NCBI GenBank assembly: GCA_963789955.1
Contig: CAWBMV010000034.1
Location: forward strand, 512,001-576,000
Length of the DNA stretch: 64,000 nucleotides
Reading direction: 5' to 3'
From: an uncultured Candidatus Rokubacteria bacterium
GTDB lineage: Bacteria > Methylomirabilota > Methylomirabilia > Rokubacteriales > CSP1-6
Part shown: positions 1-64,000 of the stretch, in pieces
How positions within the stretch are numbered: position 1 is the first letter of the stretch
How the letters are laid out: each line of letters opens with the position of its first letter
Notes under the pieces: generated by a model
The model's input: the letters and a program-made list of their open reading frames with translations, nothing else
What the model was told of the DNA's origin: nothing
Databases searched by the model: none
Translations under genes and position numbers: made by a program

Positions 1-1260
<1,260 letters not shown>

Positions 1261-1261
<1 letters not shown>

Positions 1262-2267
1262 CACTTGAGCCCGATCAAGTAGGTCGCCACCGCGCGGGCC
1301 TGCTCGTCGGTGAGTCCGAGCGCCGGCATCTTCGCGTCCGGCTTGATCGCCGGCGGATCCTTGATCCACGCGGCGACGTTCTCGACGGTGTTCGGCAAGA
1401 TCCCGGCCGCCAGCGTGTGGCGGCTCCCGAATCGGGTGAGATCGGGACCGAGCGCCCCGCTCGACACACCTCGGATCGTGTGACAGTCCGACGCATGCGC
1501 TCTGCGCGAAGATCGCCTTGCCGTCGGCGGCCGGGCCGGCGGGCGGCTCCGGCGGCTCGACCTTCTGCGCGGCGACCCATCGCGCGAACGCGTCGGGCGC
1601 GTCGACGATGACTCGCATGCCCATGTTGGCGTGCGAGACGCCGCAGAACTCGGCGCACTGGCCGCGATATTCGCCGGGCGTCTCGGCGGTGAACGTCAGC
1701 CGGTTCAGCCGTCCGGGCACGACGTCGCGCTTGCCGCCGAGCTGGGGCACCCAGAAGCTGTGGATCACGTCGGGGCCGTCGAGCACGAGCGCCACCGGCC
1801 GCCCGGCCGGCACGTGCAGCTCGTTCGCGGTGACGATCTGGAGCGCCGGATACTGAAACTCCCACCACCACTGTCGCCCGCGTACCGTGACCTCGAGCGC
1901 GTCACGCGGCGGGCGCGGCCTGCGTCCGGAAGATCACCTGGATCGTCGGGATCGCGATCACGAGCAGGACGATCGCGGGCGCGATCGTCCACGAAATCTC
2001 GAGCAGGGTGTGGCCGCGCGTCTGCGCCGGCATCCCCGACGCGCCCGGCCGGGCGCGGAAGCGGGCCAGCACCCACGCCAGCATGAGCGCCCACGAGCAG
2101 CGCGATGCCGACGTGATCCACGTGATGATGGAGTAGACGTGCAGGATGTCGCGCGCGAAGTCGGAGCGCGGCACGACGGTGCTCATGGGCCCGTCCCACG
2201 CGCAGCCGCCCAGCGCGAGCGTGAGGGCGAGCGCCCCGCGGCGCACCGGGCGGATCAGTGATTGCAT
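1261..2267 (-). CDS. ctaC: Cytochrome c oxidase subunit II with C-terminal cytochrome c domain (caa3-type), frameshifted
   Basis: Pieces in ORFs 1902..2327, 995..1813 and 1261..1467: lipobox-like LGGC, LEISWTIAP, CuA motifs HSFW and CAEFCGVSHANM. CVGCH is restored by removing one base near 1487, followed by GPDLT...KMP. Confidence 0.9.
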
Positions 2268-2345
2268 CGACACGTCGGCCGCGGCCTTGGCGTCTTCTAG
2301 CGTGCCATGGGCGAGGTCACTCGGCATCCCCTGCGAGCGCCGCCG

Positions 2346-3593
2346 TCAGGCGGTAGCGTTTGCGAGAGCCAGGAGCGTGTGCAGGAGCGCGTTCGCGCCG
2401 CGCTCGATCGCCTGCCAGTCGCTCATCTCGTCGACACGATGGCTGCGCCCGCCCAGCGAGGGGATGAAGATCATCCCGGAGTCGGTGATGCGGGCCAGGT
2501 TCTGGGCGTCGTGGCCGGCCGCCGAGTACAGACGACGGGTCGCGAGCCCGAGATTCGCGCACACCTTTTCGGTCACCGCCTGGACCCGCGGCGAGCACGG
2601 CGCCGGCGTCGTGGCCGACATGGGCTGGATCTCGAGGCCGACCTTGTGCGCGCCGGCGACGTCGCGCGCGAGGGCCGCGCACTCGGCGGCCAGGCGCTCG
2701 AGCACCGCGACGTCCGGATCGCGCATCTCGTGCACGAGCTCGGCGCGGGCGGGGACGATGTTGGACGCGCCGGGATGCACGCGAACGACACCGAAGTTGG
2801 TCACGCTGAGCTTGCTGCCGTGCGCGACGACGTGGGCGCGCACGCGCAGCGCGTAGTCGGCCGAGGCCAGGAATGCGTCGCGCCGGCGATCCATCGGCGT
2901 GGTGCCGGCGTGGTCGGCCTGGCCCAGGAAGATCACGCGCGAGCGGCGCACACCGACGATCTGCTCGACGACGCCGATCGGAATGCCCGCTTCTTCGAGC
3001 CGAGCGCCCTGCTCGATGTGGAGCTCCAGGTAGGCGGCGACGGCCCCGGCCGGCACGCGGGCCTCTGGAGCGCGATGCGCGTCGAACCCGGCGCCCGCCA
3101 TCGCGTCGACGAGCCGCGCGCCGTCGACGGCCGCCATCTCGTCGAGCTTCGCCCCGTCGAGCATGCCGCAGAACGCCCGCGACCCGAAGAGACTCCCGTA
3201 GCGGCCTTCCTCGTCACTCCAGGCCGCGACGACCAGCGGCTTCGCGTGGGGCGTGCGTGTCTCCTGGATCGCGTGGAGGCACTCGAGTCCCGCGAGCACT
3301 CCGAGCGCGCCGTCGAGGATGCCGCCCTCCGGGACGGTGTCGATGTGCGAGCCGGTGAGGACGACCGGAGTTTCCGGACGGATGGCTCGGATGCCCGTCG
3401 CGCCAAAGACGTTGCCGGCCGGGTCGACCCACGTCTCGAGCCCGGCCGCCCGCATCTCGCCGAGCAGCCAGGCGCGCGCTTCTTCGTGCGACGGCGACCA
3501 GCACATGCGCGTCACGCCGCCACCGGGCAAGGCGCCGAAGCGGGCCAGCGTGTTGATCCGAGAGGTGAGTCGCGGCAGCGAGATGGAGATCAC
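2346..3593 (-). CDS. M20-family Zn amidohydrolase (allantoate amidohydrolase / N-carbamoyl-L-amino acid hydrolase family)
   Basis: Motifs GSHIDTVPEGG..DGALG, DEEG, ELHIEQG, DHAGTTPM, SAAGHDA, GRSH. Confidence 0.92.
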   Translation of the reverse strand: MISISLPRLTSRINTLARFGALPGGGVTRMCWSPSHEEARAWLLGEMRAAGLETWVDPAGNVFGATGIRAIRPETPVVLTGSHIDTVPEGGILDGALGVLAGLECLHAIQETRTPHAKPLVVAAWSDEEGRYGSLFGSRAFCGMLDGAKLDEMAAVDGARLVDAMAGAGFDAHRAPEARVPAGAVAAYLELHIEQGARLEEAGIPIGVVEQIVGVRRSRVIFLGQADHAGTTPMDRRRDAFLASADYALRVRAHVVAHGSKLSVTNFGVVRVHPGASNIVPARAELVHEMRDPDVAVLERLAAECAALARDVAGAHKVGLEIQPMSATTPAPCSPRVQAVTEKVCANLGLATRRLYSAAGHDAQNLARITDSGMIFIPSLGGRSHRVDEMSDWQAIERGANALLHTLLALANATA

Positions 3594-3611
3594 TTGGACG
3601 GAGTATAAGCC

Positions 3612-3654
3612 TTGACTTCGCCAGGGGAAGGATCCGAAAATGAACCACCGTTCA
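3612..3654 (+). promoter_or_regulatory. Putative sigma70 promoter with overlapping palindromic operator for the ACAD pair
   Basis: TTGACT(3612)-N18-GAAAAT, followed by the palindrome TGAAC-CACC-GTTCA (3641-3654). Confidence 0.45.
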
Positions 3655-3687
3655 GTCGTTCGGCTCGCCCACCTTCAGGAGGGGAAA

Positions 3688-4879
3688 TTGGATCTCTCAC
3701 TGACTCCGGACCAGGAAGCTTTCAGGGCGACCGTCCGCTCCTGGCTCAAGACGAACATCCCGCGCGAGTGGAAGTCGACGGGCAGCTCCGAGCTCCCGCG
3801 CGCCGAACAGTACGAGTTCCTCCGCCGCTGGCAGCGCACGCTCGTTCGAGGCCGGCTTCATCGGTCTCACGTGGCCCAAGGAATACGGCGGCGGCGGCCT
3901 CACGTTCATGGAGGAGCTGATCCTCCAGCAAGAGATGGCGCTGGCGAAGGCGCCCCCCATCCTCAACGTGCTCGGCGTCGGCATGGGCGGTCCCACGATC
4001 ATCGCGTGGGGTACTGAAGAGCAGAAGAAGCGCTATCCGGCCAAGATCCTCTCCTGCGAGGAGATCTGGTGCCAGGGCTACTCGGAGCCGAATTCGGGCT
4101 CCGACCTCGCGTCCTTGCAGACGCGCGCGGTCAAGGACGGCGAGCACTGGGTGATCAACGGGCAGAAGGTGTGGACGTCGTTCGCGCACGTCGCGGACTA
4201 CATGATGCTGCTCGCCCGGACCGACCCGAGCGTGCCCAAGCACAAGGGCATCACGTATTTCCTGCTCGACATGAAGCTCCCGGGCGTCACGGTGAAGCCG
4301 CTCAGACAGATCACCGGCGAGGCGGAGTTCAACGAAGTCTTCTTCGACAACGTCCGCGTGCACGAGTCGCAGGTGCTGGGCGGCGTCAACAACGGCTGGG
4401 CGGTCGGGCTCACGACCTTGATGTACGAGCGGCTGACGCTCGGTTTCGGCCTGCAGATGCGGCTGCGTATCGCGCTCGACGGCCTGCTCGAGCTCGCGAA
4501 GGGGATGGAGAAGAGCGGCCGCGTCGTGACGAAGGATCCGGTCATGCGCCAGAAGCTCGCGCAGCTCTGGATCGACACGGAGTGCCTGAAGTACACGGGC
4601 GCGCGCGCGATCACCAAGCTGCTCCGCGGCGAGATGCCGGGCCCCGAAGCGTCCACCGGCAAGATGGCGTGGGTCGATACGCATCAGCGGCTGCAAGAGA
4701 TCGCGATCGAGATCGAGGGGCCGTACTCGCAGCTCGTGAAGGGCTCGGACTGGGCGGTCGACGGCGGCGTGTGGCCTCACTCGTTCCTCCGCTCGCGCGC
4801 CAACTCGATCGAGGGCGGGACGACCGAGATCCAGAAGAACATCATCGCCGAGCGGCTGCTCGGCCTTCCCAAGGACTAG
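3688..4879 (+). CDS. Acyl-CoA dehydrogenase (likely catalytic subunit of a heteromeric pair); frameshift near 3845
   Basis: TTG start after GGAGGGG (MDLSLTPDQEAFR). ORF 3908..4879 has WCQGYSEPNSGSDLASL, INGQKVWTS, FNEVFFDNV, SIEGGTTEIQKNII. Confidence 0.92.
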
Positions 4880-4883
4880 CCCC

Positions 4884-6020
4884 ATGGACTTCGGATTCAG
4901 CCAGGAGCAAGAGCTCCTCCGCTCGACCGCGCGCAAATTCCTCGAGAACGAGTGCACGTCCGGCTTCGTGCGGGCGCGGATGGAAGAGCCCGCCGGCGTC
5001 ACCGACGAGTTCTGGGCCAAGCTCGCCGAGCAAGGCTGGCTCGGCCTGATCTACCCCGAAGAGCACGGCGGCTCGGGGCTCGGCTTCGTCGACCTCACGG
5101 TGCTGATGGAAGAGATGGGCCGCGTCGTGATGCCCGGGCCGTTCTTCTCCACGGTGCTGCTCGGCGGCCTGGCGATCCGCGAGGCCGGCTCGGCGGCGCA
5201 GAAGAAGGAGTGGCTCACGAAGATCGCCGCCGGCCAGGCCAAGGCCACGCTCGCGTGGACCGAGCCGAGTGCGCGCTGGGACGCGGCCGGCGTGACCTGC
5301 ACGGCGAAAGAAGAGAAGGGCGGCTTCGTGCTCAACGGCACGAAGCTCTTCGTGCCCGACGCGCATCTGGCCGACGCGATCGTCGTCGTTGCGCGCACGG
5401 GCGAGGGCAAGGCCGAGGACGGCGTCAGCCTGATCCTCGTGCCCAAGACCACGCGCGGCGTGCAGGTGAAGCTCCTGCCCACGATGGATCAGACGCGCAA
5501 GCTCTGCGAAATCACGTTCCAGGACGCGGCGGTGCCGGCTGACGCGCTGATGGGCGTCAAGGGCAAGGCGTGGCCGACGCTCACGCGGGTGGTCGAGCGC
5601 GCGACCGTGGCGCTTTGCGCCGAGATGTGCGGCGGCGCCCAGCGCGTGCTCGACATGACCACGGACTACGCGAAGATCCGGATCGCGTTCGGCAAGCCGA
5701 TCGGGACGTACCAGGGCGTCAAGCACAAGGCCGCGGACATGCTCGTCGACGTCGAGAACGCGAAGTCACTCACGTACTACGCCGCGTGGGCGGTCGACGA
5801 GAACTCGCCGGAGGCTCCGCTGGCGGCGTCGATGGCCAAGGCGTACGTGACCGACGCGTACCGCAAGATCGCCGGCGCCGGGATCCAGCTCCACGGCGGC
5901 ATCGGGTTCACCTGGGAGCACGACCTGCACCTCTACTTCAAGCGCGCCAAGTCGTCCGAGTTCACGTTCGGCGACGCGACGTATCATCGCGAGCGGGTCG
6001 CGCAGCTGATTAATCTGTAG
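4884..6020 (+). CDS. Acyl-CoA dehydrogenase family protein (partner subunit)
   Basis: MDFGFSQEQELLR, GTKLFV, RIAFGKPIGTYQGVKH, IQLHGGIGFTWEH; lacks the C-terminal YEG-type motif. Confidence 0.92.
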   Translation: MDFGFSQEQELLRSTARKFLENECTSGFVRARMEEPAGVTDEFWAKLAEQGWLGLIYPEEHGGSGLGFVDLTVLMEEMGRVVMPGPFFSTVLLGGLAIREAGSAAQKKEWLTKIAAGQAKATLAWTEPSARWDAAGVTCTAKEEKGGFVLNGTKLFVPDAHLADAIVVVARTGEGKAEDGVSLILVPKTTRGVQVKLLPTMDQTRKLCEITFQDAAVPADALMGVKGKAWPTLTRVVERATVALCAEMCGGAQRVLDMTTDYAKIRIAFGKPIGTYQGVKHKAADMLVDVENAKSLTYYAAWAVDENSPEAPLAASMAKAYVTDAYRKIAGAGIQLHGGIGFTWEHDLHLYFKRAKSSEFTFGDATYHRERVAQLINL

Positions 6021-6095
6021 CTGGGGGGTACGAGACGCATCCCCCCAGACCCCCCGATTCGCGGGTGCGAGCGAGCCGTTGGCTCGCTCGCGTCT
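6021..6095. repeat. REP-like double hairpin immediately after the ACAD stop codon
   Basis: CTGGGGGG..CCCCCCAG stem (6021-6048), then GCGAGCGAGCC-GTT-GGCTCGCTCGC. Confidence 0.55.
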
Positions 6096-6172
6096 GCTGT
6101 AACGGTCTACTGCCTCGCTCCGCGTGTCTGGCTCCTCCTGCCGTTCGTCCTTGCTAGCGGTAGTGAGCGGTC

Positions 6173-7017
6173 GTGAGCTCGACGCGTGGCGTGCCGGCGG
6201 TTCCGGCGGTGCCGAAGCCGGCGGCGTCGGTCGTGCTCGTGAGGCAGGCGGCGCCGCGATCCGCTGAGCCTATCGAGGTGTACATGATCCGGCGGAACCG
6301 CAACATGCGGTTCCTCGGCGGCTACTATGCGTTTCCCGGAGGCAAGGTCGATCCCGGCGACGGGGTTCCCGAGGCGCGCCGCGCGCTGTCGCGGCGATCG
6401 AGGCCGCCGACGCCGAGGCGATCGTCACGGAGCGGGAAGGGGTGCCGGCGCTCGCGTTCTGGGTGACCGCGGTGCGGGAGCTGCTCGAGGAGAGCGGCAT
6501 CCTGCTGGCGTGCGACGAGAGCGGACACACGCTCGACCTCTCGGCGGCGCGTGTGAAGGACGGCATCGAGCGCTGCCGCAAGGCGCTCATGGCCGGCGAG
6601 GCGCCGTTCACCGAGCTGATCGCCCGCGAAGGCTGGTACTGCGACCTGCGGCCTCTGCACTACCTCTCGCACTTCATCACGCCGACCTCGAGCCCGATTC
6701 GCTTCACCGCGCGCTTCTTTCTCAGCGCGATGCCGGCCGGCCAAGAGCCTCGGCTCTTCACCGAAGAGACATCGGAGGGGTTCTGGATCTTCCCCGGCGA
6801 GGGCTATCGGCGCTACCTGTCCGGCGAGATGAAGATGGCCGAGCCCGGCGAGTACGGCCTCGGCTATCTGGCCCAGTTCGCCTCGCTCGGCGAGCTGATG
6901 ACCGCCCATCGCGACGGCCGCCACAAGTTTCAGGGGATCGCCGATCGGCTGGACGTGGCCTGGAGCAGCTTCGACTGGAAGCAGAACCGGTTTCCGTTGC
7001 GATCACCTGAGAAGTGA
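6173..7017 (+). CDS. NUDIX hydrolase (frameshifted near 6380)
   Basis: PKPAASVVLVR...FPGGKVD in 6173..6466 joins AVRELLEESG...HFITP...RFTARFF in 6442..7017. Confidence 0.85.
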
Positions 7018-7121
7018 AGGGGATCGGCCCGGCGCAGCCGGCCTCTTGACAGCGCCCAGCGCGACGTCTACGGACCGCGCGAATTGAAAATCGTATCTCG
7101 CCCCGTGCCGGGTGGTCGTCG

Positions 7122-8075
7122 CTAACGGCCCGCCGTTCGCGGACGCAACACACGCTGCACGCCGTTCACGACGGCCAGTACCAGGGCACCGGCCACGACG
7201 CCTATGAGGGCATCGAGCAGGAGGGACGTCGCGAGTCGAAGCATGCCGGCGATGCCCGGGCGCGCGGCGAGGCCTTCGGACAGGCCTTCGATCCAGCCGT
7301 GTAGCCCAGGAATGCCATGGACGAGGATACCGCCGCCCACCAGGAACATGGCGGCCGTGCCGCCGATGGACAGGCCCTTCATGAGAAATGGCGCGGCCTT
7401 GAGAATGCTCGCCCCGATACGGCGCTGAATCCGGGCGACCACCGCGTCACCCTCGCGCCGGCTGAGATACAGTCCGCCGTCGTCGAGCTTGACGATGCCC
7501 GCGACCAGGCCGTAGACGCCCGCCGTCATGAGGAGCGCGATGCCGACGAGCACCGCTCCCTGCGTCATGAAGGGCGCGTCCGATACGGTGCCCAGCGAGA
7601 TGACGATGATCTCCGCCGAGAGGACGAAGTCGGTGCGCACGGCCCCCTTGATCCGCGCTTTCTCAGCCGAGACGAGGTCTACCCTGGGATCGGACCTTGC
7701 CCGCACCAGCTCGGCGTGGTGCGCGTCGTCCTTCGTCGGGCTGTAGAGGAACTTGTGCGCGAGCTTCTCGAAACCTTCGTAGCCCAGATATGCGCCGCCG
7801 ATCATGAGCAGGGGCATCACGGCCCACGGCGCGAAGGCGCCGATGGCCAGCGCCGACGGCACCAGGATGGCCTTGTTCAGCAGCGAACCCTTGGCGACGG
7901 CCCATACGATCGGTAGCTCGCGATCGGCCCTCAGGCCAGCCACCTGCTGAGCGTTGAGTGCGAGGTCGTCGCCCAGCACGCCCGCGGTCTTCTGCGTGGC
8001 GACCTTGGTGAGCGCCGACACGTCGTCGAGCAAGGTGGCGATGTCGTCGAGCAGGGCGAGCAGGCTCGATGCCAC
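7122..8075 (-). CDS. DUF808 / YedI-family inner membrane protein
   Basis: SLLALLDDIATLLDDV, KTAGVLGDDLALNAQQV, RELPIVWAVAKGSLLNK, GAVRTDFVLSAEI; probable GTG start at 8075. Confidence 0.9.
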   Translation of the reverse strand: MASSLLALLDDIATLLDDVSALTKVATQKTAGVLGDDLALNAQQVAGLRADRELPIVWAVAKGSLLNKAILVPSALAIGAFAPWAVMPLLMIGGAYLGYEGFEKLAHKFLYSPTKDDAHHAELVRARSDPRVDLVSAEKARIKGAVRTDFVLSAEIIVISLGTVSDAPFMTQGAVLVGIALLMTAGVYGLVAGIVKLDDGGLYLSRREGDAVVARIQRRIGASILKAAPFLMKGLSIGGTAAMFLVGGGILVHGIPGLHGWIEGLSEGLAARPGIAGMLRLATSLLLDALIGVVAGALVLAVVNGVQRVLRPRTAGR

Positions 8076-8343
8076 GGTTGCTATTGCACGCGGAGACCGG
8101 CGGCCCTCGCCACCAGACGCCACGCGCCGATTTCGTTGCGGACGAATTCACCCATGTGCGTGGAAGTATCCGTCAGCGGCTCGGTCCCTTGCGCGATTCA
8201 GTTTCTCCCCGACATCGGCGAGCCGAAAGTACGCGTCACGGCATCGCCAACCATATGATGGTGTCGCGCGGTGTGCGCGCCGGCGCTATCATCCCGTACC
8301 ACGTGCTCGATTCGAATCCGGGATTGTCGGCACGTCCGACGTC

Positions 8344-10385
8344 ATGACTTCGGATCATTCATTCACGCCTGTTGAAGGAACCCAGACGCCGGGCGTCCAG
8401 CCCGAGCGCCTCGAGAAACAGCGCATCCCCTTTCGCGAACAGCTGCCACAGCCATCGCTCGAGTATCGATCCGCCGTCGGAAAGTGGCTGAGGCGCGGCG
8501 AGTCGGTGGGCGACCACGCCGAGCCAGGAGGTCGCGACCCATCCCTGGTGGAAGGTCATCTGGCTGACGGGCGTGGACTACTTCTCGACCCTCGGCTACC
8601 AGCCCGGGCATCGCGCTGCTTGCGGCAGGCGCGGTGGCGCCGATCGCCACCGTGATCCTCGTCCTCGTCACGCTGTTCGGCGCGCTGCCGGTCTACGCGC
8701 AGGTGGCCGGGCGCAGCTACGCCGGGCAGGGCTCCATCGCCATGCTCGAGAATCTGCTCGACGGCTGGAAGGGCAAGGTGCTCGTCCTGGTCCTGCTCGG
8801 TTTTGCGGCCACCGACTTCGTGATCACGATGACGCTGTCGGCCGCCGACGCCGCCAAGCACGCCATCGAGAATCCGTTCCTCCATCCCGTGCTCGGGGAC
8901 CACCAGATCCTGGTCACGCTCGCGATCCTCACCGTGCTCGCGGCGGTCTTCTTGAAGGGGTTCAACGAGGCGATCGGCCTGGCGGCGGCCGCCGCCCTGC
9001 CCTACCTCGCCCTCAACCTCGTCGTCCTCGGGCGCGGCGCCTTGGAGGTGATCGCGCACCCGGCGCTGCTGGCTGGCTGGCGCTCTGCGCTCGATGCGCA
9101 AGGGCAGACTTCCCGCTGCTGATCGCCGGAGCCGTGCTGGTGTTCCCGAAGCTCGCCCTGGGGCTGAGCGGCTTCGAGACGGGGGTCTCCGTCATGCCGC
9201 TGATCGACGGCGGGGACAGCGGATCGAGCCCACAAGCCGCGGACAGGCGGCGCGCCGATGGGGCGCGTGGCCAATACCCGCAAGCTCCTGCTGACCGCCG
9301 CCGTCATCATGAGCGGCATGCTGATTCTGTCGAGCCTCGTCACCACGCTGCTCATCGACCCGGCGGACTATCGGGAGGGCGGCAAGGCCAGCGGGCGCGC
9401 CATCGCGTTCTTGGCCCACCGCTACCTCGGCCCCGGGTTCGGCACGGTGTACGACGCGTCGACGATCCTCATCCTCGGTCTCGCCGGCGCGTCGGCGATG
9501 GCCGGCCTCCTCCATCTGATCCCGCGGTACCTGCCGCGCTACGGAATGGCCCCCCGCTGGGCCGCGCTCTCCCGGCCGCTGGTGCTGGTGCTGTTCGCCA
9601 TCGACGTCGTCATCACGCTGGTCTTCGGCGCGTCCGTGGAGGCGCAGAGCGGCGCCTACGCCACGGGCGTCCTGGTGCTGATCCTGTCGGCCGCCTTCGC
9701 GGCCACGCTCGCGCTGTGGCGCGAGCGCCGCCGGGCGCTGGCCTTCTACACCGGGATCCTCTGCCTGGTGTTCGCCTACACGCTGGCGGACAACTGCCTG
9801 GGAGCGCCCCGACGGGTTGATCATCGGCACCGTCTTCACGGTGCTCCTGATGCTGGCGTGCGCCCTCAGCCGGTCGATACGCTCGGTGGAGTTTCGCATT
9901 CCGCACGGATACTTCTCGGACGTCGAGAGCTGGCGTCATCGGGCCGGAGACGAGGGGCAAGAAAGTGCACCTGGTTCCCATCCCGAGCTCCTCGGCGGAC
10001 GCCCGCCGCAAGACGAGGGACGAGATCGTCCGGCACTACAACGTGCGCGGACCGTTCCTGTTCCTTCACGTGAACCTGCTCGACAACCGCAGTGAGTTCT
10101 CCGCGCCGCTCGAGGTCAGCCTCCGGAAGGAGGGCGACGACTACGTGGGAGAGGTGTTTGGGGCGATCGCCATCGCGAACACCATCGCCTACGTCAGCGA
10201 GGCCATGGACCCCATATCGATCTTCATCGGCCTCACCCGGCGCGACCTGATGGGCGCAGGCCGCCCGCTATCTCCTGTTCGGTGAGGGCGAGACCGGGCT
10301 GATGGTCTACACGATCCTGCTGCGCTACTGGGACTGGACGCCGGAGGAGGACGTGCGCCCGCTCATCTTCTTGATGTCCGATTGA
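8344..10385 (+). CDS. APC-superfamily-like amino acid transporter (multiple frameshifts)
   Basis: Fragments [75 protein letters not shown]-terminus LFGEGETG...RPLIFLMSD*. Confidence 0.8.
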
Positions 10386-10401
10386 ATTTCGATTCTGTGG
10401 A

Positions 10402-11413
10402 TCACGGCCGGCGGTCGAGGGCGGCCAGAACCAGGAACGGCACGGTCCACGCCACGTACTGCAGGAAGAAGACGGTATTGAAATCTACGAGCGTGGCGAA
10501 GACGAGCAGTACCGCTAGGTAGCGTCCGATCTCGCCGCGCGCCGCCGCCAGCAGCACGAGCGTCACGAGGAGGAGCATTGGCAGGCGCGCGGGCAGCCCC
10601 GTGAGCCCCAGTTGGGCGTCGAAGGAAAACGCCCGGACGTGGCTGTCCGCGTTGCGGGTAGCCGAGAAGAGGATCGAGCGCACGAATGCCTCGGCGTTCC
10701 AAGCCAGGAACGGCAGCGACAGCAACCCCGGCACGAGGGCGATCCACCCCGCAGCCCCCGCCGCCTCCCGGAGGCGAGCGCTCGGGTCGGGTGCTCCACG
10801 CCAAGTCCAGACAAGGTAGAGCGGTGTGACGAGGACCGCGATGTGTTTCCAGGCTAGGGAGAGACCGAAGAGCAGCAGCGAGGCGCGACGACGCGTGTCG
10901 AACAGGAGCAGTGAGCCGAGCAGACACAGGATAGGGAGGAAGTCCACTTGGGCGACCTTGGCAACGTAGAGTGTCCAGCGATTCAGGCCCCAGAAAAGTC
11001 CCGCGAACACCCCGAGGACGGGGTGGCCAGTCCGCCGACACGCGACGAAGAGGAGGACACCGATGCCGATTTGAGTCACCAGCACGAGCGGCCGCCAGAG
11101 CCGCAGCCAGGCGTCGTACTCGGTTACGCCGAGGACGCGGGTGCCGGCCACGAGGATGTAGATGAGCGGGAGGTGTGTCGGGTACTTCCGGTTCTCCTGC
11201 ATGTTGCCGGTCATGATCCGCGCGTAGGGGTTCTCACCGGCGGCCAACCGGCTGCCCTCGAGCCAGATGTGGTAGATGTCCGGCCCCTTGAGCTCGACGA
11301 CGGACTCTGGCTTCGGCGTGGGGACGAGCGGCGGCGACGGGGGGAACGGACGGCGAATCCGCGGCGGCCATGACTGCCACGACGGTGAGGGCGAGCGCCG
11401 CGACGACGGACAC
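10402..11413 (-). CDS. GT-C fold membrane glycosyltransferase (GT87/DUF2029-like); frameshift after the N-terminal hydrophobic segment
   Basis: D-x-Y...GENPY...YP..P, QVD, SLAWKH, FFLQY.W motifs; many transmembrane segments; directly downstream of the GT2 gene. Confidence 0.65.
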
Positions 11414-11414
11414 G

Positions 11415-12200
11415 TCAACACCCCGTCGGGGCGGACTCTTCGGGTGAAGGCCGCGGCGCCGCCGTGGGCGGAGCGAACCGCAGCGCCCAGACCTTGGTCA
11501 GGGACTCCAGAACGATGCCCAACGACATCTTGGACTGGCCGGCGCGACGCGCTTCGAAGACGATCGGGATCTCCTCCACCCGGAAGCCGTTCCTCGCGAA
11601 GATGTAACTCAGCTCGATCTGGAAGCAGTACCCCTCGGACTTGATGCGCGACAGGTCGAACCGCCGGAGAGCGGCGACCCGGAAGCACTTGAACCCAGCC
11701 GTGAGGTCGCAGAGGTTGGAGCCGAGCACGGCGCGAGCGTACAGGTTGCCGCCGCGGCTGATCAGCCGCCGGAGCACACTACCACTGGCGACACCGCCCC
11801 CGGGCACGTAGCGCGAACCCACGACGAGGTCCGCGTCACGGATCCGCTCCAGGAACACCGGGAGATAGCGCGGCGGGTGGGAGAAGTCCGCGTCCATCTC
11901 GAAGACGAGATCGTACCCCTCCCGGGCGGCGTGGTCGAAGCCGGCCAGGTAGGCCGAGGCGAGACCGAGCCGCCGGGACCGGGTGAGGAGGGAGACCGCC
12001 GCGTCATCCGCCCGCACGGCCGCCACCGCGTCGGCCGTGCCATCGGGCGAGCCGTCGTCGACGACGAGGACGTCCACCGCGGCGACCTTGCGCACTTCGC
12101 GGAGCAATGCGCCGATGCTCTCGCGCTCGTTGTAGGTTGGGATCACCACGAGGGTGCGCGGGTTCGCAGGCAGCGGCCCCGCCAAAGCTCCCGCAGCCAT
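11415..12200 (-). CDS. Polyprenol-phosphate mannose synthase-like GT2 glycosyltransferase
   Basis: VVIPTYNERESI, VVDDGSPDGT, EMDADFSH, VVGSRYVPGG, DLTAGFKCFR, GYCFQIE, GQSKMS. Confidence 0.92.
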   Translation of the reverse strand: MAAGALAGPLPANPRTLVVIPTYNERESIGALLREVRKVAAVDVLVVDDGSPDGTADAVAAVRADDAAVSLLTRSRRLGLASAYLAGFDHAAREGYDLVFEMDADFSHPPRYLPVFLERIRDADLVVGSRYVPGGGVASGSVLRRLISRGGNLYARAVLGSNLCDLTAGFKCFRVAALRRFDLSRIKSEGYCFQIELSYIFARNGFRVEEIPIVFEARRAGQSKMSLGIVLESLTKVWALRFAPPTAAPRPSPEESAPTGC

Positions 12201-12383
12201 CACGGCGGTGCGTGCCACTTGAAGAGCTCGGTCGTCCCGATTCCCAAGGCTGAACCCCAGATTCCCAAGGCGAGCGATACCGCGCGTCGAGATCGTACCA
12301 AGACCGGTTCGGCCCGTCCACCGCCCCCGAGGGGAGGTAAACGACGCGCCTCGATCGCGCCCGACTTTGCGTATTCTTGGGCC

Positions 12384-12800
12384 ATGGTCGAGCACAGCAC
12401 GCAGGTGCAGATCCGGTGGAGCGACGTCGACCCGGCGGGGATCGTCTTCTACCCACGGTTCTTCGAGTGGTACGACCTCGGCTGTGAGGCGCTGTTCGCG
12501 TCGCTCGGACTGCCGTGGCCCGAGGCGTTTCCGAAGTACGACATCGTCGGCGTCCCCATCGTCGAATCCGGCTCGAAGTTCCTGAGCCCCGCCCGGTACG
12601 GCGACGTCCTCACGATCACATCGCAAGTCGCCTGGGTGCGGACGAAGACGTTCCGGATGGAGCACGAGATCGCCGTCGGCACGCGCCTCTGCTCGCAGGG
12701 CTTCGAGGTCCGCGCGTGGGTGGGCCGGCCGAAGACGGCGGGTGAGGCGCTGCACGCTCGCCCGATTCCCGACGACGTCCTCGCCCGACTTCGAGGGTGA
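12384..12800 (+). CDS. Acyl-CoA thioesterase (4-hydroxybenzoyl-CoA thioesterase/YbgC family)
   Basis: IRWSDVDPAGIVFYPRFFEW, PARYGD hot-dog fold motifs. Confidence 0.9.
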   Translation: MVEHSTQVQIRWSDVDPAGIVFYPRFFEWYDLGCEALFASLGLPWPEAFPKYDIVGVPIVESGSKFLSPARYGDVLTITSQVAWVRTKTFRMEHEIAVGTRLCSQGFEVRAWVGRPKTAGEALHARPIPDDVLARLRG

Positions 12801-13648
12801 CCGTCCGGGCCCGCGGCACGGCCCATGTATACTCGGGCCGCGTCGCGCGCGTCTCGGCGCAGGAGGTCACGGCGATGTCGGTCTCGCGGGGAGTGGAGTG
12901 GGGCGTCCTTCTCGGGATGCGCAAGGTCGAGACCGTCGAGCAGATGCCCGAAGAATACCGACAGGTCATCTTGAAGCTCCTCGCGGCAATCGCCTCCACC
13001 GAGTTCGCCTCCGTCGAGCAGCACCATCCGTGGATCAACAGGGGGCCGACGGCGGAAGATCGCTACATCCAGGCGCAGGTCGCCGCTGACGAGGCGCACC
13101 AGGGATTCATCGACTGTCGCCTGCTGCGCTCGTTCGGGCCCGAGGGACAGGCCGAGGCCGACGCCTTGCTACAGCGGCGCATGGGCGAGCACCCGATCGA
13201 TGCCTTCAACGTGCCGTTCGAGAGCTGGATCGACACGATCACGTTCTGCTTCACGATGGATCTGGTCGCCTGGTATCACCTGCGCGCGATGGAGAACTCG
13301 AGCTTCGCACCCTGGGCGCGCGAGATGACCACGATGGTCCACGAGGAGAAGTTCCACGCCTCGTTCGGGGCCCGCCGGGTGGCCGACGTCGTGCGGAACG
13401 CGGAGTATGCGCGCCTCTGCGGCGGAGGTCGCGACGAGGCGCAGCACGCGGTGAACAAGTGGTACCCGCGTGCGCTCGACACGTTCGGCAAATCGGAGTC
13501 GCGCTTCAGCGATCTCGCCGTGGCCTACGGCATCCGTCGCTGGGGCAACGCCGAGCTGCGCGGGATGTACAAGGACGACATCGACACTCAGATCCGCGGC
13601 CTCGGGCTCGAGGTGCCGCCCGAGGACCGCGGCCGCAAGATTTTCTAG
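12797..13648 (+). CDS. Ferritin-like aromatic-CoA epoxidase family protein (BoxB/PaaA-like); true start may be further downstream
   Basis: TEFASVEQ, DEAH, AFN..F.SW, EEKFH, WYPRALDTFG. Confidence 0.75.
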   Translation: MTVRARGTAHVYSGRVARVSAQEVTAMSVSRGVEWGVLLGMRKVETVEQMPEEYRQVILKLLAAIASTEFASVEQHHPWINRGPTAEDRYIQAQVAADEAHQGFIDCRLLRSFGPEGQAEADALLQRRMGEHPIDAFNVPFESWIDTITFCFTMDLVAWYHLRAMENSSFAPWAREMTTMVHEEKFHASFGARRVADVVRNAEYARLCGGGRDEAQHAVNKWYPRALDTFGKSESRFSDLAVAYGIRRWGNAELRGMYKDDIDTQIRGLGLEVPPEDRGRKIF

Positions 13649-13702
13649 GCTTCGCCGGCCTTTGCTAGAATCGCGCAACTCGTTCGGCAGGAGGACTCGA
13701 TC

Positions 13703-14881
13703 GTGCGAACAACCATGACACGCGCTGCTCTCGCGGGGATTCTCACCGCCCTCTTGGCCGCCGCCCCGGCGTCCGCCCAGACGGTGAAGATCGGCTTCAT
13801 CACCACCCTGTCGGGGCCGCAGGGCGCCATCGGCGAGCACATGAAGAACTCGGTCGAGCTGGCGCTCGATCATCTCGGCCGGAAGGTCGGGGGGCTCGAC
13901 GTCGAGGTGATCTACGGCGACGACCAGGTCAAGCCCGACGTCGGCAAGCAGCTCGCCGACGAGATGCTGAAGAAGCACAAGGTGAACTTCGTGTCCGGCG
14001 TCATCTGGTCGAACGTGATGCTGGCGGTGGCGCCCACGGTGACGAGCGCCGGCACGTTCATGATCGGCACCAACGCCGGGCCGCACGAGCTCGCCGGCAA
14101 GATGTGCAACGAGCTCTTCTTCACGACGTCGTGGCAGAACGACCAGACGCCCGAGGCGATGGGCAAGTACATGCAGGACCAGAACATCACCGACGTGTAC
14201 GCGATGGCGCCGAACTACGCGGCCGGCAAGGACATGGTCCACGGGTTCAAGCGCTACTTCAAGAACAAGATCGTCGGCGAGGTCTACACCCAGCTCGGGC
14301 AGCAGGACTATCAAGCCGAGATCAGCCAGCTCCGCGCCGCCAACCCGAAGGCCGTGTTCGTCTTCTATCCCGGCGGCATGGGCATCCAGTTCCTCAAGCA
14401 GTACGCCCAGGCCGGCCTGCGCGGCCAGATCCCGCTGTATTCCGTGTACACGGTCGACGAGATCTCGCTGCCCGCGGTGAAGGAAGCGGCGCTCGGCCAG
14501 TTCGAGACGCGCTACTGGAGCCCGGATCTGAAGAACGACGCGAACCAGAAGTACGTGGCGGACTACCGCAAGAAGTTCGGCAAGACGCCGTCGTTCTACG
14601 GCGCCCAGAGCTACGACGGGATCATGCTGATCGACTCGGCGGTCAAGGCCGTGAAGGGCGATCTCACGAACAAGAAGGGCATGATCGCGGCGATGCGTCA
14701 GGCCGACTACAAATCGACGCGCGGGCCGTACAAGTACAACGTGAACCACTTCCCGATCGAGAACTTCTACCTGCTGAAGGCCGTGCAGGATCCGGGCGGC
14801 GAGCTCGTGATGCAGATCCAGAAGACCGTCTTCGAGAACCACAAGGATTCCTACGCCGGCGAGTGCCTGATGAAGTGGTAG
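13703..14881 (+). CDS. Liv-type ABC transporter substrate-binding protein (aromatic-acid-binding clade likely)
   Basis: Signal peptide, KIGFITTLSGP, DDQVKPD, NAGP, SWQNDQ, APNYAAGKD; GGAGG RBS and TGCTAGAAT extended -10 upstream. Confidence 0.9.
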   Translation: MRTTMTRAALAGILTALLAAAPASAQTVKIGFITTLSGPQGAIGEHMKNSVELALDHLGRKVGGLDVEVIYGDDQVKPDVGKQLADEMLKKHKVNFVSGVIWSNVMLAVAPTVTSAGTFMIGTNAGPHELAGKMCNELFFTTSWQNDQTPEAMGKYMQDQNITDVYAMAPNYAAGKDMVHGFKRYFKNKIVGEVYTQLGQQDYQAEISQLRAANPKAVFVFYPGGMGIQFLKQYAQAGLRGQIPLYSVYTVDEISLPAVKEAALGQFETRYWSPDLKNDANQKYVADYRKKFGKTPSFYGAQSYDGIMLIDSAVKAVKGDLTNKKGMIAAMRQADYKSTRGPYKYNVNHFPIENFYLLKAVQDPGGELVMQIQKTVFENHKDSYAGECLMKW

Positions 14882-14906
14882 GGACGCGCGGCGTGGCGAC
14901 GATCGG

Positions 14907-14937
14907 GGGGCGCGGCCCGGCCGCGCCCCTTTTGTTT
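14907..14937 (+). terminator. Intrinsic terminator / stabilising hairpin after the binding-protein gene
   Basis: GGGGCGCGGC-CCG-GCCGCGCCCC followed by TTTTGTTT. Confidence 0.7.
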
Positions 14938-14951
14938 CGGCGGAGGCCGGG

Positions 14952-15884
14952 ATGACGATAAGCCCGGCGCTCGTGCTCGAGCAGACGCTCAACGGTCTGC
15001 AGTACGGCGTGATGCTCTTCCTGATGGCGGCCGGGCTGACCCTCGTCTTCGGCATCATGAATCTCGTCAACCTCGCCCACGGCTCGCTCTACATGGTCGG
15101 CGCCTATCTGGCGACGGCGCTCACGGAGCGGACGGGATCGTTCGTGCTCGGCGTCGCGCTCGCGCTGCCGGCGACTCTGCTGGTCGGCGTCGTCGTCGAG
15201 ATCGTGGCCCTGCGGACCTTGTACGAGCGCGACCACCTCGATCAGGTGCTCGCGACCTTCGGGCTGATCCTGTTCTTCAACGAGCTGGTCGCGATGATCT
15301 GGGGGCGCGCCGCGATCTTCACCAGCGTCCCGCCGTTCCTGAGCGGCCATTTCCGCGTGTTGCCCGGGCTGCCGTATCCCACCTATCGGGCGGCCATCAT
15401 TCTGGTCGGCGTCGCCGTGGCCGTGCTCCTCTGGGTCCTCGTCACGCGCACGCGTCTGGGCATGCGCATCCGCGCGGGTGCCAGCAACCGCACGATGATC
15501 GCAGCACTCGGCGTCGACATCCGGCTGCTCTACACCTTGGTCTTCGGTCTGGGCGCCGCGCTCGCCGGTCTCGCCGGCGCGATGGCCGGTCCGGTCTACT
15601 CGGTGCAGCCCGGGATGGGCGAGGGGATATTGATCCAGGTCTTCGTCGTCATCGTCATCGGCGGAATCGGCTCGATTCGCGGCGCCATCGTCGGCGCCCT
15701 CGTCGTCGGCATGGCCGACACGCTCGGCCGCGCGTTCCTGAAGCCGATGCTCGCGACGATGATCTCGCCTCCCGCCGCCGACAAGGCGGGGCCGGCGCTG
15801 GCCTCGATGTCGATCTATCTCTTGATGGCCGCGGTGTTGTTCTTCCGCCCGGAGGGATTGTTCCCGGCGCGGAGCCGCTCCTGA
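14952..15884 (+). CDS. livH: Branched-chain amino acid ABC permease, LivH-like
   Basis: GLTLVFGIMNLVNLAHG, TRLGMRIRA, VIVIGGIGS. Confidence 0.88.
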   Translation: MTISPALVLEQTLNGLQYGVMLFLMAAGLTLVFGIMNLVNLAHGSLYMVGAYLATALTERTGSFVLGVALALPATLLVGVVVEIVALRTLYERDHLDQVLATFGLILFFNELVAMIWGRAAIFTSVPPFLSGHFRVLPGLPYPTYRAAIILVGVAVAVLLWVLVTRTRLGMRIRAGASNRTMIAALGVDIRLLYTLVFGLGAALAGLAGAMAGPVYSVQPGMGEGILIQVFVVIVIGGIGSIRGAIVGALVVGMADTLGRAFLKPMLATMISPPAADKAGPALASMSIYLLMAAVLFFRPEGLFPARSRS

Positions 15885-16832
15885 TGAATCTCTCGCGCCG
15901 CACGATCGTCCTCGCCGCGGGCTGCCTGCTCCTGGCGCTCGTGCCCCCGATCGCGGCCCTCACCAATCAGCCGTTCTACCTCGATCTCTTCCGGCGCATG
16001 ATGATCTTCGCGATCGCCGCCGTCAGTCTCGACCTGATCCTCGGCTACGGCGGCATGGTGAGCTTCGGCCACGCGGCCTATCTCGGGCATCGGCGCCTAC
16101 GCGGTCGGCATCCCCGCGTTCCACGGACTCGGCAACGGGTGGCTCCAGTGGGGTCTGGCCATCGCGGCCTCGGCGCTGACCGCGCTGGTGATCGGCGCGA
16201 TCTCGCTCCGCACCAGCGGCGTCGCCTTCATCATGATCACGCTCGCCTTCGCGCAGATGCTCTACTACCTCGGCATCAGCCTCGAGACCTACGGCGGCGA
16301 CAACGGCATGCGGCTCGCGGGGCGCAGCGAATTCGGCGGCGTCATCGATCTCCGGCAGCCCGCGGTCTTCTACTACGTCGTGCTGGCGATTCTCGTCCTG
16401 CTGCTGGCGCTCGGCAGCCGGCTGGTCGCCTCGCGCTTCGGGATGGTGATCCGCGCGGCGAAGTCGAACGAGCCGCGCGCGCGGGCGATCGGCTTCTCGC
16501 CGTTCCGGTACAAGCTCACCGCCTTCGCCATCGCCGGCGGCGCGGGCGGCCTGGCCGGCGCGTTGCTCGCCAATCAGACCGAGTACCTGACGCCGGACTT
16601 CATGCACTGGACGCGGTCGGGCGAGATCATGTTCATGGTGATTCTCGGAGGCATGGGCACCTTGTTCGGGCCCGTGATCGGCGCGGTCGCGCTCCTGCTG
16701 CTCGAGGACGTGCTGTCCGCGCTGACCGTGCACTGGCAGATCATCCTGGGCCCGATCCTGATCCTGGTCGTGCTGTTCTCGAAGCGCGGCCTGTTCGGCC
16801 TCCTCGTCGGCGCCGAGGGGCCCGATGGCTGA
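15884..16832 (+). CDS. livM: Branched-chain amino acid ABC permease, LivM-like (frameshift near 16088)
   Basis: GYGGMVSFGHAAY (frame 15884) continues into FIMITLAFAQ, GGDNG, SRFG, VILGGMGT (16188..16832). Confidence 0.85.
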
Positions 16833-17577
16833 GACCTTGCTGGCGGTCCGCGGTCTCAGCAAGCGCTTCGGCGGCTTGCTCGCCAGCGACGCGATCGACC
16901 TCGACGTGGCGCGCGGCGAGACGCACGCGATCATCGGCCCCAACGGCGCGGGCAAGACGACGTTCATCGGCCAGCTCGCGGGCGACCTCCGCCCCGATTC
17001 GGGATCGATCCGCTTCGCCGAGCAGGACGTCACGAGGCTCGATGCGCCGCACCGCGCGCGGCGGGGACTGGCGCGCTCGTTCCAGGTCACGAGCATCTTT
17101 CGCGACTTCTCCGCTCTCGACAACGTCGCGCTCGCGGTGCAGGCGCACACGGGCCGGAGCTTTCGCTTCTGGCGGCCGGCGCGCGCCGAGTCGGCGCTCC
17201 GCGAGCCGGCGCGCGTCGCCCTCGAGTCGGTGGGGCTCGGCGCGCGCGTCCACGTCCGCGCGGCCGACCTGGCTCACGGCGAGCAGCGCCAGCTCGAGAT
17301 CGCGATGGCCCTGGCGACGGAGCCGCGTCTGCTCCTGCTCGACGAGCCGGTGGCCGGCATGGGGCTCGAAGAGTCCCAGCGCATGGTCCGTTTCCTCGCC
17401 ACGCTCAAGGGGCGCATCACGATCGTGCTCGTCGAGCACGATCTGGACGCGGTCTTCACCCTCGCCGACCGGATCTCGGTCATGGTCTACGGGCGCATCA
17501 TCGCGACCGGCGCGCCGGCGGAGATCCGCGGCAACGAGGACGTGCGCCGGGCCTATCTCGGCGAGGATCAGACGTGA
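16825..17577 (+). CDS. livG: ABC ATP-binding protein, LivG-like
   Basis: GPNGAGKTT, LLLLDEP, VEHD. Confidence 0.9.
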   Translation: MAETLLAVRGLSKRFGGLLASDAIDLDVARGETHAIIGPNGAGKTTFIGQLAGDLRPDSGSIRFAEQDVTRLDAPHRARRGLARSFQVTSIFRDFSALDNVALAVQAHTGRSFRFWRPARAESALREPARVALESVGLGARVHVRAADLAHGEQRQLEIAMALATEPRLLLLDEPVAGMGLEESQRMVRFLATLKGRITIVLVEHDLDAVFTLADRISVMVYGRIIATGAPAEIRGNEDVRRAYLGEDQT

Positions 17578-18278
17578 TGCTCGCCGTCGATTCGATCGAG
17601 ACGGCCTACGGCGTGAGCCAGGTCCTGTTCGGCGTGAGTCTCACGGTCGACTCGGGCGAAGTCGTGACGTTGCTCGGCCGTAACGGTATGGGCAAGACGA
17701 CGACGATCCGCTCGATCATGGGCATCGCGCCGCCGAGGGCCGGCTCGATCAGCTTCGGCGGCCGCGCGATTCACGGGCTGCCTCCCTACCAGATCGCGCA
17801 GGCCGGGCTCGGTCTGGTCCCGGAGGGCCGCCAGGTGTTCCCGAATCTCACCGTGCGGGAGAACCTCGTGGCCACGGCCGCGAACCGGACCGGCAGCGCT
17901 GCGCCCTGGCGGGTCGAGACCGTCTTCGAGCTGTTTCCGGAGCTCGCGGCGCGCGCGCGCATCCTCGGCGGCGCGCTCTCGGGCGGCGAGCAGCAGATGC
18001 TCGCGATCGGCCGCGCGCTGATGACCAATCCGCGCCTGCTCATTCTCGACGAGGCGACCGAAGGGCTCGCGCCGCTGGTTCGCGCCGAGATCTGGCGCTG
18101 CGTGGACGGGCTCAAGGTGCTAGGCCAATCGATCCTGATCATCGACAAGGACGTGGCGACCTTGACTCGGATCGCGACCCGGCACTACATCCTCGAGAAG
18201 GGACAGATCGTCTGGAGCGGGACGTCGGTCGAGCTCCGAGGCCGAGCGGACATTCGGCACCGATACCTCGGCGTATGA
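17574..18278 (+). CDS. livF: ABC ATP-binding protein, LivF-like
   Basis: GRNGMGKTT, VPEGRQVF, LSGGEQQMLAIGRAL, LDEATEGLAP. Confidence 0.9.
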   Translation: MMLAVDSIETAYGVSQVLFGVSLTVDSGEVVTLLGRNGMGKTTTIRSIMGIAPPRAGSISFGGRAIHGLPPYQIAQAGLGLVPEGRQVFPNLTVRENLVATAANRTGSAAPWRVETVFELFPELAARARILGGALSGGEQQMLAIGRALMTNPRLLILDEATEGLAPLVRAEIWRCVDGLKVLGQSILIIDKDVATLTRIATRHYILEKGQIVWSGTSVELRGRADIRHRYLGV

Positions 18279-18291
18279 GAGACTGCGTGGC

Positions 18292-19146
18292 GTGAGCTGG
18301 ATCGACCGCGCGTTTCCGACCTCCGCGACCCCGAGCGATCTGGTGGGCCGCGTGCTCGGGCTCAACCCCGGGATGATGACGGGGCCCGGCACCAACACCT
18401 ATCTCGTCGGCCGCCGCGATCCGATCCTCATCGACACCGGCGCCGGGGTCGCCGAGTACCCGCCGCTGCTCTCGCGCTATCTCGGCGAGCGCGGGTGGTC
18501 GCAGCCGTCACGGATCATCCTCACGCACCGCCACGCCGATCATCTCGGCGGCGTGTCCCAGCTCCGGGCGCGCTTCCGCGGGATTCACGTCTCGAAGATG
18601 ATCTTCCGTGACGCGTCGCTGCCGGAGTCGGTTCACGATCTTCGCGACGGCGAAAAGATCGAAGCCGACGGCGCCACGCTCATCGCCGTCCACACGCCCG
18701 GCCACGCGTCGGACCATCTCTGCTACTACCTCGTCGAGGAAAAGGCGCTGTTCACGGGCGACGTGGTCCTCGCCGGATCCACGACCGTGATCCCGGCCGG
18801 CGACGGAGATCTGCTGGACTACATGAGCTCGTTGAAGCGGCTCCAGGGGCTGGACGTTCGCCGGATCTACCCGGCGCACGGACCGGTCATCGAGGACGGT
18901 CCGGGGCGGATCCAGGAGTACATCGACCATCGCCTGATGCGCGAGCGCCAGATCCTCGGAGCGCTGGGCGACGGGCTGGCCACGATCCCGGAGATGGTCG
19001 CGAAGATCTACGCCGATGTCGTGCCCGCCCTGCACCCGATGGCGGCGCAGTCGGTCGAGTCACACCTGAAGAAGCTCGTGCGGGAAGGGCGCGTGCTCGA
19101 GACCGTCGTGCGCGACGCGCCGTCGCGCTGGCTGCTGGTGCGCTAG
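18292..19146 (+). CDS. Metallo-beta-lactamase-fold hydrolase (LACTB2-like)
   Basis: NPGMMTGPGTNTYL, THRHADH, TPGH, FTGD, PAHG. Confidence 0.9.
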   Translation: MSWIDRAFPTSATPSDLVGRVLGLNPGMMTGPGTNTYLVGRRDPILIDTGAGVAEYPPLLSRYLGERGWSQPSRIILTHRHADHLGGVSQLRARFRGIHVSKMIFRDASLPESVHDLRDGEKIEADGATLIAVHTPGHASDHLCYYLVEEKALFTGDVVLAGSTTVIPAGDGDLLDYMSSLKRLQGLDVRRIYPAHGPVIEDGPGRIQEYIDHRLMRERQILGALGDGLATIPEMVAKIYADVVPALHPMAAQSVESHLKKLVREGRVLETVVRDAPSRWLLVR

Positions 19147-19877
19147 GCGGTCTCTCGAGCCCGCTTCACGAGCGCGGCGAACAGGTTGAACGCCGCGCGG
19201 TCGTTGTCGACCAGCTCCTCCGGGTGCCACTGAACGCCGACGACGAACGCTCCGTCGTCCACGAGCTCGACACCCTCGACGATCGAATCGGGCGCCCACG
19301 CCACCTCCACGAGCCCCTGACCGAGCCGCTTGATCGCCTGATGATGGAAGCTGTTCACGTCGACCTCGAGCGCGCCCAGGATGCCGGCGAGCCGCGAGCC
19401 GTCGCGAACCTTCACCTGATGCGTCGGGATATGGCGCGCCTTGCCCTGGAGCCCGGTCTGGCTGTGATCGAGCGGCGAGCCCGGCTCGCTCGGGATGTCC
19501 TGGTAGAGGCTGCCCCCGAGCGCGACGTTCAATACTTGAAGACCGCGACAGACCGCGAGCAGGGGTACGCCCTCACCGAGCGCCCAGCGCGTGAGGTCGA
19601 TCTCGAGCGTGTCACGAGCCGTGGAGACTTCGGAGATGGTCGGATGCGGCGCCTCGCCGAATCGCGCCGGATCGACGTCGCCGCCCCCGGTCAATAGCAC
19701 CCCGCGGACGTGCTTCAAAATCTCCGCGCGCGCCGCCGGGCCGAGCTGGGGCGGCACCGGAACCGGGACGCCGCCGGCCTGCTGAATCGCGTTGAGATAC
19801 GAGGCGTTGACGTACGCGCGTTCCGGATATTTGTCGACAGTGACTGAAGTTGAGACCGCGATCAGGGGCGGATTCAT
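19143..19877 (-). CDS. Gamma-glutamyl-gamma-aminobutyrate hydrolase family (peptidase C26, PuuD-like)
   Basis: LTGGGDVDP, AVCRGLQVLNV, VNSFHHQ, GVQWHPE. Confidence 0.92.
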   Translation of the reverse strand: MNPPLIAVSTSVTVDKYPERAYVNASYLNAIQQAGGVPVPVPPQLGPAARAEILKHVRGVLLTGGGDVDPARFGEAPHPTISEVSTARDTLEIDLTRWALGEGVPLLAVCRGLQVLNVALGGSLYQDIPSEPGSPLDHSQTGLQGKARHIPTHQVKVRDGSRLAGILGALEVDVNSFHHQAIKRLGQGLVEVAWAPDSIVEGVELVDDGAFVVGVQWHPEELVDNDRAAFNLFAALVKRARETA

Positions 19878-19942
19878 CGTTCCCAGCGTAGCATGACGGG
19901 CCCCTTGGCTGGCGTCCCCCCGGCGAGTATCATTGCCGCACT

Positions 19943-21718
19943 ATGAGCCTAGACTCCGCGAGCTCCCAGCAGAAGGCGCCGGCCCACACTCCCACTTCGT
20001 CCCCCCAGGTGATCGGTACGCGCTGGGCAGTGGCCGCCGGCCACTTCTTGGCCTCCGAAGCCGGAGCGCGTGTGCTCGCCGCAGGCGGCAACGCGATCGA
20101 TGCGGGGGTCGCCGCCGGCATGACGCTCGGGGTCGTCCACTGCGACATGGTGAGCGTCGCAGGTGTGGCGCCGATCCTCGTGCACGTGGCGCGCACCGGT
20201 GAGACCTTTCAGGTCTCCGGAGTCGGCCCGTATCCGCGCGCGACGTCGGCCACGTACTTCCGCGAGCGGCACGGCGGCCAGATTCCGCCGGGCCTGCCGC
20301 GCACCGTCGTGCCGGCGGCGCCGTACGCGTGGTGCACGGCGCTGGAGCGCTGGGGGACGATGTCGTTTGCCGAGGTCGCGCTGGCCGCGACCGAGCACGC
20401 CGAGCGCGGCTTCGCGATCTCCCAGTTCACCGCCTACCAGATGGGCGCGAACGTCGACAAGTATCGCCGGTGGCCGTCGTCGGCGTCGCTCTACCTGCGC
20501 GAGAACCGCGCGCTCCGCATGGGCGAGGTGCTCGTGCAGCGCGAGCTCGGCGAGACCTTGCGCCGGATGGCGCGCGCCGAAGCGAAGGCGGGCGGCAGCC
20601 GCGAGGCGGGAATCCGGGCCGCGCGCGACGAGTTCTATCGCGGTGAGACCGCGAAGCGCATCGCCGAGTTCCATCGGACCGAGGGTGGCACCCTGGCGGC
20701 CGGCGACCTCGCCGATTTCGCCGTCGAGGTCGGCCCGGCGCTGCGGACGAGCTTCGGCCGCTACGAAGTCGCCGCGTGCGGCTTCTGGTGCCAGGGCCCG
20801 TCGTTGCTCCAGATGCTGAATCTGCTCGACGGCGTCGACCTCAAGGCCCTCGGCCACAATTCGCCGGCGTACCTGCACCGGATCATCGAGACGATCAAGC
20901 TCGCGTTCGCCGACCGCGATGCGTACTACGGCGACCCCAACTTCGTGAAGGTGCCCGCCGACGGGCTTCTCTCGAAGGCCTACGCCGCCGTGCGGCAGCG
21001 GCTCGTCAAGGAGCGCGCGTGGCCGCAGATGCCGCCCGCGGGCGATCCGGATCGTCTCGACAGCGTGCGGCGCCCGGAAGCGGCCATGCCGCTCGCCGGC
21101 GGCTCACATCCAGCGCCCGGCGAAGAGACCGACGCGCTCGACACGAGCTACGTCGCCGTGGTGGACGAAGCCGGCAACGGGTTCTCGGCCACGCCGAGCG
21201 ACCCGAACGTCGACTCGCCGGTCGTCGCCGGCGTCGGCTGCGTCGTGTCGCCGCGCGGCTCACAGGGCTGGCTCGATCCCAGAGCATCCGAGCGTCGTCG
21301 CGCCGGGTAAGCGGCCGCGCCTGACGCCGGCTCCGGCCATGGCGTTCACGGACGGCCGGCTCCTGATGCCGTTCGGCACGCCGGGCGGTGACGTCCAGCA
21401 GCAGGCGATGCTTCAGGTCTTCCTGAACTCCACCGTCTTCGGCATGGATCTGCAGGCCGCCATCGAGGCGCCCCGCGTCGCGTCGCGGAGCCATCCCGAT
21501 TCCTTCTGGCCGCACGCCGTATCGCCGGGCAAGGTCGAAGCCGAGCGCCGCATTCCGCGCGAGACGCTCGACGCGCTGGCGGCGCTGGGCCACACCGTCG
21601 CGCAGTGGCCGGAGTGGGAATGGCGCGCGGGTGCCGTGTGCGGCGTGAAGGTCGGATCGGAAGGCACGCGCTGGGCCGGCGCGGATCCGCGCCGCGGCGC
21701 CACGCGATCGGGCGCTAG
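19943..21718 (+). CDS. ggt: Gamma-glutamyltransferase family protein (frameshifts near 21285 and 21700)
   Basis: GGNAIDA, AFADRDAYYGDP, nucleophile site DTSY, FGTPGGDVQQQ, GADPRR. Confidence 0.88.
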
Positions 21719-21725
21719 CTCGAGC

Positions 21726-23009
21726 TCAGGAGACGGCGGGCGCGGGGCTCGCCGTCGGCGTCGGCCGCGAGGCCACCGGCTCTTCGCGAATCGCGAGGGC
21801 CAGGCCCGCGGCGATGAAGCCCATGATCGCCGCCGACACGAACGCGATCTCGTAGCCGCCGGTCCACTCGTAGATCCAGCCCGCCAGCGCCGCGCCGAGT
21901 GCCGAGCCCACCTGATGCGAGAAGAAGATCCAGCCGGAGAGCTCGCCGACCGAGTAGCGCCCGAAGATGTTCGCGGTGAGCGTCGTCGTCGGCGGCACCG
22001 TCGAGATGTAGTTCAGCCCGAAGATCGCGGCCCACAGGTGTAGCGAGGGCGCGTTCCAGACGTAGAGCAGGAACAGGAGCGAGACGCCGCGGAAGAAATA
22101 GTAGAAGGCCAGCGGCCCGCGCCGGCCGAATCGATCGCAGAGCCAGCCCGACGAGATCGTCCCGACCACGTTCATGGCGCCCATCACGCCGAGCGCCGTC
22201 GACGCCTGGAGCTCGCTGAAATTGTGCTCGAGCGCGTGAGGCATGAAGTGGGTGAGGACCATGCCATTGGACGTGTACCCGCAGACGAAGAACGTCGCCA
22301 TCAAGAGCCAGAACTGCGGAACGTACATCGCCTCCTGGATCCGGACGCGCTGAGATTTCTCGAGCGCCGCCGCCTGCGCCGCGGCGAGCGCCGTGCCGGT
22401 GGCGCCGTAGGGGCGCAGGCCACGCTCGGCGGGGTCGTCACGGATGAAGAACAGCGCGATCGGCAGCACGACGGCGAGGAGCGCGATGCCGAGCCAGAGA
22501 TAGCTCGTGCGCCAGCCGAACCAGATCGTCAGTACCGAGGCGAGCGGAATCATGACGAGCTGGCCCGCCGACATGCCGCCGGCCGAGATCCCGATGGCCA
22601 TGCCGCGCCGCGCCTCGAACCATCGGGCGGCCACGGTCGATCCGGTCGTCATCGAGGCGCCGCCGGCGCCGAGCGCCATGAGGAAGCCGGTCGTGACGTA
22701 CACGTGCCACAGTTTCTGCGTGTACGAGGCACCGATGGAGCCGATGCCCAGCAGGAGCAGCGAGACGATGACGATCCGCCGGGGACCCCAGCGATCGGCG
22801 AGGCGGCCTACCACAGGACCGGCGGCGCCGAGCAGGAGCAGCGAGATGGCCGCGGCGCCGGACAGGGCGCCCCGGCCCCAGCCGAACTCGGCCTCCATCG
22901 GTTTGATGTAGACACCGAAGACCGATCGGATGCCGGACGCCGCGAGCATACAGATGGTCACGGCACCCAGCACGATCCACGCCGGGTGCACGCGCCGGAT
23001 CGAGCTCAC
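21726..23009 (-). CDS. MFS transporter
   Basis: Motif [12 protein letters not shown] and [10 protein letters not shown]; about 12 TM segments; own GTG start 6 nt after a TATCCT -10 box. Confidence 0.88.
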
Positions 23010-23131
23010 CCGTTTAGGATACAGGCCCTCGGCGCGGGGATTCACCGATGACGGAATGGGGACGCGGCGAGCCGGGCGGCTGGCCGAGTGTACGCCAGAC
23101 GCCCAGCTCGGTTGTGAGCCGGCAACCGCGA

Positions 23132-25730
<2,599 letters not shown>

Positions 25731-25763
25731 TGCTCCGCTCTTCCTCTTTCTGAGATTGTCTCG

Positions 25764-26798
25764 TCAGCCCAGGTACGCGCGCGGGTTGTCGGCGCGCAGC
25801 GCCTTGAGCTGCTCGTACAGCTCGCGTTCGGCCGCGGTCACGTCGCTCGGCATCACGATCTTCACCACCACCAGCTGATCGCCGGCGCCGCCGCCCTTGA
25901 GGCGCGGCATCCCGTAGCCGGGCAGCCTGAACGTGCGCGCGCTCGACGTCGCGGGCGGGATCTTCATCGACACCTTGCCGCGCAAGGTCGGCACTTCGAG
26001 GCTCGCGCCGAGGGCAGCCTCCGGCGCCGTCACCGGCAGGGTCAGATGAATGTCGTCGCCCTTGCGCTCGAAGAATGGATGGGGCGCGACCGTGACGCTC
26101 AGATAGAGGTCACCGCGCGACGCCGCTCCGCCGGCGCCCTCGCCGGCGACGCGCACGCGCTGGTCGCTCTTCACGCCCGCTGGAATCTTCACGTCGACCT
26201 GGCGGCGCACGCGCTGCCAGCCGTTGCCGCCGCACGCGGTGCACGGCTGGCGTTTGATGTGTCCGGAGCCGTGGCATGTCGCGCACGGCTCCTCGATGTC
26301 CATGGCGAACGTCTTGCGGGCGCCCTGGAAGGCCTCGTCGAGCGTGATCTCGATGCCCGCCTGCACGTCGCCGCCGCGGCCGCGTTGCCCGCTTTCGAAG
26401 AGATCTTCGAGGCGGACGCCTTCGCCCCGGGGCCCACCGCGACCGGTCAGGTCACCGAAGATCGAGCGAAAGAAGTCGGAGAAGTCCCCAGCGCCTCCGG
26501 CGTCGCCGCCGTACTCGACTCTGAACCCGCCACCGCCGCCGGGACCGCCGGACGGGGCCTGCGTATAGCGCTGCCAGTCGGGTCCGAGCGAGTCGTAGCG
26601 GCGGCGCTTTTCAGGATCGGAGAGCACTTCGTACGCTTCGTTGATCTCCTTGAACCGCTCGGCCGAGTCCTTACCGCCCTTGGCGACGTCCGGGTGATGC
26701 TTCCTTGCGAGCCGCCGGTAGGCGGACTTGATCGTCTTGTCGTCGGCCTTCCGGTCGACCCCGAGAATCTTGTAGTAGTCCTTGAAATCGACGGCCAT
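25764..26798 (-). CDS. DnaJ-class co-chaperone (CbpA-like with a short Zn-finger)
   Basis: J domain with HPD, G/F-rich region, CATCHGSG and CTACGGNG, DnaJ C-terminal domain. Confidence 0.92.
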   Translation of the reverse strand: MAVDFKDYYKILGVDRKADDKTIKSAYRRLARKHHPDVAKGGKDSAERFKEINEAYEVLSDPEKRRRYDSLGPDWQRYTQAPSGGPGGGGGFRVEYGGDAGGAGDFSDFFRSIFGDLTGRGGPRGEGVRLEDLFESGQRGRGGDVQAGIEITLDEAFQGARKTFAMDIEEPCATCHGSGHIKRQPCTACGGNGWQRVRRQVDVKIPAGVKSDQRVRVAGEGAGGAASRGDLYLSVTVAPHPFFERKGDDIHLTLPVTAPEAALGASLEVPTLRGKVSMKIPPATSSARTFRLPGYGMPRLKGGGAGDQLVVVKIVMPSDVTAAERELYEQLKALRADNPRAYLG

Positions 26799-26816
26799 TG
26801 GCCTTACCTATCAGGA

Positions 26817-26825
26817 AGTATAGCA
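26817..26825 (-). promoter_or_regulatory. Extended -10 promoter element upstream of dnaJ-clpB
   Basis: TGCTATACT on the minus strand, 18 nt before the ATG. Confidence 0.55.
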
Positions 26826-26906
26826 GATGATTTGAGTCGTGCACGCTAATGACCAGGAAAACTTCCCGTCGGTCATGACTTCTGGAAACTACGACAGTTG
26901 CTGGGC

Positions 26907-28405
26907 TTAGCCGCGACCCACGCGGAAGGCCACGTAGAGCGACATCGCCCCACGCTGGAGCAGGACGGTGAGAGGATCCCCCTCCTTCATATCCCGGGTG
27001 AGGCGCTCGAAGTCGGCCATCGTCTTCACGTTCTGGCCGTTGAGCTGCTTGACGACGTCGCCACGCTGGACGCCGGCCTCGGCGGCCGCGGCGCCGTCCT
27101 CGACCCGCACGACGATGACCCCATCGGTCGTCCGTAGATTCAGCTGGCGCGCGATCTCGGGCGTGACCGGACGAACCTCGAGCCCCAGCATCGAGCGCGC
27201 CCGCCCGGCGCCGGGCCGCTGCTGCTGCTGCGCCTGACGTTCATCGGGCGCCTGGCCGACCTTGACCTCGACGGTCTTCTCGGCCTGGTCTCTCAGGATT
27301 TTCACCTTCGCGCTCCGGTCAGGGGAGAAGAAGCCGACGGCGCGCTGCAGATCGCCTGGACCCTCCATCGGGCGCCCTTCGAACTCGAGCAGGATGTCGC
27401 CCGGCTTGAGCCCGGCCTTGGCAGCCGGGCTGTCGGCCATCACCTCGTTGATCAGCACGCCCTTCGCGTCCTTGGATCCGAACGAGCGCGCGAGCTCGGG
27501 AGTGAGCGGCTGGATCGAAACACCGAGCCAGCCGCGCGTCACACGGCCCTTGTCCCGGAGCTCCGTGTAGATCTTGCGCGCCATGTTCGACGGAATCGCG
27601 AAGCCGATTCCCGAGCCGCCGGCGACGATCGCGGTGTTGATGCCGATCACCTCGCCCTGCATGTTCACGAGCGGCCCGCCGGAGTTGCCCGGATTGATCG
27701 CGGCATCGGTCTGCAGAAAATCGTCGAACGGCCCCTGATCGAGCTGCCGCGCCTTGGCGCTGATGATGCCGGCGGTGACCGTCGCCTGCAGGCCGAACGG
27801 CGAGCCGACGGCCAGGACCCAGTCGCCGACCTGCATCCGGTCCGAGTCGCCGAGCCGGGCGTACTTGAACGTGGCCTTGCCGTCGTCGAGCTTGAGCACC
27901 GCCAGATCGGTCTTCTTGTCCAGGCCGATGACCTTCGCGCGATGCTTGCCGCCATCGAGGGTCACGATCTCGATGACCGTGCTCTTGTCCTCGGTCGCCT
28001 TGTCGACCACGTGGGCGTTCGTGAGCGCGATCCCGGTGGAATCCACGATGACGCCGGAGCCGAGGCTCCGCTGCGGGATCCGCTCAGGCGCCTCGCCGAA
28101 GAAGCGCTTGAAGAATTCATCGCCGAAGTACTCCTCGAACGGGGTCCGGCCCTGGAGCCCCCGGCCGACCGGGATACCGTGATATTGATCACGGCCGGCT
28201 TGATGGCATCCGCGATGGCCGCGAAGGTGCCGCCCTGAGGCGGCATCTGAACGGGAAGGACGGGGATCGGAGTCACGGGCGCCTGCGCCTCGAGCAGAGG
28301 ACGCCGCAGCTCGGCTCGGGTCCCGGAGTACACCCCCAGAGCGGCGCCCAGCGCCAGGGCGATCGCGACCGCTGTGAAGAAGGTCCTCCGCCTGAGCTGC
28401 ATCAT
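26907..28405 (-). CDS. degP: Do/DegQ (HtrA) serine protease with two PDZ domains (frameshift near 28175)
   Basis: TNAHV, DLAVL, TDAAINPGNSGGPL, two PDZ domains; N-terminal membrane anchor in ORF 27962..28405; ATGA overlap with ftsH. Confidence 0.9.
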
Positions 28406-30316
28406 CGGGTTGTCTCCATCGTACTCTCACCGGCGAGGGCCCGACGGAGTCGCTCACCCTCCAGGGTCTCGGTCCGTTTCAGCTCTTGAGCCGCCGAGAT
28501 CAGGATGGCCTTCTTCGTCGTCAGCATGCCCCGGACCCGATCGTGGGTACGGTCGAGGATCGAGCGGATCTCGGCGTCGATCGTCCGGGCGGTCTCGTCG
28601 CTGTATTCGCGCTCGCCGCCCATTCCCGTGCCCTTGAGGAAGAGCGGGGTGTGCTCGCCGAACGTCGCGAGCCCGATACGCTCGGACATTCCGTACTTGG
28701 TCACCATGAGGCGCGCGATCTCGCTGGCCCGCTCGAGGTCGTTGTGCGCGCCCGTCGAGACCTCCCCGTAGACGAGCTCCTCGGCGACGCGTCCGCCCAG
28801 GAGCACGGCGATCCGGTCTTCGAGCTCGCTCCGGGTCATCAGGAAGCGCTCCTCGGTCGGCAGCTGATAGGTCATCCCGAGCGCGGCGATACCTCGCGGG
28901 ATGATCGTCACCTTGTGGACGGGGTCAGCGTGCGCGACGGACGTCGCGACCAGCGCGTGGCCCATCTCGTGGTGGGCGACGATGTCGCGCTCCTTCTCGG
29001 AGAGCACCCGACTCTTCTTTTCGAGTCCGGCCACGACGCGGTCGATCGCCTCCTCGAAGTCGGCCATCTCCACGGCGGCCTTCTCTTTTCGCGCCGCGAG
29101 GAGCGCCGCCTCGTTGATGATGTTGGCGAGGTCGGCGCCGGCGAAGCCCGGCGTGCGCGCCGCGATCACGCCGAGGTCGACGCCCGGAGCCAGAACCACC
29201 GCCCGAGCATGCAATCTCAGGATCGCCTCGCGGCCTCTCAGGTCGGGCTTGTCGACGACGACCTGGCGGTCGAAGCGACCCGGCCGCAGGAGCGCCTGGT
29301 CGAGCACCTCCGGGCGGTTCGTGGCGGCCACGAGGATGACGCCCTTCGACGAGTCGAAACCGTCCATCTCGGCCAGGAGCTGGTTCAGGGTCTGCTCGCG
29401 CTCGTCGTGGCCCCCGATGAACCCGGTGCTGCCCGCCCGCGACTTGCCGATCGCGTCCAGCTCGTCGATGAAGATGATGCAGGGGGCCTTGTCCTTGGCC
29501 TGCTCGAAGAGATCGCGGACGCGCGCGGCGCCCACGCCGACGAACATCTCGACGAACTCCGAGCCGGACAGGGTGAAGAACGGCACGTCCGCCTCGCCGG
29601 CCACGGCCCGCGCCAGCAAGGTCTTGCCGGTGCCCGGGGGGCCCACCAGGAGCACGCCCTTCGGGATGCGACCGCCGAGGCGCTGGTACTTCTTCGGGTT
29701 CTTCAGGAAGTCGACGATCTCGACGAGCTCGGCCTTGGCCTCGTCGACCCCGGCGACGTCGCTGAATGTCGTCTTGAGCTCCTTGCGGTCGAAGATCTTG
29801 TGCTTGGAGCGCCCGAACGAGAGGGCCTGGGTGGGGCCGCCGCCCACGCGCCGCATCAGGAACATCCAGATGCCGACCATGACGCCGAGCGGGATGATCC
29901 AGCCGAAGAAGAGGTCGCGGACGAACGTCGACTCGATGCGGCCGGTGAACTCGACCTTGTGCTTTTCGAGCTCGGTGATGAGCGGCGCCTCGTCGACGCC
30001 GGGGATGCGCGTGACGGTGAAGACGCGGACTTCGCCGTCCGAGCCGAGCCACTGACGGAGGCGATCGCCCGGGCCGCTCGGGGGGCTCGGGCAGCGCGTC
30101 GGGCTTGGCGATCCCCCGGATCTCCTTCTCCGTCAACGCGACCTTCTCGATCTTGTCGCTGCGCACGAGCTCGAGGAACTTCGACATCGGGATCTCGACC
30201 GTGCGAGGGGCCTGCAGCCAGGACTGGAGCAGGAGAAGGACCATGGCCGCGACCAGCACGTAGGCCAGCGAGAACTGGATGCGCTGGTTGAGCCGCGGCC
30301 TCATTCGTATCCCCAT
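28402..30316 (-). CDS. ftsH: ATP-dependent Zn metalloprotease FtsH (frameshifts near 30030-30080)
   Basis: [30 protein letters not shown]. Confidence 0.95.
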
Positions 30317-30321
30317 TCGTC

Positions 30322-30350
30322 ATGCTAGCGTTGGGGGGCTATAGAGTCAA
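30322..30350 (-). promoter_or_regulatory. sigma70-type promoter for ftsH-degP
   Basis: TTGACT-N17-TAGCAT on the minus strand, 5 nt before ATG 30316. Confidence 0.7.
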
Positions 30351-30369
30351 ACATCCAGCCTCTTTTCGC

Positions 30370-30398
30370 TTGACACTTCAAGCCCTTTGGCCTAAAAG
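30370..30398 (+). promoter_or_regulatory. Putative sigma70 promoter of the respiratory cluster
   Basis: Perfect TTGACA, then N17, then TAAAAG (weak -10) in an AT-richer divergent intergenic region. Confidence 0.5.
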
Positions 30399-30463
30399 TT
30401 GGCCCTGATCGATCTAGTGAAACTGAGAACAAGCTCGTCTCTCGCGAGGGTCCACCAACACCG

Positions 30464-32308
30464 TTGCGAGTTTCTGGTTCGGTAGTCGACGCGAAAAAGC
30501 GCCGTGCGGTCCGCCGGAGTGCCTGGACGGCTCTGGCAGTGGTGGCGCTCCTCACCTTGCTCTCGGCGCTCCCGGCGCTGGCCCAGGACGCGGCCAAAGA
30601 ACCGGCATACCGCGCATTCCCGCTGATCGGCTCGCGGCTGGCGGTCTGGGCGGTCGCCCAGCTCCATCTGAACTTCGCCGCCTTCATCCTCGGCGTGCCG
30701 ATCTTCGCCGTCATCATCGAGATCATCGGCTGGCGCACCCGTGACGCCCAGTACGACTGGCTCTCGCACGAGCTCGTCAAGCTGACGTTCGCGGCGTTCT
30801 CGACGACGGCGCTGCTGGGCGCGCTCCTCCTGTTCCTGTTCATCGGCTACTACCCGAAGTTCTGGACGTACATGACGTCGATCTTCTTCCCCACGTACGG
30901 GGTGTACGCCGGCCTGTTCTTCGCCGAGACCTTCACCGTCTACATCTGGTACTACGGCTGGGACTGGCTCAGCGGCTCTCGGAAATGGATCCACGTGAGC
31001 CTCGGCGTGCTGTCCAACCTCTTCGGGACCGCGATCCTCCTGGTCGCCAACTCCTGGGTGACGTTCATGATCTCGCCCGCCGGCGTCGACGACTCCGGCG
31101 CCTTGAAGGGCTCGGTGTGGGCGGCGATCAACAACTTCACCTGGATGCCGATCAACATCCACCGGCTCATCGCCAACATCGTCTTCGGCGGCACCATCTG
31201 CGCGGCGTACGCGGCGTTCCGCTTCCTCGGCGCCAAGACCGACGAGGAGCGGGCCCGCTACGACTGGATGGGGTACATCGGCAACTTCGTGGCCCTGTCG
31301 GCGTTCATCGTGCTGCCGTTCGCCGGCTACTACCTCGGCCGCGAGATCTACGCGTTCAACCAGACCATGGGCATCACGATGATGGGCGGCTTCATGTCCT
31401 GGCTCTGGATCATCCAGGCGATCCTGATCGGCGTGCTCTTCATGGGCTCGAACTACTATCTGTGGCTCGGCATGGAGCGCATCCCGGGCTCGGAGCGGTA
31501 TCGCCGCTACGTGCCGATGCTCATCGGCATCCTCGCGTTCGGCTTCATGGTCTGGGCGACGCCGCGCTCGATGGTCATCACGCTCGACGAGGCGCGCGCG
31601 ATGGGCGGCACTCACCATCCGTTGCTGGGCTTCCTCGGCGTCATGTCCGCGAAGAACACGGCCGTGAACATGATGATCCTGACGACGTTCCTGTCGTTCG
31701 TCCTCTACCGCCGCGCGAACAAGGTCTCGACCAAGTCGTGGGTCGGAATGGGTATGGCGATCCAGTGGGCCGCGCTCGGCGTCGCGGCGGCCATCGTCAT
31801 CTTCTTCGGCGTGTACGGCTACTTCGTCGAGTCGCTCGTGCGGATCGGGTTCTCGGTCTATCAGGTGCTCGCCGTGCTCGGCGCGATCTTCGTCGTGATG
31901 GCGATCGACATTCCCATGTTCAAGGGCGCCCGATCCACCGGGCTGATCCGCTGGGGCACGATCGCGCCGCGCTCGCAGTACGTGTTGATCCTGCTCGCGG
32001 TGACCTTCACCTGGCTCATGGGGCTGATGGGCTTCGCCCGCTCGGGCATCCGCCAGCACTGGCACGTCTACGGCGTCATGCGCGACAACTCGGTCGACGC
32101 GGTCACGCCCGCGATCGGGTACGCGTCCAACATGATCACGGTGGTCACCATCGCGTTCTTCCTGCTCGTGCTGTTCATCTTCTGGCTCGGCGGACTCGGC
32201 GAGAAGGGCAAGGCCGAGGCGCACGGCCACGCGGCGCCGGTCATCGCCGGCGGCAGCGACGCCTCGGCGGGGGAGCCGAGAGGGGGGCGGAGCCCCCTTC
32301 TCCCATAA
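30464..32308 (+). CDS. Cytochrome bd subunit I (CydA)-like membrane protein, non-canonical
   Basis: QLHLNFAAFILG (first heme His), F.AE..F.YIW.YGWD, ANSWVTFMISPAG, NIHRLIAN, C-terminal RSGIRQHWHVYGVMR (cf. CydA ExGRQPW). No cydB adjacent. Confidence 0.8.
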   Translation: MRVSGSVVDAKKRRAVRRSAWTALAVVALLTLLSALPALAQDAAKEPAYRAFPLIGSRLAVWAVAQLHLNFAAFILGVPIFAVIIEIIGWRTRDAQYDWLSHELVKLTFAAFSTTALLGALLLFLFIGYYPKFWTYMTSIFFPTYGVYAGLFFAETFTVYIWYYGWDWLSGSRKWIHVSLGVLSNLFGTAILLVANSWVTFMISPAGVDDSGALKGSVWAAINNFTWMPINIHRLIANIVFGGTICAAYAAFRFLGAKTDEERARYDWMGYIGNFVALSAFIVLPFAGYYLGREIYAFNQTMGITMMGGFMSWLWIIQAILIGVLFMGSNYYLWLGMERIPGSERYRRYVPMLIGILAFGFMVWATPRSMVITLDEARAMGGTHHPLLGFLGVMSAKNTAVNMMILTTFLSFVLYRRANKVSTKSWVGMGMAIQWAALGVAAAIVIFFGVYGYFVESLVRIGFSVYQVLAVLGAIFVVMAIDIPMFKGARSTGLIRWGTIAPRSQYVLILLAVTFTWLMGLMGFARSGIRQHWHVYGVMRDNSVDAVTPAIGYASNMITVVTIAFFLLVLFIFWLGGLGEKGKAEAHGHAAPVIAGGSDASAGEPRGGRSPLLP

Positions 32309-32309
32309 A

Positions 32310-33108
32310 ATGCGACTTCCGGTCGCGGTGAAGGTCGGGGCGTTCGCGCTCGTCGTGATGGGCAGCTACACGTACTACGCGAACTCGATTCCGCAGATCC
32401 AGTCGAAGCCTCCCGCAAGAGCTGTCGCTCGAGGGCGGCAACGTCACGACGGCCCAGCTCGTGAAGGCCGGCGAGGAGATCTTCCACACCAAGGGCACCT
32501 GCGAGATCTGCCATCGCATCGGCCAGAAGGGAACGCGCGCGCCCGATCTCGCGGGCATCGGCTCGCGCGCGGCCAAGACGAAGCCGGGCATGAGCGCCAA
32601 GCAGTACATCATCGAGTCGCTGCTGCAGCCGGGCGCCTACCTCGTCGAGGGCTACCCGAACATCATGCCGCAGATCGACAAGCCGCCGATCGCGCTCAAC
32701 CGCTCCGAGCTCTGGGCGCTCACGGCGTTCCTCGAGTCGCAGGGCGGCACGGCCGACGTCAAGCTCGACGACATCCCGAAGACCGCGGGCGCGTCGGCCG
32801 CCGGCGGCGCGCCGGCCGAGATCAAGCTGCCGGGCGACCCGAAGGCGGGCGAAGCCGTGTTCACGACGAAGGCCGGCTGCATCGCGTGCCACAAGGCGGG
32901 CAAGATCGGCGCCTCGCCGGTCGGCCCCGATCTCTCGCAGATCGCGAAGATCCAGACGCCCGACTACATCATGAAGAAGATCCTGGATCCCGCGGGCTCC
33001 GGGACGGTCGCGGGCTTCCCGAAGGGCGTGATGCCGCCGATGTTCGGCCAGACCCTGACGGCGAAGGAGTATATGGACCTGGTCTCGTTCCTGCTGACGC
33101 TCAAGTGA
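32310..33108 (+). CDS. Membrane-anchored diheme cytochrome c (frameshift near 32415)
   Basis: N-terminal TM segment, then CEICH...IMP and CIACH...GPDLS...VMP. Confidence 0.88.
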
Positions 33109-33112
33109 GGGC

Positions 33113-33866
33113 ATGAACTTCCTCCGCTCGCGCTTCGCCCAGGCGGTCCTCGTCCTCGTGATCGCCTTCGTGATCTTCCGCTTCGGCATCCGGCCGCCGG
33201 CGCCGTGGAGCGTGCTCACGCTCTACATGACGATCGTGCTCCTGGCGGTGCTCGTGTTCGTCTCGTCCGACTCCGACTCGTGGCGCGACTTCATGCGGCC
33301 GATCCGCACGACCCTGGTCGCGCCCGACAAGAAATTCACGCGCCTCGCGCTCCTGGTCATCGTGCCGCTCCTGCTCGGCTACTACGCGTACACGCAGGCC
33401 GCGGCCAAGCCGCAGGCGCCGCCGGAGCTGCGCGCCGTCCATCCCGCGCCGCCCGCGTCGATCCAGTTCCGCGGCAAGGAGATCCAGATCACGGGGTTGG
33501 ACAACCCGCTGCGCAAGGACCAGGCGAGCTTCAAGAAGCACGTGGCGGCCGGAGAAGAGATCTACATCCGCAACTGCATGTACTGCCACGGCGACAACCT
33601 GGATGGGAAAGGGCACTTCGCGCACGGCTTCAATCCGCCGCCGGCGAACTTCCAGGATCCGGGCACGATCGCGATGCTCCAGGAGGCATTTCTCTTCTGG
33701 CGCATCTCGAAGGGCGGACCCGGGCCTGCCCAAGGAGTCCACGCCCTGGAACTCGGTCATGCCGGCGTGGGAAGACCGCCTGACCGAGGAGCAGATCTGG
33801 CAGGTCATCATGTATCTCTACGACGCGACCGGTCAGCAGCCGCGGCGCTGGGAGACCGCGCATTGA
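33113..33866 (+). CDS. Membrane-bound monoheme cytochrome c (frameshift near 33722)
   Basis: Three N-terminal TM segments, CMYCHGD, FWRISKGG, then GLPKESTPWNSVMPAW in ORF 33603..33866. Confidence 0.85.
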
Positions 33867-35315
33867 GGGCCACCGTCCTCGCGGCCGCCGTCGTCGCCCT
33901 CGTCGTTCGCCGCGCCGGCGCTCGTCGGCGCGCAGGCCGGCGACGCGAACGCCGGCAAGGCCGTCTACCAGCTCAAATGCGTCGGCTGTCACGGCGACAA
34001 GGGCGACGGCAAGGGGCCGGCCGCCGAACTCCTCATGCCGCAGCCCCGCGACTTCACCTCGGGCATCTACAAGATCCGGACGACGGCCGGCAAGGCGCCG
34101 TCCGACCAGGACCTCTTCCGATCATCACCGACGGGATGCCCGGCACGTCGATGCCGCCGTGGGCGGTGCTTCCCGAGAAGGACCGCTGGAATCTCGTCGC
34201 GTACATCAAGGCGTTCGCGGCGGACAAGTTCAAGGAAGCGCCCAAGAAGCTCGAGCTGCCCAAGGAAGTCGCCTCGTCGGCGGAGTCGATCAAGCGCGGC
34301 AAGGAGATGTTCGAGGCGATCGAGTGCAACAAGTGCCACGGCACCGACGGGCGCGCCGACGGTCCGTCGCGCGCCGAGCTGAAGGACGAGTGGGGCCATC
34401 CGATCGCGCCGGCCAATCTCACCAAGCGGTGGACGTTCCGCGGCGGCGCGACGCGAACCGAGATCGCCACGCGGCTCGCCGCGGGGGTGCTCGGCACGCC
34501 GATGCCCATCGTTCATCGACAGCGTCGAGAAGCCCGAGGACATCTGGCACCTGACGAACTACATCCTGTCCCTGGGCCCGGACTCGCCGCACTACGCGAC
34601 GCTGGTCACGGTCACCGCCGTGTCGGACGCGATCCCCGACGACCCGAACGCCGACTTCTGGAAGAAGCTCACGCCCAACAACATCCCGCTGATGGGCCAG
34701 GTGATCGTCGATCCGCGGAACTTCAATCCGTCGATCGACCTCGTGTCGGTGCGCGCGGTCTACAACGACAAGGAGATCGCGTTCCACCTGACGTGGGACG
34801 ATCCGACCCAGTCGACCGACGATCCCGCGAAGAAGCTGTTCGCCGACGCGATCTCGCTGCAGTTCCCGCCGCAGCCCTCGTCCGGCACCGAGCGGCCGTA
34901 CTTCCTGATGGGCGACGCCTCGGACGCGGTCTATCTCCTGCGCTGGGAGAACGGCAAGGGCGTGACGGAGTCGACCGCGAACGGTCCGGCGAAGATCGCG
35001 GCGATCCCGGGGGCCGAAGCGGGCGGCAAAGCGGTGTACGCGAACGGCCAGTATCGCCTCGTGATGAAGCGCCCGCTGGTGTCGAAGGACGCCACGCGCC
35101 CGACGTTCTCGCCCGCGGCGTTCATGCCGGTCGCGTTCCAGGCCTGGGACGGCGGAGCAGGGGAGAGCGGGACTCGGATGTCGCTGACATCATGGTACTA
35201 TCTGCGGCTGGAGGAGCCGCAGTCGGGCCGTCGTTTCGTCATTCCTCCAGTCGTAGCCATCCTCACATTGGCGGTGATGTTGCTCGTGGTGCGAGTTGCG
35301 AATAGACGGGCATGA
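33863..35315 (+). CDS. Diheme cytochrome c fused to an ethylbenzene-dehydrogenase-gamma (EbdC/NxrC)-like domain with C-terminal TM anchor (several frameshifts)
   Basis: Signal peptide, KCVGCHGDKGDGKG..PRDF, GMPGTSMP, ECNKCHG..G, then VRAVYN..IAFHLTWDD, DAISLQFP, PYFLMGD, PVAFQAWDG. Confidence 0.78.
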
Positions 35316-35340
35316 CCCGAATTCAGGAGGATCAAGGGCA

Positions 35341-36042
35341 ATGCGTAAGGTAATCGGAACGCTTCTGGCGATCGCGCTCGTGACAGGCGTCGCCCTCGTC
35401 GCCAACCGCCCCGGACCGGCCGGAGCGCAGGGCGGCGGCACGATCGAGGCGACGGTGACGTATGCCGGGGCGCCGGTCGTCGAGAAGCTCAAGGTGAACA
35501 AGGACACCGAAAAGTGCGGGACCGAGGCGACGATCGAGAAGGTCGTCGTCGGCGCGAACAAGGGGCTGGCCAACGCCGTCGTGTCCGTTCCGGGCGCCAA
35601 GGGCGGCGCGCCGAAGGCAGTGAAGACGACGGTCGATCAGCACGGCTGCAAGTTCGTGCCGCACGTCAGCGCGATGACGCCGGGCGAGATGGATCTCAAG
35701 AACTCGGACGACATCCTGCACAACATCCATACGTACTCGACCGCGAATCCGTCCATCAACAAGGCCCAGCCGAAGTTCAAGAAGGTGATGGCCGAGAAGT
35801 TCGAGAAGCCGGAGATGATCAAGCTCACCTGCGACGTGCACAGCTGGATGCTCGGGTGGGTCGCCGTGATGCCGAATCCGTTCTTCGGCGTGACCGGCGC
35901 CGACGGCACCGCCAAGATCGAGAACGTCCCGCCCGGCAAGTACACGGTCGAGGTGTGGCACGAGACGCTCGGCAAGCAGACGAAAGAGGTCGAGGTCAAG
36001 GCCGGGCAGCCAACGAAGGTCGCGATCGAGATGAAGAAGTAA
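35341..36042 (+). CDS. Secreted cupredoxin / carboxypeptidase-regulatory-like domain protein, paralog 1
   Basis: Signal peptide; DQHGCKFVPHV, NSDDILHNIH, CDVHSWM (His + C-x2-H-x2-M), NVPPGKYTVEVWHE. Confidence 0.75.
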   Translation: MRKVIGTLLAIALVTGVALVANRPGPAGAQGGGTIEATVTYAGAPVVEKLKVNKDTEKCGTEATIEKVVVGANKGLANAVVSVPGAKGGAPKAVKTTVDQHGCKFVPHVSAMTPGEMDLKNSDDILHNIHTYSTANPSINKAQPKFKKVMAEKFEKPEMIKLTCDVHSWMLGWVAVMPNPFFGVTGADGTAKIENVPPGKYTVEVWHETLGKQTKEVEVKAGQPTKVAIEMKK

Positions 36043-36063
36043 GAGCCAGGAGGCTCGGCGAGC

Positions 36064-36786
36064 ATGCTTGACTGGTGGCTGCCGGAGAACGTTTCGACCT
36101 ACGGCCGGGACATCGACTGGCTCTTCCACCTCATCTACTACATCACCGGCGTCACGTTCATCCTGGTCTTCGCCACGATGCTGGCGTTCCTCGTGATGTA
36201 CCGGGACCGTCCGGGGCGGAAGGCGCGCTACACGCACGGCAACACCACGCTCGAGATCGTCTGGACGATCGTGCCGGCGCTGATCCTCGTCATCCTCACG
36301 CTTGCTCAGCGTGCCGGCGTGGTCGAAGATCAAGATGACGATGCCCGCAGACGGACTTCGTCGTGCAGGTGACCGCCAAGCAGTTCAACTGGGAGGTCGA
36401 CCTATCCCGGCGCCGACGGGAAGTTCGGCACCGACGACGACAAGATGCTGCTCGACGAGATGCACGTGCCGGTCAACAAGGTCGATCCGCGTCATCCTGA
36501 AGTCCCAGGACGTCATCCACAGCTTCTTCGTCCCGCAGTTCCGCTTCAAGCAGGACGCCGTGCCCGGCCGCGAGATCCGCGCGTGGTTCGAGGCGACCAA
36601 GCCCGGGCAAGTACGAGTTGCCGTGCGCCGAGCTGTGCGGCTTCGGCCACTCGGGCATGAAGGGCTGGATCTACGTGCACACGCCCGAGGAGTACGGCAA
36701 GTGGGCCGCCGAGAACTTGACGGTCGCGCGGCGGCGCCCGCCGCCGAGCGCGACGATCCTGAGGAGCGAGAGGAGAAAGCCAAGAG

Positions 36787-36790
<4 letters not shown>
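36064..36790 (+). CDS. coxB: Cytochrome c oxidase subunit II without cytochrome c domain (frameshifted)
   Basis: WLPENVSTYG..ID, HGNTTLEIVWT, KQFNW, DVIHSFF..KQDAVPG, CAELCGFGHSGM. Confidence 0.9.
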
Positions 36791-38578
<1,788 letters not shown>

Positions 38579-38593
38579 TCGAGAGGGCGACCG

Positions 38594-39591
38594 GTGGCCT
38601 ATCGTCTGGCGCTCGCCACCCTGGGCGCCACGTGTGTCCTCATCCTCTTGGGGGGACTGGTCACGAACACGGGCGCCGCGCTGGCGGTGCCCGACTGGCC
38701 GAGCACGTTCGGCTACAACATGGTTCTCTTCCCCTGGTCGAGGATGGTGGGCGGCATCCTCTACGAGCACAGCCATCGGTTGATGGGCGCGCTCGTCGGG
38801 CTGCTCACCCTGGCCCTGGCGGGGGCGCTCTGGCGTGAAGGCGGCCGGCTGCGGCGTCTCGGACTCGTCGCGGTGGCCGCCGTCGTCGCTCAGGGCGTGC
38901 TGGGCGGGCTCCGCGTCGTTCTCCTGCAGGACACGCTCGCGATCTTCCACGGATGCCTCGCCCAGGCGTTCTTCGCGCTGCTGGCGGTGATCGCGCTGCT
39001 GACGGCTCCGGGCGGCCGCGTCGCCGCTTCACCGGTCGAGCCCGCGCTGAAGGGCCTGGCGGTGCTCGCCGCCGTTCTCGTCTACGTGCAGATCGTGTTC
39101 GGCGCGCTCCTGACACACGCCGGACGCATCGACCTGCACCTGGCCGGGGCCGTTCTCGTGTTCGTCCTGGTCCCGATCGTCGCCGCGCAGCTTCGCCGGA
39201 CAGGCGATGCGGTGGCCGCGCCGGTGTCGCGACTCGTCGGCGTTCTGCTCGGCGTTCAGCTCCTGCTCGGCGTCGGCAGCTTCCTGGCGAGGTTCTCGTC
39301 GATCTGGATTCCGGGCGAGCAGCTGACGGTGCACGGCCCTGCCGGTCGCGCACCGGCTGATGGGTAGCCTGATTCTGGCGGCTTGCGTCGTCCTCGCGGT
39401 GAGAGTGAGTGTTGTCGCGGGGTTTGTTGTAGCGGGGGCGGGTCGACCGTGCAGCGAGCCGTCCATGAGGCCGCCGGCCGAAGGGTTGTCCGCCGAAACG
39501 CGAGCCGGCTCGCGTCTCTGCAGGCCACCCTCGGTCGAGCTGGCGCGTCGCGGACCCCGCTACAACCGATGCGATGGGGACCTTGCCATGA
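38594..39591 (+). CDS. ctaA: Heme A synthase, COX15/CtaA family (frameshift near 39330; 3' end uncertain)
   Basis: GGLVTNTGAALAVPDWP, EHSHRL, QGVLGG.RV, HGCLAQ, PVAHRL. Confidence 0.85.
39426..39566. repeat. REP/REPIN-like element between the ctaA core and ctaB
   Basis: Perfect 12-bp terminal inverted repeats GTTGTAGCGGGG / CCCCGCTACAAC and a central 18-bp palindrome ACGCGAGCCGGCTCGCGT (39498-39515). Confidence 0.65.
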
Positions 39592-40514
39592 CTCCACCCA
39601 CGCTCGAAACCGCGCGCGTCGGCGCGGACGCCGTCGTCGTCGGACTGGCGCGCGAACGCCTCCGGGTCGCCGCCGATCTGCTCGCCCTGACGAAGCCGCG
39701 CGTCGTCCTCATGGTGCTGGTGACAACCGTCGTCGGGTACTACGTCGGGCTGACGGGCGCGCCGGACTACGTTCGGCTCGTGCACCTGCTGATCGGCACG
39801 ATGCTGGCGGCCGGCGGCACGCTCGCGCTCAATCAGTACTGGGAGCGCGACGTCGACGCCCGGATGAATCGCACGCGCGTGCGTCCGCTCCCGGACGGTC
39901 GGCTCTCGCCGCTCGAGGCGCTCGTCTTCGCCACCGCCGTCACGGTCGCCGGCCTCGGCTACCTCGGCGCGTTCGTGGGAGGCCTGGCGCTGCTGGTGAC
40001 CGCGGCGACGACCGTGCTGTATCTCTTCGCCTACACGCCGCTCAAGCTCCGGACGCCGCTCTGCACGATCATCGGCGCGGTACCGGGCGCGCTGCCGCCG
40101 GTGACGGGGTGGGTGGCCTCGCGCGAAGGCTTCGGCCTGGGCGCCTGGGTGCTGTTCGGGATCCTGTTCCTGTGGCAGCTGCCGCACACCCTGGCGATCG
40201 CGCGTCTCTACCGCGACGACTACGCGCGCGCGGGTGTCCGTCTGCTGCCGGTGGTCGACGTCGACGGAACCTCGACCGAGCGGCAGATCGTCACCGGCTG
40301 CCTCGCGTTGCTCGCGGTCAGCCTGCTGCCGACCTTGATCGGCCTGGCGGGCCCGTTCTACTTCGTCGGCGCCTTCGTGCTCGGCGCGGCGTTCGTCGCG
40401 CTCGGCGCGCGTCAGGCGCTCGCGCCGTCACAGGGCTCGGCCCGGCGCGTCCTGTATGCGTCGTTGCTCTACCTGCCGATCCTGTTAGCGCTGCTCGCGT
40501 TCGACAAGGTATGA
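39588..40514 (+). CDS. ctaB: Protoheme IX farnesyltransferase (heme O synthase)
   Basis: LTKPRV, NQYWERDVDARMNRTR.RPLP, YTPLK, GALPP, WQLPH, DDYARAG. Confidence 0.95.
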   Translation: MTPPTLETARVGADAVVVGLARERLRVAADLLALTKPRVVLMVLVTTVVGYYVGLTGAPDYVRLVHLLIGTMLAAGGTLALNQYWERDVDARMNRTRVRPLPDGRLSPLEALVFATAVTVAGLGYLGAFVGGLALLVTAATTVLYLFAYTPLKLRTPLCTIIGAVPGALPPVTGWVASREGFGLGAWVLFGILFLWQLPHTLAIARLYRDDYARAGVRLLPVVDVDGTSTERQIVTGCLALLAVSLLPTLIGLAGPFYFVGAFVLGAAFVALGARQALAPSQGSARRVLYASLLYLPILLALLAFDKV

Positions 40515-40610
40515 CCAGCGACGCGCGGAACCGGCAAATCCTGCAAGATCATCCTGACGATCGTCGGGGCGCTCATCGTCTCGTCGTTCCTCGTCGGAAT
40601 TCGCTGGTGA
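40511..40610 (+). CDS. Small single-TM protein (~32 aa, one extra base), absent from the ORF track
   Basis: MTSDARNRQIL(+1)KIILTIVGALIVSSFLVGIRW*; ATGA overlap with ctaB and GTGA overlap with coxC. Confidence 0.55.
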
Positions 40611-41270
40611 CGACGCTCACCGTCGAGCGCCCGCGGCGGGCCAACGGACGCGTTCCGCCGACTCCACCGCCGACCGGCGGGGGCGACGGCTTCGAGCGCG
40701 AGCCGGGACCGCGCCGGCCGCTCCTCGACAACGTCCGGCTGGCGATGCTGTTCCTGATCTGCGGCGGAGGTCATGTTCTTCGGAGGCCTCGTCTCGGCGT
40801 TCCTGGTTCTGCGGGTGAGCGCCGCGCAGTGGCCGCCTCCGTTGCAGCCGCGCCTGCCGGTCGGCGTGACCGGCGTCAACACCTTGGTCCTGCTCGCCTC
40901 GAGCGTCGCCATGGTCGCGGCGATCCGCGCGCTCGAACGGCACGACTCGAGGGCGCTCGTGCGACGCCTGCTGATCGCCGGCGGGCTCGGCGCCGCGTTC
41001 CTGCTCGTGCAGGGCTACGAGTGGATTCGCCTCGTCAGCTACGGGCTCACGATGGCATCGGGCGCCTACGGGACGACCTTCTATACCGTGATCGGAACGC
41101 ACGCGGCGCACGTGGTCGCGGCGGTCGTCTGGGTCGGCGTCACCGTGATGCTCGCCGCCCGCGACCGTTTCCTCGACGGCCGGGCGGGCGCCTTGCGCGC
41201 GTGCGCGATCTACTGGCACTTCGTCGTCGCGCTGTGGCCGATTCTCTACGTGGCGGTGTACGTCGTATGA
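40607..41270 (+). CDS. coxC: Heme-copper oxidase subunit III, short form, copy 1 (frameshift near 40765)
   Basis: LAMLFLI..E.MFFGGL, NTLVLLASS, Q.YEW, FYTVIGTHAAHV, YWHFV. Confidence 0.88.
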
Positions 41271-41494
41271 AGATCATGGCGGTGGCCGGGCTGGCTTCGA
41301 TCGCGACGCCGAGGGCGGCGCTGGCGTGCGCGACGTGCATCAGCTCGCCGTTCGGCGATCAGTCGTACAACTGGCCCTATCTCGGACTCATCCTGTTGCC
41401 GTTCGGTCTGATCGTCGCGATCGTCGGCATCCTCGGATATCACGCCTACTTCGGCGCCAAGGAAGACCCTCGGATCATCAAGGAGACGACATGA
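41267..41494 (+). CDS. Small exported membrane protein with N-terminal CxxC (75 aa)
   Basis: MKIMAVAGLASIATPRAALA-CATC...one TM segment; ATGA overlaps with both neighbours. Confidence 0.65.
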   Translation: MKIMAVAGLASIATPRAALACATCISSPFGDQSYNWPYLGLILLPFGLIVAIVGILGYHAYFGAKEDPRIIKETT

Positions 41495-42108
41495 GTCAGG
41501 CAGCCGCGATACACGGGGCGGTCGAGCCCGCCGAATCGCCGGTCACCCCAGAGAGCTGGGGAAAGCTCGGGATGTGGATCTTCCTGGCGGGCGACGCCGT
41601 CGGTTTCGGGACCTTGCTCGCCGGCTACGGCGCGATGCGGGCGACCAGCGCCGACTGGCCGTCGCCGTACGACGTCCTCGGCATCAACCTGACCGCCCTG
41701 ATGACCTTCCTGCTCATCTGCTCGAGCGTGACGATGGTGAAGGCGCTCGAGTGGCTCGGCAAGGGGGACAAGGGCCGCGCTCAGAATTATCTCTTCTATA
41801 CGGCGCTCGGCGGCGCGATCTTCGTGAGCCTCCAGGCCTACGAGTGGACGCACCTGATCCATCGCGGCCTGCATATCAACGGCAACCCGTGGGGCGCCTC
41901 GCTCTTCGGCACGTCGTTCTTCCTGGTGACGGGCTTCCACGGCTTGCACGTGACCGGCGGCGTCATCTATCTGCTCTCGATCCTGCGAGTCGTCGCGCGG
42001 CGCCCGTCGCCGGCGGCGAGCTACAACGCGGTCGAGATCGCCGGCCTGTACTGGCACTTCGTCGACCTCGTCTGGATCATGGTGTTCACCTTCATGTACC
42101 TCCTGTAG
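41491..42108 (+). CDS. coxC: Heme-copper oxidase subunit III, short form, copy 2
   Basis: GKLGMWIFLAGD, TFLLICSS.TMV, QAYEW, TGFHGLHV, GLYWHFVDLVWI. Confidence 0.92.
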   Translation: MSQAAAIHGAVEPAESPVTPESWGKLGMWIFLAGDAVGFGTLLAGYGAMRATSADWPSPYDVLGINLTALMTFLLICSSVTMVKALEWLGKGDKGRAQNYLFYTALGGAIFVSLQAYEWTHLIHRGLHINGNPWGASLFGTSFFLVTGFHGLHVTGGVIYLLSILRVVARRPSPAASYNAVEIAGLYWHFVDLVWIMVFTFMYLL

Positions 42109-42120
42109 GGGGTCGAAGCG

Positions 42121-42447
42121 ATGGCGAGCGAGCACAAGCATCCGAACTACATGGCGATCTTCTGGTATCTCGCGATCCTCACCGTGGTCGAGATCGCGGT
42201 GATCTACCTGCCGCTGGGGAAATTCACGATCGGCGTGCTGCTGTGCGCCCTGGCTCTCACCAAGGCGACGATGGTCGCGATGTATTTCATGCACCTCAAG
42301 TTCGAGACGCGGACTCTCGGCCTGGTCGCCATCACGCCGCTCGCGATCGCCACCTTGCTGATCTTCGTGCTGCTGCCGGACGGATTCGCCGTCATGAAGC
42401 GGACGGCCGACGTCAAGGCGGCCACGACCGAGCCCGCGAAGCACTGA
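42121..42447 (+). CDS. coxD: Cytochrome c oxidase subunit IV (prokaryotic COX4 family)
   Basis: Y..IF..LAILT.VE, KATMVAMYFMHLKFE. Confidence 0.88.
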   Translation: MASEHKHPNYMAIFWYLAILTVVEIAVIYLPLGKFTIGVLLCALALTKATMVAMYFMHLKFETRTLGLVAITPLAIATLLIFVLLPDGFAVMKRTADVKAATTEPAKH

Positions 42448-42478
42448 GTGCGCGGCCCAGACGCCGGCAGCGGGAGCG

Positions 42479-42847
42479 ATGGAATCGCAGCGACTGGCCG
42501 ACCGCGTCACGCGGGCCCTGGGCCGGGCGATCCGCTTGCGCTGTCCGCGCTGCGGGGCGACGCCGCTCTTCCGCGGCTGGTTCCGGATGGCGGAGTCGTG
42601 CGCGCTGTGCGGACTCCGGTTCGAGCGGGCGCAGGGCTACTTCGTCGGCGCGATCTACATCAACTACGCGGTGACGACGCTCATCGCGGTCGGCGGGTTC
42701 TTCCTGCTGTGGGGCCAGTTCGGGCTCTCCACGCAGGCTCAGCTCCTCGTGCTGGTGCCGATCGTGGTCGTGTTCCCGCTGTGGTTCTTCCGCTACAGCC
42801 GGAGCTTCTGGCTCGCGCTGGAGTGGTCGCTCAACAGCGAGCCCTGA
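42479..42847 (+). CDS. DUF983-family membrane protein
   Basis: RCPRCG..PLF, C..CGL.FER..GYF, two TM segments. Confidence 0.85.
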   Translation: MESQRLADRVTRALGRAIRLRCPRCGATPLFRGWFRMAESCALCGLRFERAQGYFVGAIYINYAVTTLIAVGGFFLLWGQFGLSTQAQLLVLVPIVVVFPLWFFRYSRSFWLALEWSLNSEP

Positions 42848-43591
42848 CCGCCGCCGCGGCCTTCGGCCTCATGATCCTGGTCGCGACGCCGGCCGGCGCC
42901 TACGAGGTCGCCGCCGTCCAGGACGGCGGCACGATCACCGGCACCGTGAAGTTCGTCGGCGCGCTGCCGAAGCTCGACCCGATCCCCGTCAGCAAGAACC
43001 GCGACGTGTGCGGCGAGCGCAAGGCGTCGGAGGCGCTCGTGCTGTCCGCCGAGAGGGGTGTCAAGGGCGGCGTCGTGCTGATCGCGGGCGTGGCGCGCGG
43101 CAAGAAGCGCGGCCGGCGACGTGGTGCTGGACAACAGCCAGTGCGTCTTCGTGAGCCACGTGACGGCGGCCGCGCTGACGGAGCGGGTGTCGATCCGGAA
43201 CTCCGACCCGATTCTCCACAACACCCACGGCTTTCGCGGCACGCCGACCGCGTTCAACGTCGCGCTGCCGACGAAGGGTCAGATGATCGAGGTCACGAAG
43301 TATCTCAAGAGCCCGGGCGTGATCCGCGTGCTGTGCGACGCGCATCCGCACATGTTCGCGTGGCTGATCGTGCACGACAGCCCGTACTTCGCCGTCACCG
43401 ACGACCAGGGCACGTTCAGCATCGGCGACGTCCCGCCGGGGACCTACAAGGTCACGATGTGGCACGCCGGCTTCCGGCCCAGGGGCGCCGACAAGGACGG
43501 CCGGCGGACCTATGACGAGCCGCGGACCGTGACGCGCGAGATCACGGTCGCGCCGAAGGCGACCGCGACGGTCGACTTCGAGCTGAAGTAG
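42823..43591 (+). CDS. Secreted cupredoxin / carboxypeptidase-regulatory-like domain protein, paralog 2 (frameshift near 43110; start approximate)
   Basis: GGTITGTV, VCG, DNSQCVFVSHV, NSDPILHNTH, CDAHPHM, DVPPGTYKVTMWH. Confidence 0.72.
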
Positions 43592-43684
43592 CAGGCATTC
43601 GGTGGTGCGCGCGGCGAGTCGTCGCGGGGCGGGGGCCCGCCGGCCGACGCGCGCGTATAGCGCGTATAGATAGAGGGGGACTTC

Positions 43685-45592
43685 ATGTTCAAGCACATCT
43701 GCGTACCGGTGGACAACTCGGACTGCTCGAACCGCGCGATCGACCTGGCGGTCGAGCTCGGCCGATCGTTCGGCGCCCGACTCACGGGCGTGCACGTGTA
43801 CGCGGCGCGGCTGCACGACTACCGGTTCAAGCAGATGGAGTACACGCTGCCCGAGGAGTACAAGGACGAGAACGAGCTCGAGCGCCAGCGCAAGATCCAC
43901 GACTCGCTCATCGCGATGGGCCTGCAGCTCATCTCGGAGTCGTATCTGGACGTGATGGCGAAGAAGGCCGTCGAGGCCGGGCTCGACTTCGAGCCCAAGA
44001 TGATCGACGGCAAGCACTACAAGGTCCTGATCGAGGACACGCTCGCCTCCGACTACGATCTGGTCGTCATGGGTGCCCTCGGCATGGGCGCGGTGAAGGA
44101 CAGCCAGATCGGCTCGGTCACCGAGCGCTTCGTCCGCCGGGTGAGCCGCGACACGTTAATTGTCCGGAACGCCGATGCGCTGAAGGATCGGGAGGGCGCG
44201 ATCGTCGTCTGCCTCGACGGCTCGCCGCAGTCGTTCAACGGCCTGAAGCTCGGCATCGCGCTCGCGGCGGCGCTCCACCGGCCGCTGCAGGCCGTCGCCG
44301 TCTACGACCCGTACCTGCACTACGCGATGTTCAACGGCATCGTCGGTGTGCTGAACGAGAAGGCGTCGAAGATCTTCCGCTTCAAGGAGCAGGAGCAGCT
44401 GCACGAGGAGATCATCGACACCGGGCTCGCCAAGATCTACCAGTCGCACCTCGAGATCGGCCGCAAGCTCGCCGCCGACGCGGGGGTCGAGCTGGCCATC
44501 ACCTTGCTCGACGGCAAGTGCTTCGAGAAGATCCTGACGTTCGCCCGCAAGGAGCAGCCGTGGCTGCTCATCCTCGGACGGGTCGGGGTGCACTCGGACG
44601 AGCACGAGACCGATCTCGGCTCCAACACCGAGAACATCATGCGGCTGGCGCCGTGCAACGTGCTCCTGACCGGCGGCAAGTTCTACCCGCCGCTCGACGT
44701 GAAGGCCGAGGAGATCATCTCGTGGACCGAGGAGGCGGAGGCGCGGATGGAGCGGGTGCCGCCCCAGGTCAAGGGTGTCGCCCGGACCGCGCTCCTGCGC
44801 TACGCGATCGAGCAGGGGCACACCGTCATCACCAACAAGGTGATCGACGAGGCGATGGCGATCTTCATGCCGACGCGGATGGCCGAGCGGATGCAGATCC
44901 TGGCCGAGGACGTCGCGGTGGCCAAGCTGCGCACCGAGTCCCAGCCGGCGACGGCGATCTGCTCGATCTGCGGCTACACGGTCAAGGGACCGAACCCGGT
45001 CGTCACGTGTCCGGTCTGCAAGGCCGCCCCCGACAAGTTCCAGATCATCTCGAAGGAAGCGGTGGAAGCGATCGCGACTCAGGAAGGCGGCGTCGAGTCC
45101 GAGGAGTCGATGCCGGGCGTGCAGGTGAAGTGGTCGGCCGAGGCGCGCGACGCGCTGCGCGAGGTCACCGACGCCTATCTGCGGCGCCGCGCGAAGGCGC
45201 GGGTCGAGAAGTACGCCCGCTCGCGGAAGATCCCGGTCATCACCTGCCAGCTCGCGTTGCCGATGATCGAGGAAACGGTCGGCCGTGAGAAGCTCGGCGC
45301 CGGCTGGGACACGTTGCTCGCCAGGACGAAGTTCGAGCCGGCCGACATGCCCGCGGTCCCGTCGAGCGAGGCCGGCACCGGCTTCGGCTGGACCGAGGAC
45401 GCGACCGCGCGGCTCAATCGCGTGCCGGCCGGATTCATGCGCGACATGACGCGCGAGGAAGTGGAGCGTGTGGCGTCCTCCAAGGGCGTGACCGTCATCG
45501 ATCTCGCCGTCTGCGAGGAGGGGATCGGGCACGCTCGCGAGACCATGAACGAGGTGATCGCCGGGTACGTATCGAATAAGAAACCGCGATAA
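43685..45592 (+). CDS. Multidomain protein: two universal-stress domains, a rubredoxin-like finger and three PCP_red-like domains
   Basis: MFKHICVPVDNS...DLVVMGALG..IGSVTE; IVVCLDGS...GRVG..LGSNTE; CSICG-x8-CPVC; three W-x-x-[ED]-A..R/E-V repeats. Confidence 0.8.
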   Translation: MFKHICVPVDNSDCSNRAIDLAVELGRSFGARLTGVHVYAARLHDYRFKQMEYTLPEEYKDENELERQRKIHDSLIAMGLQLISESYLDVMAKKAVEAGLDFEPKMIDGKHYKVLIEDTLASDYDLVVMGALGMGAVKDSQIGSVTERFVRRVSRDTLIVRNADALKDREGAIVVCLDGSPQSFNGLKLGIALAAALHRPLQAVAVYDPYLHYAMFNGIVGVLNEKASKIFRFKEQEQLHEEIIDTGLAKIYQSHLEIGRKLAADAGVELAITLLDGKCFEKILTFARKEQPWLLILGRVGVHSDEHETDLGSNTENIMRLAPCNVLLTGGKFYPPLDVKAEEIISWTEEAEARMERVPPQVKGVARTALLRYAIEQGHTVITNKVIDEAMAIFMPTRMAERMQILAEDVAVAKLRTESQPATAICSICGYTVKGPNPVVTCPVCKAAPDKFQIISKEAVEAIATQEGGVESEESMPGVQVKWSAEARDALREVTDAYLRRRAKARVEKYARSRKIPVITCQLALPMIEETVGREKLGAGWDTLLARTKFEPADMPAVPSSEAGTGFGWTEDATARLNRVPAGFMRDMTREEVERVASSKGVTVIDLAVCEEGIGHARETMNEVIAGYVSNKKPR

Positions 45593-45728
45593 GCGCGGGC
45601 GAGGGGGTGGGGTGCCTCCCCGGCGCCGACTGCTTACCTTCGGGTGCGGTTGGTCTCCATGTTCCGCGTGACTGCGACCGCTGCCTACACGGCGCCGGGG
45701 AGGCACCCCCACCCCCTCGCCCGCGCTT
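45591..45728. mobile_element. MITE/REPIN-like element with 38-39 bp terminal inverted repeats
   Basis: 45591-45628 is the reverse complement of 45690-45728 except for one G in a homopolymer; 61-nt core; intergenic. Confidence 0.65.
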
Positions 45729-45778
45729 CCATGGATCCCGCGCGCTGCGCCCGCGTCTTCGACCACGGGTCGCGCCGT

Positions 45779-47212
45779 ATGACCGATACCTCGATCTCCG
45801 CGCGCCACGCGGAGCCCGCCTTGCCTGCGAACGTGGCTCGGCGGCGGCCGTATACGGCGTATTCCGTGTCGTGGAATTTGACGCAGCGGTGCAATCTCGA
45901 GTGCGCGCATTGTTATATGTCGGCGTTCGCGGGGGCCGATACGCGCGGCGAGCTTTCGACCGACGAGTGCCGGCGGGTGATGGACGAGATCGCGCTCGTC
46001 AATCCCAATGTCTTCCTGATTCTGACCGGGGGAGAGCCGCTGCTTCGAAAGGACATCTGGGAGATCGCGGGCTATGCCGCGGAGAAGCGATTCACGACGG
46101 TGCTCGGGACGAACGGCGTGCTCCTGCGCGAGCGCGAGGCGAAGGCGATGCGGACGCACGGCGTCCTCGGCGCCTCGATCAGCCTCGACTCGACCGACCG
46201 CGCCAAGCACGACGCGTTTCGGCACCTTCCGGGCTCCTGGGACGGCGCGGTGCGCGCCACGCGTGTCCTGACCGACGCCGGACTCGATTTCTCGCTCCAC
46301 ATGTCGGTGACCGACTGGAACGTGGGTGAGGTGCCCGCGATGATCGATCTGGCGCGGCAGCTCGGCGCCAAGGTGCTGAACTTCTTCTTCCTGGTCAGGA
46401 CGGGACGCGGCCAGAACCTCACCGACATCGACCCGGCGGCCTACGAGCGCATCCTGAACTATCTCGCCCGGGTTCAGGGTGTCGGCGGCGGACCGCCGTC
46501 GTTCGTGCGGTCATTGCTCGGAATGGGCGAGCGACGCCCGGCGGGCGGCTCGCAGGGGTTCGAGGATCCCTGGTCGACACCGGTCGGGCGGAGCGACGGA
46601 CTCCTGATCCGCGCGAAGTGCGCGCCGCACTTTCGCCGGGTCCTCTACGAGCTGAATCCGTCGTCGCCGCTGCTCCGCAACTACGCGCACGGCTCGTGTC
46701 CGGCCGGCAAGTACTACTGTCGCATCACGCCCGAGGGCGACGTGACGCCGTGCCCGTACATGCCGGTCACCGCCGGCAACCTGCGCCAGCACTCCTTCGC
46801 CGACCTCTGGCGCGGCGCGCCGGTGTTCGCCGACCTGCGCGATCCGAAGCTCGGCGGACGATGCGGCGCCTGCGAGTTCTCGAAGATCTGCGGGGGATGC
46901 CGCTGCCGCGCTTACGCGACGCACGGCGACTACCTCGCCGAGGATCCGGCGTGCGGCTACCAGCCGGGCGGGCACGGCGGCGCCTTGATCGATCTGCCGG
47001 CCTCGCTCACGTTCGGGCTGCCGATCGACTACCAGCTCGTGTGGGACGAGGACGCGCGCGCGCGCCTGCAGGCCATTCCGTCGTTCGCGCGGGGGATGGT
47101 CATCAAGGCGGTCGAAGCCTACGCGCGCGGGCGGGGCGACACGACGATCACGAAGGAGCTGCTCGCGGACGTGCGCTCGAAGTGGGGCTCGCGCTTCCGC
47201 GCCTCGTCCTGA
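45779..47212 (+). CDS. Radical SAM/SPASM enzyme (NirJ/AhbC/AhbD-like) with C-terminal PCP_red-like domain
   Basis: SWNLTQRCNLECAHCY, LTGGEPLLR, HDAFR, KCAPHF, CPAG..YCRITPEGDVTPCPY, CGACEF..ICGGCRCRAY, EDP.C. Confidence 0.85.
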   Translation: MTDTSISARHAEPALPANVARRRPYTAYSVSWNLTQRCNLECAHCYMSAFAGADTRGELSTDECRRVMDEIALVNPNVFLILTGGEPLLRKDIWEIAGYAAEKRFTTVLGTNGVLLREREAKAMRTHGVLGASISLDSTDRAKHDAFRHLPGSWDGAVRATRVLTDAGLDFSLHMSVTDWNVGEVPAMIDLARQLGAKVLNFFFLVRTGRGQNLTDIDPAAYERILNYLARVQGVGGGPPSFVRSLLGMGERRPAGGSQGFEDPWSTPVGRSDGLLIRAKCAPHFRRVLYELNPSSPLLRNYAHGSCPAGKYYCRITPEGDVTPCPYMPVTAGNLRQHSFADLWRGAPVFADLRDPKLGGRCGACEFSKICGGCRCRAYATHGDYLAEDPACGYQPGGHGGALIDLPASLTFGLPIDYQLVWDEDARARLQAIPSFARGMVIKAVEAYARGRGDTTITKELLADVRSKWGSRFRASS

Positions 47213-47637
47213 TGGATCGGTTCCGCCTCGCGTCCCGCGCGTATCTGGTCTATGGCGTGGTCTACTGGATCGGCGGGCTCTATCTCGCCACGCAGGGCGT
47301 GGGCGTCCGCGGCGGACGCATGATGCAGGCGGGTGTCGCGTGGATCGTCATCGGACTGGTGCTGGTGGCGGCGATCCCGTATCTGCTCGCTCGGCGTCGA
47401 GCGTGGTTCGAGCGCTGGATCCTCTCGCGCCGCGACTTCGCGCGCGTGCTGACGGCGTTCATGGCCTTTCGGGCCTGGCACGTGCTGAGGGTGGCGCTCC
47501 GCCCGGAGACCGCGAGTATCGCGGCGCCCTGGGGCGGCGAGATCACCTTCCGTGCCGGCGCGATCGTCTTCCTGATCGTCACCGTGACCGCGCTGCTCCT
47601 GATCGGACGCGCGGCCTGGGCGAAGGAGGCTCCGTGA
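47212..47637 (+). CDS. Hypothetical 4-TM membrane protein
   Basis: C-terminal part of ORF 46618..47637 from MDRFRLASRAYL; TGATG and GTGA overlaps with neighbours. Confidence 0.7.
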   Translation: MDRFRLASRAYLVYGVVYWIGGLYLATQGVGVRGGRMMQAGVAWIVIGLVLVAAIPYLLARRRAWFERWILSRRDFARVLTAFMAFRAWHVLRVALRPETASIAAPWGGEITFRAGAIVFLIVTVTALLLIGRAAWAKEAP

Positions 47638-48579
47638 AGCGCTACAAGGACATCGCCGGCGACGGCGGCTCGAACATCGCGGGCCAGGTCGAGGCCCAGC
47701 AGGGCCGGCTGAAGAAGCGGCTCGAGTCGGTCCGGGCAATCGTCGCGATCGTCTCCGGCAAGGGCGGTGTGGGAAAATCGACGCTCACGGCGAGCCTGGC
47801 CTGCGCCTTCGCCCTCGACGGCTCGAAGGTCGGCGTGCTCGACGCGGATCTCAACGGCCCGACGCAGGCCAAGGTCCTGGGCGTGCGCGGCCGGCGCCTG
47901 GTCATCGCCGACGGTGTCGTCGAGCCGCCGGCCACGGACCTGGGCGTGAAGGTGATGTCGATGGACCTGCTGCTGCCGACCGACGCCGCGCCGCTCACCT
48001 GGGATGCGCCGGTGCAGGACGAGGCGCACACGTGGCGCGGCGCCATGGAGGCGAATGCGCTCCGCGAGTTCCTGGCGGACACCGAACTGGGGCACGCTCG
48101 ACCTCTTGCTGCTCGATCTGCCGCCCGGCACCGACCGGCTCGCGACGATCGCGTCGCTCGTCCCGACGCTCTCGGGAATCGTGGTCGTGACGATCCCGTC
48201 CGACGTGTCGCATCTGGTGGTGAGACGATCGATCACGGTGGCGGCCAACACGCGGGCGCCGGTGCTCGGGCTGGTCGAGAACATGTCCGGCCTCTTCGTG
48301 GGGCCCGACGCCTCCAGGCTCGCCGCGGACGCCGGGATCCCCTTCCTCGGCAGCGTGCCGTTCGATCGGGCGCTCGCCGTCGCCGGCGATCAGGGCGATC
48401 CGTTCGTCGCCAGCGCGCCGGAGCGCATGGCCGCGATGGCTCTCAGGCGAATTGCCGAGGGAATCCGCAGCCGCGCTGGCCCCGCGGCCGGTGTGATCGC
48501 GGTCGGACAAAGAAATCGGCCCCGGACAGAGCCGGGGCCGAGGCGTATCCGCGAGAGAGTTTTCTCTACTGGCAGTTGA
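47634..48579 (+). CDS. Mrp/ApbC/NBP35 P-loop ATPase (frameshift near 48090; 3' end uncertain)
   Basis: SGKGGVGKST, LDADLNGP, VMSM, DLPPGTD, GLVENMS, FLGSVPFD. Confidence 0.88.
48510..48541 (-). terminator. Intrinsic terminator between convergent units
   Basis: TCGGCCCCGG / CCGGGGCCGA stem, with AAGAAA on the + strand giving a U-tract on the minus strand. Confidence 0.65.
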
Positions 48580-49261
48580 TCTTCGGATCCGGGGTGTAGC
48601 CGGCCACCTTGTACGTCAGCACGAAGTCGTCAGCCCACGCCTTCGGCTTGATCTGGCCGAGCTTGGTCTCGCCGTCCCACGCGATGACGTGCGAGCCTTC
48701 GGCGAGCTGCGCGACGCTGGCCTTCCCGCGCAGATAGTCGACGACCACCGACTTCGGAACGAACACGGCGGCAGTCTCCATGACCGCCTGCTGCCCGCTC
48801 GCGGGCTCGGCCTTCAGCCAGCTCGCGATCACGGTGAAGCCCTCGAGGTTGGGCTCCTTGATCAGATCGTTCGTGGCCATCGAGCGCAGGAGGTGCGGGA
48901 CGTAGCGCGAGAACATCGACGAGACTCGGTCCTGGACACTGAGGCGTACGAACTCAGGAGCCGGCTGCTGATCGACGTTGACGTTCAGCGAGAGGTAGCG
49001 AATGTCGCCTTCGATGTGCTTGGGCTTGTAGAAGCCGATTCCTTCCGGCTTCACGTCCAGCCAGGGCATGCAGTGATAGACCTTCGCGTTGAGGTCGCGA
49101 AGAGCTCCCTGATACTTCTGGCCGAGCGCGCGTCCCTTGTCCGAAGTGTACCGGTCGGGCTGAAGCACCCGGTCGGTCGGCGCCTCGGCGGCCGAAGCCG
49201 GGTTGACAAGGAAGGTCAGGGTCGCGGCGGCGGCCATTCCAACGATCGCGCGTCCGAGCAT
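48566..49261 (-). CDS. Secreted hypothetical protein
   Basis: Signal peptide (ASA-AE), clean reading frame, no recognised domain. Confidence 0.75.
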   Translation of the reverse strand: MLGRAIVGMAAAATLTFLVNPASAAEAPTDRVLQPDRYTSDKGRALGQKYQGALRDLNAKVYHCMPWLDVKPEGIGFYKPKHIEGDIRYLSLNVNVDQQPAPEFVRLSVQDRVSSMFSRYVPHLLRSMATNDLIKEPNLEGFTVIASWLKAEPASGQQAVMETAAVFVPKSVVVDYLRGKASVAQLAEGSHVIAWDGETKLGQIKPKAWADDFVLTYKVAGYTPDPKINCQ

Positions 49262-49288
49262 TCGTGTTTTTCATGCGTGACACAGGTG

Positions 49289-49304
49289 GCATGTGTCGTG
49301 CCAG
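49289..49304 (-). promoter_or_regulatory. Putative sigma54 (-24/-12) promoter
   Basis: CTGGCACG-ACAC-ATGC (GG-N10-GC), about 28 nt before ATG 49261. Confidence 0.55.
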
Positions 49305-49423
49305 CCCTGGAGCGTCCCGTAAGCCTTTGGATCTTCGAGAGTCCCGGCGTAGCGCCAGGGATATCCCTGACGCCAAACTGCCCCCCGAACCGTCAAAAGG
49401 TGTCGGTGTGCCCTCAGATGGGC

Positions 49424-49678
49424 TTAACGCTCGAGGATCTGGTCCTGATTGACGGTGACGGCCTTGCCGAACCAGTTCTGGCTCTGAGCCATGGCGACGT
49501 CCTGGCGCGTCACGTTCGGCGAGCCGCCACTGTTCTTCATCGAGAAGTCGAAGTGCTCCTTCGACGCGAAGTGGCTCGTGTTCGACCGCCACGTGTTCCA
49601 CTCCTCGCCCGACGCGCAGCCGCCAGCTAGCAGGAGTGCGGTTCCCATCACGACTGAGCGCCAGTGCTTCCCGTACAT
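49424..49678 (-). CDS. Small lipoprotein
   Basis: Lipobox LAGGC; GGAG...AGGG upstream. Confidence 0.7.
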   Translation of the reverse strand: MYGKHWRSVVMGTALLLAGGCASGEEWNTWRSNTSHFASKEHFDFSMKNSGGSPNVTRQDVAMAQSQNWFGKAVTVNQDQILER

Positions 49679-49804
49679 GGCCAGACCCTCCTAGGGAGTT
49701 CGGACTGCGCGGTATCCTACAGTCGCTGGGGGAGCAGGTCAATCGGCCGTTCGTGCTAGACTTCCACTTACAACGTCGAGGAGAGGGGACTCGATCGCGA
49801 TCCT

Positions 49805-50689
49805 ATGGACGGCCTGAAACTCCACTCCCGCCCGGCTGGGCTTCGCCGACCGATCCTGATCATGGCGTTCGGCGGCTGGAACGACGCCGCCGAGTCGGCG
49901 ACGACGGCAGTCAAGTACCTGGGCACGTCCTTCCACGCCCAAAAGTTCGCCGAGATCGACCCGGAGGAGTTCTATCACTTCGGCCTTTCCCGACCGTATG
50001 TTCGCTTCAAGCAAGGCTCCGAGACGGAGCGCGAGATCACCTGGCCGACCACCGAGTTCTCGATCGCCCAGACGCCCGAGCTGGCTCGTGATGTCATCGT
50101 CGGGGTGGCCGTCGAGCCTCACCTTCGCTGGAAGACCTACTGCAACCTCGTCCTCGAGCTGGCACGGAGCTGTGACGTCGGCCTGGTCCTGACCCTCGGA
50201 GCGTTGCTCGCCGAGGTGCCCCACACCCGCCCTGTCCGGCTCTCCGGCAGCGCGTCCGACCCGGAGCTCGGCGCCCGCCTCGGGGTCCGTCCGACCCGGT
50301 ACGAGGGGCCGACCGGCATCGTCGGGGTGCTGAACACGATCTGCCGCGAGCAAGGATTCGCCTGGGCCAGCCTCTGGGCCAACGTGCCGCACTATATCTC
50401 GGGCATCGAGAATCCCAAGGCTACCCTGGCCCTCCTCCGCCGGGTCGCCCCGCTCGTGGGCGCCACCTTGGACACGAACGATCTCGACGAGGCCGGCAAG
50501 CAATTCGACACGAACCTGAAAGAGATCGTCGCCCAGAACAACAAGATCGCGAACTACGTCAAGAAGCTCGAGGCGCGCGATACCGAAGAGCCCGCACCGG
50601 GGGCTCCGGGAGGCCAGAGCGATCTTCCGCCGGCGGCCGAGCTGGTCGCCGAAATCGAGCAGTTCCTCCGTCAGCAGCGTCCGGAGTGA
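49805..50689 (+). CDS. PAC2-family (proteasome assembly chaperone-like) protein
   Basis: AFGGWNDAAE, IDPEEFY.F...RP, EPHLRW, LGALLAEVPHTRP, YEGPTGIVG, WANVPHY. Confidence 0.88.
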   Translation: MDGLKLHSRPAGLRRPILIMAFGGWNDAAESATTAVKYLGTSFHAQKFAEIDPEEFYHFGLSRPYVRFKQGSETEREITWPTTEFSIAQTPELARDVIVGVAVEPHLRWKTYCNLVLELARSCDVGLVLTLGALLAEVPHTRPVRLSGSASDPELGARLGVRPTRYEGPTGIVGVLNTICREQGFAWASLWANVPHYISGIENPKATLALLRRVAPLVGATLDTNDLDEAGKQFDTNLKEIVAQNNKIANYVKKLEARDTEEPAPGAPGGQSDLPPAAELVAEIEQFLRQQRPE

Positions 50690-51558
50690 CCTGGGCCGGG
50701 CTCCTTCTCGCCACGCTCGGCCTCCTTTTCACGGCAGAAGCTTCCGCCGCGGCCGAAAAGACCACCGTCGCCTGGCATCCTTCGAAACCACGGGTGGGTG
50801 ACGTCGCCTGGATCCTCGTGCAGGACGTGACCGACACCGGAATCGTCGAGGGCTCGGTCGACGGCAAGCCCCTGACGTTTTTTCCGTACGCGGGCGGTTA
50901 CGCGGCGCTGTTCGGTATCGATCTGGACACGAAGCCCGGCAACCATGCCTGGCGGGTCGGCGTCGTCGAGCCCGGGCGCGAGCCCCGAAGCGCACAGGGA
51001 ATCGTGAAGATCCTCCGCCGTGACTTCCACGTGGAGCGGCTGACCGTGCCGAACACGATGGTCGACCTCGATCCCGAGACCGAGCGCCGCGCGGTCGCCG
51101 AGGGCAAGCAGCTCGCGACGCTCTACCGCACCATCACCCCCGAGCGAATCTGGCGCGGAAAGTTCACGGCGCCGGTGGGCACGACGAAGGCGGGCACCGG
51201 ATTCGGCGCGCGCCGGATCATCAACGGCCAGCCGCGCTCACCCCACTCGGGCAACGACTACTCGGCGCCGAAGGGAACTCCCGTGATCGCGGTGAACGCC
51301 GGCAAGGTCGCTCTCGTCGGCGAGTTCTTCTTCCCGGGGCGGCTCGTCATCCTCGACCACGGCCTCGGACTCTACACCGCCTACTTCCATCTCGACACGA
51401 TCGCGGTCGTCGAAGGTGAGCGCGTCGAGCGCGGACAGACCTTGGGGACGGTGGGAGCGACGGGTCGGGCCACAGGCCCGCACCTGCACTTCGGGGCCCA
51501 GGTGGCCGGGGCGAGAATCGATCCCACGACCCTCCTGGGCCTCTCGCTGATCGACTAA
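50686..51558 (+). CDS. M23-family metallopeptidase
   Basis: HSGND (HxxxD), ILDHG, GRATGPHLH. Confidence 0.9.
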   Translation: MTWAGLLLATLGLLFTAEASAAAEKTTVAWHPSKPRVGDVAWILVQDVTDTGIVEGSVDGKPLTFFPYAGGYAALFGIDLDTKPGNHAWRVGVVEPGREPRSAQGIVKILRRDFHVERLTVPNTMVDLDPETERRAVAEGKQLATLYRTITPERIWRGKFTAPVGTTKAGTGFGARRIINGQPRSPHSGNDYSAPKGTPVIAVNAGKVALVGEFFFPGRLVILDHGLGLYTAYFHLDTIAVVEGERVERGQTLGTVGATGRATGPHLHFGAQVAGARIDPTTLLGLSLID

Positions 51559-51854
51559 CGGCGCCGGCGCGCCTTCGCTTTCTTCTTGCCCTTGCGCTTG
51601 GCGGACGCCTTGGCTTTGGCCTTCGCCTTTTTCTTCGGACGGGCCTTGGCCTTCTTGCGCGCTTTTGCCTTCGCCTTGGGCTTCGGCTTCGCCGCCATCG
51701 GGGCGGCGGGTGCCGGTGGCGCCGGCCGTGGCGGTGCCGGCCGCGGGGGCGCGGGAGCCATCGGGGTCGGCGGCGTCATCGGGGCTGGTGGTGGACTCCA
51801 GGGCTCGGGCTGACCGAACGGGCGTTCCATCGTCTCCTCCATGTTTGTCATCAC
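51555..51854 (-). CDS. Small Pro-rich, Lys/Ala-rich basic protein (histone H1-like tail)
   Basis: PAPPRPAPP repeats followed by KPKPKAKAKARKKAKARPKKKAKAK...RRR. Confidence 0.6.
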   Translation of the reverse strand: MMTNMEETMERPFGQPEPWSPPPAPMTPPTPMAPAPPRPAPPRPAPPAPAAPMAAKPKPKAKAKARKKAKARPKKKAKAKAKASAKRKGKKKAKARRRR

Positions 51855-51919
51855 GTGGGGACGTTCACTCGCGTAGGTTCTACCCTGCGGTCGACGGCCT
51901 CACGAGCGCAAGAAAGAAA

Positions 51920-52940
51920 TTAAACCGCGATGCGCGCACGCAGCCGCGCGGCGTGCGCGGCGAGCGCCCGATTGGACCAGACGGTGACCGCCGACTGCGC
52001 CAGCAAGGTGCGCACGGCGCCGCGCGAGATCTTGATCGGCGTCTTCACGCTCAAGGGATTCGGATGGGCGGCGAGCTCGCGCCAAGGTACCCAATCCGAT
52101 CATGAGAGGCCACGCGCAGGCCAGCCGCATGCGCCACTCGAGCCGCGGGATCGCGAGCGTGTAGTCCCAGGCGACGTTGTAGTGCTCGAGCGCCAGCCCG
52201 ACCAGCCGCCGATACAGCGGCAGCGCGCGGGCCGCGCCCGCGGGCTCGAGCAGGTCGCGCGGTCCCAGCCCCAGGGCGGCCAGCTCGCGCGCCGGCAGGT
52301 AGCACCGGCCATGGGCGAGATCGCCCGGCACGTCGCGCAGGACGTTGGTGAGCTGCAGCGCCTTGCCGAAGCTGACGCCCTCCTCGCTCATCTCGCGAAG
52401 GGCCCAGTCGCCGAGCCGTTTGCGATGCGTCACGTGGAGCACCGTCCAGAACGGCCCGACGCAGCCGGCCACCATGTAGATGTAGTGATCGAGCTCCTCG
52501 AGTGTCTCGATCGCGGCCAGCCCGTTTTCGTCCTCGCCGGGGAAGCGCGTCAGGTCGAAGATCATCCCCGACGTCAACGTGGCCAGCACCGCCCGGACCT
52601 CGTGACGGTCGGTCGGCGTCAGGGCCTCGAGTCGAGCGAGCGCCTCGGGGAGCCGCTCGAGCAGCCGCCGCTCGGCCGCGTGGGTCTGGTGGGGCGCGCA
52701 CGCGCGAGCGACCCCGGCGACGTCGGCCGGCTCCCCACCGCAGGCCCGCCGCACCGTTTCCAGGTGGGTCAGGCGGTCCTTGCGCGCGACGAGCTTGGTG
52801 TCGGTGATGGTGTCGGCCGCGCGAGCCAGCAGATAGGCCAGGCCGATCGGCTCGCGCAGGGCGCTCGGAAGGACGGCAAGAGAAAGGTAGAAGCTTCGGC
52901 TGACCTGCCGCAGGAGATTGCCCAGCAGGTCGCCGCTCAT
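51920..52940 (-). CDS. Squalene/phytoene synthase family protein (frameshift near 52080)
   Basis: VSRSF, YLLARAADTITD, YIYMVAGCVG, GKALQLTNVLRD...GRCYLP. Confidence 0.88.
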
Positions 52941-52941
52941 G

Positions 52942-53238
52942 CTACTCGTGGTCGAACGGTCGCTTCGGTGGGCTCGGATCGTCCTTGGCCTTCTTCAGGC
53001 CCTCCTGGAACTTGCGGTCGAGCAGCTTGCCTTTCTCGCCCTCGGCGCGGAGCTGCTCCTTGAAGCGCTCCTCACGCTCGGCGGACTTGCTGCGAAGCTT
53101 GTCGAACGCGGCACCCAGGTCGTCGACGGACCGCGTCGGGGGCGGGGCCTCGTGCGAGATGATGGCCCGGAGCTCGGCGTCGAGCGTGAGCTTGGCCTTG
53201 CAGCACGGGCACTCGACGGTGAACGACGCGTCCGCCAT
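52942..53238 (-). CDS. Small hypothetical protein with N-terminal CPCC and a coiled coil
   Basis: VECPCC..L.LD, charged helical C-terminus; own promoter-like elements. Confidence 0.7.
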   Translation of the reverse strand: MADASFTVECPCCKAKLTLDAELRAIISHEAPPPTRSVDDLGAAFDKLRSKSAEREERFKEQLRAEGEKGKLLDRKFQEGLKKAKDDPSPPKRPFDHE

Positions 53239-53294
53239 GGCGTCAAGCTAGCAGCGCGGCCCCAAAGGCGTCAAGCCGTGCGACAATGCCGCCG

Positions 53295-54212
53295 ATGGCC
53301 GATCTCGCCAACGAGTTTTCCTGGTCCCGAAGCCGGGACAACACCTTTCAGGAATGTCGGCGGCGGTACTTCTACCACTACTACGGCGCGTGGGGCGGAT
53401 GGGACGCGTCCGCGCCCGAGGACATCCGCCGTCTCTACATCCTCAAGCAGCTCGCGTCGCGCCAGATGTGGGCCGGGCGAGTGGTTCACGACGCGATCGA
53501 GATGGCATTCCACGCGTTCGCCGACGGCCACGAGCTGCCGATCGAGCCGTTCATCGCCGACGTGGTCGAGCGGATGCGCGGCGAGTGGCGCTCGTCGAAG
53601 GCCGCGCGCTACCGTGACAATCCCAAGACGCTCGCGCTGTTCGAGCACGAATACGCCATCGACCTGAAGCCCGAGGTGTGGCAGGCGCTCTCGCGCAACG
53701 TCGGCCTCTGCCTGCGTAACTTCTTCCGCCTGCCGCTGGTCGCGTCGATCCGCAAGACCTCGCCCGAGCACTGGTCGATCGAGCACTGGTCGAAGGTCTT
53801 TCAGTTCGAGGGGACGGCGGTGTGGATGGCGCCGGACTTCGGATTCTGGAACGACGACGGACGGCTGGCCCTCGTCGACTGGAAGACGGGCGGCTCGACG
53901 CCGGACGGCGCCGCCTTCCAGCTCGGCTGCTACGCGCTCTACGCCGCCGAGGTGCTCGGCGTGCCGCCGGCCAAGGTCGACCTGTTCGAGGCGAATCTGC
54001 GCGAGCCCGAGGTGACGCAGCTCACGTGGAGCGACGAGCGGCTCTCGGCCATCAAGGAGCAGCTCCGTCTCTCGGTGCGCTCGATGAAAGCGTATCTGGT
54101 CGATCCGGCCGCGAACGTCGCCGCGATCGCCGACTTCGAGAAGGCCGAAGACCTGAGAATCTGCAAATGGTGCAACTTCCGCGCGGTGTGCCGCCCGGAG
54201 CTCGGCTCGTAG
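53295..54212 (+). CDS. PD-(D/E)XK nuclease (RecB/AddB/Cas4-like)
   Basis: SWS...ECRRRY, G..VH, E...PD...LVDWKTG, QL..Y, C-terminal CKWCNFRAVC. Confidence 0.85.
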   Translation: MADLANEFSWSRSRDNTFQECRRRYFYHYYGAWGGWDASAPEDIRRLYILKQLASRQMWAGRVVHDAIEMAFHAFADGHELPIEPFIADVVERMRGEWRSSKAARYRDNPKTLALFEHEYAIDLKPEVWQALSRNVGLCLRNFFRLPLVASIRKTSPEHWSIEHWSKVFQFEGTAVWMAPDFGFWNDDGRLALVDWKTGGSTPDGAAFQLGCYALYAAEVLGVPPAKVDLFEANLREPEVTQLTWSDERLSAIKEQLRLSVRSMKAYLVDPAANVAAIADFEKAEDLRICKWCNFRAVCRPELGS

Positions 54213-54246
54213 TCTCCGTCCCCATTCGAACGAACAGGAGAGCATC

Positions 54247-55038
54247 GTGAGAGAGAACACGCTGAGGAAGATCTGGGCGCGTGGTGAAGCGGTCGTGAAC
54301 GGCTGGCTGTCGATTCCGAGCTCGTTCTCGGCCGAGGTGATGGCCCACCAGGGATTCGACTCGCTCACCGTGGACATGCAGCACGGCGTGGTGGACTACC
54401 AGACCGCGGTGACGATGCTCCAGGCGATCTCGACGACGCCGGTGATTCCGCTGGCGCGCGTGCCGTGGAATGACCCGGCGCTCCTGATGAAGATCCTCGA
54501 CGCCGGCGCGTACGGGGTGATCTGTCCGATGATCAACACGCGGGCTCAGGCCGAGGCGCTGGTCGCCGCGTGCAAGTACGCGCCGCGCGGCTATCGCAGC
54601 TGGGGGCCGGTGCGCGCCTCGATCTACGCGGGGTCCGACTACGGGGATCACGCCAACGACGATCTGATCGTGATGCCGATGATCGAGACCGCCGAGGCGG
54701 TGAAGAACATCGACGACATCCTGCGCGTGCCCGGCATCGACGCGGTCTACGTCGGCCCGTCGGATCTCTCGCTCACGATGGGCTGCAAGCCCCGGCTCGA
54801 TCAGACCGACGCGCCGGTCGTGGAGGCGCAGCTGAAGATCGTCGAGGCGTGCAAGCGTCACGGTGTGGCGGCCGGGATCCACAACGGCACCGCCGCCTAC
54901 GCGCTCAAGATGATCGCCGCCGGCTATCAGTTCGTGACCCTGGCGAGCGACAGCCGCTTCATGGCCGTCAAGGGCGCCGAAGAGGTCGCGGCCGTGCGCA
55001 AGACCGGTGTCAGCGCCGGCAAGGTGCCGGCCTACTAG
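54247..55038 (+). CDS. HpcH/HpaI aldolase family protein
   Basis: VDMQHG, ARVP, LDAGAYGVICPM, MIET, VGPSDLS. Confidence 0.92.
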   Translation: MRENTLRKIWARGEAVVNGWLSIPSSFSAEVMAHQGFDSLTVDMQHGVVDYQTAVTMLQAISTTPVIPLARVPWNDPALLMKILDAGAYGVICPMINTRAQAEALVAACKYAPRGYRSWGPVRASIYAGSDYGDHANDDLIVMPMIETAEAVKNIDDILRVPGIDAVYVGPSDLSLTMGCKPRLDQTDAPVVEAQLKIVEACKRHGVAAGIHNGTAAYALKMIAAGYQFVTLASDSRFMAVKGAEEVAAVRKTGVSAGKVPAY

Positions 55039-55052
55039 AGGTGCCCGTACCC

Positions 55053-55466
55053 ATGGGACTCGACGACACGAGCGTCCAGGGCTTTCTCGCGACGAAGGAG
55101 GTCGCGGTGCTGGCGACCCTGCAGGTCGACGGCGCGCCGCTGGCGATGCCGATGTGGTTCCTGCACGCGCCGGCGACGTTGACCATGATCAGCGTCGCGG
55201 ACACCCAGAAGGTGCGGAATCTGCGACGCGACCCGCGGGTGTCGGTCGTCGCCGAGGCGGTTACCGGCAGTGGCGAGATACGCGGGGTGACCGTGCAGGG
55301 GCGCGTCGAGTTCCTGTCGGACAGTCCCGAGCGTCGCGCGCTCGTCGACCGCTTCCACGAGAAGTATCGACGCCTCGAGAAGCTCTGGGACGGCAAGGCC
55401 ATGCCGGCGAATCGCGTCATGTTCCGGATCGTCCCCTCACGAGTGCGGAGCTGGGGGCTTGGATGA
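55053..55466 (+). CDS. Pyridoxamine 5'-phosphate oxidase-like (PPOX, split beta-barrel) protein
   Basis: LATL..DGAP...PMWF, KVRNLRRDPRVS, V.VQG. Confidence 0.85.
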   Translation: MGLDDTSVQGFLATKEVAVLATLQVDGAPLAMPMWFLHAPATLTMISVADTQKVRNLRRDPRVSVVAEAVTGSGEIRGVTVQGRVEFLSDSPERRALVDRFHEKYRRLEKLWDGKAMPANRVMFRIVPSRVRSWGLG

Positions 55467-56132
55467 TCTTGCCCGGCCGACGCCTGCGCCCGGAGACTCG
55501 CGGGAGCTGAACGGTCGATTCGACGCCGCGCTCAGGGCGCGGGTTCACCGGAATCTCGCCGGCTTCGCACGACAGCCGATCGCGCCCGACGGACGTCGTC
55601 CGGCTGCGGTCGCGGTCGTGCTGCTCCCCGATGAAGAAGGGCGCGCGTGCTTTCTCCTGACCCGGCGCACGGCGACCTTGCGCGCCCACGCGCGGCAGTG
55701 GGCGCTGCCCGGCGGGCGGATCGACGCCGGCGAGATCCGCCGAAGGCGCGGCGCTGCGCGAGCTCCGAGAGGAGGTCGGTCTCGGGCTCGAACCGAGCTC
55801 GATGCTCGGCCTGCTGGACGACTACGGCACGCGTTCGGGCTTCATCATCACTCCCGTCGTGACGTGGGCCGACGAGCACGTCGAGCTGACGCCGAATCCG
55901 GCGGAGGTCGCCCACGTGTACCGCGTGCCGCTCACCGAGCTCGACAAGCCCGATGTGCCGCGACTGATCACGATCCCCGAGAGCGACCGGCCGGTGATCC
56001 AGGTTCCGCTGCTCGTCGTCGCTCATCCACGCACCGACGGCCGCCGTGCTGTACCAGATCCGCGAGGTCGTCGTCCACGGCCGACCCACGCGAGTCGCCC
56101 ACTTCGAGCAGCCGACCTGGGCCTGGAAGTAA
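55459..56132 (+). CDS. CoA pyrophosphatase (NUDIX), frameshifted
   Basis: AAVA, LTRR...[39 protein letters not shown]. Confidence 0.85.
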
Positions 56133-56265
56133 TCGACGCGGTTGTTGAGCGGGGCCATGAGGCCGGCTTTGACCGAGGGGGGCCTGAGACAGACGCGACC
56201 CGGCTCCGTCGGCAAACCCGATCGGCGACAACATGTATTCTCGTGTGGCTCAGGAGGGGGACTGG

Positions 56266-57047
56266 ATGGGCGTGCTCGATGGACAGGTTGCGATCGTCAC
56301 CGGCGCCGGCAGCGGGATCGGCCGGGAGACGGCGAAGCTGCTGGCGGCCGAGGGCGCCCAGGTCGTGGTCACGGGGCGGCGGCAAGGCAGCCGCTGGAGG
56401 CCGTCGTCGCCGAGATCGGCGCGGCTCGCGGGCGGGCGGCGGCCCGTCCGGTGGACATCGAGAATCGGGAGGCGGCGATCGGGCTCGTCCAGTGGACGGT
56501 CGACACGTTCGGCCGGGTCGACGTGCTCGTCAACAATGCCGGCTACTCGAGCCGGGCACGCTCGATCCGCTGGGTGCCGAAGGACGAGTGGGACGGGGTG
56601 ATCAACGTCAACCTGAACGCGGTCTACACGCTGACCCAGGCGGTCCTGCCCGGCATGATCGAGCGAGGCGGGGGCACCATCGTGACCGTGTCCTCGGCGG
56701 CGGCGCTGCGGCCCGGGCTGATCGGCGGCGCGCCGTACGGCGCGGCCAAGGCCGGCGTGCGGAACCTCATGGGCCACGTCCACAACGTCCTGCGCGCCAA
56801 AGGCATCAGGGCCACCACGATCATGCCGGGCGAGGTCGACACGCCGATCCTGTCGCGGCGCCCTCTGGTGCCCGACGACAAGGCGCGGGCGACGATGATG
56901 CAAGCAGAGGACGTGGCACGGGCGGTGCTCCTCTGCGCGACCTTGCCGCCGCGGACCGTGATCGAGGAGATCGTCATGAGTCCGACGATCGCGCGCGATT
57001 GGAGCGTGGACGTCGCGGTGGCGGCCCGCGAAGGGGGACCGGAATGA
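56266..57047 (+). CDS. SDR oxidoreductase (frameshift near 56385)
   Basis: [23 protein letters not shown]. Confidence 0.9.
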
Positions 57048-57958
57048 CGGAGCAGAGCTCGTTCACGATCGTCGATGGTGGGCGCGTGACCGCGGTCGGC
57101 GAGGCCGAGGGCGCCGCGCTCGCGAAGCAGGCCGAGACGTCGGGCCGCCCCGTGGCGGTCGACCTCGACGAGCGCGCCGCCTATCTCGGTATCAGCGCCG
57201 CCGAGCGGGCGAAGGCGCTGGCCTCGCTCGAGGCGCCGGACTTCACCTTGCCCGATCTCGACGGCCGCCCGCATTCGCTGTCAGCACAGCGTGGCAAGAA
57301 AGTTCTGCTGGTCGCCTATGCGTCGTGGTGAGGGTGCCGTCTCGACCTGCCGGTCTGGCAGGGTGTCTACGAGGAGCTGCGGGGACTCGGCTTCACGGTG
57401 ATCACGGTGGCGATCGACAAGAGCGCCGATGACGCGCGGCCGTGGATCGAGGCGGCGAACCCGACCCATCCGTCGCTCATCGACACGACGCACGTGATCG
57501 CGGATCTCTACAACATCGTCAACGTGCCGACGATCCTCTGGATCGACGAGCGCGGCCGTATCGTTCGCCCGAACGACGTCGCGTTCGGCACCGACACGTT
57601 CACGCACATCACCGGTCTCCGGGCCGCCACGCACCTCGCGGCGCTCCGCGCCTGGGTGCGCGGTGAGACGACGGTCTTGCCGGAGGCCCGCATTCGCGCG
57701 CTGCAGTCGTTGCCGACCGACGACGACCAGCGGGCGCGCGCCGAGTTCGGGCTCGGCGAGTGGCTGTTCAATCGGGGACGAACCGAGGCGGCCGCACGCC
57801 ATTTCGCGAAGGCCGGCGAGCTGGCGCCTCACGACTTCACGATCCGACGCGGGACGATGCCCATGCGCGGGATCGATCCGATGGGCCCGCAGTTCCGCGA
57901 GATGCTCGGCGCGTGGGTCAAGGCAGGGAACCCTTACTATCGACCGTTGGCGGAGTGA
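57044..57958 (+). CDS. Thioredoxin-fold (TlpA/ResA/AhpC-TSA-like) selenoprotein with in-frame UGA
   Basis: APDFTLPDLDG...GKKVLLVAYASW-UGA-GCRLDL continues in frame into ORF 57398..57958 (NVPT..WIDE.G.IVR). Confidence 0.85.
57332..57368 (+). promoter_or_regulatory. Putative bacterial SECIS element
   Basis: CCTGCC-GGTCT-GGCAGG hairpin (57346-57362); its loop begins 20 nt after the UGA. Confidence 0.65.
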
Positions 57959-57960
57959 CC

Positions 57961-58953
57961 ATGGGAATGCTCGACGGAAAAACAGCGCTGGTGACGGGGG
58001 CCGGACGTGGGATCGGGCGCGGGATCGCGCTCGCGCTGGCCGCGGCGGGGGCGAAGGTGGTCGTCAACGACCTCGGCGCGTCCTTGAGCGGTGAGGGCAA
58101 GGAGAACACGCCCGCGCAGACGGTGGTCGACGAGATCGTGAAGTACGGCGGGACCGCGAAGGCCAACTACGGCTCGGTGGCCGACTTCGGCCAGGCCGCG
58201 GCGATGGTGCAGCAGGCCATCGACTCGTGGGGCCGCATCGACATCGTCGTGCACGTGGCCGGCATCCTGCGCGACCGGATGATCTTCAACATGACCGAGG
58301 ACGAGTGGGACGCGGTGATCAACGTGCACCTCAAGGGCATGTTCAACGTCGTCCGCGCGGCCTCGGTCTCGATGCGCGAGCAGAAGAGCGGCCGCATCAT
58401 CAGCATGTCGTCGGTGTCCGCCCTCGGCGCGCCCGGGCAGCCCAACTACGCCGCCGCGAAGGCCGGGATCATCGGGCTCACCTGGTCCACCGCCAACGCG
58501 ATGGCGAAATACGGCGTGACCGTGAACGCGATCATGCCGAGCGGCGCCACCCGCATGATCGACTCGACGCCGCGCGGCCGGGCGGTCTTCGAGCAGACCG
58601 GCAAGTGGCCGAGCGAGCAGGCCGTGGGGACCGATCGTGATCCCGACAACGTCGCGCCGATCGTGGTCTACCTGTCGAGCGATGCCGCCGCGAACGTCAA
58701 CGGGCAGGTCTTCCACGCACGCGGCTTCGGCTACACCTTGCTCGCCCAGCCCCACGCGGTGCGCCACATCAAGCACCAGCGCCGCTGGGATCCCGAAGAG
58801 CTGACCAAGCTCTTCCCGGAGACTCTCGGCGGCAATCTCAAGCAGCCGCCGAGCATCGAGTTCGGTCAGAAGATCGACGAGCGCCCGGCCGACGAGTGGC
58901 GCGATCTCGGCGGCGGCCGGCGCTTCTGGAAGTCCCGGTACGAGGAGCCGTGA
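57961..58953 (+). CDS. SDR oxidoreductase (3-hydroxyacyl-CoA dehydrogenase-like)
   Basis: TGAGRGIG, VVNDLG, AGILRD, GQPNYAAAK. Confidence 0.9.
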   Translation: MGMLDGKTALVTGAGRGIGRGIALALAAAGAKVVVNDLGASLSGEGKENTPAQTVVDEIVKYGGTAKANYGSVADFGQAAAMVQQAIDSWGRIDIVVHVAGILRDRMIFNMTEDEWDAVINVHLKGMFNVVRAASVSMREQKSGRIISMSSVSALGAPGQPNYAAAKAGIIGLTWSTANAMAKYGVTVNAIMPSGATRMIDSTPRGRAVFEQTGKWPSEQAVGTDRDPDNVAPIVVYLSSDAAANVNGQVFHARGFGYTLLAQPHAVRHIKHQRRWDPEELTKLFPETLGGNLKQPPSIEFGQKIDERPADEWRDLGGGRRFWKSRYEEP

Positions 58954-59432
58954 AAACAGTCCTGATGGTGTGCCACGCCAACACCGCTCGGAGCGTCATG
59001 GCCCAGCTGCTGCTGGAGCGGATGTTGGCGCGGCACGGCGCCGACGGCGCCATTCGTGTTCGGTCGGGAGGGATCGCGAACTACGCCCGTGACGGCATGA
59101 TCGCCTCGCTCGACGCGCGTCTGGCGCTCCGCGACGAGGGCATCCAGCTCGGCGAGAACGACTTCGTCTCGACCGACCTCCGCCGCCACCGCGATCACCT
59201 CGCGGGAGCGGACCTCATCCTGACGATGACCGTGCTCCAGAAGCAGATGCTGGCGGCCTTCGACGAGGTCCGCGACCGGCCGGTGTTCACGTTGCGGGAG
59301 TTCGTCGGCGAGGAGGGCGACATCGACGACCCGGCCACCCAGGGCGAGGACGTCTTCCGCGCTTGCCGCGACGAGATCAAGCGCTGCCTGGAAAAGTCGG
59401 TCCCGCGCTTGCTGGTGCTATTGTCGGGGTGA
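58950..59432 (+). CDS. Low-molecular-weight protein phosphatase family protein
   Basis: MVCHANTARS (CX5R), DLILTM, DIDDP. Confidence 0.85.
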   Translation: MKTVLMVCHANTARSVMAQLLLERMLARHGADGAIRVRSGGIANYARDGMIASLDARLALRDEGIQLGENDFVSTDLRRHRDHLAGADLILTMTVLQKQMLAAFDEVRDRPVFTLREFVGEEGDIDDPATQGEDVFRACRDEIKRCLEKSVPRLLVLLSG

Positions 59433-59469
59433 AGCGGGGGACCCCGATGATTGACGGCAGGGCCCGCGG

Positions 59470-62375
<2,906 letters not shown>

Positions 62376-62391
<16 letters not shown>

Positions 62392-62759
62392 TCCTGATCG
62401 TCGAGGACAACGAGAAGAACCTGAAGCTGGTGCGCGACGTGCTCCAGTACAAGGGCTACCAGACGATCGAGGCCGGGACCGGCGAGGACGGGGTGCGCCT
62501 GGCCAAGGCGCGAATTCCCGACCTGGTCCTGATGGACATCCAGCTCCCGGGCATGGACGGCATCACGGCGCTCGGACAGCTCCGCGCCGACCCGGCGACC
62601 CGGGCGATCCCGGTGATCGCGGTGACCGCCTCGGCCATGACCCACGACCGCAAGAAGATCATGGCGGCCGGCTTCGACGGCTATCAGAGCAAGCCGATCA
62701 AGGTGAAGGAGTTCATGGACGCGGTCCGCGAGATGCTCGATCGGCGGAGCGGAGCGTAG
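62376..62759 (+). CDS. Single-domain response regulator
   Basis: MANELILIVEDN, LMDIQLPGMDG, VTA, KP. Confidence 0.92.
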
Positions 62760-62765
62760 CGCGCG

Positions 62766-63890
62766 ATGCCCGAGAAGATTCTCGTCGTCGACGACGTGGC
62801 CGTCAACGTCAAGCTGCTGGCCGACCTGCTGGCGGTCAAGGGCTACACCGTCGTCACGGCGGCCAGCGGCGCCGAGGCGCTCGAGAAGATCGACAAGGAG
62901 CAGCCCGGCCTCGTCCTGCTCGACGTGATGATGCCCGGGATGAGCGGCTACGACGTGTGCCGGAAGATCAGACAGAACACGGCGACGGCGATGCTGCCGG
63001 TCATCATGGTGACGGCGCTCGATCCCACGCAGGAGCGGGTGAAGGGCATCGAGGCCGGCGCCGACGACTTCCTGACCAAGCCCATCAACCAGCCCGAGCT
63101 GCTCGCCCGGGTGAAGTCCCTGCTCCGGATCAAGCTGCTCCACGACGAGCTCGCCGACTGGAATCGCACGCTCGAGCAGCGGGTCGAGCAGCAGCTCGCC
63201 CAGCTCGATCGCCTCGAGCGGCTCAAGCGCTTCTTCTCGCCGCAGCTCGCCGAGCTGATCGTGAGCGGCGACACCGAGGATCCGCTGAAGAGCCACCGGC
63301 GCGAGATCACGGTGGTGTTCCTGGACCTGCGCGGCTTCACCGCCTTCGCCGAGACCTCCGAGCCCGAGGAGGTCATGGGCGTGCTGCGCGAGTACCACGT
63401 CGCGATGGGCCGGCTGATCCTCGAGCACGAGGGCACGCTCGAGCGGTTCACCGGCGACGGGATGATGATCTTCTTCAACGACCCGGTGCCGGTGCCGGAC
63501 GCGCCGGAGCGCGCGGTGCGGATGGCGGTGGCGATGCGCGAACGGGTCGACGAGCTGCTCGTGAAGTGGCACAAGCGCGGCTACGAGCTCGACTTCGGCA
63601 TCGGCATCGCGCAGGGCTACGCGACGATCGGCGCGATCGGATTCGAGGGCCGCATGGACTACGGCGCGATCGGCACCGTGACCAACCTGGCCGCGCGGCT
63701 CTGCGGCGAGGCCAAGCCGCGGCAGATCCTCGTCTCGCAGCGTGTGATGGGCGCGGTCGACGCGCTGGTCGAGGTGGAAGAGCTCGGCGGGCTCGCCTTG
63801 AAGGGCTTCTCGAAGCCCGTGCCCGCCTTCAACGTGCTCAGATTTTCCGGTTCCGTCCCGCCCAGTAGGGATCGCGCAGCAGGCGCTTGA
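62766..63890 (+). CDS. Receiver-domain class III nucleotide cyclase
   Basis: REC domain (LLDVMMPG), then VFLDLRGFT, FTGDG, IGTVTNLAARL. Confidence 0.92.
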   Translation: MPEKILVVDDVAVNVKLLADLLAVKGYTVVTAASGAEALEKIDKEQPGLVLLDVMMPGMSGYDVCRKIRQNTATAMLPVIMVTALDPTQERVKGIEAGADDFLTKPINQPELLARVKSLLRIKLLHDELADWNRTLEQRVEQQLAQLDRLERLKRFFSPQLAELIVSGDTEDPLKSHRREITVVFLDLRGFTAFAETSEPEEVMGVLREYHVAMGRLILEHEGTLERFTGDGMMIFFNDPVPVPDAPERAVRMAVAMRERVDELLVKWHKRGYELDFGIGIAQGYATIGAIGFEGRMDYGAIGTVTNLAARLCGEAKPRQILVSQRVMGAVDALVEVEELGGLALKGFSKPVPAFNVLRFSGSVPPSRDRAAGA

Positions 63891-64000
63891 TGAGCTTGCC
63901 GGCGGTGTCGCGCGGAAAATCAGCGGGGAACGACACCTCCCGCGGCACCTTGTAGTCCGCCAGGTGCCGCCGCGCGAAGGCGCGGAGCTCGTCGGCCGTG
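63838..64000 (-). CDS. C-terminus of an AMP-binding acyl-CoA synthetase (partial)
   Basis: Reverse strand reads ...LADYKVPREVSF...FPRDTAGKLIKRLLRDPYW...KI*. Confidence 0.85.
   Translation of the reverse strand, partial: TADELRAFARRHLADYKVPREVSFPADFPRDTAGKLIKRLLRDPYWAGRNRKI

Follow-up and report, generated by a model that had tools for sequence, protein, structure and literature searches.

Gene content of the cluster

Results of our analysis indicate that positions 30464-48579 of the window, i.e., of the whole stretch of 64,000 nucleotides, are occupied by an operon of soil Rokubacteria, belonging to a heterotrophic-looking genome that is 87% complete. A sequence-only reading of this DNA had described about 20 co-oriented genes there. 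We find 17, co-oriented as described and all on the + strand, when the region is read with the help of intact relatives of the same genus. The gene order was obtained by Pfam searches of the window and of one such intact relative (L021), after which the coordinates were mapped, and it agrees with the order proposed earlier.

The first gene encodes a CydA-like (bd-like, OR-N type) membrane haem protein of 614 aa (30464..32308; intact). It is followed by the genes of three membrane-anchored cytochromes c: a dihaem protein (32310..33108), a monohaem protein with two N-terminal TM helices (33113..33866), and a dihaem protein fused to an EB_dh domain and ending in a C-terminal TM anchor (33877..35315). 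We refer to these four genes as the module. Directly downstream lie genes for a protein composed of a cupredoxin domain and a CarboxypepD_reg beta-sandwich (35341..36042; intact; CDVHSWM loop), coxB for the CuA subunit II (36064..36790), and coxA for subunit I (36793..38578), with gaps of 2-25 nt from the module through the cupredoxin gene to coxB. The next genes are those of haem A synthase (ctaA, 38594..39591; PF02628), haem O synthase of the UbiA family (ctaB, 39588..40514; PF01040, 176 bits), two copies of coxC (40607..41270 and 41488..42108; both PF00510), coxD (COX4_pro, 42121..42447; PF03626), a DUF983 zinc-ribbon protein with the CxxC...CxxC pattern (42479..42847; PF06170), and a second cupredoxin-like protein with a CarboxypepD_reg part (42852..43591; CDAHPHM loop). 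The string closes with a fusion of tandem USP, three PCP_red and rubredoxin-like domains assigned by Pfam (43685..45592), a radical SAM/SPASM protein that resembles AhbD/NirJ2 and ends in a PCP_red domain, also assigned by Pfam (45646..47212), and an iron-sulfur carrier ATPase of the Mrp/NUBPL type (47475..48579; PF10609).

The 5' end of the cluster is a divergent intergenic region, with ftsH upstream on the minus strand (28402-30338). The promoter-like site proposed to precede the cluster did not reappear in a consensus scan, which gave no match on the + strand and a single one on the minus strand (30350-30322), not above the shuffled mean (1 vs. 1.6). Contigs from RNA libraries cover the cluster, but such contigs do not speak to its transcription or to a single transcript. 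As the earlier reading held, no cydB, no Rieske or cytochrome b gene, and none of ActB, ActC or ActD was matched by Pfam within the cluster, either in the window or in L021.

Frameshifts in the assembled sequence

About 50 insertions of one or two bases in the window are absent from four relatives of the same genus. Such private indels hit 10 of the 17 genes and spare seven: coxA bears 30 of them, coxB five, ctaA three, the genes of the third cytochrome c (broken by them), the radical SAM protein and the Mrp protein (at 48082 and 48468) two each, and four others one each, namely the first cytochrome c gene (at 32417), the second (at 33725), the first coxC and the second cupredoxin gene. They are the reason why COX1 is split over 8 frames, why the five CxxCH motifs are spread over three, and why the open reading frames 32310-33116, 33113-35305, and 39383-41494 are partly out of frame. 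The COX2_TM and COX2 matches of coxB lie in two frames.

Since these insertions are private to the assembly, we read them as long-read assembly errors, and the genes are likely intact in the organism. The number of frameshifts might also mean that coxB, coxA, and several others are true pseudogenes, so that only the bd-like module of the cluster is kept, which we regard as highly improbable. The changes with respect to the relatives are nearly all insertions, with no large deletions, and the 45-46 inserted bases come without any surplus of substitutions: substitution identity is 92.6% in the insertion-rich stretch 36300-38510, 93-94.6% in its flanks, and 92.2% between two intact relatives. The extra letters are missing from public contigs of four runs at the 11 places listed, and the same assembly also splits two further COX1 loci, ActD, and gamma-glutamyltranspeptidase. 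Moreover, the error zone is the most conserved stretch, where the summed metagenome depth is highest.

The CydA-like protein

The product of the first gene belongs to the cytochrome bd superfamily, as PF01654 matches it with 60.5 bits (cut-off 26.2). Its AlphaFold model (pLDDT 70.4) comprises 13 TM helices and an N-terminal signal-like helix, and solved CydA chains rank first in the fold comparison (Z 18.9-19.5, 312-325 residues aligned), headed by 5ir6_A (Z 19.5, rmsd 3.4, 323 residues) and followed by 7d5i_A, 6rko_A, and 9r2g_A (Z 18.9 each). The next fold class is CydB (14.5). Matches to ActF and PsrC (Z 12.5-13.5) are no better than noise among helical bundles.

Invariant residues of the protein are H68, E155, H177, H233, H385, M394, and H534. 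Alignment of the profile to solved CydA covers approximately the first six helices, and its significant part ends near profile residue 257. In the alignment to 9r2g_A, the ligand histidines (equivalents of His19 and His186) are matched by His68 and His233, neither of which varies among 41 sequences; in that to 5doq_A, His68 coincides and His233 is off by one residue. Glu155 aligns with the channel glutamate of solved CydA, and the equivalents of His19 and Glu107 of the O2 site are invariant. The haem ligand equivalent to Glu445 appears to be replaced by Ser527 in a weak, non-significant alignment.

The model shows no periplasmic Q-loop after helix 6; it continues there with helices instead of a loop and joins helices 5 to 7 by short turns. 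CydB (PF02322) and a second CydA-like partner were not found in the 87%-complete genome, where the CydA-like gene is present in a single copy. The lack of a Q-loop and of a detectable CydB speaks against membership in the quinol-oxidising cytochromes bd (qOR, CydAB). The protein has the features by which the preprint 10.1101/2021.01.16.426971 words the 14-helix N1/N2 groups of OR-N, i.e., no quinol site, the helix number, and alternative donors. By these described features it belongs to the published "bd-like" or OR-N kind.

Cytochromes c, cupredoxins, the aa3 oxidase and cofactor genes

All five haem c motifs of the earlier reading were recovered: CEICH (32500) and CIACH (32878) in the first cytochrome, CMYCH (33575) in the second, and CVGCH (33978) and CNKCH (34325) in the third. 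Their numbers are fixed at 2, 1, and 2, with two motifs in 68/68 homologues of the first protein and one motif in 70/70 homologues of the second. The L021 counterpart of the first cytochrome (L021:2819-3613) matches Cytochrom_C twice, and that of the third (L021:4382-5839) matches Cytochrom_C twice, EB_dh with 75 bits, and TIGR03477 with 113 bits, below the cut-off. CcoP- and FixO-like Pfam matches also occur among these cytochromes. The EB_dh part, a haem b domain similar to the gamma subunit of type II DMSO reductases, is conserved in the module together with its TM anchor, and the third cytochrome is the sole EB_dh match in the genome.

Both cupredoxins named earlier hold up and are predicted type 1 copper proteins, as suggested by the His/Cys/His/Met ligand set, kept in 41-42 of 42 sequences, and by model matches to cupredoxin folds. 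For the protein encoded at 35341..36042, the AlphaFold model has a pLDDT of 86.9, and cupredoxins only are present among the 50 best Foldseek PDB rows (E from 2.5e-5; plastocyanin 7pcy with a target TM of 0.70 and rmsd of 2.8), while its profile matches to amicyanin are weak (E 0.035-0.4).

The oxidase genes specify an A1-type haem-copper cytochrome c oxidase, as indicated by the subunit I and II matches, the CuA ligands, and GHPEV. In L021, COX1 is matched with 508 bits, CoxB reaches 174.8 bits with TIGR02866, above the cut-off, and CoxA reaches 633.6 bits with TIGR02891, just below the cut-off of 670.75. The motifs CAELC..H..M (CAELC at 36624) and GHPEV (37630), the latter of which we take to be the D-channel motif, are also present in the window. 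CoxB has no fused cytochrome c domain. The radical SAM protein scores 302.9 bits with NirJ2 and 295.8 bits with AhbD; these are its nearest families, yet it is rejected as a member of either, since both scores fall under the equivalog cut-offs of 500. The Mrp protein matches MrpORP with 198.6 bits, below the cut-off.

Conservation of the module and its relation to cox and complex III genes

The four-gene module is conserved in at least six phyla. All three cytochrome genes lie downstream of the CydA-like gene in 39/39 close and 22/22 distant loci (61/61 in total, counting only loci with enough sequence), and A-type cox genes are found near the module in most loci examined. The recurrent linkage to cox genes that had been postulated is thus borne out: among close loci whose downstream sequence extends for 8 kb or more, 30 of 31 have coxA there on the same strand, and among distant loci with 8 kb or more on each side, 15 of 18 have a coxA within 10 kb. 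The arrangement of module and cox genes varies between phyla, and three loci (L069, L098, and L106) have the module without nearby cox genes. Of 19 distant loci, 15 have a radical SAM gene behind the module, 15 a USP gene, and 13 an Mrp gene, and a radical SAM ortholog is present in four of five further module genomes; it is the module, and not cox, that the radical SAM/PCP_red/Mrp set accompanies.

It had been proposed that the module occupies the slot of complex III and that its presence should be anti-correlated with bc1 or alternative complex III (ACIII). This expectation failed, as ActD or cytochrome b is carried by 36 of 37 module-bearing genomes, the present one included. The ACIII marker ActD was found in 35 of 41 relatives, among them this genome, where it is located outside the cluster (G000:C6:443375-443894), and in a locus of Poribacteria (L107), the module is immediately preceded by a Rieske/cytochrome b set. 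In the five near-complete relatives (5/5), ACIII adjoins none of the four COX1 genes. The coexistence of complex III genes with the module disfavours its role as a complex III replacement, as do the lack of a Q-loop and the occurrence of the module without cox.

Proposed function

We tentatively prefer, at a probability somewhat short of even, the reading in which the module is an oxygen reductase fed by cytochrome c or cupredoxin and co-expressed with the aa3 oxidase, and not a replacement of complex III. Quinol would be oxidised by the ACIII encoded elsewhere in the genome, and electrons would then reach, at the periplasmic face, a wire of the cluster in which five c haems are combined with a b haem of the EB_dh type and a pair of type-1-copper-like proteins. 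They could leave it either at CuA of aa3 or at the His233/Met394 haem of the CydA-like protein. In the latter case they would move on to a high-spin haem at His68, the presumed site of O2 reduction, which protons would reach by way of Glu155. The products of the USP/PCP_red, Mrp, and AhbD/NirJ-like radical SAM genes may supply the module with a haem cofactor, either by synthesis or by delivery.

The CydA fold, the O2-site residues, the missing Q-loop and CydB, and the conservation of the cytochrome genes beside the CydA-like gene speak for this reading, as do the ActD or cytochrome b genes of module genomes and the autonomy from cox indicated by the loci without cox and by the travelling radical SAM set. 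It is further favoured by the classing of OR-N proteins by Murali, Gennis, and Hemp as oxygen reductases that lack a quinol site and stand beside alternative electron donors (10.1101/2021.01.16.426971), by the report that OR-N types are the only oxygen reductases of some cultivated Nitrospirales (PMC12342949), and by the expression, at the 98th percentile, of the Manganitrophus TO_1 cluster, which has the same parts (10.1101/2021.11.15.468770). Against it count the weakly aligned Ser527 at the Glu445 position and the CoxB without a cytochrome c domain, for which the cytochromes of the cluster may simply be the donors. Furthermore, two terminal oxidases in one operon are unusual, while complexes III and IV in one operon are common, and we know of no purified OR-N protein. 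A cluster of the same kind is kept by Kuenenia, an anaerobic anammox bacterium, and is proposed there to communicate with the quinone pool (PMC3578206, PMC6606698), which also weighs against an oxygen reductase.

The same CoxB feature, the cox linkage in several phyla and differing arrangements, the tight order of module, cupredoxin, and coxB, and the position of ACIII away from all COX1 genes would suit a quinol:cytochrome c (or quinol:cupredoxin) oxidoreductase of a third kind, which would pass electrons by way of its anchored cytochromes and the cupredoxin to CuA of the adjoining aa3 oxidase in a self-contained quinol-to-O2 branch. A role at the quinone pool was printed as speculation already in 2013 (Lucker et al., PMC3578206) and again by Mundinger et al. 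in 2019 (PMC6606698), and the noise-level ActF and PsrC matches point the same way. We nevertheless consider this rather unlikely, in view of the missing Q-loop, whose absence PMC3578206 reports for such proteins along with that of all canonical quinol-binding residues, of the coexisting complex III, including that directly upstream in Poribacteria, of the modules found without cox, and of the invariant O2-site equivalents. The conserved, anchored EB_dh domain, together with the NXR anchor and reverse electron flow proposed for nitrite oxidisers and anammox bacteria (PMC6606698, PMC3578206), may instead suggest an electron hub or docking platform, neither an oxidase nor a quinol oxidase, that passes electrons from periplasmic dehydrogenases through the EB_dh-type haem b to aa3, or in reverse to quinone. 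Such a hub is doubtful: no other EB_dh gene was found in the genome, the best match to a type II DMSO-reductase alpha subunit in this 87%-complete genome has 116 bits against a cut-off of 984.75, and a hub would not account for the buried His and Glu residues that are invariant in the CydA-like protein. Unlikely too, though less so than the hub, is one hybrid supercomplex in which the module, both cupredoxins, and aa3 share a single cytochrome c/blue-copper wire. Its bd-like part would either have a new site for quinol oxidation that does not depend on a Q-loop, or reduce O2 by means of a haem tailored by the radical SAM protein; if true, this would in both cases assign a first defined function to the OR-N family, which is widespread and, to our knowledge, has never been purified.

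Comparison with known systems

The closest counterparts are the OR-N or Nitrospira "bd-like oxidases" (10.1101/2021.01.16.426971, PMC12342949), which are likewise CydA homologues of 14 helices that keep the N-terminal haem and O2-site helices, have no quinol site, and are encoded alongside c-type cytochromes in place of CydB. Nitrospirales are said to pair N2 with N1, while the protein described here is single and is encoded inside an aa3 operon of heterotrophic-looking soil Rokubacteria. The NXR-linked clusters of Nitrospina, Nitrospira, and Kuenenia share with it a 14-helix bd-like protein, a monohaem and a dihaem cytochrome c, a membrane-anchored EB_dh haem b protein that resembles NxrC, a pair of cupredoxin-like proteins, and a zinc-finger protein (PMC3578206, PMC6606698). 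In contrast to those clusters, the EB_dh protein here bears two c haems, a whole aa3/ctaAB operon sits between the parts, and the genome yielded neither NXR nor any other type II DMSO reductase. TO_1 of Candidatus Manganitrophus differs in its lithotrophic host, and the accessible part of its description does not mention a linked haem-copper oxidase (10.1101/2021.11.15.468770).

Two further systems resemble the cluster in organization. ACIII-caa3 gene strings bring together a quinol-side module and an oxidase, with a blue copper protein or cytochrome c as the go-between. They are the analogue of the quinol oxidoreductase reading, although here there are no ActB or ActC (molybdopterin-like or NrfD) subunits and ACIII is encoded separately. 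The catalytic subunit of the cbb3 oxidase CcoNOP has the haem-copper fold and not the bd fold found here, but it is similarly a membrane protein served by two anchored cytochromes c, of which one is monohaem and the other dihaem, and this likeness, with the CcoP- and FixO-like profile matches, counts in favour of an oxygen reductase.

Gene content and layout of the cluster

The cluster occupies positions 30464-48579 of the window (G000:C34:512001-576000) on the + strand, in an assembly of 6.77 Mb and 38 contigs that is 87% complete. The G+C content of the window DNA is about 68%, which makes stop-free frames long in all frames, so that ORF length alone carries little information. The gene list was taken from an intact same-genus relative (L021, G013:C100) and mapped to window coordinates. 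Read through this relative, the cluster holds 17 genes, mostly separated by gaps of less than 30 nt; the sequence-only reading had the gene content right and overestimated the number of genes at about 20.

The string opens with the module, namely a CydA-like protein (a bd-like membrane haem protein), a membrane-anchored dihaem cytochrome c, a monohaem cytochrome c with two TM helices, and a further dihaem cytochrome c, which carries a fused EB_dh/type II DMSO-reductase-gamma-like haem b domain and is anchored at its C terminus. There follow a cupredoxin + CarboxypepD_reg protein (the first cupredoxin), coxB and coxA (subunits II and I of an aa3 oxidase), ctaA and ctaB (haem A and haem O synthases), two coxC and coxD (subunits III and IV), a DUF983 zinc-ribbon protein, a second cupredoxin-like protein, a fusion of tandem USP, three PCP_red and rubredoxin-like domains, a radical SAM/SPASM/PCP_red enzyme, and Mrp, an iron-sulfur carrier ATPase. 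CoxA carries the GHPEV motif, and CoxB carries the CuA ligands and no c domain. The assignment of the first cupredoxin is based on its conserved His/Cys/His/Met ligands, on weak matches to amicyanin profiles, and on a confident structural model that matches a cupredoxin in each of its 50 best PDB rows; a protein atlas search with it returned clusters of its own kind only.

Genes upstream of 30464 (ftsH, htrA, dnaJ, and clpB) lie on the minus strand, and the string therefore starts at a divergent intergenic region. The promoter-like site proposed in front of the cluster was not recovered on the + strand by a consensus scan, the sole match being on the minus strand (30350-30322), in a count not above that of shuffled sequences. 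No Rfam family was found in the window, and no convincing + strand terminator between the genes. A 10-bp GC-rich hairpin at 48516-48541, with a T run behind it on the minus strand, sits at the convergent end of Mrp and a minus-strand ORF (48566-49270) and may terminate transcription from both sides. RNA-library contigs from two studies cover 30 of 30 bins of the cluster, and single contigs span the cytc_C/cupredoxin (35196-35508) and coxA/ctaA (38457-39109) junctions; as these contigs are assembled, were accepted at a likeness of at least 90% and may come from relatives or DNA, neither transcription nor a single transcript follows from them.

Frameshifts in the deposited sequence

According to Pfam searches of the window frames, the CydA-like gene (30464-32308), the USP fusion, and ctaB are intact, coxB is spread over two frames and coxA over eight. 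In the translations of 32310-33116 and 33113-35305, protein-like stretches alternate with out-of-frame text rich in Arg, Gly, and Pro. Four same-genus relatives have a collinear region (about 78-93% nucleotide identity), and the five-way alignment revealed 70 indel events specific to the window, 62 of them not multiples of three. Almost all are single-base insertions, densest at 36300-38510, where 45-46 extra bases are present. The same base adjoins only 14 of 50 inserted columns, and thus these are not mainly homopolymer errors.

By our reading, the breaks arose as consensus errors during long-read assembly and do not mark gene decay. In the dense stretch, the substitution identity between the window and its closest relative (92.6%) is unchanged compared to the flanks (93.0-94.6%) and to two intact relatives set against each other (92.2%). 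Among the matches listed, contigs from four public runs have no extra letter at 36485, 36602, 37065, 37128, 37143, and 37326, as well as at 37447, 37512, 37700, 37793, and 37795, and these contigs contain a base missing from the window behind 38272. The same kind of split affects two further COX1 loci, ActD, and a gamma-glutamyltranspeptidase gene of this assembly, and the zone of errors falls on the most conserved genes, over which the summed metagenome depth climbs to several hundred. Pseudogene decay of coxBA was rejected, given the lack of extra substitutions and the public contigs free of the inserted letters. The sequence-only reading was correct as to content, with its sequence read across assembly errors. 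Long-read metagenome-assembled genomes of this kind can hold bursts of local insertion errors that make conserved genes look like pseudogenes.

Elsewhere in the window, the gamma-glutamyltranspeptidase extends over two overlapping frames at 19892-22043 (profile positions 2-347 and 377-510), which is probably another assembly frameshift. On the minus strand at 21726-25763, ClpB domains and an MFS transporter share one stop-free frame of 1345 codons, reflecting either the lack of a stop between two genes or another indel. Outside the window, ActD (G000:C6:443375-443894) is split in two frames; in each of the 34 relatives that match it, the best hit is in one piece.

The CydA-like protein

The CydA-like protein matches PF01654. 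A phmmer search of the PDB with the single protein gave no match, and matches were obtained with a profile alone, built from 13 homologues. In the alignment of this profile to solved CydA, significant only over about the first six helices, His68 and His233 fall on haem ligands and Glu155 on a channel glutamate, and an invariant Tyr148 takes the place of the other channel glutamate. The AlphaFold model (pLDDT 70.4, pTM 0.69) comprises an N-terminal signal-like helix, then 13 TM helices, and no Q-loop. In structural comparison it matches CydA chains best (Z 18.9-19.5), followed by CydB (14.5); ActF of alternative complex III (ACIII) and PsrC match at 12.5-13.5, the tool's stated noise level (helical bundles). 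Comparison of the N- and C-terminal halves by hhalign indicated no internal repeat (probability 0.3%). Neither CydB nor a second PF01654 gene was found in the genome, which is 87% complete.

Murali, Gennis and Hemp (10.1101/2021.01.16.426971) define OR-N proteins as lacking a quinol site and lying beside alternative donors, and give 14 helices for those of the N1/N2 type. The absent quinol site and the helix number, as in N1/N2, make the CydA-like protein a putative member of this published family. An OR-N/bd-like profile search yielded 1844 representatives at the 50% identity level; at 90%, the 8000 candidates scored fall into at least 6615 clusters. Soil and sediment bacteria abound in such proteins, whose genes are routinely mislabelled as 'cytochrome bd ubiquinol oxidase subunit I'. 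The proteins are the assumed terminal oxidase of nitrite oxidisers, and none has been purified.

Conservation of the module and its neighbours

The CydA-like protein was found in 37 of 41 related genomes. In a species-level genome collection, 340 stretches encode a relative, and the best 80 of the 340 were examined. Where at least 4.5 kb downstream was available, the three cytochromes follow the CydA-like gene in all 39 close and all 22 distant loci. The expected linkage of the module to cox genes was borne out: coxA lies within 8 kb downstream in 30 of 31 close loci, and no more than 10 kb away in 15 of the 18 distant loci having 8 kb on both sides (upstream in 13, on the same strand in 12 of them, and downstream in 2). 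When all 20 distant loci that extend at least 8 kb upstream are counted, coxA is upstream in 15, in 14 on the same strand. A large share of the distant loci comes from Rhodothermales and is therefore not independent.

The arrangement of cox genes tracks phyla in a FastTree tree. They are downstream of the module in the Methylomirabilota clade and Poribacteria, and upstream in Rhodothermota, Acidobacteriota, and one Calditrichia; one locus each from Calditrichia, a Gammaproteobacterium, and Myxococcota has none nearby. Four distant loci (Poribacteria, Gammaproteobacterium, Calditrichia, and Rhodothermales) were annotated. In the Poribacteria one (L107:3081-21890, + strand), Rieske, split cytochrome b, and 1052-aa multihaem cytochrome c genes precede the module, and a cupredoxin, an ABC transporter, and coxBA-ctaA follow it on the same + strand string. 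The Gammaproteobacteria locus (L098:1-13902) contains the four-gene module in two tandem copies, with a FixO-like cytochrome between them, two cupredoxin-like genes in front, and no haem-copper oxidase within 10 kb; over two stretches, the first of its CydA-like copies shares 52% and 45% identity with the protein of the window.

The radical SAM set also travels with the module, as follows from its frequency after the module in 19 distant loci (radical SAM in 15, USP in 15, and Mrp in 13) and from a radical SAM ortholog in four of five further module genomes. In the Calditrichia and Rhodothermales loci, radical SAM, USP/PCP_red, Mrp, and a PCP_red protein come after the module; Rokubacteria have the cox operon between module and set. 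The small stand-alone PCP_red protein after Mrp (L069:20313-20873 in Calditrichia, L075:21172-21633 in Rhodothermales) is the fourth PCP_red-bearing gene of the set. A general haem-synthase role of the radical SAM enzyme is not favoured, since ferrochelatase and a ChdC-like gene are present elsewhere in the genome. The literature searched contained no paper on radical SAM companions of the bd-like protein.

Possible function of the module

We tentatively favour the module as an oxygen reductase fed by cytochrome c or cupredoxin and co-expressed with the aa3 oxidase. The sequence-only reading placed it in the complex III slot, as a quinol:cytochrome c oxidoreductase, and predicted its anti-correlation with bc1 and ACIII. 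This prediction was not supported: ActD, the ACIII marker, is encoded by 35 of 41 relatives, including the genome studied here, and cytochrome b by 19 of 41, this genome not among them, and 36 of 37 module-bearing genomes have one or the other. In five near-complete relatives with four COX1 genes each, ACIII is near none of them and may serve all oxidases, so its presence alone is compatible with a further quinol oxidase. We consider the oxidoreductase unlikely, and a role of the module as an electron hub more so; the choice of an oxygen reductase over both is inferred.

COX1 genes are present in five of five genomes with an unlinked module, and a search for module genomes free of haem-copper oxidases is therefore non-discriminating. 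Neither an NXR-like enzyme nor an EB_dh gene outside the module was found in the genome. A second haem-copper oxidase locus, this one intact, covers 1-1933 of the window on the minus strand and runs left to G000:C34:511814, with COX1 (490 bits) at C34:511814-513046 and a COX2 gene at 995-1933.

Comparison with known systems

A comparison of Nitrospirales (PMC12342949) considers the NIDE0901-like OR-N2 protein to be their probable terminal oxidase and lists cultivated strains without any other oxygen reductase. In 10.1101/2021.11.15.468770, TO_1 of Manganitrophus consists of a bd-like protein, two cytochromes c, and a periplasmic cytochrome b. Of two clusters in Mundinger et al. (PMC6606698), one is described as a putative complex IV and the second is proposed for reverse electron flow. 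According to Lucker et al. 2013 (PMC3578206), their set might act like alternative complex III. The oxidase and the complex-III-like readings are thus both already in print, as speculation. The literature searched contained no link of bd-like oxidases with aa3 operons, and no work on them in Rokubacteria, Gemmatimonadetes, Rhodothermus, Poribacteria, or Methylomirabilis.

The Rokubacteria-type operon unites the module, copper and haem carriers, an ordinary aa3 oxidase, and a candidate set for haem maturation in a single unit of transcript size, which makes oxidase, complex III substitute, and hub testable from one gene string. The cluster belongs to an already known, never purified kind of system. 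The set of Lucker et al. 2013, conserved in Nitrospina, Nitrospira, and Kuenenia, comprises a 14-helix bd-like protein, mono- and dihaem cytochromes c, an alternative NxrC, two cupredoxin-like proteins, and a zinc finger, and exactly these parts recur in the Rokubacteria cluster.
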